DNA from: Candidatus Methanophagaceae archaeon | GTDB lineage: Archaea > Halobacteriota > Syntropharchaeia > Alkanophagales > Methanospirareceae | DNA: 32,000 bases | Assembly (NCBI GenBank): GCA_003194425.1 | Contig: PQXB01000001.1 | Location: 730,444-762,443, forward strand | Direction of reading: 5' to 3' | Part shown: positions 1 through 32,000 of the stretch, piece by piece | Position numbering within the stretch: the stretch's first letter is position 1 | How the letters are laid out: every line of letters begins with the position of its first letter | Program-made: the position numbers and the translations under genes | The notes under the pieces: model-generated | The model's database searches: none | Seen by the model: only the letters and a program-made list of their open reading frames with translations | What the model was told of the DNA's origin: nothing

Positions 1-487
1 TCGCGCAGTCCGTAATTCCCTCCTCAACTACCTGCGCACCCAGCGAAATCACCCGCTTCACCCCCAACTCCTTGAAGAAGTCCGCTACCTTGTCGGCGAC
101 TGCGTACTGGTTAAGGGCGTTGTAAGACTGGTAGCCTCGTGTAATTAAAATGTCGTTCTCGCCCGAGCCCGCCGATTCAAGAGCGTAAAATTCCACGCTT
201 GGCAGCCGAGCCAGACCGCCGCGCTCTAACTTCGCACCCACACCGCAGGGCGCGCCAAGGTAAGAGGGACCGTAGTAAGCAGCCGGGAAACCGTAAGAGA
301 AAAGTTCAGCGAAGAGTCGTGGTTTGGGCTGCGTCTTCGCCACTAACTCGTCTACTACAATTCGCCCGACAGACCGCAGTCCCGACGAGCCGACTACCGC
401 CACCGGCTCCTTTAACTTCTCCCTGCCCTCCTCCGCCCCTCTCTTCTCGTCCTGATAATTTATCCACACTCTTCTCGTCGTTCGCAT
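1..487 (-). CDS. PAC2 / proteasome-assembly-chaperone-like (COG2047-type) protein, N-terminal part only; C-terminus lies beyond window start
   Basis: Absent from the ORF track because it runs off the edge. My translation of the minus strand from ATG 487-485 gives MRTTRRVWINYQDEKRGAEEGREKLKEPVAVVGSSGLRSVGRIVVDELV...ENDILITRGYQSYNALNQYAVADKVADFFKELGVKRVISLGAQV, open to position 1. Family assignment is from memory of archaeal PAC2-family sequences. Confidence 0.45.
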   Translation of the reverse strand, partial: MRTTRRVWINYQDEKRGAEEGREKLKEPVAVVGSSGLRSVGRIVVDELVAKTQPKPRLFAELFSYGFPAAYYGPSYLGAPCGVGAKLERGGLARLPSVEFYALESAGSGENDILITRGYQSYNALNQYAVADKVADFFKELGVKRVISLGAQVVEEGITDCA

Positions 488-545
488 TTTCTTAAATCTT
501 AAATTAAATTTTTTTCTTTTTCCCTTTTTCTTTTCTCGCTTAAAA

Positions 546-1847
546 ATGAGTGAAGAAATGTTGAGGTTGTCGCGGCTGTGTTACCAGTGCGGCGAGTGCA
601 CGGCAGCCTGTCCGCTGCGGAGGGTTTCAAGGTTCTCGCCCCGCCGCATTTTGTACGACCTTGCTGCTGCAAATGCAGATGTTTTAAAGACCGACGAGGA
701 CGACGAGAAAGACCTGTGGAACTGTCTGGTCTGCGAGAACTGCTACATAGTTTGTCCGCAGGAAGTTGATTTTCCGGCTCTCGTGCTAAAATTGAGGAGC
801 GAGGAGGGAGGTGCTGCTGCAGGTGCTGCTGCAAGTGCTGCTGTAAGTGCTGCTGCAAGTGCTGTTGCGAGGAAGGAGAGTTTAGCGCACCGCGAGTTCT
901 CGGAAATCGCCAGTTTTATGACCTGCTTTGAGAAGGGCGTGCCGACGGATTTCGGGGTCGGTGGAGAGACGGACGAGGAGAGCGAGTACGGGTACTTCCC
1001 AGGCTGTCTGGATTATTATGACCTGTTCTTTGATCTCGGCGTGAACTACCACGAAATCGGAGACTGCACGGTGCGGCTGCTGAACGCGGTTGGGATAAAG
1101 CCGCGAATTCTGAGTCTGAAGTGCTGCGGGCACGACGCGCTCTTTCAGGGCAACCGCAAAGTCTTTGAGAAACTCGCTGCCTACAACACCCGAAAAATAA
1201 AGGAGTCGGGCATAAAAAAACTCGTTGTGAGCTGTGCCGAGGGTTTCCTGACTTTTAAAAAATATTACGAACTCGCGGCGAGTGGGGGTGCGGAAGGGGC
1301 GGAAGGGGCAGAGGGAGTGGAGGAGGTAGAGAGGGTGAGGGAGGTAGAGAGGGTGGAGGTCTTACACATCTCGGAATTGCTGAGCGAGCGTGGAGAGAAG
1401 CTGAATTTTAAGGCGGGCAAGGAGGGCAGTCGCACCGTAACGGTAGCCTACCACGACCCGTGTGCGTTTAAGCGGTTTGGGTTGTACGAGGCGCCGAGAG
1501 AGGCGTTAAAGAAGGCGGGTGCGGGGGTGAAACTTGTAGAACTGACGCACGCCAAGGAAAACGCGGTCTGTTGCGGCGTTAGCGGAATGATGAACTGCAA
1601 CGACCGGAGCAAAGCACTGCGGGCGTTTAGGCTGGACGAGGCGAGGGCGAAGAAGGTGGACGTGCTGGTGACTACCTGCCCAAAGTGTCTCTCGCATTTT
1701 AGTTGTCTGAAGCGGGAAACCGAGAGGGAGAGGGGGGGCAGGGAGAGGGGGGGGGAGAAGGAGCGAGAGGAGGGGAGAGTGGGCGGTGGCGAGTACGATT
1801 TTGAGGTGCTTGACCTCTCGGTGTTTTTGGGGCGGTTGTTGAAATGA
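546..1847 (+). CDS. HdrD/GlpC/GlcF-like iron-sulfur oxidoreductase (2x[4Fe-4S] ferredoxin domain + two CCG cysteine-rich domains)
   Basis: 433-aa ORF. Motifs: CYQCGECTAACP and CLVCENCYIVCP, then YFPGC...LKCCGHD and YHDPC...AVCCGVSG...TTCPKC. Three low-complexity inserts interrupt it. Confidence 0.75.
   Translation: MSEEMLRLSRLCYQCGECTAACPLRRVSRFSPRRILYDLAAANADVLKTDEDDEKDLWNCLVCENCYIVCPQEVDFPALVLKLRSEEGGAAAGAAASAAVSAAASAVARKESLAHREFSEIASFMTCFEKGVPTDFGVGGETDEESEYGYFPGCLDYYDLFFDLGVNYHEIGDCTVRLLNAVGIKPRILSLKCCGHDALFQGNRKVFEKLAAYNTRKIKESGIKKLVVSCAEGFLTFKKYYELAASGGAEGAEGAEGVEEVERVREVERVEVLHISELLSERGEKLNFKAGKEGSRTVTVAYHDPCAFKRFGLYEAPREALKKAGAGVKLVELTHAKENAVCCGVSGMMNCNDRSKALRAFRLDEARAKKVDVLVTTCPKCLSHFSCLKRETERERGGRERGGEKEREEGRVGGGEYDFEVLDLSVFLGRLLK
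810..869. repeat. 5 x 12-nt in-frame tandem repeat (ggtgctgctgca family) encoding GAAAGAAASAAVSAAASAVA in the HdrD-like protein
   Basis: Units at 810, 822, 834, 846 and 858, read directly. They lie between the ferredoxin and CCG domains. Confidence 0.9.
1290..1358. repeat. 3 x 9-nt (gcggaaggg; AEG) followed by 2 x 18-nt (gaggtagagagggtgagg; EVERVR/EVERVE) in-frame repeats
   Basis: Codon-aligned units at 1290/1299/1308 and at 1323/1341. Confidence 0.85.
1728..1757. repeat. 2 x 15-nt in-frame repeat (gagagggggggcagg / gagaggggggggggag; ERGGR/ERGGE) inside a G/E/R-rich C-terminal insert
   Basis: Codon-aligned copies at 1728 and 1743, within the purine tract of about 1717-1790. Confidence 0.75.
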
Positions 1848-1851
1848 AAAA

Positions 1852-2889
1852 TCACACTCTTAAACAAAAAACCTCAGTTTCGTCCGAAGGCGAGACAAGA
1901 ATTGACCTCCTCTCTTTCTCGCTCCTGTACTCCACCAAAACCCCTTTCCCCTCAGCACCAGCCTCTGCACCCGCGTCCGAATACCTCGCAGTCAGCCGTG
2001 CTGCGAGTTCAACCGCTTCCTCCTCTTCCGACCCGACCAAAAGCGTCGTCGGACTCCCGCAACCCGGAACCTCAAACACAAAATCCCCCGCACTCCTCAA
2101 CCCCGCCAAAACCTTGTTTTCCTCTTCGTTCCGTCCCACGATTATTTTTGACGAGCCAAACCTAAAATGCCTCCCCACCCTCAGCAGCAAAATGTCCCGC
2201 CTCGTCACTTTCCCTCCCCCTTTCCCGTTCTCCCTCTCCCTGTGCTCGAACAAATCCCGAGCCTTCGCTGCGAACTCCTTGTAGGTGAGGAGGCAGCCTC
2301 CTGCGGGAGTCGGGTACTCGTCCCGCCGCAGACCGAACCGCTTCGCAAGTGCAATTTGCGGCTTCCTGCTCTTTCCTTTTATTCCGAGCAGCCCGCTCCT
2401 CTTCACCCACCCCTCGCGCTCTGGAATCGTAGTGGGCAACAGCCTCGCAGAGAGCGGTCTTAAGACCTGCCCTTCCAAGCCTGCCTCCTTCTCCTCAAGC
2501 TCCAACGCTTTCCTGTGCTGACTCATCGGACGCTCGCCGAGAACGTCGCCAGTAAAGACGAAATCCGCACCCACTTCTTCCGACTCCGCCACCCGCTTCG
2601 CCTCTCGCAGCATAAAAATCCGACAGTCAACGCAGGGGTTCAGCCCCGAGCCGTAGCCGTATTTTGGGCTTCTCACGACCTCCAAATATTCTTCGCCCGC
2701 CTCTACCCGAACGAGCGGAATTCCAAGCCTCTCTGCCACCGCACCTGCGTAGTCCTGCTTCTCCTCCGCCGCAGGGGTGAAAGGCAGAATAAAATTCACT
2801 GCCACCACCTCCACGCCCTGCTCCAAAACGAGCCTGGTCGCCAGAATCGAGTCCAAGCCGCCAGACAACAGTCCTAACGCTTTTTTCAT
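1852..2889 (-). CDS. PP-loop ATP pyrophosphatase family protein (ThiI/MnmA-like tRNA sulfurtransferase superfamily, no THUMP domain)
   Basis: 345-aa ORF with N-terminal PP-loop MKKALGLLSGGLDSILATRL and a downstream CVDCR motif. It starts 7 nt after the hemA stop on the same strand. Confidence 0.65.
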   Translation of the reverse strand: MKKALGLLSGGLDSILATRLVLEQGVEVVAVNFILPFTPAAEEKQDYAGAVAERLGIPLVRVEAGEEYLEVVRSPKYGYGSGLNPCVDCRIFMLREAKRVAESEEVGADFVFTGDVLGERPMSQHRKALELEEKEAGLEGQVLRPLSARLLPTTIPEREGWVKRSGLLGIKGKSRKPQIALAKRFGLRRDEYPTPAGGCLLTYKEFAAKARDLFEHRERENGKGGGKVTRRDILLLRVGRHFRFGSSKIIVGRNEEENKVLAGLRSAGDFVFEVPGCGSPTTLLVGSEEEEAVELAARLTARYSDAGAEAGAEGKGVLVEYRSEKERRSILVSPSDETEVFCLRV

Positions 2890-2893
2890 TCAA

Positions 2894-2927
2894 ATTTCAA
2901 AGCCTTCCCAATTTCAAAGCCTTCCCA
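2894..2927. repeat. 2 x 17-nt perfect tandem duplication (atttcaaagccttccca) spanning the hemA stop codon
   Basis: Copies at 2894-2910 and 2911-2927 are identical. The unit length is not a multiple of 3. Confidence 0.9.
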
Positions 2928-4213
2928 AACTCGTCCAACAGAAACTCTACAAAATCACCGTTGCAATTGCTCTCCTCATTCTCATTTCCCCTACCTTTTT
3001 CCCTGCCTTCCCTTTCTTCCCTCTCAACGTACTTCCGCAGCACCAGGGTCGGCGTGTGAAGCGTCTTTGACAAAACAGCGTTCGAGAAAGCCTCTAACAC
3101 CGCGCTCGGGTCTCGCCCTTTTTTGAGAAACTCAATCGCCTTCTTCTTCTCCACCGCCTTTACACGAGAGCCGTGTTCGTAAAGCATCGCGATGACCCGC
3201 TCGACCTCTCTGCGACTCAGAATCTTTTTAAAGACCGCGATCTCCTCCTCAATTATCCTCTCAACTTTGTCAACCTCCGAGAGTCGCCGCTTCAGGTTCT
3301 CGTCGCTTATCTCGTACAAACTGTCCAAATCATACAAATCCACCCCCTCAATCTCGCCGACCCGCTCCTCTACATCTTTCGGGTTCGCGATGTCAATAAT
3401 TAGAAGGTTGTTCTCGTTCCTGCGGTGCTGCATTACGCGCTGCATTGACTCGTAGTCCAGAATAAAATGCGGTGCCGAGGTGGTGGTTATCGCGACATCG
3501 CAGACCGAGAGGCACTTCTCTTTTTCGCAGAGCCTCGCCGCCTTCCCGCCGACCTCCTCTGCGAGCCACTTCGCTCGCTTCTGTGTCCTGTTGGCGACGA
3601 ACATTGCTTTCAAGTTATTCTTCTTCTCCGAAATCGCCCGTGCCACCAGCGTCCCCATTTCGCCTGCTCCGATTACGAGAATGCTTTTTCCTACCAGTCC
3701 GCGAGTAACATATTCTGCAAGTTCGACAGCAGCCGAGCCGATTGAGACCGAGCCCTCGTTTATTTTCGTCTCGCTTCTCGCCCGCTTCGCTACTTTTATC
3801 GCCCGGTCGAACGCCATTTCAAGAAGACCGTCCAGCGTCCCTTTCCTCCTGCCCTCCAAGTAGCACCGTTTAATCTGTCCCAGAATCTGGTCTTCGCCGA
3901 CGATCATTGCCTCAAGCCCGCAGGCGACGCGCATAAGATGCTCGACCGCGTCTCTGCCCACGAAAATCCCGCACTTCTCCATTTTTCCAATTTTCAGCCT
4001 GTCCGCAACCTCCTCCAAGACCTCTCGCGGCTTCTCGGAACTGACGTACGCCTCCACGCGGTTACAAGTCCTCACGACCGCGTAACCGCAGACGCGTGGG
4101 TCTTCTCCAAATATCTCCGCCCCCGTTTCGGGGTTCAACCTCTCTCCAATCTCCTCAAGCTCCTCGACGCTACACTTTTTATGCGAAAACCACAACGAGC
4201 CGATTTTATTCAT
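2897..4213 (-). CDS. hemA: glutamyl-tRNA reductase
   Basis: 438-aa ORF with the catalytic-Cys motif RTCNRVEAY, NADPH-binding VIGAGEMG, and HemA length and order. The start overlaps the sirC stop by 8 nt. It has a low-complexity C-terminal insert (EREEREGREKGRGNENEESNCNG). Confidence 0.9.
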   Translation of the reverse strand: MNKIGSLWFSHKKCSVEELEEIGERLNPETGAEIFGEDPRVCGYAVVRTCNRVEAYVSSEKPREVLEEVADRLKIGKMEKCGIFVGRDAVEHLMRVACGLEAMIVGEDQILGQIKRCYLEGRRKGTLDGLLEMAFDRAIKVAKRARSETKINEGSVSIGSAAVELAEYVTRGLVGKSILVIGAGEMGTLVARAISEKKNNLKAMFVANRTQKRAKWLAEEVGGKAARLCEKEKCLSVCDVAITTTSAPHFILDYESMQRVMQHRRNENNLLIIDIANPKDVEERVGEIEGVDLYDLDSLYEISDENLKRRLSEVDKVERIIEEEIAVFKKILSRREVERVIAMLYEHGSRVKAVEKKKAIEFLKKGRDPSAVLEAFSNAVLSKTLHTPTLVLRKYVEREEREGREKGRGNENEESNCNGDFVEFLLDEFGKALKLGRL

Positions 4214-5033
4214 TTTTCTCCTCCCACCTTCCTACAATTCCAAGAATCTTCCGCTCAACAGCCTCAAAATCAAAAGGCTCTGCGTCGGTGTCAAGAGCAG
4301 CCCAGCACTCAGGCTCGCTCAAAACCCTGTTCAAAATCGCCTGCCTCTTTTTCTCATCTTTTACCGTCTCTTTTAAATGCTGCCTGAGGTGGGACTGAAC
4401 CAAAAGCATTTTCTCCTCTCTCTCTTTCTCCTCTCTCTCGCTCTCGCTCTCGCCGTCGCTCTCGCCGTCGCTCTCGCCGTCGCTCTCGCCCGCGAGCACG
4501 AGCGACGAAATCTTCTCCTTTAGGTGTCTCGCCATTGCAGGACTTTTACCGCCCGTGGAGACCGAGATTAAAAATCCACCCCTGCCCTTCTTCACGACTG
4601 CGGACATAAACGCGTCGCCCTGCTGCTTGTAATTCACGAGCACGCCGAATTTCGACGCTTTTTTAACCTCCTTAAACAAGTGCTCGTTCAGAGCCTCGTC
4701 GTCAGTGCAAATAATCACTAAAAATGCCCCTCTTACAAGCCCGCCCAGCCCTCCCAAATTCAGATTCCGACACGAGTCCCACAAGTTACAGCGAAAACAC
4801 CGAACCTCGCTCTTCTCCTTCTTACACTTCTCCTTCTTACACTTCTCCTTCTTACACCGTTCTTTTATCCAAGCCGTAAAATCAAGGCTGTAAACCTCTA
4901 CATTCAGTTTCCCCCTCTCCGTCTCAGCGTCAGCAGCAGTCTCAAAAATCTGGCGGATTTTCCTCTCCGCAACCTCACCACCGCCGAACACGACTACTTT
5001 TTTGCCTGTAAGATCAATGTAGAGCGGGAGCAT
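4206..5033 (-). CDS. sirC: precorrin-2 dehydrogenase / sirohydrochlorin ferrochelatase (siroheme synthase N-terminal-domain type)
   Basis: 275-aa ORF with Rossmann motif LTGKKVVVFGGGEVAERKI and a later FLVIICTDDEALN. First gene of a minus-strand operon with hemA. Carries two repeat inserts. Confidence 0.7.
   Translation of the reverse strand: MLPLYIDLTGKKVVVFGGGEVAERKIRQIFETAADAETERGKLNVEVYSLDFTAWIKERCKKEKCKKEKCKKEKSEVRCFRCNLWDSCRNLNLGGLGGLVRGAFLVIICTDDEALNEHLFKEVKKASKFGVLVNYKQQGDAFMSAVVKKGRGGFLISVSTGGKSPAMARHLKEKISSLVLAGESDGESDGESDGESESEREEKEREEKMLLVQSHLRQHLKETVKDEKKRQAILNRVLSEPECWAALDTDAEPFDFEAVERKILGIVGRWEEKNE
4447..4490. repeat. about 3.7 x 12-nt in-frame repeat (ctctcgccgtcg on + strand) encoding (GESD)n in SirC
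   Basis: Perfect units at 4447, 4459 and 4471, plus a partial unit at 4483-4490. Confidence 0.9.
4812..4856. repeat. 3 x 15-nt perfect in-frame repeat (cttctccttcttaca on + strand) encoding (CKKEK)3 in SirC
   Basis: Units at 4812, 4827 and 4842 are identical. Codon 60 of sirC starts at 4856. Confidence 0.9.
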
Positions 5034-5059
5034 TTTTTAGAGAATATTTTTCCCGCTAA

Positions 5060-5075
5060 CTTTTAAAGTTTTCGG
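5060..5075 (-). promoter_or_regulatory. BRE/TATA promoter of the sirC-hemA operon
   Basis: The minus strand reads ccgaaaa-ctttaaaag. The TATA edge is 26 nt upstream of the ATG at 5033, which implies a leaderless or near-leaderless mRNA. Confidence 0.5.
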
Positions 5076-5618
5076 TTTTTTCCTGCTCTGTTGAATAATT
5101 CAATGAGGTGATAACTATTTGGGCTTCCCACCTAAATACGCTAGCTTCTTATTTCCTCTTCTCCTCCTGCATTATGCATTCATTTTCATATCAATATCCT
5201 CTCGGTTGGCTGGTTTTATAGCCTTGAAATGTGTTCTTATTTATCCAATCAACTCGCTCAAAATTTAAATTCGGGAGTGAGGAAGGTTTAAACTTTTTAT
5301 AGAGCGAGAACGAGTCGAAAAAGGGCGAGGGCGGCGGAAAATGAGAGGGCAGAAAAGAAGGGAGGAGGGAAAAAGGCGGAGGAAAAATGAGCGAAGAAGG
5401 AAAGGTAAAGGCAAAAGTAAAAGAAAAATAACAGTTTATATTCCAAAAGAGCCAAAGAGGATTGATGAAAGGCGGAGAGGTAAAAAGAGGGAAGAGGAAG
5501 GGAAAGAGGAAGGAGGAAAGGAGGGGGGAGAAGAGAAAGACAATTTCCGTTCCGGTTGATGTTTTTTCAGAGGAAGAGGCGGTGTGATTGCGAGAAAAAT
5601 GAAGAACAAAGAATAAAA

Positions 5619-6809
5619 ATGAGCAAGAGCCGACGGAGACTCGCGGTCGCAGGGACGATTCTGTGTGGCGATGATTTTGAGGTGAGGGAAGGGTGCGTGG
5701 TTGTTGAGGGGGGGAAAATAAAGGAGGTTTGTGAAAGTGGTGAAAGTGGCGAGGGGCGGGCGGAAAGAGAGGGAGAAGTAGAGGGAGAAGTAGTAGCAAA
5801 AGGCATCGTAATTCCCGCGTTCGTCAACGCACACACGCACATCGGCGACTCAGTGGCAAAAGAGCCGGATTTTTTGCCTTTAGAAGCGTTGGTTGGTCCT
5901 GGGGGGCTTAAGCACAAAATATTGGCGAAAACTTCTTACGAGACGCTTGTCGCTGCGATGAAAGAGACCGTTGAGGATATTTTTGCTACGGGGACGCAGT
6001 TGTTTGCGGACTTCCGAGAAGGCGGTCTCGCGGGCGTTAAGGCTCTTAAAGACGCTCTTGCTGGCGGGCGGCTGCGTGTGAAAATATTTGGCAGACCTGC
6101 TGGAGAGGGAAAAGAGAGTGGAGAGGGAAAAGAGAGTGGTGAGGGAAAAGAGAGAGAAGAAGACCTAAACAGGCTTCTTGAGGCAGTGGACGGAGTGGGC
6201 GTGAGCAGCGTCGCAGACTGTCCGCTGGGGGAGTTGGAACTTTTGGCGGAGGCTGCGAGAGAGAGAGGAAAAATGTTCGCACTTCACGCCGGCGAGCGGA
6301 ACGCTGCGGACATAAAAGGAGCGTTAGAACTCGAGCCCGACTTCCTCGTGCACCTCACGAAAGCCGAACCCCAGGACTTCAGGAGAATGCAGGACAGGGG
6401 CGTGGCTGCCGTCGTCTGCGTTAGGTCGAACTTGGTGACAGAGGCAGGACTGCCGCCCCTACCGCAAATGCTTGAAGCAGGCTTGACCGTTGGTCTCGGC
6501 ACCGACAATGTAATGCTCAACTCGCCTAATCTCTTCTCTGAGATGGAGTTCGTCTCGAAGATTTTTCGGCTCGACGCACGGGAAGTGCTGAAAATGAGCA
6601 CGCTTGGGTCTGCAAAGGTTTTGGGCGAGGAGAAGTTCGTTGGCTCGATTGAGGCGGGGAAGAGGGCGAATTTAGTGGTGGTTCGAGACGACACACCAAA
6701 TATGCGGGGCGTGCGGGTGCGGGACGCGGTAAAAGGAGTAGTGCGAAGGGCGACACGAAACGACATTGCGGCGGTGATTTACGAAGGCGAAGTTGTTAGC
6801 AAGATTTAG
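5619..6809 (+). CDS. amidohydrolase-superfamily protein (chlorohydrolase / nucleobase-deaminase-like subgroup)
   Basis: The track ORF is 5556..6809. I prefer the ATG at 5619 (MSKSRRRLAVAGTIL) because the 21 upstream codons lie in GA-rich low complexity. Contains the metal-binding HxH motif PAFVNAHTHIGDS, then FALHAGE and GLGTDN. Confidence 0.75.
   Translation: MSKSRRRLAVAGTILCGDDFEVREGCVVVEGGKIKEVCESGESGEGRAEREGEVEGEVVAKGIVIPAFVNAHTHIGDSVAKEPDFLPLEALVGPGGLKHKILAKTSYETLVAAMKETVEDIFATGTQLFADFREGGLAGVKALKDALAGGRLRVKIFGRPAGEGKESGEGKESGEGKEREEDLNRLLEAVDGVGVSSVADCPLGELELLAEAARERGKMFALHAGERNAADIKGALELEPDFLVHLTKAEPQDFRRMQDRGVAAVVCVRSNLVTEAGLPPLPQMLEAGLTVGLGTDNVMLNSPNLFSEMEFVSKIFRLDAREVLKMSTLGSAKVLGEEKFVGSIEAGKRANLVVVRDDTPNMRGVRVRDAVKGVVRRATRNDIAAVIYEGEVVSKI
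5769..5792. repeat. 2 x 12-nt in-frame repeat (gagggagaagta; EGEV)
   Basis: Identical copies at 5769 and 5781. An adjacent 2 x 9-nt repeat (gtgaaagtg) lies at 5731-5748. Confidence 0.85.
6102..6155. repeat. 3 x 18-nt in-frame repeat (ggagagggaaaagagagt; GEGKES) in the amidohydrolase
   Basis: Copies at 6102 and 6120 are identical. The third copy at 6138 has 2 changes. Confidence 0.9.
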
Positions 6810-6817
6810 GAGAAAAT

Positions 6818-8737
6818 GTGAAAAACGTTGCAACGCTTGTCTTCGCTTTTCTGCTGCTCTCTTCTTTAACCTCAACTTTTGCTTCTCCTCTCTCGGAAAC
6901 TGGAGAAAATGGAGCTCAAGCAGATTTGCTAATTACCGCGGTCTACCCTGACACCGCCACCAGGGGCGAGCAGGACGAGTTTGTCGCAGTCACCAACCCC
7001 CGCCCCCTCTCAGTAAACATCGAAGGCTGGAGCCTAACAGACAACGAGGGGCGAGTCGTCTTCCCCGCGTTTCAGCTCGCACCTGGCGAGACGATTTTTG
7101 TCTCGAGAAACGGCTCGGCATTCGTGAAGCAAATGAGCAACGCGACAAGTAGAACCCTCTCTCCCGCGTTCGAGTACGCTCAAATGCAGACCCAAGGAAG
7201 AGCGTTTGTGCTGCGAAACAGTGGCGACGAAGTGATTTTGCAGGACGAGAGCGGGCGGGTGGTGGACGCCCTCGTTTACGGCGACTCGGACTACAAAGCT
7301 AAAGAAGGCGGTGGGTGGCGAGGCGAGCCGTTGCGAAAGCCCGTCGAAGGAATGGTCTTCACGCGAAGGGGCGTTCAAGACCACCAAGACACGAACCAGC
7401 ACGAGGACTGGGTTCTGCTCCAACTCGGCGCTTCTTACCACGCACCCCAAAAATTTACCTTTTCCGGCTTCGACAGGGTCACCGCTTTTGTCTCGCCCGA
7501 CTGCAGCTTCTCGGTTCTGCAGCGCGAAATCGAAAACGCCTCCTCCTCGCTCTGCCTTAACCTCTACCAGTTCGAGAATCCCTACCTAACAGAGGCGGTC
7601 TTGGCGGCTTTGGAGAGGGGCGTGAGCGTCTCTCTACTGCTCGAGGGCAGTCCCGCAGGTGGGCTAAAGGACGAAGAGCTGTGCGTTGCCCAGTGGCTAA
7701 AAGAGGCAGGAGGAGAGGTTCGTTTTGCAGACGAGCCGTTCCTAAACCACGCAAAGTACGCAGTCTTTGACAACGAGACGACCGTCGTGATGAGTGAGAA
7801 CTGGAAGAGCACCGGCGTCCCCTGCAACAACACCTTCGGAAACCGCGGCTGGGGCGTCGTGGTAAAAAATGAGGCTGTGGCGAGTTACTTCAAAGCCGTC
7901 TTCTCCGAAGATTTCTACCGCGCTAAATCTACAGCAAGTGGACAGGGGGTAGAAGGGCAGGGGGTAGAAGAAGTGACGGAAGTAGCGGCGGTTTGTGAGG
8001 CGATGAAAACGAACAAGGCGGTGGCAGAAGGCTCTTACAGTCCTGTTTTCGAACCGCTTACGCTTTCTCAGAACAGCAACACCAACCTCACGGTAATTCC
8101 GGTTTTGGCTCCTGACACCGCTGTCTCGGTCTTGCGCCTGATAAACAGTGCAGAAGAGCGTGTTCTCGTAGAGCAGTTCTCGACAAGGAGATTCTGGGGG
8201 AAGGGAAAAGGAGAAGGAGAGAGCGAGGAAAACCCGTTTGTTACTGCACTGTTAAAAGCCGCGAGGCGGGGCTGCGAGGTCAAGGTTCTGCTGGATTCTA
8301 AGTATTTAGAGGGCACGGACAACAACGACGAGGTCGTCTCGTGGCTGAACGAGGTGGGGTGCGGGTCTGCGTTGAGAGTGGAGGCGAGGTTGGCGGACTT
8401 GGACTCGCTTGGTCTGGTAAAAATACACAGTAAGGGCGTGGTCGTGGACGGCGAGAAAGTACTCGTCTCCTCGTTGAACTGGAACGCGAACTCAATTTAC
8501 AACCGCGAAGCAGGCGTAATAATTGAGAACGAGGAGGTTGCGTCTTTCTTTGAGAAGGTCTTCTTTCACGACTGGAACGCGTCGGTAGAGAGCAGGGAGG
8601 AGAGAGGAGGAAGAGAGGAGGGAGGAGGAAGAGAGGAGGGAACACGCAGAAAAATAAAAATCGTGTGGCTGGCAGTGACGTTGGTTATTTCTTTCGCTAT
8701 TTTCTGGGCGGTCAAGTGGCATAAAAGTAGTAATTAA
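6818..8737 (+). CDS. exported, C-terminally membrane-anchored lamin-tail-domain (LTD) + double-HKD phospholipase-D-family enzyme (nuclease or phospholipase)
   Basis: 639-aa ORF with a GTG start. Signal peptide MKNVATLVFAFLLLSSLTSTFA/SP. LTD-like LLITAVYPD...EFVAVTNP...IEGWSLTD. HKD motif 1 HAKYAVFDNETTVVMSENW at 7748-7801 and HKD motif 2 HSKGVVVDGEKVLVSSLNW at 8426-8479. C-terminal TM segment IVWLAVTLVISFAIFWAV. Confidence 0.8.
   Translation: MKNVATLVFAFLLLSSLTSTFASPLSETGENGAQADLLITAVYPDTATRGEQDEFVAVTNPRPLSVNIEGWSLTDNEGRVVFPAFQLAPGETIFVSRNGSAFVKQMSNATSRTLSPAFEYAQMQTQGRAFVLRNSGDEVILQDESGRVVDALVYGDSDYKAKEGGGWRGEPLRKPVEGMVFTRRGVQDHQDTNQHEDWVLLQLGASYHAPQKFTFSGFDRVTAFVSPDCSFSVLQREIENASSSLCLNLYQFENPYLTEAVLAALERGVSVSLLLEGSPAGGLKDEELCVAQWLKEAGGEVRFADEPFLNHAKYAVFDNETTVVMSENWKSTGVPCNNTFGNRGWGVVVKNEAVASYFKAVFSEDFYRAKSTASGQGVEGQGVEEVTEVAAVCEAMKTNKAVAEGSYSPVFEPLTLSQNSNTNLTVIPVLAPDTAVSVLRLINSAEERVLVEQFSTRRFWGKGKGEGESEENPFVTALLKAARRGCEVKVLLDSKYLEGTDNNDEVVSWLNEVGCGSALRVEARLADLDSLGLVKIHSKGVVVDGEKVLVSSLNWNANSIYNREAGVIIENEEVASFFEKVFFHDWNASVESREERGGREEGGGREEGTRRKIKIVWLAVTLVISFAIFWAVKWHKSSN
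7943..7972. repeat. 2 x 15-nt in-frame repeat (cagggggtagaaggg; QGVEG/QGVEE)
   Basis: Copies at 7943 and 7958, between the two HKD domains. Confidence 0.85.
8606..8641. repeat. 2 x 18-nt perfect in-frame repeat (ggaggaagagaggaggga; GGREEG)
   Basis: Copies at 8606 and 8624, immediately before the C-terminal TM anchor. Confidence 0.9.
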
Positions 8738-8752
8738 GAAACGGAAGATGAG

Positions 8753-11700
8753 ATGAGTAAAATAAACGAGCTTCAGTTTGAGGGACGGGTCTTGAACTGG
8801 CTGCGAGAGATTATTGAGGCGGAAAAAAGACTTCCTTTTGAGGCTGACCAGGAGGTGCCGATAAACATAGACGGGGAGACGCTGCGTGCTGACCTCGTTA
8901 TTTGGGAGGATAAAGAGAGGACAAAAACAGCATGCATCATCGAATTGAAGCGACCTGAATACAACGGCTACTCGCTGGAGCTGACCGAGAATGCGATGCG
9001 GAAGGCGAATTTTCTTGGAGCACCTTTCTTCGCCACTTGGAATGTAAACGAGTTTGTCTTGTGGGAGACCTTTGAGGAGGGCACGCCTCTTTTGGAGCGG
9101 AGGCGATGGCATCAGAATGTTGTTGCGATAAAACGGCTTGAGGAGGTTGAGCGACGGGCGGTTGAGGAACGGTTGAAGCGGTTTCTGCAGGGCTTTCTCA
9201 CGAAGGACTTTTTTGAGATTTGTTTCGTGAAGAAGGGCGTTCCGACGCTGCCGCTGGACCGACTTTTCATCGACCGGTTGAGGTCTGCGGTGAATACTTT
9301 TTACATCCGCATCTCTGAAGACTTGCAGGCTGAGAGTGAGGAGAACGGGGAGTTCAGGCAGCGGTTGCGGGACTGGTTCGGAGAGCAGGGTTGGGTATTT
9401 GGAGAAAAGGAGGAGGATTTTGACCGTGTTGCGAGGTTGAGCGTGCTGCTGCTGATTGCGAAGGTTCTGTTCTACAATTTTCTTAAGGTGCGAGCGCCGG
9501 GGTTTGGGCTTAAGCCAATAAAGATTCTGACAGAGGACGCAGACAGGTTCAAGACGCAACTTTACAAATATTTTGGGCAGTGTTTTGGGTACGCCGAGTT
9601 CTTCAGGCGTGAGTTCGTGGACGACCTGCCGTTTCCGAACGACGAGGCGGTTGTAAGGCAGTTGAAGGGTTTTTTAAAGGAAATGGAACTCTACGACCTC
9701 TCGAAGATTGGGTACGAGGTGCTGGGGTCTATTTTTGAGAACTTAATTCCTGACGACGAGCGGCACAAGTTCGGGCAGCATTTCACGCGGTCTGATGTCG
9801 TGGACTTGATAATTGGGTTCTGCGTGAAGAGCGGAAAGGAGAGGGTCTTGGACCCGGCGTGCGGTGCAGGGACATTTCTGACGCGGGCGTACGTGCGGAA
9901 GAAGGCGAAGACGAGAGCGAAGAAGGAGCACAGCGAGATTTTGAGCGAGTTGAAGGGCGTGGAGATTGCAGAGTTTGGGTGCTACCTCACGAGAGTGAAC
10001 CTTGCGATAAAAGACATTTTCGCACGCGAGTTCTGTTCGAATGTGGAGAAAACGGACTTCTTTGATTTGGTTCCAGGAGAGCAGGCGAAGTTTGAGGCGG
10101 TGGTTACGAATCCACCGTACACGAGGCAGGAGGAGCTCGAGGCGACTTTCTCGCCTGGTTACAATTACAAGGCGAAACTGAAGAAAATCGCGAAGGAGGC
10201 GGGAGGCGGAGGCGGGCTTGAGGTGGGAAAGCGAATGAGCATTTACGGGTATTTTTTCTTTCACGCAGCGAGGTTTCTAGCAGAGAAGGGGCGGCTGGGG
10301 TTCGTTACTTCAAATTCGTGGCTTGATGTGGACTACGGGAAATATTTGCAGCAGTTCTTCCTGCGGAACTTCAAGGTCGTGGCGATTTTGGAGAGCAAGG
10401 AGGAGCGGTGGTTTGAGGCTGCGGATGTGAATACTTGCATTACTATTCTTGAGCGGTGCGATAAAGAAGGGTTGAGGAGAAAGAACCGGGTTAAGTTCGT
10501 TCAGTTGAAGAAGCCGTTGCAGGTGTTTGTGGAGCAGAGCGGGGGCGAGGAAGCGAGGTGGAAGAGCGTTGACAGGTTCGTGAGGTTCGTTGAAGGGAGT
10601 AAGGGATTTTACGAGGACGAGCGAGTCAAGATTTACGAGGTGGAGCAGGCGAAGTTGTGGGAGGAGGGTTTTGACGAGGTTTCGGGAAAATACGAGGGTG
10701 CGAAGTGGGGAAAGTATTTGCGGGCGCCCGCGATCTTCTTTAAGATCTTGGAGAAGGGTCGGGATTTGTTCGTGCCTTTGAGGGAGGTCGCGGAGGTTAG
10801 AAGGGGATTTACAACGGGAGCGAACGAGTTCTTTTACCTGACCGAGGAGGAGTTGAAGAAGTGGGGAATTGAGCGGGAGTTCTGGTGTCACAAAGAGGGC
10901 GAGGGAGAAGGAGGGAAGTGGGTGCCGAATTATGTGATAAAAAGCCCGCGGGAGTGCAGGTCGGTTGTCGTGAAGCCAGAGGATTTGAAGTACCGGGTTT
11001 TGATGATTCACAAGGAGAAGGCGGAGTTGAAGGGCACGAATGTGCTGAAATATATCGAGTGGGGCGAAGAAAGTCCGCGAGAGTTCCACAAAAGATCTAC
11101 TTGTGCTTCGAGGAAGAGGTGGTATGAACTTCCAGAAGTAAAAACCAATTTGACTTGGATAAAAGGTATCTGGGACAGGCACTTTATTCCAGCGGTAGAG
11201 TTTGAAATATTTGTTGATCAGCAATTATACCAACTCCAGCCAAAAGCCGAAAATGATCGTGAAATATTGTCCGCTTTACTCAACTCAACTTATTTCGCTA
11301 TTTTCCAAGAATTAATAGGTAGAGTAACTTTTGGCGAAGGGATATTATGGATTGCCGTATACGAACCTATTCAACTTCCTATTATAAATCCCAGAAAATT
11401 GGGTGATGAAAGAAAAAAGATTAAACTGACTTTTAAAAAATTAAGCCAAAGACAAGTTACTTCAGTCTTCGAAGAACTCGGGGCAACCACACCCGAAGAA
11501 GTCGCGTTAGAGAAAGTGAAGTCAGACCGAAGGGAGCTCGACGAAATAGTGATGGGCGAGATTTTGGGCTTGAGCGAAGAGGAGCAGTTGGAAGTTTACA
11601 GAGCGGTCGTGGATTTGGTGAGGTCGCGGCTGGAGAAGGCACGAAGCGTTCCGAGAAAGACGAAGAGGAAAGGAGTGGACGTGGAGGCGTTGGCGGAAGG

Positions 11701-12103
11701 TGTTTTGCGTGAAGTTGAGACGGGCGAGTTAAAGAAGTTTCCGGAGGATTTTATTGAAGCAGGAGAGGAGTGCAGAGAGATTGAAGTTCCGAGTGGGAAG
11801 GTGGTGGTGGGGTCGGACTTGCGTGGCTTCTTCGTGAAGGTCGGAGGTGCAAGCGGGGCGAGGATTGAGTGCGGGTCGCTGGAGGAGGCGAAGTTCATTG
11901 AGTTCGCGGTGCTGAACGGGAGCAGGAGAGTGAGGATTCCGAAGGACGAGCGGACGGTAAAAGAGGCGGTTGCGCGTTACGGCTCGGCTTACGACAGGTT
12001 TAAAAAGGTTGTAGCAGAGCAGACGAGGAGGAATATTCAGAATAGTAAGTTACGGAGGAAGGTGGAGGCGGCGGTTTGGGCGCAGGTGGTAACGAAGCAG
12101 TAG
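8753..12103 (+). CDS. Type IIG-like single-chain restriction-modification enzyme (N-terminal PD-(D/E)xK HSDR_N-type nuclease + gamma-class N6-adenine methyltransferase + TaqI_C/Eco57I-like specificity region + C-terminal extension)
   Basis: 1116-aa ORF. Nuclease motif ADLVIW...CIIELKRP (D47, E64, K66; 8891-8950). SAM motif I VLDPACGAGTFL (9845-9880). Motif IV NPPY (10109-10120). Specificity-region motif RRGFTTGANEFFYL, and RKRWYEL...LLNS. Confidence 0.85.
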   Translation: MSKINELQFEGRVLNWLREIIEAEKRLPFEADQEVPINIDGETLRADLVIWEDKERTKTACIIELKRPEYNGYSLELTENAMRKANFLGAPFFATWNVNEFVLWETFEEGTPLLERRRWHQNVVAIKRLEEVERRAVEERLKRFLQGFLTKDFFEICFVKKGVPTLPLDRLFIDRLRSAVNTFYIRISEDLQAESEENGEFRQRLRDWFGEQGWVFGEKEEDFDRVARLSVLLLIAKVLFYNFLKVRAPGFGLKPIKILTEDADRFKTQLYKYFGQCFGYAEFFRREFVDDLPFPNDEAVVRQLKGFLKEMELYDLSKIGYEVLGSIFENLIPDDERHKFGQHFTRSDVVDLIIGFCVKSGKERVLDPACGAGTFLTRAYVRKKAKTRAKKEHSEILSELKGVEIAEFGCYLTRVNLAIKDIFAREFCSNVEKTDFFDLVPGEQAKFEAVVTNPPYTRQEELEATFSPGYNYKAKLKKIAKEAGGGGGLEVGKRMSIYGYFFFHAARFLAEKGRLGFVTSNSWLDVDYGKYLQQFFLRNFKVVAILESKEERWFEAADVNTCITILERCDKEGLRRKNRVKFVQLKKPLQVFVEQSGGEEARWKSVDRFVRFVEGSKGFYEDERVKIYEVEQAKLWEEGFDEVSGKYEGAKWGKYLRAPAIFFKILEKGRDLFVPLREVAEVRRGFTTGANEFFYLTEEELKKWGIEREFWCHKEGEGEGGKWVPNYVIKSPRECRSVVVKPEDLKYRVLMIHKEKAELKGTNVLKYIEWGEESPREFHKRSTCASRKRWYELPEVKTNLTWIKGIWDRHFIPAVEFEIFVDQQLYQLQPKAENDREILSALLNSTYFAIFQELIGRVTFGEGILWIAVYEPIQLPIINPRKLGDERKKIKLTFKKLSQRQVTSVFEELGATTPEEVALEKVKSDRRELDEIVMGEILGLSEEEQLEVYRAVVDLVRSRLEKARSVPRKTKRKGVDVEALAEGVLREVETGELKKFPEDFIEAGEECREIEVPSGKVVVGSDLRGFFVKVGGASGARIECGSLEEAKFIEFAVLNGSRRVRIPKDERTVKEAVARYGSAYDRFKKVVAEQTRRNIQNSKLRRKVEAAVWAQVVTKQ

Positions 12104-12184
12104 TGAAGAGAGAGTTAGAGGGTTTTAGATCCCGCGTTTATTAAAATATTAAAAAAAGCAGGGATTTACAACAATATCTTGTTT

Positions 12185-12430
12185 ATGTTCTGGTACTCTA
12201 CAGTTATTTCCGGAGCCAGCATAATCCTTAATGCTTTGACCTACATAATTCCATATTTTATTGACAAATTTTTAATACTTTTAATATTCTTCTTAGCCTC
12301 GACTTTTTTAGTGCTTTACTCAGTATTCTCAGTAATATTGCTTGTAGGGACAACTATGCGGTACGGGTTGTACAGGGGGTTTTTTATAAAAAAAGAGGAG
12401 CGGGAGAAGAACAAGCCGGGAACGGCTTAA
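12185..12430 (+). CDS. small hydrophobic (2-3 TM) protein of unknown function in an AT-rich spacer
   Basis: The track ORF 12179..12430 starts at TTG; an ATG lies at 12185. The sequence MFWYSTVISGASIILNALTYIIPYFIDKFLILLIFFLASTFLVLYSVFSVILLVG is strongly hydrophobic with a charged tail KKEEREKNK. I recognise no family, and the AT-richness alone could generate such an ORF. Confidence 0.3.
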   Translation: MFWYSTVISGASIILNALTYIIPYFIDKFLILLIFFLASTFLVLYSVFSVILLVGTTMRYGLYRGFFIKKEEREKNKPGTA

Positions 12431-12511
12431 ATAGATCAAAACAAGATCAAAAGAGCAGTTTCATCGTTTCTCCAAATGAGTGCAGAGGGGAAAAGTTAAG
12501 GGTAAATTTAA

Positions 12512-12586
12512 TGGGCCCACGGAGATTTGAACTCCGGACCTCTCGGTTATCAGCCGAGCGCTCCAACCAAGCTAAGCTACGGGCCC
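12512..12586 (-). tRNA. tRNA-Ile (anticodon GAU)
   Basis: The minus strand GGGCCCGTAGCTTAGCTTGGTTGGAGCGCTCGGCTGATAACCGAGAGGTCCGGAGTTCAAATCTCCGTGGGCCCA folds as a cloverleaf. It has a 7-bp acceptor stem, D stem GCTT/GAGC, anticodon stem CTCGG/CCGAG with loop CTGATAA, and T arm CGGAG-TTCAAAT-CTCCG. No intron and no encoded CCA. Confidence 0.9.
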
Positions 12587-12660
12587 CTCTCTTTCTTTTC
12601 TAAATTATTTTGTTTTGTTTTGTTTTTATTCTTTTTATCTTTTGTCTTTTTTTCGCTCGC

Positions 12661-14229
12661 TCACTCGCCCTGCTCCTCCTGCACGACCGAGAGGAAGCGT
12701 TTTGTGACCGCGTCCTCGGCGAGTTGCATCAGCGTCTCCTTGTCCTTTATGCCGCTGAAGATGCCGAGCGGGAGTTGTGCGGCTGCCATCGTGGCGTGCC
12801 CGCCTGCAGAACCGATATCATCGAACGCGCGGGTAAACGCGTCGCCCAAATTTACTCTTATGTCCTTGCTCCGCCCCGAGACGCAGATTTTGTCCTCGCA
12901 GAGCCCGGTTACGATCGCGGTCGTAATTCCCTCGAGATTGAGAAGGTAGTCAGCAGCCTGCGGAATTGCGTCCCGGTTCGCCACATATCCTACGTTCGCT
13001 ATCAAATAACTGCCCTTTATTTTTTTGTGTAGAATCGCATTGCCCACGACATTCAGCATCTCGGTAGACATCGGCGGCGTCTCTATCTGCTCCAAGAGGT
13101 CTTTGTCCGCCTTTGCATTGAGGAACGCGGCGGCGAAAAAATCCGACGGGTGCGTCTCGCGTTTGAACCCGCCAGTGTCTGTCCGAATTCCGTGCAGAAG
13201 AGCGGTCGCCAAGACCTTGCCAACGGGAATGTTCAACTCTCGCAGATATTCGGTCATTATCGTCGCGGTCGCCCCGCAGTCTCTCCGAACCTCAAAAAAT
13301 TCTGCAGTTACCCCTCCCTTCCCCTTGCCGTTCGTGTTGTTCGCTACGTGGTGGTCGACGACGATGGCGACACTGCCCTTCGGATTTGGAGGCGGAGGCA
13401 GGAGGTTGTTCGCACCCGGAACCGAGGCGTCTACGAGCGCCAACTTGTCGTAGTCCTTCAACTCCTCTTCCCGCTCTACCCTCTGCATTTCTATCCCCAA
13501 AATGTTCACGAACGCCCGATTCACGTGGTGCCCGATTTCCCCGCGGTACAAAATGTCCGCCGAGACCCCCACACTCCTCGCAATCTGCTTTAGAGCGAGG
13601 GCAGAGGCGATTGCGTCTGGATCCGGACTGTCGTGAACGACAATTCCCAACCGCCCGCTCCCTTCGCCTTGCCCCGCCCCTTCTCCCTTCCCCGCCTCGC
13701 TTTTATTCTTATTTTTTGTCTCCTCAATCACGGCAGTCAGTTCTCTCGCCCGCCTCCGCGATTTCACGCCCTCCAGTGATTTTATCGCGGTTCTTGCAGC
13801 CGTCTCGGGAACAGACAAGACCACCTCAACGCCTGCCTCTTTGAAATCCTCTTTATCTGCAGGGTCAACCGCCCGCACTACTAAACAGGCGTTAGGCAGC
13901 CCCTGTCTCGCGTTCTTCACCGCTTTCCTGTTCGCTTCGCTGTCGCTGGTCAAAATAAAGACCGCTTCTGGCTCGCCGTCGGTTTTCTCCTTTACCCTCC
14001 CGACAACGCTCGGGTCAGAAATGTCACCGAGCAGAGTGACGAAACCTTCCTCCTTCAGCAGTTCCACCTTCTTCTCGTCCGCGTCTACGATGACAACCTC
14101 AACCCCCCGCTCTTTCAACTCCTTCACCACTGCGTAGCCAATTCTGCCGCAGCCAAAAATCACTTGCAGCACCTTACCTCCCCGCCTCGGCTTGTGCGCT
14201 GCCTTGCTCTCCCCTTCTTCTTCGCCCAT
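12661..14229 (-). CDS. DHH/DHHA1-family phosphoesterase with N-terminal TrkA-N (RCK, NAD-binding) domain
   Basis: 522-aa ORF. Rossmann-type VIFGCGRIGYAVVKEL...VVIVDAD. DHH motif IVVDHH. DHHA1 motif GSAGGHATMAAAQ. Low-complexity insert NKNKSEAGKGEGAGQGEGSG. Confidence 0.8.
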   Translation of the reverse strand: MGEEEGESKAAHKPRRGGKVLQVIFGCGRIGYAVVKELKERGVEVVIVDADEKKVELLKEEGFVTLLGDISDPSVVGRVKEKTDGEPEAVFILTSDSEANRKAVKNARQGLPNACLVVRAVDPADKEDFKEAGVEVVLSVPETAARTAIKSLEGVKSRRRARELTAVIEETKNKNKSEAGKGEGAGQGEGSGRLGIVVHDSPDPDAIASALALKQIARSVGVSADILYRGEIGHHVNRAFVNILGIEMQRVEREEELKDYDKLALVDASVPGANNLLPPPPNPKGSVAIVVDHHVANNTNGKGKGGVTAEFFEVRRDCGATATIMTEYLRELNIPVGKVLATALLHGIRTDTGGFKRETHPSDFFAAAFLNAKADKDLLEQIETPPMSTEMLNVVGNAILHKKIKGSYLIANVGYVANRDAIPQAADYLLNLEGITTAIVTGLCEDKICVSGRSKDIRVNLGDAFTRAFDDIGSAGGHATMAAAQLPLGIFSGIKDKETLMQLAEDAVTKRFLSVVQEEQGE

Positions 14230-14264
14230 CTGCTTTCTCGTCGAGTTGTTCTGTTTTTGGCTTA

Positions 14265-14307
14265 TTTTTAAACCCCTCTTTAAATTTTTTAAAACCCTCT
14301 TTAAAAA
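14265..14307. promoter_or_regulatory. duplicated about 20-nt TATA-containing module in the divergent DHH / mptE-like promoter region
   Basis: tttttaaacccctctttaaa (14265-14284) is followed by ttttttaaaaccctctttaaaaa (14285-14307). TATA-like tttaaa boxes lie about 27-35 nt from ATG 14317 (+) and from ATG 14229 (-). Confidence 0.45.
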
Positions 14308-14316
14308 TCAATTTAG

Positions 14317-15003
14317 ATGAAATACAAAACTTGGAAGCCGATTTACGAGGCGATTTTGGAGGATTTCAGAGATTTTGGGTTTGACCGGCGGAAGGACGAG
14401 GCGGCGGCGAGAGTAGCCTCTGAAATTCTGGAGAGGAAAAAAATTGAAGTAGGGGGGGAGAGAGTGAAGAGGAGAGTGGAGGAGTTAGTAAGAGGGAAGA
14501 CTGCAGTGGTCTGTGGCAACGCGCCCTGCTTGGAGAGCGATTTAAGAGAAGCGGGTTTTTCTTCCTCGTCTTCGTCTCACGATTCTGTTTCTGTTGTTGT
14601 AATCGCGGCAGACGGGGCTACTTCGGTCCTTCTACGCAACGCCCTGCTACCTGACATTGTAGTTACCGACCTCGACGGAGAGGTTGCTGACGAAATACAC
14701 GCAAACCGACTCGGCGCGGTGCTGGTGGTGCACGCTCACGGGGACAACATCGCGGCGCTGCGGAGCGTGTTGCCTGCGTTAAACGAGGAGGTGTTGTGCA
14801 CGACGCAGAGCAGACCTTTCCGCAACATTTACAACTTCGGCGGTTTCACGGACGGCGACAGGTGCGTGTTTCTCGCGAAGGAGTTTGGTGCGAGGCGGGT
14901 AGAACTTTTGGGTTTTGATTTCGAGGACGAGGGGGTGAGTGAGAGGAAGAGGAAGAAGTTGAAGTGGGCGAAGCGGCTGATTTCCATTTCAACCGCGCCG
15001 TAA
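14317..15003 (+). CDS. MptE-like 6-hydroxymethyl-7,8-dihydropterin pyrophosphokinase (DUF115 family)
   Basis: 228-aa ORF. Motifs VVCGNAPCL, IVVTDLDG and VVHAHGDN, with the GFDF tail, match archaeal MptE/DUF115 as I remember it. Confidence 0.65.
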   Translation: MKYKTWKPIYEAILEDFRDFGFDRRKDEAAARVASEILERKKIEVGGERVKRRVEELVRGKTAVVCGNAPCLESDLREAGFSSSSSSHDSVSVVVIAADGATSVLLRNALLPDIVVTDLDGEVADEIHANRLGAVLVVHAHGDNIAALRSVLPALNEEVLCTTQSRPFRNIYNFGGFTDGDRCVFLAKEFGARRVELLGFDFEDEGVSERKRKKLKWAKRLISISTAP

Positions 15004-15061
15004 TTCCGCCGCTCCTTCCCTGAAGGGCTGGGGCTTCCCTGCGACTCGTGAAGGAAAAAAT

Positions 15062-15077
15062 AGAAAACCTTTTAAAG
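15062..15077 (+). promoter_or_regulatory. BRE/TATA promoter of the cytochrome gene
   Basis: agaaaac-cttttaaag, with the TATA ending 31 nt upstream of ATG 15108. The architecture matches the sirC promoter. Confidence 0.45.
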
Positions 15078-15107
15078 ACCTGCACTCAAATATGATTGTG
15101 ATGTAAA

Positions 15108-15683
15108 ATGGATAAGAAAATAGTGGCTATGGTTGTAGTCGCGATAGCGGCGATAGGAATAATGGCGGGCTGTGTGGAGAAGCCAACGCCGACGCCTGGG
15201 CCTACACCGACGGAGAAGTCGGAGGAGGAGGCGCCAACCCCGGAAGCGGTGTCGCCTGTAGTGACGCCTGCGCCCACGCCAGAGGAGGAGCTACCAACAA
15301 AGCTACCAACAAAAACGGCAACCTCTTGTGATATGTGCCACAAGACGGAGAGTACGGCTAACTTAAAGGCACACGTAGAGGGCGAAAAGTCGTGTATGGG
15401 GTCTGGAATCGGCTCTTGTCATTCTGGAGAGAAATATGGGGGGGCGGATGCCAATGTGCATACAATCCATCCACCCGAGGCTGTTGGATGTGCGGGATGT
15501 CACGGCAAGATTCCCTCGATCCCTGAAAAAGGGCCTGGTGGCACGACTTGTGAAATGTGCCACGGTTTGCCAAATCCTTTGGAACCGAGCGAGGGGCGTC
15601 TCGTAGAAATACACTTGGGCAGAGGCAGAGACTGCACGGTTTGCCATGTCGGCGAAATATCGGAGATACACGGGCTGAACTAA
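15108..15683 (+). CDS. lipobox-anchored multihaem c-type cytochrome (4 CxxCH + 1 possible Cx7CH)
   Basis: 191-aa ORF. Signal/lipobox MDKKIVAMVVVAIAAIGIMAGC. Pro/Thr/Glu-rich linker. Haem motifs CDMCH (15327-15341), CAGCH, CEMCH and CTVCH, plus CMGSGIGSCH. Five further His residues (H89, H118, H121, H169, H188). Confidence 0.75.
   Translation: MDKKIVAMVVVAIAAIGIMAGCVEKPTPTPGPTPTEKSEEEAPTPEAVSPVVTPAPTPEEELPTKLPTKTATSCDMCHKTESTANLKAHVEGEKSCMGSGIGSCHSGEKYGGADANVHTIHPPEAVGCAGCHGKIPSIPEKGPGGTTCEMCHGLPNPLEPSEGRLVEIHLGRGRDCTVCHVGEISEIHGLN
15291..15314. repeat. 2 x 12-nt in-frame repeat (ctaccaacaaag/ctaccaacaaaa; LPTK LPTK)
   Basis: Copies at 15291 and 15303, in the linker of the cytochrome. Confidence 0.85.
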
Positions 15684-15693
15684 CAGCCTGTGT

Positions 15694-15705
15694 CTTTTTT
15701 TATTT
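15694..15705 (+). terminator. oligo-T tract (archaeal-type terminator candidate) after the cytochrome gene
   Basis: ctttttttattt begins 11 nt after the stop codon at 15681-15683. Confidence 0.4.
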
Positions 15706-15783
15706 CCCTACGCAGTGATTTTCTTGCGTTTTATGATTTGTTGAAGTCTTTTAGTGCAGGCGTCTTTTAAAAAGTAAAACGCG

Positions 15784-17037
15784 ATGCGAGGAGAATTTAG
15801 ACTTTTAGGCGAGAAGGTCGTTGTAACAGGGTTGGAAGGAGCAGAAGCGGACCTCGTTGGTAAGGGCTACGGCAGGAAGAAGGACAGGTTGGAGTTGTCG
15901 CTCGAGGAGGCGGCTTTTCTGCTTGAGACTGGGCGGCTGCAAATAAAACAACTAAATTTTAAGGAGTTCTTGGAGCGTGCGTTGAGCGTCTCGCCGAGGT
16001 TCGGGGTGCGGTACCTCGTTTACCGGGACTTGAAAGATCGGGGGTACGCGGTGCAGCCCGCTGGCGGTGGTGGCGGCCGTGGTGGCGGCCGTGGTGGCGG
16101 CCGTGGTGGTGGCGGGGTCGGTTTTTGGCTTTACCCCAGGGGCGCCAAGCCTGGTGAGAAGCCCGCAAAATATTTTATTCGTATTTTTTCTGAACTGGAT
16201 TTTTTAGCGTTAAGCGAGTTGGGGGAACTGCTTGCTTTGGCTGAAAATATGAGGAAAGAGTCAATTCTGGCGGTTGTGGACGCCGAGAGCGACGTTACTT
16301 ACTACGAACTGAAAGAGGCGAAGTTTGAGGGACTTCAGGGCGAGAAGAAAGCGGGAAAAAGAGAACGAGGGGAAGAGGAGCAGGAAGAAGAGCAGGAAGA
16401 AGAGCAGGAAGTGGAGCAGGAAGTGGAGCAGGAAGAAGAGCAGGGAAAGGAAGAGAAGAAGAAAGCAAAAGTGAGTCTGCTCGGGGACAGGGTTGTCCTG
16501 TTGGATTCGGGTTTGGCGGAAAGCCTTTACAAGAAGCATTTTTACGGCAAACTGACGAAGGAGAGGAGGCTGCTGCTCTCGTTTGTTGAAGCGACTTACT
16601 TGTCGAAGGCAGGGCTACTGGAGACGAGCTTCAAGCAGTTCGTCGAGCACGCGACCGCGGTAGAGAGCGATTTTTTGGAGAAGTACGCTGTTTACGAGGA
16701 TTTGAGGGCGAACGGGTTGGTAGTGAAGACCGGCTTCAAGTTCGGCTCGCACTTCAGGGTTTACAAAGCAGGACAACAGAAACACTCCTCGTACTTAATT
16801 CACGTGCTTCCCAAGGAGCATATTTTTTCACTCCCCGAACTCTCGAGGGCGGTGCGGCTGGCACACGGCGTGCGGAAGCGGATGATTTTCGCTCATCAAA
16901 ATTTTAGAGAACAAACTTTTAGAAAAAGTTTGATCAAAAGCAACAACGCTTCGCTGCAACCTTTTAGAAAAAGTTTGATTAAAAATGCTTCGCTGCAAAA
17001 GGTTTTTTATGTAGAGGTAGGAAGGAAAAAGTTGTAA
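15784..17037 (+). CDS. endA: tRNA-splicing endonuclease, two-repeat (alpha-prime-2, Archaeoglobus-like) form
   Basis: 417-aa ORF. The N-terminal degenerate repeat has FGVRYLVYRDLKDRGYAVQP. The C-terminal catalytic repeat has YAVYEDLRANGLVVKTGFKFGSHFRVYK...HSSYLIHV. Three repeat inserts expand it beyond the roughly 300 aa I recall for this form. Confidence 0.85.
   Translation: MRGEFRLLGEKVVVTGLEGAEADLVGKGYGRKKDRLELSLEEAAFLLETGRLQIKQLNFKEFLERALSVSPRFGVRYLVYRDLKDRGYAVQPAGGGGGRGGGRGGGRGGGGVGFWLYPRGAKPGEKPAKYFIRIFSELDFLALSELGELLALAENMRKESILAVVDAESDVTYYELKEAKFEGLQGEKKAGKRERGEEEQEEEQEEEQEVEQEVEQEEEQGKEEKKKAKVSLLGDRVVLLDSGLAESLYKKHFYGKLTKERRLLLSFVEATYLSKAGLLETSFKQFVEHATAVESDFLEKYAVYEDLRANGLVVKTGFKFGSHFRVYKAGQQKHSSYLIHVLPKEHIFSLPELSRAVRLAHGVRKRMIFAHQNFREQTFRKSLIKSNNASLQPFRKSLIKNASLQKVFYVEVGRKKL
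16069..16104. repeat. 3 x 12-nt perfect in-frame repeat (ggtggcggccgt; GGGR) giving GGGGRGGGRGGGRGGGG
   Basis: Units at 16069, 16081 and 16093 are identical, with degenerate G-rich flanks over 16063-16116. Confidence 0.9.
16378..16449. repeat. 6 x 12-nt in-frame repeat (gagcaggaagaa / gagcaggaagtg; EQEE/EQEV)
   Basis: Units at 16378, 16390, 16402, 16414, 16426 and 16438. Confidence 0.9.
16916..16999. repeat. 45-nt + 39-nt AT-rich in-frame tandem duplication (TFRKSLIKSNNASLQ / PFRKSLIK--NASLQ) near the EndA C-terminus
   Basis: cttttagaaaaagtttgatcaaaagcaacaacgcttcgctgcaac (16916-16960) versus cttttagaaaaagtttgattaaaaatgcttcgctgcaaaa (16961-16999). Confidence 0.85.
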
Positions 17038-17044
17038 GGAAAAA

Positions 17045-19639
17045 ATGAGGATATATAAATCTGAAGTGGAAGGAGGGTGCGGGGTCGTAGGTTTCGCGTC
17101 CACGATTCCAGTCAAGGGAAAGCACATTTTTAAACCCGCGATTCAAATGCACAACCGTGGCAACGGAAAAGGAGGCGGAATCGCAGCGGTCGGACTCTCA
17201 CACGACGACCTCGGCGTCTCGGCGGCGGTGCTGAAAAACGACTACCTGCTCCAAATTGCACTGCTTGACTCTGAAGCCCGCAGCGAGTTGGAGGAGGAGT
17301 TCGTAACGCCTTTTCTGGTCGTTGACAAGTCGGAGCGGGTGCCGACCGTCTCGGACTCAGACTACCGCGAAGTGGCGGGGTTGGAGTCGTTAGAGACGAA
17401 ACCGCCGGAGGTGTGGCGGTATTTTGTTCGGGTCAAGGAGGCAGTGCTTGACGAGTTCGTGAGAGAGAAGAGGTTGGAGGGTCTGGACAGAAGGCGGGCA
17501 GAAGACGAATTCGTCTACCAAAACAGTTTCAAGATTAACACGAAGTTCTACGCAGCACTCGGTTCGCTCGGCGAGAAGCGGGCGTTCGTGCTTTCGCACG
17601 GCAGGAATTTGATGATTTTTAAAATCGTCGGCTACGCGGAGGAGATTGTGCGGTACTACAAACTTGAGGATTTCCGCGCTCACATTTGGATCGCACACCA
17701 ACGTTACCCCACGAAGGGCAGGGTCTGGCACCCAGGCGGAGCGCACCCGTTTTCGGGAATGCACGAGGCTCTCGTTCACAACGGCGATTTCGCAAACTAC
17801 CACTCCGTAGTGGAATACCTTGAGCAGCGGGGCAGGCGTCCTCTTTTCCTGACCGACACAGAGGTCTCGGTTCTGCTCTTTGACTTGCTAAATCGGGAGT
17901 ACGGCTACCCGCTGGAGTACATTATCGAGGCGATGTCGCCGACGACCGAGTTGGATTTTGACCGGCTACCCGCGGAGAAGCAGCGGACGTACCACGCCGT
18001 TCAGACGACGCACATTCACGGCTCGCCCGACGGACCTTGGTTTTTTATAATCGCGAGAAACGAGCCTTACGAAGACTACTTCCAGTTGATTGGGATTACG
18101 GACACTGCAATGCTACGACCGCAGGTGTTTGCGCTTGTAGAGGCGGAAGAGGTCCAGATCGGTCTGATCGCGTCCGAGAAGCAGGCAATTGACGCAACAC
18201 TCAAGAGCCTCGCAGATGAGGACAAGAGGTTCCCCGCGGTTGCGGACAAGTACTGGAATGCGCGCGGTGGGAGCTACACCGACGGCGGTGCTTTTATTTT
18301 CACGATAAAAAATGGAGAACTTGAATGCACCAACAAGTTCGGCGAGGTCGTGAAAACGCCAGAGGGTCAGAGGCACTGCGACTTCACAAAACCGGTCTCG
18401 CCACCTTCCCAACTGCAAGATGCCTGCGGTGGGCAAGATGCCTGCGGTGGAGGAGAAAAATTGAAGAACCCGCTAAAGTTGTTCGAGTTCTTGAAAAACG
18501 GCGTTAAAGAGTGGGACTGCAACAAACTACGCAGGACGGTGGCGGGGCTTGCGGAGTTTGCAGTTGCAACTCGAGACGAGCGGAGCAAAGCGGTTGTGAT
18601 TGAGGGTTTAACGCTCCTTAACGACCGCAGGTACGAGACAGGGGACAAGAAGCGGAGTTCGGTGCTCCAAATTGTAAACGAGGCTCTTTGCAGGATTTTT
18701 GACGCTACGCCGGCGGTGGAGGAGAGGAGCGCGGGTGCGGGTAGTTACCACCTGGTTCGCTGGTCGAATCGGGACCGTCTGCGTTTAAGACCGCCGGAGA
18801 GAGAAGACGACATTTTGGTTGTAAACGCAGCAGGGTTTCCGCCAGAAGGGGCAGAGAGCGACGCACGGCTTCTCGTGAAGGCTTACAAGCAGGGCTGGAA
18901 AAAATTCGTCGTCTACAACGCACAGGGGCAGCGTTTCTGCGGCTCCGGGTTAGGTCCCGGGACGGCAGGCGTGCGAATTGACGTTTACGGCAGCTCCGGC
19001 GACTACCTCGGCTCTTCGATGGACGGTGCAGAGATTTACGTGCACGGGAGCGGGCAAGACCAGCTCGGGCAGATTTTGAAGAGCGGCAAACTCGTTGTCT
19101 TCGGCGACGTCGGACAGACTTTCCTGTACGGAGCCAAGGGTGGCGAAGCGTTCGTGCAGGGAAACGCAGCAGGCAGACCGCTGATAAACGCGGTGGGGAA
19201 GCCGCGAGTTGTAATTAACGGGACTTGCCTCGACTACTTGGCGGAGTCGTTTATGGCTGGCGACCCGCTGAACGGCGGCGGGTTCGTCGTCGTGAACGGG
19301 CTTGAACCTGATGAAAACGGTCGTTTTAAAGAGCAGGAGACTCCTTACCCGGGTTCAAATCTCTTCTCGCTCGCCTCGGGCGGTGCGATTTATGTTCGAG
19401 ACCCGCACTGCAAACTGGTGGAGGAGCAGTTAAACGGCGGCGAGTTCGCGGTTCTTACGCCGGAGGACTGGGAGCTAATTTTGCCGTATTTAAAAGAGAA
19501 CGAGCGACTTTTTGGCGTCTCGGTCGAGAACGACCTTCTGGTGGTGGACGGGGCGCGGAGAACGCCGCAGGAGGTGTTCAGGAAGGTTAGACCAGTGAAG
19601 ACCGCGGTTCTTGTGGAGTGCAAGAAGGCGGAGGATTAA
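17045..19639 (+). CDS. class-II (Ntn) glutamine amidotransferase fused to a GXGXG (GltB C-terminal-like) domain; glutamate-synthase-related, no FMN domain
   Basis: 864-aa ORF. Putative 11-residue propeptide, then the nucleophile Cys in EGGCGVVGFAS. HQRYPTKG...HPF...LVHNGDFANY. C-terminal GXGXG-type repeats VYGSSGDYLGSSMDGAEIYVHGSGQDQLGQILKSGKLVVFGDVGQTFLYGAKGGEAFVQGNAAGRP. Confidence 0.65.
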   Translation: MRIYKSEVEGGCGVVGFASTIPVKGKHIFKPAIQMHNRGNGKGGGIAAVGLSHDDLGVSAAVLKNDYLLQIALLDSEARSELEEEFVTPFLVVDKSERVPTVSDSDYREVAGLESLETKPPEVWRYFVRVKEAVLDEFVREKRLEGLDRRRAEDEFVYQNSFKINTKFYAALGSLGEKRAFVLSHGRNLMIFKIVGYAEEIVRYYKLEDFRAHIWIAHQRYPTKGRVWHPGGAHPFSGMHEALVHNGDFANYHSVVEYLEQRGRRPLFLTDTEVSVLLFDLLNREYGYPLEYIIEAMSPTTELDFDRLPAEKQRTYHAVQTTHIHGSPDGPWFFIIARNEPYEDYFQLIGITDTAMLRPQVFALVEAEEVQIGLIASEKQAIDATLKSLADEDKRFPAVADKYWNARGGSYTDGGAFIFTIKNGELECTNKFGEVVKTPEGQRHCDFTKPVSPPSQLQDACGGQDACGGGEKLKNPLKLFEFLKNGVKEWDCNKLRRTVAGLAEFAVATRDERSKAVVIEGLTLLNDRRYETGDKKRSSVLQIVNEALCRIFDATPAVEERSAGAGSYHLVRWSNRDRLRLRPPEREDDILVVNAAGFPPEGAESDARLLVKAYKQGWKKFVVYNAQGQRFCGSGLGPGTAGVRIDVYGSSGDYLGSSMDGAEIYVHGSGQDQLGQILKSGKLVVFGDVGQTFLYGAKGGEAFVQGNAAGRPLINAVGKPRVVINGTCLDYLAESFMAGDPLNGGGFVVVNGLEPDENGRFKEQETPYPGSNLFSLASGGAIYVRDPHCKLVEEQLNGGEFAVLTPEDWELILPYLKENERLFGVSVENDLLVVDGARRTPQEVFRKVRPVKTAVLVECKKAED
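18416..18451. repeat. 2 x 18-nt in-frame repeat (caagatgcctgcggtggg; QDACGG)
   Basis: Copies at 18416 and 18434 differ at one base. Confidence 0.9.
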
Positions 19640-19642
19640 GGA

Positions 19643-21049
19643 GTGAAGAAAAGAGAGAAAATGTTTGAAACCGAGAGGATAAGAGCGGATTTCGCGATTT
19701 TGAAAAGCGGGGTAATTTATTTGGACAGTGCAGCGACGAGTCTGACGCCCGAGCCTGTTTTAGACGCGGTCTTGGAGTACTACAGGGACTACAACGCGAA
19801 CATTGGTCGCGGTCTGCACAGACTAACGCGGAGAGCAACGCAGGAGTACGAGGAAGCACGCAGCAAGGTCGCACGGTTCATCGGAGCCGAGCCGCAGGAA
19901 CTCGTCTTCACAAAGAACACGACCGAAGGAATAAACTTGGTGGCGTCAGGACTTGGGTCTGGACTTGGATCTGGACTTGGACTTGGAAGCAGAGGGCTAA
20001 AGAAAGGCGACAAAGTTGTGGTCAGCCTCTTGGAGCACCACTCCAACCTCCTACCCTGGATTCGTGCAAAGAGCAGGTTTGAGGTAGATTTGGAGGTGGT
20101 GAAGCCAGAGCCAGAGGCAGAGCCAGAGTCAGAGCCAAAGGCAGCAGGAGAGGAAGCAGGAAAGGCAGGAGGAAAGGCAGCAGGAGAGGCAGGGGGGGGA
20201 GAAAAAGAATGCAGGCTTAAAATCTCGGACTTCGAGCGTGTAATCGACGAACGGACGAAAGTAGTGGCTGTAACGCAGGTCTCTAACGCACTTGGCTCGG
20301 TTCTGCCGGTAAAAGAAATCGCGAGGCTGTGCAAGGAGAACGGGGCTCTTCTGCTCGTTGACGCCGCTCAGTCAGTCCCGCACTTTCCGCTGAATGTGAA
20401 GGAGTTGGGGTGTGATTTCCTCGCGTTCTCTGGGCACAAAATGCTCGGTCCTACTGGAACCGGCGGCCTGTTCGTCAGGCAGGAGATTCTGGAAGAGGGA
20501 GAGAGAGAAGGAAAGGGAGTGGGAGGACTTGAGCCGCTGACGGTTGGTGGCGGAGCAGTAGAAGACGCTTCGTTTCTGGACTACCGTTTGAAAGCGGGCT
20601 GCGAGAAATTTGAGAGCGGCACGCAAAATATCGCGGGTGCGTTGGGTCTCGGTGCGGCGGTAGAATATTTAGAGAAAGTCGGAATGAAAAAGGTGAAGGC
20701 GCGGGAGGAGCGGCTGGCAAAGCAGCTCCTCAAGGGCTTGCAAGAACTGGAAGAGGAAGAAAGGAGTAATGTAGAGATTTACGGCTACAGAAACGGCAGC
20801 GGAACGGCGGCGGCAGGGGAAAGAATCGGAACTGTCTCTTTCAATCTGAAGGGGACGAGTCCAGACGAGGTTGCGTCAAGGTTGGACCGGGAAGCGAGCA
20901 TTGCCGTGAGGTCAGGGCACCACTGCTGCATTCCGCTAATGAAACATCTCGGGCTGGGTGCAGAAGGAACGGTCAGGGCGTCTGTGTATTTGTACAACAC
21001 CGAGGAGGAGGTGGAGAAATTCTTGGAGGCGGTGGAGAGTGCTTTTTGA
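19643..21049 (+). CDS. class-V aminotransferase / cysteine desulfurase (SufS/CsdA-like)
   Basis: 468-aa ORF starting at GTG 19643, with an alternative ATG at 19661 giving MFETERIRADFAIL. PLP-lysine motif FSGHKMLGPTGTGGL and catalytic-Cys loop RSGHHCC. It starts 3 nt after the upstream stop. Confidence 0.85.
   Translation: MKKREKMFETERIRADFAILKSGVIYLDSAATSLTPEPVLDAVLEYYRDYNANIGRGLHRLTRRATQEYEEARSKVARFIGAEPQELVFTKNTTEGINLVASGLGSGLGSGLGLGSRGLKKGDKVVVSLLEHHSNLLPWIRAKSRFEVDLEVVKPEPEAEPESEPKAAGEEAGKAGGKAAGEAGGGEKECRLKISDFERVIDERTKVVAVTQVSNALGSVLPVKEIARLCKENGALLLVDAAQSVPHFPLNVKELGCDFLAFSGHKMLGPTGTGGLFVRQEILEEGEREGKGVGGLEPLTVGGGAVEDASFLDYRLKAGCEKFESGTQNIAGALGLGAAVEYLEKVGMKKVKAREERLAKQLLKGLQELEEEERSNVEIYGYRNGSGTAAAGERIGTVSFNLKGTSPDEVASRLDREASIAVRSGHHCCIPLMKHLGLGAEGTVRASVYLYNTEEEVEKFLEAVESAF
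19949..19984. repeat. 3 x 12-nt in-frame repeat (ggacttgggtct; GLGS)
   Basis: Units at 19949, 19961 and 19973. Confidence 0.9.
20105..20198. repeat. 6 x 6-nt (ccagag family; PE PE AE PE SE PK) followed by a gcaggag/gcaggaaag tract (AAGEEAGKAGGKAAGEAGGG)
   Basis: Codon-aligned hexamers at 20105-20140, then a degenerate purine-rich repeat to about 20198. Confidence 0.8.
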
Positions 21050-21184
21050 GATACACGAAAGTGAGAATAGAATTGTAATTCTCGGGTTTAAGCACAAGGA
21101 CGAGATGTGTTAATCTTTGTTTTTGCTCTTGTTTCTCTCGCCTTCCTTCCTCTCCTCTTCGATTTTTTTCCTCCCTCCTCATCC

Positions 21185-23503
<2,319 letters not shown>

Positions 23504-23513
23504 TTCTTCGTTG

Positions 23514-23572
23514 CACCTCGTGGTTCTTGTCTTATTTGTTTTGTGTTTTTGTTTTGTGTTGTTTTATATAAA
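23514..23572 (-). promoter_or_regulatory. aEF-2 5' region: TATA box (tttatataaaac, 23561-23572) and Shine-Dalgarno-like GAGGTG (23514-23519)
   Basis: The minus strand reads tttatataaaac ...(about 40 nt)... gaggtgcaacgaagaaATG. The same AT-rich block read on the + strand (tttatataaa / tatttaaag) may serve tRNA-Asp. Confidence 0.45.
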
Positions 23573-23624
23573 GTATTTAAAGAAGCAAGTAGAAGAGAAA
23601 GAAGAGGCAAAGAAGAGAAAGAAT

Positions 23625-23697
23625 GCCCGGGTGGTGTAGAGGCCTATCATTGAGCCCTGTCGAGGCTCGGACTCGGGTTCAAATCCCGACCTGGGCG
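23625..23697 (+). tRNA. tRNA-Asp (anticodon GUC)
   Basis: GCCCGGGTGGTGTAGAGGCCTATCATTGAGCCCTGTCGAGGCTCGGACTCGGGTTCAAATCCCGACCTGGGCG. Acceptor GCCCGGG/CCTGGGC with one G-U pair, anticodon stem GAGCC/GGCTC with loop CTGTCGA, and T arm TCGGG-TTCAAAT-CCCGA. No intron and no CCA. Confidence 0.9.
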
Positions 23698-23810
23698 CTG
23701 AACCTTCCTTCTTTCCCTTCCCCCCTTTCCTTTTTCTTCCCTCCTTTCTCTTCTCCGTTCGCTCACGTCCCTGACAGAGTCGGAAGGAAATAATAAGAAA
23801 AGAAAAATTC

Positions 23811-23825
23811 CGTTAAATTTATATA
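23811..23825 (+). promoter_or_regulatory. BRE/TATA promoter of gar1 (leaderless spacing)
   Basis: cgttaaa-tttatata, with the TATA ending 25 nt upstream of ATG 23850. Confidence 0.5.
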
Positions 23826-23849
23826 CTTCTTTTATTTTTAGGTTTAATT

Positions 23850-24251
23850 ATGAAAAGAAAAGTTAGCGCACAATGTCAGGGGAACGCTAAACAGGGCGTT
23901 AAACAGGGCGTTAAACAGGGCGTTAAACAGGGCGTTAAGCAGGGGGCGAAGAGAGAAAAGCGGCAGGGGGAACTGGTAGAACTGGGCACCGTGCTTCACT
24001 TCGTAGACCGGAAATTGATCGTGCGGGGAAGTAGGAGACAGGGAAGCAAGACACGGGGAAAAGTAAGAGTGGAGCGAATCTTGAACGCAAGAGTTTTGGC
24101 AAGAGGCGTAACAGCGGAGAAGAAGAAAATTGGCAGAGTTCACGATATTTTCGGACCCGTAGACCACCCGTACTTCGCTGTAAAGAAATTTGCGGCGGTA
24201 AAAGAGGAAGAGCTGAGAGGGGTTGTCGGTAAGAAAATATTTGCTCTCTGA
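23850..24251 (+). CDS. gar1: H/ACA RNP component Gar1 with N-terminal basic repeat extension
   Basis: 133-aa ORF. The core LGTVLHFVDRKLIVRG...KIGRVHDIFGPVDHPYFAVK matches archaeal Gar1. About 45 N-terminal residues, including (KQGV)5, are extra. Confidence 0.75.
   Translation: MKRKVSAQCQGNAKQGVKQGVKQGVKQGVKQGAKREKRQGELVELGTVLHFVDRKLIVRGSRRQGSKTRGKVRVERILNARVLARGVTAEKKKIGRVHDIFGPVDHPYFAVKKFAAVKEEELRGVVGKKIFAL
23889..23948. repeat. 5 x 12-nt in-frame repeat (aaacagggcgtt; KQGV)
   Basis: Four identical units at 23889, 23901, 23913 and 23925, plus a degenerate unit at 23937. Confidence 0.9.
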
Positions 24252-24280
24252 AGTCTCGGAGCGAGCGTAGGAGTAAAAAA

Positions 24281-25018
24281 ATGTGCGGAAACGAAGAAGA
24301 AAAAGAAGCAGTAGAAAAAAGGGAAAAAGAAGAAGAGACCGGGGAAGAGGGGTCTGGGGAAGAAGGGTCTTTGGACAATAACCGGGATCTTTTACGCAGG
24401 CTCAGCAAGAGCCAAAAAAGAAAAAGACTAACCGCAGCAGTTAAGAAACAGCATTTAACGGCGCAATCCGAGATTGAGAAGTTGTCTGCGGCGCTTTCTT
24501 TGCCTGACGAAACGAAAGAGTGCAGCAAGGACCTGTACTGTGAGGCGTGGGAAAATAACCTGATTCACGGTCGCTCGATTGAGAAGATTCTGGCTGCCTC
24601 GCTGTACTTAGCCTGCCGTAAATCCCACGTGCCGAGAACGCTTAACGAGGTAGAAACCGCAACGAAAGTGAGGAAGAAAGACATTGCAAAGACTTGCAAG
24701 GTCTTGGCGAGCAGGCTGAAAATGCAGCTCGCTCTCACCTCGGGCTTGGACTACGTGGACAGGTTTTGCGACAAACTGGGTCTGAGGGGAGAAGTAGAAG
24801 AACGGGCGAGAGAAATAATAAAAAAGGCAGAAGAGAAGAACATTACGAGCGGTAGAGGTCCAACCGGCGTTGCAGCGTCCGCGATTTACATTGCCTCGGT
24901 GCAGTGCGGCAACCGGCGAACGCAGAAAAATATTGCCGAGGCGACGGGCGTTACTGAAGTGACTCTGCGGGTGCGGTACAAAGAGTTGTCGCGGGAACTG
25001 GGAATAAAAGTAGAGTAG
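24281..25018 (+). CDS. TFB (TFIIB) homologue consisting of the two-cyclin-fold core only; no Zn-ribbon, B-reader or B-linker
   Basis: 245-aa ORF. LIHGRSIEKILAASLYLACRKSHVPRTLNEV (cyclin 1), ITSGRGPTGVAASAIYIASV...RTQKNIAEATGVTEVTLRVRYKEL (cyclin 2). The N-terminus is 36 aa of acidic low complexity. An in-frame TAA lies at 24230-24232 inside gar1. Confidence 0.85.
   Translation: MCGNEEEKEAVEKREKEEETGEEGSGEEGSLDNNRDLLRRLSKSQKRKRLTAAVKKQHLTAQSEIEKLSAALSLPDETKECSKDLYCEAWENNLIHGRSIEKILAASLYLACRKSHVPRTLNEVETATKVRKKDIAKTCKVLASRLKMQLALTSGLDYVDRFCDKLGLRGEVEERAREIIKKAEEKNITSGRGPTGVAASAIYIASVQCGNRRTQKNIAEATGVTEVTLRVRYKELSRELGIKVE
24341..24370. repeat. 2 x 15-nt in-frame repeat (ggggaagaggggtct / ggggaagaagggtct; GEEGS)
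   Basis: Copies at 24341 and 24356. Confidence 0.85.
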
Positions 25019-25058
25019 AGAGAGGAGCAACGAGAGGGGTGAAGGGAGGAGGAGAGGA

Positions 25059-25829
25059 GTGAAGGGAGGAAGCGGGGAATTTGAGGTAGTTCCTGCGGTG
25101 GACCTTAGGGGGGGTAAGTGCGTTCAACTGCGGCAGGGAAGAAAAGAAGAAGTGATTTTTTCGTCCGCTGAAAGCCCTGTGGAGATCGCGAGGCACTGGG
25201 TCGAGCAGGGAGCGAGCAGGCTGCACATAATTGATCTTGACGGCGCGTTTCAAGAGACGAAGAACAATTCCGCAGTCGTTAAAAAAATAGCCGAGTCGGT
25301 AGGAGTGAGCGGAGTGAGCGGAGTGAGCGGAGTGAGAGGGCGAGCGAAAATTCAAGTGGGCGGCGGAATTCGGTCTTACGAGCGGGCGGTTGAACTTCTA
25401 GCTCTGCCTGGCGTTGAGCGGATAATTTTTGGAACTGCGGCGTTGAAGTCCCCGCGGCTTGTCGAGCGGGTGGCGAGAGAGTTCGGCTCTGAACGCGTGA
25501 TGGTTGCGTTGGACGTGCGGGGCGGGAAAGTGGCGGTAGACGGCTGGCGGGAGACGACCGGGTTGGACGCGAAGGAAGCCGCGAAGCAGGCAGAGGAGCT
25601 AGGTGCGGGCAGTCTGCTCTTCACGAACATTGATGTCGAGGGCTTGATGCAAGGCGTAGAAACAGAGGTTGTAGCGGAGTTCGTGCGTTCCGCGGGCGTT
25701 CCTGTGGTCGTGGCAGGAGGAGTGAGCAGCGCGGAAGATGTGGAGCGGGTAAGAGAGGCGGGAGCAAGCGGAGTGGTGGTCGGGAGCGCGTTGTACACTG
25801 GCAAACTTTCTTTGGAAAATAAAGTTTGA
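25059..25829 (+). CDS. hisA: ProFAR isomerase (histidine biosynthesis HisA)
   Basis: 256-aa ORF with a GTG start. VVPAVDLRGGKCVQLRQG, HIIDLDGAF, QVGGGIR, DGW, and a C-terminal VVAGGVSS...GVVVGSALY (beta/alpha-barrel phosphate sites). Confidence 0.85.
   Translation: MKGGSGEFEVVPAVDLRGGKCVQLRQGRKEEVIFSSAESPVEIARHWVEQGASRLHIIDLDGAFQETKNNSAVVKKIAESVGVSGVSGVSGVRGRAKIQVGGGIRSYERAVELLALPGVERIIFGTAALKSPRLVERVAREFGSERVMVALDVRGGKVAVDGWRETTGLDAKEAAKQAEELGAGSLLFTNIDVEGLMQGVETEVVAEFVRSAGVPVVVAGGVSSAEDVERVREAGASGVVVGSALYTGKLSLENKV
25302..25337. repeat. 4 x 9-nt in-frame repeat (ggagtgagc; GVS)
   Basis: Units at 25302, 25311 and 25320 are identical; the unit at 25329 is ggagtgaga. Confidence 0.9.
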
Positions 25830-25854
25830 CCAAAGATTTTGAAAAAAAGTGTTA

Positions 25855-25927
25855 CGCCGCCGACAGGACTCGAACCTGTGACAAGCCGGTTAACAGCCGG
25901 GCACTCTACCAACTGAGTTACGGCGGC
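25855..25927 (-). tRNA. tRNA-Asn (anticodon GUU)
   Basis: Minus strand GCCGCCGTAACTCAGTTGGTAGAGTGCCCGGCTGTTAACCGGCTTGTCACAGGTTCGAGTCCTGTCGGCGGCG. Perfect 7-bp acceptor, D stem ACTC/GAGT, anticodon loop CTGTTAA on a CCGG/CCGG stem with a C27-C43 mismatch, and T arm ACAGG-TTCGAGT-CCTGT. Confidence 0.85.
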
Positions 25928-25943
25928 TTTCTGCTCTGCACTC

Positions 25944-27557
25944 TTATTTTATCTTTGTTTTTATTAAACTTGCACTGCTCATCTCCCTCGGCTTTTTTAT
26001 CCCCAGCAGAAACAAAATCGTCGGTGCAATGTCAGAGAGAATTCCCCGCGGTCTGAGTTCGACTTTTTCGTCTTTCTCTTTGTAGTCCCTCGCAGCAAAA
26101 ATGAATTCCACAGGGTTTGTTGTGTGGCTCGTCTTGGGCAGCCCCGTCTTCGCGTCCCGCATCTCCTCGGCGTTACCGTGGTCTGCTGTGATTAGGGCTA
26201 CCCCGCAGTGCGACAGAACTTTTTTCACCACCTTTCCCACGCACTCGTCTACGACTTTGACCGCTCGCTTCGCTGCTTCGTAGTCGCCCGTGTGACCGAC
26301 CATATCTGCATTTGCGAAGTTCAAGACAATCAGGTCGTACCTCCCGGACTCAATCCTGCTAACCACCTCCGCAGTGACATCAAAAGCGTTCATCTCAGGG
26401 TGCTCGGCAAACATCGCGGGGTCGTAAACGCTTTTAATCTCCACCCTGTCCTCGTTCGGAAACGGCTCGATTCGCTTGCCGTTGAAGAAGGAGGTTACGT
26501 GCTTGAACTTCTGCGTCTCTGCGATTCGGAGCTGCTTCAGCCCTTCTTTACTTACCACCTCGCCTAAAAGATTTTTCATCCCCGCACCCTCCGAGAGAGG
26601 CTCTAAAATGTAAAACGGAAAAGAGTCGTAGTACTGAGTGAGCCCGCAGTAAGTCACACGCACCCTCCGCCAACGCTCGCCGGGGTAGTCGCCCTCGTCC
26701 TCGACGAACGCTTTGGTCAGTTGAATCGCTCGGTCTTGGCGGTAATTAAAATGAATAACCGAGTCGTGGTCGTGGATTCCTGAGAAATCGCCGATGATTG
26801 TGGGCGGAATGTACTCGTCGGTCATCGGCTCGCGGTCTGGCGTCTTGTCTTCGCGGTAAGCCCGCTTCACTGCCTCTTCGGCACTGCTCACTCTAACGCC
26901 TTCTCCGTCCTCTTCTGGTCTCGGCTTCGTCAGTGCGTTGTAGGCACGGGTGGTGAGGTGCCAGTTCTTGCCGCGGTCCATCGCGTAGTACCGCCCCATC
27001 AAAGTCGCGATTTCGCCTATTTGGTACTCCGCGATTTTCTCGTTCAAGACCCGAAGGAAGCCCAACGCACTTCTTGGCGGTGTGTCCCGCCCGTCCGCGA
27101 AGAAATGGATTTTCAAGCTCTCGACGCCCTGCTCCTTCGCAAACCGCATTAGAGCAAAGAGGTGGTCTTGGTGTGCGTGGACGCCGGCGTCCTGAACGAG
27201 CCCGAGCAGGTGCAAAACAGCAGCGTTCTTGTTCGCCTTGCAGTTGGCGACCGCTCGTTGAAGGCAGGGACTGTTGAAGAGCGAGCCGTCCTCCAACGCC
27301 TCGTTCACCCGCGTTATTTCCTGCTTCACGACCCTGCCTGCTCCGATGTTGAGGTGTCCGACTTCTGACGACCCCTGGTAGCCGGGAGGGAGACCGACCG
27401 CAGTTCCTGCAGCCTCTAAAATTGTGTGCGGGTAGGTTTTTAAGAGCCAGTCTGCGTTCGGGGTCTTCGCGTTTGCGACCGCGTTGAACTCAGGGTTTGG
27501 GTTCAGCCCCCAGCCGTCGCGAATTATGAGAACAATGCTTTTCTTTACTTTTTTCAT
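25944..27557 (-). CDS. gpmI: 2,3-bisphosphoglycerate-independent phosphoglycerate mutase (GpmI, bacterial-type iPGM)
   Basis: 537-aa ORF. VLIIRDGWG, SEVGHLNIGAGR, ADGRDTPP, NFANADMVGHTG and ITADHGNAE. The start overlaps the upstream stop in an ATGA. Confidence 0.9.
   Translation of the reverse strand: MKKVKKSIVLIIRDGWGLNPNPEFNAVANAKTPNADWLLKTYPHTILEAAGTAVGLPPGYQGSSEVGHLNIGAGRVVKQEITRVNEALEDGSLFNSPCLQRAVANCKANKNAAVLHLLGLVQDAGVHAHQDHLFALMRFAKEQGVESLKIHFFADGRDTPPRSALGFLRVLNEKIAEYQIGEIATLMGRYYAMDRGKNWHLTTRAYNALTKPRPEEDGEGVRVSSAEEAVKRAYREDKTPDREPMTDEYIPPTIIGDFSGIHDHDSVIHFNYRQDRAIQLTKAFVEDEGDYPGERWRRVRVTYCGLTQYYDSFPFYILEPLSEGAGMKNLLGEVVSKEGLKQLRIAETQKFKHVTSFFNGKRIEPFPNEDRVEIKSVYDPAMFAEHPEMNAFDVTAEVVSRIESGRYDLIVLNFANADMVGHTGDYEAAKRAVKVVDECVGKVVKKVLSHCGVALITADHGNAEEMRDAKTGLPKTSHTTNPVEFIFAARDYKEKDEKVELRPRGILSDIAPTILFLLGIKKPREMSSASLIKTKIK
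25947..25970 (-). promoter_or_regulatory. TATA-like AT-rich block upstream of tRNA-Asn, embedded in the last codons of gpmI
   Basis: The minus strand reads tttaataaaaacaaagataaaa, lying 20-43 nt upstream of the tRNA 5' end at 25927. The same bases encode the ...LIKTKIK tail of GpmI. Confidence 0.35.
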
Positions 27558-29548
27558 TTTCGTTTCACCCTCGACCTCCCAGGCGGCAGAAGACTCAGCA
27601 CCTTCTCCTGTGCTACTTTAACCTCTGCACGCTCGGCAAAGAACCTCACAATCTCCATTGAGAGCTCGTTCTTCTCCAAATCGCCACTACCCGAACCAGG
27701 CTCGAGCTCTACAAACTTCTCTAACTTCTCCCGCTGTGAGTCTGTGGAAGGACACGCGACTAACCTACCACTGACTTTCTCTTTCTCCTTTTCAAGCCCT
27801 ACACACAGCCCTAACGCCGCTTTAAAATACCGCCTCTTACCTCGCACCACGAAACTGCCTTTCTTAATGTACTCGCCAGACGGCGGTGTTTTGCTCACCT
27901 GCTCGCCGCTGACGCAGTAGCACTCGCCTTCGTAGAACCCGTATTTCCAGAGATTTGAGTAGGAGGCTGCGAACTGTGCTGCCTCCCGAAGTCCCTCCTC
28001 CGAGATTTCTTTCCCGCCTGTCTTCACTACTGCTACGGGCGCACCCTCCGCCTGCGTGTGAAAAAAAAGGTCGTTGGGCTGCAGGTGCTTCTTCACAAGA
28101 ATCTCGTTCGTCGTTGCGTCCTTCCCTGCTAGCACGAGAAAGCCGTCTGAGGTCTCAAACCACCTGAACTTCTCGTACCACTCTTCTTTTCTCCTCACCT
28201 CCTTCTTCCTCGGCACCCACTCCGCTCCCTCCTCTCCCTTTTCTGCCCTTGTCCTTTCTGCCCTTGTCCTCGCCTGCTCCTTCTCCTTCGCCTTCTCTGT
28301 CTCCGCCTTTAACCGCTTCTTCATCTCTGCTAACGCCCGCTGCACGCCCGCTCTCTTTTTCCTAAACACCTTCGCCTTCTCGTAGTACGCACTTGCGTTC
28401 TTGTGCAGCGAAACCGAAGTGTCAATTTCAAGCTGAAGAGAAGTGTTTGGCAGCGTTAACTTGACTGTTTTTCTCTTTTTGTTTTTTCCAATCTCCCGCA
28501 GAATATTTTCAATCTCGTTGTAGCGTGCGTAAATCAACTCCCCCTTTTTCACGCTCTCCTCTTCTTTTACCTTGAATTTCCGAAGTGCAGCCTCCTGCTC
28601 CTTCAAAATCCGCGAATGCTTACCGACCGCCTCTTCCCTCGCTCCTTTCGCCTTCTCTTCCTGCTCTTTCGCAATTTGTGTCGTAAAGAACTCGTCGGCA
28701 GCGTCGTTAAAAGAACCGAAAAACACTTTCTCTTTGTCCTTGTAGACGCTCAACTCAAAAGGAAGAAAGTCTAATTTCAGTTTTTCTTCTCCCCTTTTTT
28801 CTACCACAGTGTGTGGTGCTTTAAGCTTGGATTTCCCGCTTGTCAGGACTGGCTCAAACAAGCCAGACAGAGCCGCACGAACAGCGGTTATTTCGCTCTC
28901 TGCGAGCTCTCCAGCATAATTTCCTTTCTCAACACCTGCTCTTCTGCAGACCTCTTCCGCGTACAACCCGCCCAGGCTCAACTCTGACGCGAGAACCTTG
29001 ACCACTTCCTTCTTCCCGTTTTTAGCCTCTTTAAAGAGTTCCGCTAACTCAAATTCGCTCATTTCCAAAGGGTTCGCTCTCGACGGCGGTCGTTCATATT
29101 TTTCGCCTATTTTTATCTTCCGCGTCGAAAAGGTCTTTCTCCGCAACGGCAGCACGATTTTCTCGTCCTCATCGACGACCACGAGGTTTCCCCGCGGAAG
29201 CAACTCCGCGACCAACTTGAGTTTTTTGTCCCAGCGCTCAACTGAAATTTCTACAATCCGGTCGAAGTCGAGTTGTCGTATTTTTGAGATTCTGCCGCCG
29301 CCGAGATGTTTTCTGAGGAACATTGCGAAGCCAGAAGGCATTCTCGGCGAGGGACGCTTGTATTTGGTGAGGTGAATTCTCCGCCCTGCCTCGACGATTA
29401 GGTCAAGCGAGCCTCTCTCTTTGTGGTGCAGTCTCAGCCGAATTTCGTCCCTGCCAGGCTGGTAGGCTTTAACGAGCCTCGCCCCTAAGAGGTCTTGCAG
29501 TTCTGCAACTACGACTGCGACGTCCACGTTGCTCATCGTTTCTTTCAT
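27554..29548 (-). CDS. NFACT-family protein (archaeal Rqc2/NEMF/RqcH homologue; FbpA-N + coiled coil + NFACT-R/DUF814)
   Basis: 664-aa ORF. N-terminus MSNVDVAVVVAELQDLLGARLVKAYQPGRDEIRLRLH, a central K/E-rich coiled coil, and the C-terminal FHTQAEGAPVAVVK...AAQFAASYSNLWK. Confidence 0.8.
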   Translation of the reverse strand: MKETMSNVDVAVVVAELQDLLGARLVKAYQPGRDEIRLRLHHKERGSLDLIVEAGRRIHLTKYKRPSPRMPSGFAMFLRKHLGGGRISKIRQLDFDRIVEISVERWDKKLKLVAELLPRGNLVVVDEDEKIVLPLRRKTFSTRKIKIGEKYERPPSRANPLEMSEFELAELFKEAKNGKKEVVKVLASELSLGGLYAEEVCRRAGVEKGNYAGELAESEITAVRAALSGLFEPVLTSGKSKLKAPHTVVEKRGEEKLKLDFLPFELSVYKDKEKVFFGSFNDAADEFFTTQIAKEQEEKAKGAREEAVGKHSRILKEQEAALRKFKVKEEESVKKGELIYARYNEIENILREIGKNKKRKTVKLTLPNTSLQLEIDTSVSLHKNASAYYEKAKVFRKKRAGVQRALAEMKKRLKAETEKAKEKEQARTRAERTRAEKGEEGAEWVPRKKEVRRKEEWYEKFRWFETSDGFLVLAGKDATTNEILVKKHLQPNDLFFHTQAEGAPVAVVKTGGKEISEEGLREAAQFAASYSNLWKYGFYEGECYCVSGEQVSKTPPSGEYIKKGSFVVRGKRRYFKAALGLCVGLEKEKEKVSGRLVACPSTDSQREKLEKFVELEPGSGSGDLEKNELSMEIVRFFAERAEVKVAQEKVLSLLPPGRSRVKRK
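28241..28270. repeat. 2 x 15-nt perfect in-frame repeat (ttctgcccttgtcct on + strand; RTRAE)
   Basis: Copies at 28241 and 28256. Confidence 0.9.
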
Positions 29549-29595
29549 AAAACCTTCTCAAACCCTTTCTCAAACCTTTTCTCAAACCCTTTCTC
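29549..29595. repeat. 4 x about 12-nt tandem repeat (aaaccctttctc family) filling the space between the putative rqcH-like TATA and its ATG
   Basis: Units at 29549-29559 (11 nt), 29560-29571, 29572-29583 and 29584-29595. Non-coding. Confidence 0.85.
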
Positions 29596-29600
29596 AAAAC

Positions 29601-29611
29601 CTTTTTTAAAC
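29601..29611 (-). promoter_or_regulatory. TATA-box candidate for the NFACT gene
   Basis: The minus strand reads gtttaaaaaag, 53 nt upstream of ATG 29548. An oligo-T run on the minus strand at about 29640-29662 could terminate the upstream ABC operon. Confidence 0.35.
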
Positions 29612-29666
29612 ATTCTCTTTCAAAGAAAAGTTTTATCAAAAGAAGAAGAAAAAGGAAAATTTGAAG

Positions 29667-30392
29667 TTACGAGATTGTAGTCACGATTCGCTCCTTGCTC
29701 AAGAATTTGGTCAAAAAAGCGGTTAAAGCCACCAGAACCAGCGAAACGACCAAGAACGCAGCCACAAGCGACCACGAGACCACGAAGCCACCGCTCATTT
29801 TCATCGCACCTCTCACGCCGTAGAGGGCGCCGAAGACCGCCGCAAAAATTACCAGCCCCACGATTCGGTTCTCACGCATTCCGAGAAGGAGTTGGAGAAA
29901 CCCAATCAGACCGACAGCCGAGGCTACAAAGAGCGGAACCACGACCAGCAGGTGCAGGAGAACAGGGGCAGAAGGAAAGAGAAGCCGTCCCGAAGAGAAA
30001 GAGGGAGAGCAAGAAATGTTTGAGACCACGACGAGCAGGAGAGTAGCCAAAAGAGAGAGCGAGTACGAGGGTGTTGCTACACCCAACACCTTGCCGAGCC
30101 AGAACGCCCGCAGGCTGACCGGGGCGCAGAGCAGGGTCTCCACGACCCGCTCCTGCTTCTCTCTGAAGAAGACCTGCCCTGTGAAGAGGTAGCCTGCGAA
30201 GAGACCGATCGTAAGCGAGAGGTAGAAGATTGAGTTGTTCAGGAAAGTGGTCGGGTTCTCTGCCTTGCTGACTCCGAGAGCAGGAAGCGAGCCGAAGTAG
30301 AGGGCGAGGAACGAGGTAAAGATTAGAGTGCTTTTGCTCTTTAGCAACTCCCGAACCTCCTTCCTCCAAACCACCAACACTGCTCCTTTCAT
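29667..30392 (-). CDS. ABC-2-type transporter permease
   Basis: 241-aa ORF that is hydrophobic throughout (about 6 predicted TM stretches). It lies 3 nt downstream of the ABC ATPase gene on the same strand. Confidence 0.6.
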   Translation of the reverse strand: MKGAVLVVWRKEVRELLKSKSTLIFTSFLALYFGSLPALGVSKAENPTTFLNNSIFYLSLTIGLFAGYLFTGQVFFREKQERVVETLLCAPVSLRAFWLGKVLGVATPSYSLSLLATLLLVVVSNISCSPSFSSGRLLFPSAPVLLHLLVVVPLFVASAVGLIGFLQLLLGMRENRIVGLVIFAAVFGALYGVRGAMKMSGGFVVSWSLVAAFLVVSLVLVALTAFLTKFLSKERIVTTIS

Positions 30393-30395
30393 TTT

Positions 30396-31415
30396 CTACT
30401 CTTCCCCTCCTCCGTCTCTGTCTGTCTCTGTCTGACGCACAATTTCCAAATAAACTTCTTCCAACGACTTCTCAACCCTCTTCAACTCCTCCACCTTCAC
30501 CCCCGCTCTCACCAGCCGCTCCAAGAGCCTTGAAGGGCTCTCTGCTCCCTGTCCTTGTCCTTGTTTCTGTTTCAGAGCCACACGCAGCCTCACACCCTTT
30601 CCCCTTCCTTCTCGCTCTAGCTCGCAGTCAGCCACGAAGTCCTGCTCCAGCGAGCCAACGACTTGCAACGCTCTTGCAGCCTCCTCGCTGTCTGCGAACG
30701 CGACTTCAACCACCGGTCTGCTGAACCTTCTCCGAAGGTTTTCGACCGAGTCGTAGGCTCTCAGCTCGCCGTTCTGCAGGATCGCGATTCTCGTGCAAAT
30801 TCGCTGCACCTCGTCCAAGTCGTGTGAGTTCAGGAAGACCGTCCTCTTCTCCTCCTTCGAGAGTTTGAGAATGAGGTCGCGGACCATTCGCTGCGCCTCA
30901 GGGTCGAGACCGGTGGCGGGCTCGTCGAGGAAGAGAATTTCGGGCTCGTGAATCAGCGCTCTCGCGAGTGCGAGTTTGCGTTTCATTCCTGTTGAGAATT
31001 TCCCGACCTTCTCGTTCCTTCTCTCCGAGAGCCCTACAAACTCCAGCAACTCTTCTACCCTCTCTCCTTCTAACCGCCGCCCTGCTCTGCTCCTACTCCT
31101 TGCAGCGACGCCGTAAAGCCGTGCGTAGTAGTCCAAGTTCTCGTGAGCAGTCAGTCGCTCGTACAGCCCGTCGCTCTCCAGAACGACCCCCACTCGTTGC
31201 CGCAGTTCCTCGTCCTCACCCAAATTCCTGCCCTCTACCAAAGCCGTCCCTGAGGTCGGCTTCAAGAGACCGAGAATAATTCGGAGTGTCGTGGTCTTGC
31301 CCGCTCCGTTTGGACCCAAATAGCCGAAGACCTCTCCCTCTTTCACCTCAAAGCTGACGCCGTTGAGCACCGTTCTCCCGTTGAACTTTTTCGTTAGATC
31401 CTGTATTTTTATCAT
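30396..31415 (-). CDS. ABC transporter ATP-binding protein
   Basis: 339-aa ORF. Walker A GPNGAGKTT, signature FSTGMKRKLALARAL, Walker B ILFLDEPATGLD, and an H-loop at NSHD. The C-terminal extension has low complexity (KQKQGQGQG; ETDRDGGGEE). Confidence 0.9.
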   Translation of the reverse strand: MIKIQDLTKKFNGRTVLNGVSFEVKEGEVFGYLGPNGAGKTTTLRIILGLLKPTSGTALVEGRNLGEDEELRQRVGVVLESDGLYERLTAHENLDYYARLYGVAARSRSRAGRRLEGERVEELLEFVGLSERRNEKVGKFSTGMKRKLALARALIHEPEILFLDEPATGLDPEAQRMVRDLILKLSKEEKRTVFLNSHDLDEVQRICTRIAILQNGELRAYDSVENLRRRFSRPVVEVAFADSEEAARALQVVGSLEQDFVADCELEREGRGKGVRLRVALKQKQGQGQGAESPSRLLERLVRAGVKVEELKRVEKSLEEVYLEIVRQTETDRDGGGEE

Positions 31416-31417
31416 TT

Positions 31418-31453
31418 TTTACTCGTGCCTTTACTCGTGCCTTTACTCGTGCC
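31418..31453. repeat. 3 x 12-nt perfect tandem repeat (tttactcgtgcc) that triplicates the last codons plus stop of the FtsX-like gene
   Basis: Units at 31418, 31430 and 31442. The minus strand reads cacgagtaa three times, with in-frame stops at 31443-45, 31431-33 and 31419-21. Confidence 0.9.
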
Positions 31454-32000
31454 GCAGCGCCTCGATCGGCTTCAGCCTCGACGCTCGCCACGCGGGGTAA
31501 AGCCCGCTCAGCACGCTCGTCCCGATTCCGAACGCGACCCCTGCGAAAATATACAAAACGCTGGAGGGGGCGAGCAAATAAGACGCCTCCTGCAAAACCA
31601 AAACATCCACCAAGAACCCCGCGCCAAAGCCCAGAACCGCTCCTGCCACGCCGCCGACCGTGCCGAGAATTAGCGACTCAAACAAAAACATTCTGAGAAT
31701 CCCGCTCCTTGAAGTCCCGATTGCACGCATCACGCCGATTTCCTTCGTCCGCTCAACCGTCGACATCAGCATCACATTCAGAATGCTCACACCCGCGACG
31801 AGGAGCGAAATCGCCCCGATTCCGAGCAGGAAGACCGAAATCGTGCTGAACAACTTTTTTATGCCCTCCACAATCTGCTTCAATTCCATCACCCTTACGA
31901 CCTGCTCCCGCTTGTTCAGGCGGTCTTCAATCTCCCTCCTCACCTCCTCAACCTCCTCTACTTTCTCAACTTTCACAATCACCGAGTTGTAGCCCGACGC
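31443..32000 (-). CDS. FtsX/MacB-type ABC transporter permease, C-terminal part (N-terminus beyond window end)
   Basis: The frame stays open to position 32000 (ASGYNSV precedes the track's GTG at 31982). FtsX-domain motif ERTKEIGVMRAIGTSRSGILRMFLFESLILG, with three C-terminal TM segments. Confidence 0.75.
   Translation of the reverse strand, partial: ASGYNSVIVKVEKVEEVEEVRREIEDRLNKREQVVRVMELKQIVEGIKKLFSTISVFLLGIGAISLLVAGVSILNVMLMSTVERTKEIGVMRAIGTSRSGILRMFLFESLILGTVGGVAGAVLGFGAGFLVDVLVLQEASYLLAPSSVLYIFAGVAFGIGTSVLSGLYPAWRASRLKPIEALRHE

Follow-up and report, generated by a model that had tools for sequence, protein, structure and literature searches.

Results

The window, by which we mean the whole 32-kb stretch of ANME-1a chromosomal DNA analysed here, carries genes including those for an HdrD-like protein, HemA, SirC, an amidohydrolase (whose start is probably the ATG at 5619), a PLD enzyme, a TrkA-N/DHH protein, a cytochrome c, EndA, a GATase/GXGXG protein, a SufS-like protein, aEF-2, Gar1, a TFB-like protein, HisA, NFACT, an ABC-ATPase and an FtsX-like protein. 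Pfam agrees with the names given to them in the original prediction. Short, fast-changing tandem repeats occur at about one per kb (Table 1). The array positions first listed are all present; TRF recovers nearly all of them, and the other two were checked directly. At least 13 of the 22 genes had been thought to contain arrays, a conservative figure since 15 to 16 of the 22 do, and none of the three tRNA genes has one. The segment 31443-31982, at first taken for a complete gene, is part of a 377-aa gene that extends past the window, and the FtsX-like array is internal to it.

Table 1. Tandem arrays and short duplications in the window, in order of position (strand as reported for genic features).
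Feature	Positions	Strand	Unit	Motif or remark
HdrD-like array 1	811-868	+	12 nt x4.8	AAAG/AAAS units (TRF)
HdrD-like array 2	1290-1352	+	9 nt x3 + imperfect 18 nt x2	GAE, VEEVER
HdrD-like array 3	1722-1779	+	15 nt	RERGG/EKERE (TRF)
HemA 3'-end array	2893-2928	-	17 nt x2.1	non-3n
HemA C-terminal low-complexity tract	2985-3022	-		EREEREGREKGRG (TRF)
SirC GESD array	4410-4491	-		GESD x4 + SEREEK (TRF, perfect-repeat finder)
SirC CKKEK array	4812-4857	-	15 nt x3.1	perfect repeat
Upstream of amidohydrolase gene, intergenic	5484-5531		19 nt x2.1	purine-rich
Amidohydrolase GEVE array	5768-5793	+	12 nt x2.2	3 units in L016
Amidohydrolase GEGKES array	6101-6154	+	18 nt x3	4 units in L016
PLD GQGVE array	7943-7972	+	15 nt x2	one mismatch; missed by TRF, checked directly
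PLD GGREE array	8587-8641	+	18 nt x2.5	directly precedes C-terminal membrane helix
TrkA-N/DHH protein array	13654-13696	-	18 nt x2.3	GKGEGA-type
Divergent promoter region, intergenic	14265-14305		21 nt x2	AT-rich
Cytochrome c LPTK array	15289-15313	+	12 nt x2.1	inside P/T-rich linker
EndA array 1	16062-16113	+	12 nt x4.2	GGGR
EndA array 2	16371-16462	+	12 nt	EEEQ/EVEQ; inter-domain linker
EndA array 3	16916-16999	+	45+39 nt	FRKSLIKxNASLQ; missed by TRF, checked directly
GATase/GXGXG protein QDACGG array	18415-18450	+	18 nt x2	perfect repeat
SufS-like array 1	19945-19987	+	12 nt x3	GLGS; 11-aa gap in PDB 5b7s
SufS-like array 2	20103-20192	+		PEAE..., KAAGE...
aEF-2 array	22831-22933	-	9/18 nt x ~10	GEA/GET
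Upstream of aEF-2, intergenic	23535-23560		13 nt x2	perfect-repeat finder
Gar1 N-terminal KQGV array	23888-23944	+	12 nt x4.8	
TFB-like N-terminal acidic tract and GEEGS array	24293-24370	+	15 nt x2.8	
HisA start region	25032-25070	+	20 nt x2	over ribosome-binding site and GTG start
HisA GVS array	25302-25336	+	9 nt x3.9	
NFACT array	28240-28304	-	15/18 nt	TRAEK-type; coiled-coil region
Upstream of NFACT, intergenic	29542-29611		24 nt	TRF
ABC-ATPase last-codon duplication	30414-30434	-	10 nt x2.1	non-3n
ABC-ATPase/FtsX-like gene junction array	31418-31453	-	12 nt x3	perfect repeat
FtsX-like protein array	31935-31978	-	9/18 nt	VEKVEEVEEV

TRF detects 28 arrays scoring at least 50, as against 5.3 +/- 0.5 when codons are shuffled within genes (about five arrays remain because the intergenic ones stay unshuffled), 7.5 when the codon shuffling is local (20 codons) and 0.12 when dinucleotides are shuffled. 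A strict perfect-repeat finder returns 20 perfect arrays, which occupy 2.2% of the window. Array density in the window is 0.72 per kb in genes and about 2.5 per kb in intergenic and gene-edge DNA; because the window has only about 2.6 kb of intergenic DNA, a small sample, this comparison is imprecise for in-frame arrays. Beyond the window, DNA of the same lineage contains 0.95 and 0.81 arrays per kb. Pooled, the lineage reaches 0.88 per kb over about 46 kb of a roughly 1.4-Mb genome versus 0.19 per kb across 150 kb from other ANME-1; the repeat-rich trait is sharply lineage-specific among ANME-1. On the coding strand the arrays are 78% purine (background 58.5%), and 85% of their residues are disorder-promoting (53% elsewhere), with Gly and Glu each enriched about 2.5-fold.

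Within genes the units respect the reading frame. They are multiples of three (3n) in 20 of the 21 genic TRF arrays of the window, the sole exception being a weak match in a membrane protein (29725-29774, period 19, 78% match, 15% indels), and in all 17 perfect arrays inside genes. The periods of intergenic and gene-edge arrays mix 3n and non-3n values (17, 19, 21, 13, 20, 24 and 12). When the window is pooled with its same-lineage flanks, 29 of 30 genic arrays are 3n versus 5 of 10 in intergenic or gene-edge DNA (Fisher p = 0.002; binomial versus 1/3, p = 3e-13), which is the genic excess over intergenic DNA expected of a frame-filtered process. The original claim that intragenic units are all 3n is true of gene interiors; it fails at extreme 3' ends because of the 10-nt duplication in the ABC-ATPase. 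Genic units of 17 and 10 nt are tolerated only at the ends of the HemA and ABC-ATPase genes, respectively, in the final codons, where they rewrite the tail: the last residues and stop codon of HemA come from the second, out-of-frame copy, and a single copy of the ABC-ATPase unit in L012 gives a different C-terminal tail.

We compared arrays with orthologues and solved structures, looking for alignment gaps in the orthologues and PDB chains. Of the arrays tested in this way, the aEF-2 array, all three EndA arrays, both SufS-like and both SirC arrays, the HisA array and HdrD-like arrays 1 and 2 are insertions, and no homologous segments were found in orthologues, as anticipated for lineage-specific repeats. 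For example, the aEF-2 array belongs to a 43-aa insert in the G domain between residues that are adjacent in PDB 9ou7 (188 and 189). It is missing from six of six aligned orthologues, and the remaining listed relatives are 727-732 aa long, except for three N-terminally shorter calls. Similarly, EndA array 1 is an insertion relative to five ANME-1 orthologues and PDB 2gjw, SufS-like array 2 adds about 27 aa between two segments aligned to PDB 5b7s, and the HisA array corresponds to a 13-aa gap in solved HisA structures. In SirC, the GESD array adds 23 aa that all relatives lack, and the CKKEK array is an insertion of 12 aa when compared with the nearest relative (P0237). HdrD-like array 1 is missing from 70%-identical orthologues and array 2 has no counterpart in orthologues P0122, P0125 and P0138, where the alignment shows a 22-aa gap; the stretch surrounding array 3 is variable in orthologues too. 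Genic arrays sit in loops, linkers and termini. The N-terminal Gar1 array is not part of the Pfam Gar1 domain, whose first residue is 43. Likewise, the AlphaFold model of EndA (pLDDT 74.7) is confident except at the three arrays, the only segments below 50 (residues 96-110, 185-224 and 375-404), so that these are predicted to lie outside the fold, in line with the suggestion that inserts avoid family motifs.

The arrays are hypervariable VNTRs. Two sister strains are 98-99% identical to the window, with SNP divergences of 0.64% and 0.74%; in the parts compared, copy number differs in at least one strain at 10 of the 20 arrays scoring at least 50, which bears out the view that the arrays are young and active (0.6-0.75% SNP divergence). 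Every indel of at least 9 nt relative to these strains falls inside a tandem array or low-complexity tract, and the two found elsewhere are short and in frame (3 and 6 nt, both in the MTase gene). Each of the seven EndA sequences has its own length allele: array 1 occurs in three lengths (0, -4 and -8 aa, taking the window as reference), array 2 in six, and array 3, whose copies differ by one 6-nt gap and three mismatches, in one, two or three copies per allele. Among 11 near-identical HdrD-like sequences, variation is confined to array 1 (0, -4 or -8 aa) and array 3 (-5, 0 or +7 aa; +21 nt in sister strain L016), array 2 being constant in length within the lineage. In L016 the PLD GGREE array is 18 nt longer, the HemA 17-nt array has three copies and the HemA low-complexity tract is 15 nt shorter, in frame. 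HisA has three alleles (+0, +9 and +18 nt), Gar1 has five units in the window and seven in L012, and the junction array at 31418-31453 has two copies in L012, L014 and L015. The intergenic array at 29542-29611 is about 23 nt longer in L012 and L013. The aEF-2 array is equal in length in both strains, with a different unit order in L012. Arrays are kept in all sampled lineage alleles, often with at least two units. With all ORFs intact and a pN/pS of 0.24, point substitutions are under normal purifying selection and the host genes are without decay.

Discussion

How do such arrays arise and persist? In the ANME-1a chromosomal DNA sampled here, short tandem duplications with units of about 9 to 45 nt probably arise, and expand or contract, unusually fast. 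This is best explained if microhomology duplication and slippage run at a high rate on purine-rich DNA in this lineage specifically, and selection then filters for frame and for placement in loops or termini. The first duplication would result from misalignment at short microhomologies or from replication slippage on GA-rich low-complexity sequence, and repeated slippage would then alter unit number. Consistent with this, flanking microhomology of at least 1 nt is found at 7 of 11 two-copy duplications versus 25% expected (p = 0.008), in what is a small sample with very short arms (1-3 nt). Purifying selection would purge frameshifting arrays and those in folded cores. Whatever the frame, GA-rich DNA encodes Gly, Glu, Lys or Arg; the surviving arrays would therefore be hydrophilic and disordered, excursions that even essential enzymes may tolerate. 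Most of them are thus probably passengers close to neutrality and not features shaped by design, although some arrays may have been co-opted.

Assembly or binning artefacts, or ancient conserved linkers mistaken for recent insertions, are effectively refuted. Although assemblies are known to go wrong at repeats and two Logan contigs end within the 29542-29611 array, the same arrays stand at the same sites in at least five independent assemblies (NCBI, JGI, ENA and Logan), with differences of whole units, and most are only 24-100 nt long, shorter than a sequencing read. Against ancient linkers, neither solved structures nor any orthologue from beyond the lineage contains the arrays.

Selection might instead favour the arrays themselves, as charged disordered loops or tails that serve solubility, RNA binding, condensates or the tuning of interactions, with length as a "tuning knob". 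Function has been argued by the Borg authors (PMC9879509), and the skew to Gly, Glu and disorder-promoting residues, the retention of arrays in every lineage allele and the normal purifying selection on the host genes all speak for it. The residue types also recur in functionally related proteins: among the RNA-handling proteins, EndA has an RGG-like repeat (GGGR) and Gar1 a basic one (KQGV), and the cytochrome repeat is P/T-rich, as reported for Borg multiheme cytochromes. Together with retention in all alleles, this could reflect some selection for keeping arrays. However, non-coding DNA is at least equally dense in arrays, non-3n units included, and such units appear wherever frame ceases to matter; metabolic enzymes with no obvious need for disorder (HisA, the SufS-like protein, SirC, the amidohydrolase) are hit indiscriminately; copy number is wholly unconserved, as in EndA; and the composition needs no selection for function, since all frames of GA-rich DNA encode hydrophilic residues. 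Selection for charged loops, raised in the original prediction, is thus not needed as an explanation, and we consider it unlikely.

The closest precedent, a published one that the original prediction did not have, comes from Borg extrachromosomal elements and their tandem repeats (PMC9879509). In Borg and ANME-1a arrays alike, units are 3n in ORFs and mixed in intergenic DNA, partial repeats flank the arrays, the sense strand is biased to purine or A, indels stay within repeats, the encoded segments are disordered and assemblies break at the repeats. Unlike those of Borgs, the ANME-1a arrays lie on a cellular chromosome, in housekeeping enzymes. This point-by-point match, with the sharp lineage-specificity of the trait among ANME-1, could point to dedicated repeat-writing machinery (a polymerase, nuclease or integrase) common to Borgs and this chromosome. 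We regard this as highly improbable: the 46 kb examined showed no candidate gene, the arrays here are shorter and less perfect, with only the Gar1 array reaching the Borg threshold, and the bias is to G+A, not A alone. Moreover, ANME-1 and Methanoperedens belong to different orders. Ordinary slippage and microhomology-mediated duplication would suffice, the latter having been reported in all domains of life (bioRxiv 10.64898/2026.02.28.708716).

Under the mechanism that we favour, duplication and slippage filtered by selection, essential genes of methane-oxidising ANME-1a, such as that for elongation factor 2, hold frame-preserving repeats as floppy, strain-variable loops.

Results

Nearly all tandem arrays in genes keep the reading frame

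How common are short tandem arrays in the window, and which of them preserve the reading frame? Nearly all of the arrays listed in the original prediction were recovered by TRF, and the two that it missed were confirmed by direct alignment. With overlapping rows merged, TRF returns 28 arrays scoring at least 50, which occupy 1,493 nt (4.7% of the window). When codons are shuffled within genes, 5.3 ± 0.5 arrays remain, and these are the intergenic arrays that the procedure leaves untouched; shuffling in 20-codon blocks leaves 7.5 arrays, and dinucleotide shuffling leaves 0.12. A finder restricted to perfect repeats (at least two units, at least 24 nt) detects 20 arrays. With one exception, every genic array in the window has a unit length divisible by three (3n; 20/21), as does every perfect genic array (17/17). 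Between genes and at gene edges, the array periods are 17, 19, 21, 13, 20, 24, and 12 nt, and density is ~2.5 arrays per kb between genes versus 0.72 per kb within them. When the window is pooled with its same-lineage flanks (the lineage being the ANME-1a source and its near-identical sister strains), units are 3n in 29 of 30 genic arrays versus 5 of 10 arrays between genes or at gene edges. Units follow one another head-to-tail throughout, and no spacers were found between them, so these are not CRISPR arrays. Flanking partial repeats are evident in non-integer copy numbers (2.1, 2.2, 3.1, 3.9, 4.8), and 1–3 nt of flanking identity accompanies two-copy duplications.

Non-3n units are found in genes only where the frame ceases to matter. 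For example, the 17-nt unit of HemA starts in the last codons and its copies lie in two frames: ...GKALKL comes from the first, the frame-shifted second copy gives the final residues GRL and the TGA stop, and the third copy carried by a sister strain lies past the stop. Similarly, a 10-nt duplication rewrites the last residues of the ABC-ATPase, which are ...TETDRDGGGEE in the window versus ...TETEEGKSRK in the sister-strain contig L012. All of the alleles retain intact ORFs, and non-3n units change the last few residues only. At the start of HisA, a 20-nt sequence is present twice across the purine-rich ribosome-binding region and the GTG start, and a second, out-of-frame copy of the start context therefore stands upstream. 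In the divergent promoter region between the DHH and MptE-like genes, a 21-nt AT-rich sequence is duplicated (TTTTTAAAACCCTCTTTAAAT), and this may represent a doubled TATA/BRE-like element.

The original prediction counted 22 complete genes; 21 are complete, while the last exits the window at its right end, and the longer gaps between genes hold three tRNA genes. Arrays and strain indels occur in the flanks of these tRNA genes but not inside any of the three. The gene names proposed previously agree with Pfam, and for aEF-2, HisA, the SufS-like protein, and EndA they agree with homologues or structures. The genes encode an HdrD-like Fe-S/CCG protein, a ThiI-like protein, HemA, SirC, an amidohydrolase, a secreted PLD-family protein, an Eco57I-like methyltransferase, a TrkA-N/DHH protein, an MptE-like protein, a small multiheme cytochrome, EndA, a GATase/GXGXG protein, a SufS-like desulfurase, aEF-2, Gar1, a TFB-like protein with cyclin repeats only, HisA, iPGM, NFACT, and three ABC-transporter parts.

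Several of these genes are unusual in themselves. The ThiI-like protein fuses a ThiI/tRNA-thiolation-like N-terminal domain to a C-terminal NFACT-R_2 RNA-binding domain, and a full NFACT protein is encoded separately in the window. The TFB-like protein consists of two TFIIB cyclin repeats and carries an acidic repeat tract in place of the N-terminal zinc ribbon or B-reader; its residues 40–244 are 44% identical to a full-length 317-residue TFB of another ANME-1, and from sequence it is probably a truncated TFB paralogue. The Eco57I/MmeI-like type IIG methyltransferase (1116 residues) is the largest gene and is nearly array-free, its only tracts being short GGGGG and GEGEGG stretches in which strains differ by 3 and 6 nt; recent acquisition of the gene or a low tolerance of insertions could account for this. 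The TTG start assigned to the amidohydrolase comes from a mechanical ORF call and is probably wrong, the sister-strain call beginning at an equivalent ATG (MSKSRRRL...).

Unit number differs between sister strains

The JGI contig L012 (Ga0190347_1000127), found through a 24-mer beside the aEF-2 insert, aligns to the window with 70 SNPs, and the sister MAG GCA_026133975.1 aligns with 83 SNPs; at the right end of the window, three more contigs from ENA and Logan assemblies were compared. All indels of at least 9 nt between strains fall within tandem arrays or low-complexity tracts, and the only other multi-base indels are two in-frame ones, of 3 and 6 nt, in the methyltransferase gene. In the compared parts, 10 of 20 arrays differ in at least one strain. 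The arrays had been thought young from the similarity of their copies, and the strain comparison bears this out: they are young and active, about half of them varying in unit number between sister strains. The aEF-2 array is of equal length in the strains, with the order of its GEA and GET units altered. Among the 11 near-identical sequences of the HdrD-like 90%-identity cluster, length differences are confined to arrays 1 and 3. EndA has seven length alleles among seven sequences in the lineage, with three lengths of (GGGR)n, six of the EEEQ array, and one, two, or three copies of a C-terminal unit of 13–15 residues.

Two contigs from independent Logan short-read assemblies (L014 and L015) both terminate within the intergenic 24-nt array. 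Thus, the arrays of this lineage fragment assemblies, and array density in MAGs is probably underestimated. A difference of another kind lies directly downstream of aEF-2, where positions 1–612 of L012 hold ~600 nt foreign to the window in the place of the SufS-like gene. This segment contains two short minus-strand ORFs that have the appearance of a candidate toxin-antitoxin pair, and the junction is a strain-specific insertion or rearrangement breakpoint relative to L012.

Coordinates of features in the window and differences among sister strains.
Feature	Window position	Strain difference or remark
Alignment of GCA_026133975.1	1-11123	
HdrD-like array 3		+21 nt
ThiI-like gene	1852-2889	
HemA tail, low-complexity		-15 nt
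17-nt array, HemA 3' end	2893-2928	2 vs 3 copies
Amidohydrolase, TTG start region	5556-5618	sister-strain ATG equivalent to 5619
Amidohydrolase arrays		+12 and +18 nt
PLD array		+18 nt
Methyltransferase gene	8753-12103	
tRNA-Ile (GAT)	12512-12586	
21-nt duplication, DHH/MptE-like promoter region	14265-14305	two copies
Alignment of L012	21173-32000	
Junction with foreign L012 segment	~21173	
tRNA-Asp (GTC)	23625-23698	
Gar1 array		5 vs 7 units
Gar1 array, part passing the Borg threshold	23888-23938	
TFB-like gene	24281-25018	
20-nt duplication across the HisA start	25032-25070	two copies
HisA array		+0, +9, +18 nt
tRNA-Asn (GTT)	25855-25927	
NFACT gene	27554-29548	
Intergenic 24-nt array, with L014 and L015 contig ends	~29557	about +23 nt
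10-nt duplication, ABC-ATPase tail	30414-30434	2 vs 1 copies
12-nt array	31418	3 vs 2 copies

Arrays as insertions relative to orthologues and structures

Nearly every array compared with orthologues or structures is a lineage-specific insertion. The suspicion that the arrays are lineage-specific was borne out by gaps at their sites in orthologues and solved structures for aEF-2, EndA, HisA, the SufS-like protein, SirC, and arrays 1 and 2 of the HdrD-like protein. For example, aEF-2 carries a clean 43-residue insertion that is missing from six aligned ANME-1/Alkanophagales orthologues and that falls between adjacent residues 188 and 189 of an archaeal EF-2 chain (PDB 9ou7). The other listed aEF-2 relatives are 727–732 residues long, barring three N-terminally shorter calls and one start-codon miscall, and identity to the best matches (ANME-1, Methanophagales) is 83% over the full length and 88% without the insert. 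We take the insertion site to be the G4-G5 interval, where EF-G and eukaryotic eEF2 carry the G′ insertion. At the sites of the three EndA arrays, five ANME-1 orthologues and the Archaeoglobus enzyme (PDB 2gjw) have gaps. Likewise, the HisA (GVS)n array faces a 13-residue gap in solved HisA structures, and the SufS-like (GLGS)n array faces an 11-residue gap in PDB 5b7s, array 2 of this protein lying between its two aligned segments. Both SirC arrays are insertions, the protein having 275 residues here versus ~205–230 in relatives.

HdrD-like arrays 1 and 2 are missing from orthologues at 70% identity, and the region around array 3 is variable and of low complexity in orthologues, too; other ANME-1 HdrD-like orthologues carry independent low-complexity inserts elsewhere in the protein. 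The Gar1 array is located in an N-terminal extension beyond the Pfam domain; a comparison of Gar1 with solved structures gave no match, and its status as an insertion comes from the Pfam boundary and strain polymorphism. The amidohydrolase and PLD arrays are polymorphic between strains. Under a strict criterion for amino-acid tandem repeats (aaTRs; perfect repeat, at least 2.5 copies, at least 9 residues), 8 of 22 window proteins contain one versus 2 of ~490 homologues outside the lineage, with none found in 120 aEF-2, 150 SirC, or 114 EndA homologues.

Composition and predicted disorder of the array products

An AlphaFold2 model of EndA (46-sequence alignment; mean pLDDT 74.7, pTM 0.72) has pLDDT below 50 only at residues 96–110, 185–224, and 375–404. 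These are the three arrays, and in the model they occupy a β-hairpin loop, an inter-domain linker, and the loop preceding the last strand. The AlphaFold model of aEF-2 (7-sequence alignment; pLDDT 41) was unusable. Arrays encode 4.2% of the residues of the window; Gly (21%) and Glu (25%) are each enriched ~2.5-fold in them, Trp, Tyr, His, and Met do not occur among the array residues of the window, and disorder-promoting residues make up 85% of array sequence versus 53% elsewhere. Judging from the EndA pLDDT values and from residue composition, the array products are predicted to be disordered regions at termini or between domains. On the coding strand, the arrays are 78% purine versus a background of 58.5% (G 46% and A 33% versus G 33% and A 25%), and the arrays between genes, judged by eye, are likewise mostly rich in purines on the strand that is sense for the neighbouring gene. 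The hosts are mostly cytoplasmic enzymes, PLD, the cytochrome, and an FtsX-like protein being secreted or membrane proteins, in a set of 22 genes that is too few for an enrichment test.

Array density in the lineage and in other ANME-1

Outside the window, the same lineage has 0.95 arrays per kb over 9.4 kb upstream and 0.81 per kb over 4.9 kb downstream, and in well-supported genes these arrays are 3n in 9/9 cases, a 16-nt array in a doubtful 56-residue ORF being left out of the count. The pooled figure for the lineage is 0.88 arrays per kb with 5.0% coverage (46 kb of genome), and as far as can be seen in these 46 kb, the repeat density is not local to the window. Ten other ANME-1/Alkanophagales loci (150 kb) have 0.19 arrays per kb. 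Gene order around aEF-2 is not conserved among the ANME-1 orthologue loci (10-kb flanks), and the loci were used as repeat-density controls only. Two loci, those of Ca. Methanospirare jalkutatii and GCA_053938205.1, supply 20 of the 28 arrays in the comparison set and have a raised density of 0.45 per kb; several loci have none. Units in M. jalkutatii are 3n in the genic arrays and non-3n in the intergenic ones. The ten arrays of GCA_053938205.1 all lie between genes, and this suggests equal mutational input with tighter exclusion from genes. Thus, the repeat tendency is recurrent in ANME-1, and the present lineage is an extreme case.

Discussion

What kind of system do these arrays represent? 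In the 46 kb of genome sampled, our analysis confirms Borg-like hypervariable in-frame repeats on a cellular chromosome, reaching essential genes. Their closest precedent is the tandem-repeat system of Borgs, which are extrachromosomal elements found in Methanoperedens (Schoelmerich et al. 2023, PLoS Biol, PMC9879509). Borg units are 3n in 100% of genic and 14–38% of intergenic cases; the repeats account for 0.62% of the sequence in Borg genomes and for no more than 0.01% in the genomes of their Methanoperedens hosts, from which the authors describe such repeats as virtually absent; and coding-strand A reaches 48% in the repeats (PMC9879509). Both systems have head-to-tail repeats spread over genes and intergenic DNA, the 3n rule in genes with mixed intergenic units, flanking partial repeats, a sense-strand base bias, and unit sequences unique to each locus. 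In both, unit number differs among close relatives, indels occur only in repeats, the arrays are missing from homologues, and assemblies break at the repeats. Likewise, the products are disorder-promoting in both, in models they form unstructured excursions between domains or at the ends of the protein, and both have N-terminal repeats in RNA-binding proteins and P/T repeats in multiheme cytochromes.

There are also differences. Borgs are linear extrachromosomal elements of giant size, whereas the present arrays lie on the cellular chromosome of another ANME order, and Borg hosts are mainly extracellular or membrane proteins, whereas here they are mostly cytoplasmic housekeeping enzymes (aEF-2, EndA, HisA, SufS-like, SirC, HemA, Gar1). 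The base bias is G plus A here and A in Borgs, so that adenine enrichment of the Borg kind is not found, and the enriched residues are Gly and Glu here versus Pro, Thr, Glu, and Lys. The present arrays are shorter and slightly less perfect, although at ~0.9 per kb and 5% of bases short arrays are much more frequent here. Under the Borg detection threshold (perfect head-to-tail repeats, at least three units, at least 50 nt, no mismatch; PMC9879509), only the Gar1 array is detected among ~30; the others are perfect at 24–47 nt or near-perfect at 80–97%.

Other repeat systems offer partial parallels. Plasmodium is a eukaryote with an AT-rich genome whose housekeeping proteins carry Asn/Lys-rich inserts. 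As in Plasmodium, hydrophilic low-complexity loops are inserted into conserved enzymes in a lineage-specific manner, are tolerated without obvious function, and have a composition that tracks genome base bias: Asn/Lys-rich inserts there result from the AT-rich genome, and Gly/Glu-rich inserts here from ~53% GC and a purine-loaded sense strand. Unlike Plasmodium, the present organism is a prokaryote, and the units are still visible in the DNA and polymorphic between strains. Bacterial contingency loci similarly have hypermutable tandem repeats in or near genes that change by slippage. However, their units are 1–8 nt and serve, through frameshifts, as on/off switches for surface or virulence genes, whereas the present units are 9–45 nt, keep the frame, and lie in genes of core metabolism and information processing; among the alleles compared, no on/off switching through array length was seen. 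In prokaryotes, low-complexity regions grow by proliferation of short repeats and provide fast short-term protein evolution, with housekeeping and essential families typically at zero low-complexity content (Persi et al. 2023, PNAS, PMC10120016); the families at zero in that survey are exactly those affected here. We found no description of the ANME-1 tandem-repeat phenomenon in the open-access literature.

The arrays are hypervariable, lineage-specific, and purine-rich, and they are filtered for frame and fold position. Could they reflect something other than an active, frame-filtered process? Gene decay by relaxed selection is rejected: pN/pS is 0.14 and 0.37 against two strains (pooled 0.24), the array-bearing genes are constrained, with ordinary purifying selection on point substitutions, and the ORFs are all intact. 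An extrachromosomal origin is rejected as well, given core single-copy genes with ANME-1 best matches on a 1.19-Mb contig of a ~1.4-Mb genome, and the window belongs to the main chromosome of an ANME-1a cell. The HdrD-like and HisA proteins match NCBI PXF51491.1 and PXF51508.1 (locus tag C4B55) exactly, both on that contig; of 10 window proteins, 8 have no exact counterpart in the protein collection, probably through differing start calls. Nor is base composition the cause, since Alkanophagales at 53% GC, the GC of the window itself, are nearly array-free (0.05 arrays per kb). The ANME-1a genome G37, from a 37 °C Guaymas Basin enrichment, comprises 1.40 Mb in 5 scaffolds at 52% GC, and the thermophilic G60 genome has 46% GC and 38 scaffolds (Krukenberg et al. 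2018, PMC5947290); thermophily is rejected because the source matches mesophilic G37, an identity that we infer on good grounds, and not G60. Some arrays may have a functional role, the most suggestive being the RGG-like repeats of EndA, the basic repeats of Gar1, and the P/T repeats of the cytochrome linker.

The main interpretation of the original prediction, active slippage or duplication filtered for frame, is supported by the 3n rule and strain polymorphism. We propose that tandem duplication through short microhomology would create the first copies of an array, and that replication slippage would then lengthen or shorten it. GA-rich sequence would offer many chances for misalignment as well as Gly, Glu, Lys, and Arg codons in every frame, so that in-frame products would be hydrophilic and tolerated. 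Consistent with the first step, 7 of 11 two-copy duplications have at least 1 nt of flanking identity versus 25% expected (p = 0.008), with arms of 1–3 nt and a small sample. In one proposal, microhomology-mediated tandem duplication is a route to tandem repeats that operates universally (bioRxiv 10.64898/2026.02.28.708716), and archaeal PolB/PolD slippage is cited in PMC9879509. VNTRs formed in these ways would share with the present arrays the passage from two-copy duplications with short microhomology to reversible, variable multi-copy arrays; they are described as universal and of low density, whereas density here is ~5-fold over the pooled ANME-1 relatives sampled, essential genes included.

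Finally, among archaea, pervasive in-frame tandem repeats are known only from the Borg element (PMC9879509), and a Borg-like syndrome is present here on a cellular chromosome, with roughly one array in every kilobase. The genes hit include essential ones (for example aEF-2, the tRNA-splicing endonuclease, HisA, and SufS), and strains less than 1% apart in sequence have different alleles. If genome-wide, this would be a natural experiment on the tolerance of core enzymes for disordered insertion and a tractable setting for asking what sets the rate of tandem duplication in archaea, and the arrays would be ready, highly discriminating VNTR strain markers for ANME-1 populations. It would also be a caution that short-read assemblies and orthology pipelines mis-handle such genes, because contigs break at arrays and protein lengths vary by strain. 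A broader and rather unlikely reading is that Borg-style repeat generation is not peculiar to Borgs but is a replication or repair state that certain ANME archaea can enter, here acting on the chromosome and continually writing new disordered segments into essential proteins. If this reading were true, experiments could for the first time address how such repeats arise and how they affect fitness, because the lineage presumably grows in a long-established enrichment culture at 37 °C for which metagenomes and metatranscriptomes exist.

Follow-up and report, generated by a model that had tools for sequence, protein, structure and literature searches.

The window, a 32,000-nucleotide stretch of a Candidatus Methanophagaceae genome, contains directly downstream of gar1 an open reading frame of 245 codons encoding a homologue of TFB, the factor that, like TFIIB, bridges promoter and polymerase (Table 1). 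The frame begins at the first ATG past an in-frame TAA (24230-24232), which shuts it 16 codons upstream, and the stop codon of gar1 (24249-24251) leaves a gap of 29 nt before this ATG. With the frame closed by the TAA and gar1 ending at 24251, no frameshifted ribbon fragment lies upstream, as the original prediction had stated. gar1 is present in a single copy (one match in a genome search). Purine-rich, Shine-Dalgarno-like sequences (GGAG/AGGGA) precede the first ATG of short-TFB orthologues, as GGAG does here. Because the spacing is so short and the adjacency of the two genes invariant, they are probably co-transcribed. A-rich stretches within the 3' end of gar1 may hold an internal promoter and are indistinguishable from coding constraint.

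The product has the domains of a TFB core. Pfam recognizes PF00382 (TFIIB repeat) alone, in two stretches (E 2.2e-44), and residues 33-244 align with positions 99-310 of the 312-position NCBIfam profile NF001658, leaving positions 1-98 unmatched and the score, at 255.4 bits, below the curated cut-off of 384. The Zn-ribbon is absent from the open reading frame, with neither a PF08271 match nor a CxxC pair; the GPEWR motif is likewise absent from it, and alignment with full-length relatives finds the B-reader and the B-linker strand missing. The claim of a TFB core without ribbon or B-reader at this locus was thus borne out.

Table 1 Features of the gar1-tfb locus (positions in the window).
Feature	Position	Strand	Remarks
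TATA-like box (tttatata), candidate gar1-tfb operon promoter	23818..23825	+	About 28 nt 5' of the gar1 ATG; putative, from the sequence
gar1	23850..24251	+	H/ACA RNP component, 133 aa; PF04410 at 38 bits, above cut-off
GGAG, Shine-Dalgarno-like	24270..24273	+	7 nt 5' of the ATG, within the gar1-tfb spacer; read from the sequence
Core-only TFB paralogue, 245 aa	24281..25018	+	Pfam, NF001658, orthologues, dN/dS
Disordered acidic head, residues 1-33	24281..24379	+	pLDDT <50; not conserved
B-linker-helix homologue, residues 34-49	24380..24427	+	Alignment with full-length relatives, conservation; predicted helical
Cyclin repeat 1, residues ~56-150	24446..24730	+	Pfam, alignment, predicted model; clade-specific changes
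Cyclin repeat 2, residues 151-238	24731..24994	+	Pfam best stretch 151-238; holds the conserved TSGRGPTG loop, predicted TBP-stirrup contact
HTH recognition helix (TEVTLRVRYKE)	24953..24985	+	BRE-reading helix in canonical TFB; Ile->Leu at 229, Asn->Val at 231

Tandem repeats and tRNA genes mark the neighbouring DNA. A tRNA-Asp gene (plus strand, 23625-23698) lies between gar1 and the aEF-2 gene (minus strand, 21185-23503), which carries an in-frame Gly-Glu-Ala/Thr repeat insertion at 22800-22935. gar1 itself has an N-terminal (KQGV)n extension encoded by a 12-nt tandem repeat (x4.8, 23888-23944); orthologous gar1 genes measure about 90-105 aa in the stop-to-stop frame and are without this extension. 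Past the short TFB, a 20-nt tandem duplication (GAGAGGAGTGAAGGGAGGAG x2, 25032-25070) spans the spacer and the start region of a hisA-like gene (25059-25829), doubling the Shine-Dalgarno-like sequence and start context of that gene, and a tRNA-Asn gene (minus strand, 25855-25927) stands just past hisA.

Initiation factors encoded in the genome

The assembly (1.40 Mb in 5 contigs, 92% complete) holds one TBP gene and three TFB genes, namely the short one and two full-length ones (349 aa, C1:810433-811482; 300 aa, contig 3). Both full-length proteins have the CxxC...CxxC ribbon and GPEWRAY. Neither gene adjoins the single-copy gar1, so the conserved position is not occupied by a full-length TFB, a possibility that the original prediction had allowed for. 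Rewired initiation, one of the two meanings that the prediction had attached to the missing domains, is unlikely because two canonical full-length TFBs are present. The 349-aa protein has a low-complexity N-terminal extension of about 55 residues (KEGG/RKEG repeats) ahead of its Zn-ribbon.

A search of the same 92%-complete genome found no stand-alone gene for a TFB-type ribbon or B-reader: PF08271 rose above its cut-off only in the two full-length TFBs, the weak PF08271 matches that we examined were ribosomal protein eS27 and a multihaem cytochrome, and a query made of the N-terminal 116 residues of a full-length TFB matched only the two full-length genes. We accordingly rejected a split TFB whose ribbon and B-reader are encoded by a separate gene, an absence that falls short of proof at this completeness.

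Conservation and selection

In a first sample, all 18 same-family genomes had an orthologue, 52-66% identical and with stop-to-stop frames of 223-259 aa. Of 65 other family genomes, 59 carry the short gene, as do all 23 genomes of the order with a completeness of 90% or more; the six family genomes that gave no match are 51-87% complete. An intact short open reading frame is shared by about 60 independent assemblies from 14 genera, with 52-71% identity across the family. Of the 18 family loci fetched, 17 have gar1 immediately upstream of the short gene, and the remaining locus spans only 1,458 bases. In the protein database, about 78 clusters at 90% identity hold proteins of 194-257 aa with PF00382 alone. 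Those clusters that bear a source name all come from Methanophagales/ANME-1, and one is named "transcription initiation factor IIB, C-terminal sequence". A similarity search of genome contigs for related loci returned only distant Bathyarchaeota/Nitrososphaera TFBs.

Pairwise dN/dS of the short TFB ranges from 0.035 to 0.24; for the same pairs of genomes, the full-length paralogues give 0.037-0.11. Because about 60 assemblies share the short gene and its dN/dS is this low, artefact and pseudogene can be ruled out; by these comparisons the gene is under purifying selection. The assembly deletion that the original prediction had feared is thereby answered as well.

One short-TFB orthologue (G038:C146:725-1408, from an 82%-complete family genome) contains an in-frame TAG, for which sequencing error or local loss is possible. 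Two further ribbon-less TFB-like proteins, P0109 (260 aa) and P0085 (242 aa), show 49-50% identity; P0109 starts just ahead of the B-linker strand (TIHDKGLST) and is thus differently truncated, and it may come from another lineage.

Origin of the truncation

To place the short gene among its relatives, we compared gar1 loci across the class and built a maximum-likelihood tree from the core domain (60 sequences over 210 columns; LG+C20+F+G4 with PMSF). Both loci from a second family of the order (L050, L051) have next after gar1 a short TFB truncated at the same boundary; in two other families of the class (L047-L049, L036, L042), the TFB that comes after gar1 is full length and has both ribbon and GPEWR. 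In the tree, the 18 family short genes form a clade (100/100), which together with the short genes of the second family forms another (100/98). This short clade is nested in turn within a larger one (100/96) that also takes in the full-length, gar1-linked TFBs from the sister families, and the full-length TFBs of the order make up the other half of the tree. Synteny, nesting in the tree and the single copy of gar1 therefore place the short TFB in the orthologous group of the gar1-linked, ancestral TFB; the original suggestion of an orthologous gar1-tfb locus holds.

The short genes are one clade within the gar1-linked TFBs, whose members in sister orders are full length, and the simplest reading is therefore a single event, at the root of Methanophagales (ANME-1), that removed the head of the ancestral copy next to gar1. 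In a quick tree the stem leading to the short genes is long, with branches of 0.38 and 0.66 changes per site, and branches inside their clade are short.

The retained linker helix and the acidic head

In P. furiosus TFB1, the B-reader consists of a helix (40-47), a loop (48-58) and a strand (59-64), and the B-linker of a strand (71-76) and a helix (84-98) (PMC13502027). The conserved part of the short TFB starts at the segment that matches nRAQLYRLRKWQRR of full-length relatives, and alignment with these relatives makes residues 34-49 (the DLLRRLSKSQKRK region) homologous to the B-linker helix. The B-linker loss asserted in the original prediction therefore applies to the strand, which is missing, but not to the helix, which alignment and conservation indicate has been retained. 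Within the short clade the helix has the consensus DRERLxRLSExQRRK, with conservation of 1.00 at L38, 0.95 at R35 and 0.92 at both L41 and Q45. Other residues stand in place of the RK pair and of the Trp found without exception in full-length linker helices.

The crystallized TFBc (PDB 1AIS/1D3U) begins about 20 residues after the start of the linker-helix segment, so the core fold does not need the helix. Its retention therefore hints at contact with a partner, which a pure decoy would not need, and the conserved linker helix is the observation that a simple decoy model explains least well.

Ahead of the helix, the protein of the source genome has a head of 33 residues with a net charge of -10, a length and acidity confined to this genome; part of its coding DNA (24293-24370) is a (GAA)n run and a 15-nt tandem repeat. 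In orthologues the head is unconserved, with a median length of 20 residues and a net charge of -1. We considered the acidic head as a conserved functional module and rejected it, given that orthologue heads are shorter, nearly neutral and unconserved and that tandem repeats inflate the head of the source genome.

Clade-specific substitutions in the core

Comparison of the short family clade (18 orthologues) with 26 full-length relatives uncovered changes at positions that are invariant in all 26: R96H, G102K, E134D, R137K, R140K, F141L/V, E145R, S164A, I229L and N231V. The stretch 134-145 is the helix of repeat 1 in which the counterpart of Pfu F192 lies; Pfu F192 forms cross-links with promoter DNA a short way downstream of the TATA box (PMC13502027). 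In the recognition helix, TEVTLRVRYKE stands in place of TEVTIRNRYKE: residue 229 is I in 26/26 full-length relatives and L in 18/18 short orthologues, and residue 231 is N in 26/26 and V in 16/18. The R->K replacements preserve basic charge. The pattern suggests DNA contacts that are altered rather than abolished; because the DNA-proximal helix of repeat 1 and one residue of the BRE helix have changed, the protein may bind promoters differently or may have ceased to bind them.

In the second family (L050/L051), cyclin repeat 1 of the short TFBs is lengthened by an insert of about 12 residues (KKQVKNKRAILETKVE), and both the canonical RNRYKE recognition helix and the linker-helix Trp are retained; after their shared truncation the two families thus took different courses.

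Predicted structure and TBP complex

An AF2 model of the short TFB (mean pLDDT 84) has helices at 27-71 followed by two five-helix repeats. It superposes on P. woesei TFBc from the TBP/BRE/TATA complex (1D3U_B) with a target-normalized TM score of 0.91, an rmsd of 1.4 Å and 43% identity. The predicted complex with the genome's own TBP scored 0.73, compared with 0.00 for the best of three controls; among complexes of solved structure 58 of 80 attain the pass mark, as do 2 of 110 mismatched pairs. TBP and TFB being a textbook pair, resemblance to 1AIS/1D3U may account for the pass. At least 83% of contacts are common to the runs, and partner pLDDT is at least 84. The predicted interface sets the C-terminal stirrup of TBP (110-134, 149-150) against TFB residues 110, 120-152 (scattered), 187 and 190-195, which is the canonical arrangement of the stirrup against the end of repeat 1 and the TSGRGPTG loop. 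We take the modelled pass as likeness to solved complexes and not as proof of binding by the short TFB.

Discussion

Like canonical TFB (P. furiosus TFB1; P. woesei TFBc), the short TFB has a pair of cyclin repeats, the HTH helix, the predicted stirrup interface and the gar1-tfb locus, and it is 43-44% identical to TFBc; it differs in being without the Zn-ribbon, the helix, loop and strand of the B-reader, the B-linker strand and the linker-helix Trp. Truncated TFB cores serve in the laboratory as non-recruiting variants, and such N-terminal deletions of TFB/TFIIB (TFBc) have essentially the same domain content. Unlike them, the short TFB is natural, is selected across an archaeal order, and has an extra conserved linker-helix segment and substitutions of its own. 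Sulfolobus TFB3 is the reciprocal truncation, in which the ribbon end is kept and the cyclin core is missing, whereas the ANME-1 protein has the core and not the ribbon. The likeness to TFB3 is that of a truncated paralogue that is no substitute for canonical TFB and acts as a regulator (PMC7289017); reviews name both TFB3 and Pfu TFB2 as atypical paralogues (PMC7289017, PMC13502027).

Sulfolobus TFB2, encoded in a gar1-tfb2 operon, offers another parallel as a gar1-linked, presumably ancestral copy that is fast-evolving and specialized while its duplicate keeps the basal role. A September 2026 preprint takes the gar1-linked TFB2 as ancestral and TFB1 as having kept basal transcription, and describes TFB2 as bound at the promoters of cell-division genes, whose cyclic transcription it drives (bioRxiv 10.64898/2026.09.06.749720). 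The ANME-1 protein has lost its N-terminal domain, however, and activation cannot be assumed for it.

In TFB, the C-terminal domain is responsible for TBP binding and promoter recognition, and ribbon and linker are needed for RNA polymerase (RNAP) binding (PMC3025549); B-reader mutations and B-linker mutations disrupt promoter opening (PMC13502027). We put somewhat better than even chances on the short gene being a functional core-only descendant of the gar1-linked TFB that acts as a non-productive occupant of TBP and promoter, as a regulator or competitor. Some 85-100 codons (Zn-ribbon, B-reader and B-linker strand) would have been lost at the base of Methanophagales, followed by a burst of change and then purifying selection, with basal initiation carried by the paralogous full-length TFB lineage, represented by two genes in the source genome. 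Having kept the double cyclin fold, the stirrup loop and a slightly altered BRE helix, the protein would still assemble on TBP-bound promoters; without a ribbon it would not dock RNAP and without a reader it would not place the template strand, and the resulting complex would be non-productive. It would compete with the full-length TFBs for some or all promoters, or serve as a promoter-class-specific damper if its changed DNA contacts give selectivity, and its dosage would track the gar1 (ribosome-biogenesis) operon if the two genes are co-transcribed. Competitive regulation, the other meaning originally proposed, is still the best reading; in it we infer TBP and DNA binding in vivo, the failure of RNAP recruitment and the sign of the regulatory effect alike.

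A more specific form of this proposal is tentative, and we think it somewhat doubtful. Here the ancestral basal TFB of all ANME-1 would have become a natural anti-TFB, a recruitment-dead promoter and TBP occupant with a re-tuned BRE helix, whose linker helix touches the RNAP clamp or another partner and whose co-transcription with gar1 couples global or promoter-class-specific transcription capacity to ribosome biogenesis.

Several other readings draw on the same observations. The short TFB may instead be a positive helper that stabilizes or bookmarks TBP on promoters, or a subset of them, before giving way to a full-length TFB or working with one in trans; this would mirror Sulfolobus TFB3, a coreless activator together with TFB1. 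The TBP interface is intact by prediction, the universality of the gene in the family fits a benefit in routine growth, and TFB paralogues need not behave canonically, TFB3 activating in trans (PMC7289017); yet short and full-length TFB share the stirrup surface of TBP in the model, which makes simultaneous binding to one TBP unlikely, and a hand-over mechanism for TFB is not known. We consider such a helper unlikely. It is quite unlikely, too, that the protein is still an initiation factor which reaches RNAP by placing its linker helix on the clamp coiled-coil, by way of TFE or with a ribbon lent by an unrecognized partner, and which serves a specialized regulon through its altered BRE helix: a search of the 92%-complete genome yielded no separate gene for a TFB-type ribbon or B-reader, the linker helix has lost the Trp that full-length TFBs invariably carry, and every system tested has required ribbon and linker for RNAP binding (PMC3025549). 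What speaks for an initiation factor is the strong conservation of a helix that the core fold does not need, the fixed N->V change in the recognition helix and the precedent of the gar1-linked Sulfolobus TFB2, which became a specialized activator (bioRxiv 10.64898/2026.09.06.749720).

A role outside initiation, as a cyclin-fold scaffold with the Gar1/H-ACA RNP or in ribosome biogenesis, or by sequestering TBP off DNA, would suit the invariant gar1 adjacency, the long stem branch and the several changes on the DNA-facing helix of repeat 1. The gar1-tfb synteny is ancestral, though, and holds for ordinary full-length TFBs too (bioRxiv 10.64898/2026.09.06.749720), so alone it implies no shared function, and the HTH helix and basic residues are largely kept (R->K); we judge this role improbable. 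Hardly credible is a degenerate pseudogene or assembly deletion, for which the profile score below the NCBIfam cut-off (255 versus 384 bits) and the TAG in one orthologue (G038) could be cited: the same intact frame recurs across assemblies and genera, dN/dS is low, identity is held across the family, and a Shine-Dalgarno-like motif precedes the start codons.

Within the literature searched, we found neither an ANME-1 TFB described nor a core-only TFB that is natural, cellular and spread across an order. What is new is that the truncated gene is the ancestral gar1-linked TFB copy and a universal core gene of ANME-1. For annotation, short genes labelled "transcription initiation factor IIB" or "hypothetical protein" are not to be counted as functional basal TFBs. 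If the short TFB is indeed a natural anti-TFB, a disabled general factor would be exerting global control, a mode of regulation that has yet to be reported from cellular archaea. A laboratory-type truncation has been fixed and selected in a whole, globally important order of methane-oxidizing archaea, and it hits the ancestral gar1-linked copy, not a spare duplicate. The order thereby offers a natural test case for the conversion of general factors to regulators, in parallel with Sulfolobus TFB2/TFB3 and TFS4, and for what the B-linker helix does alone.
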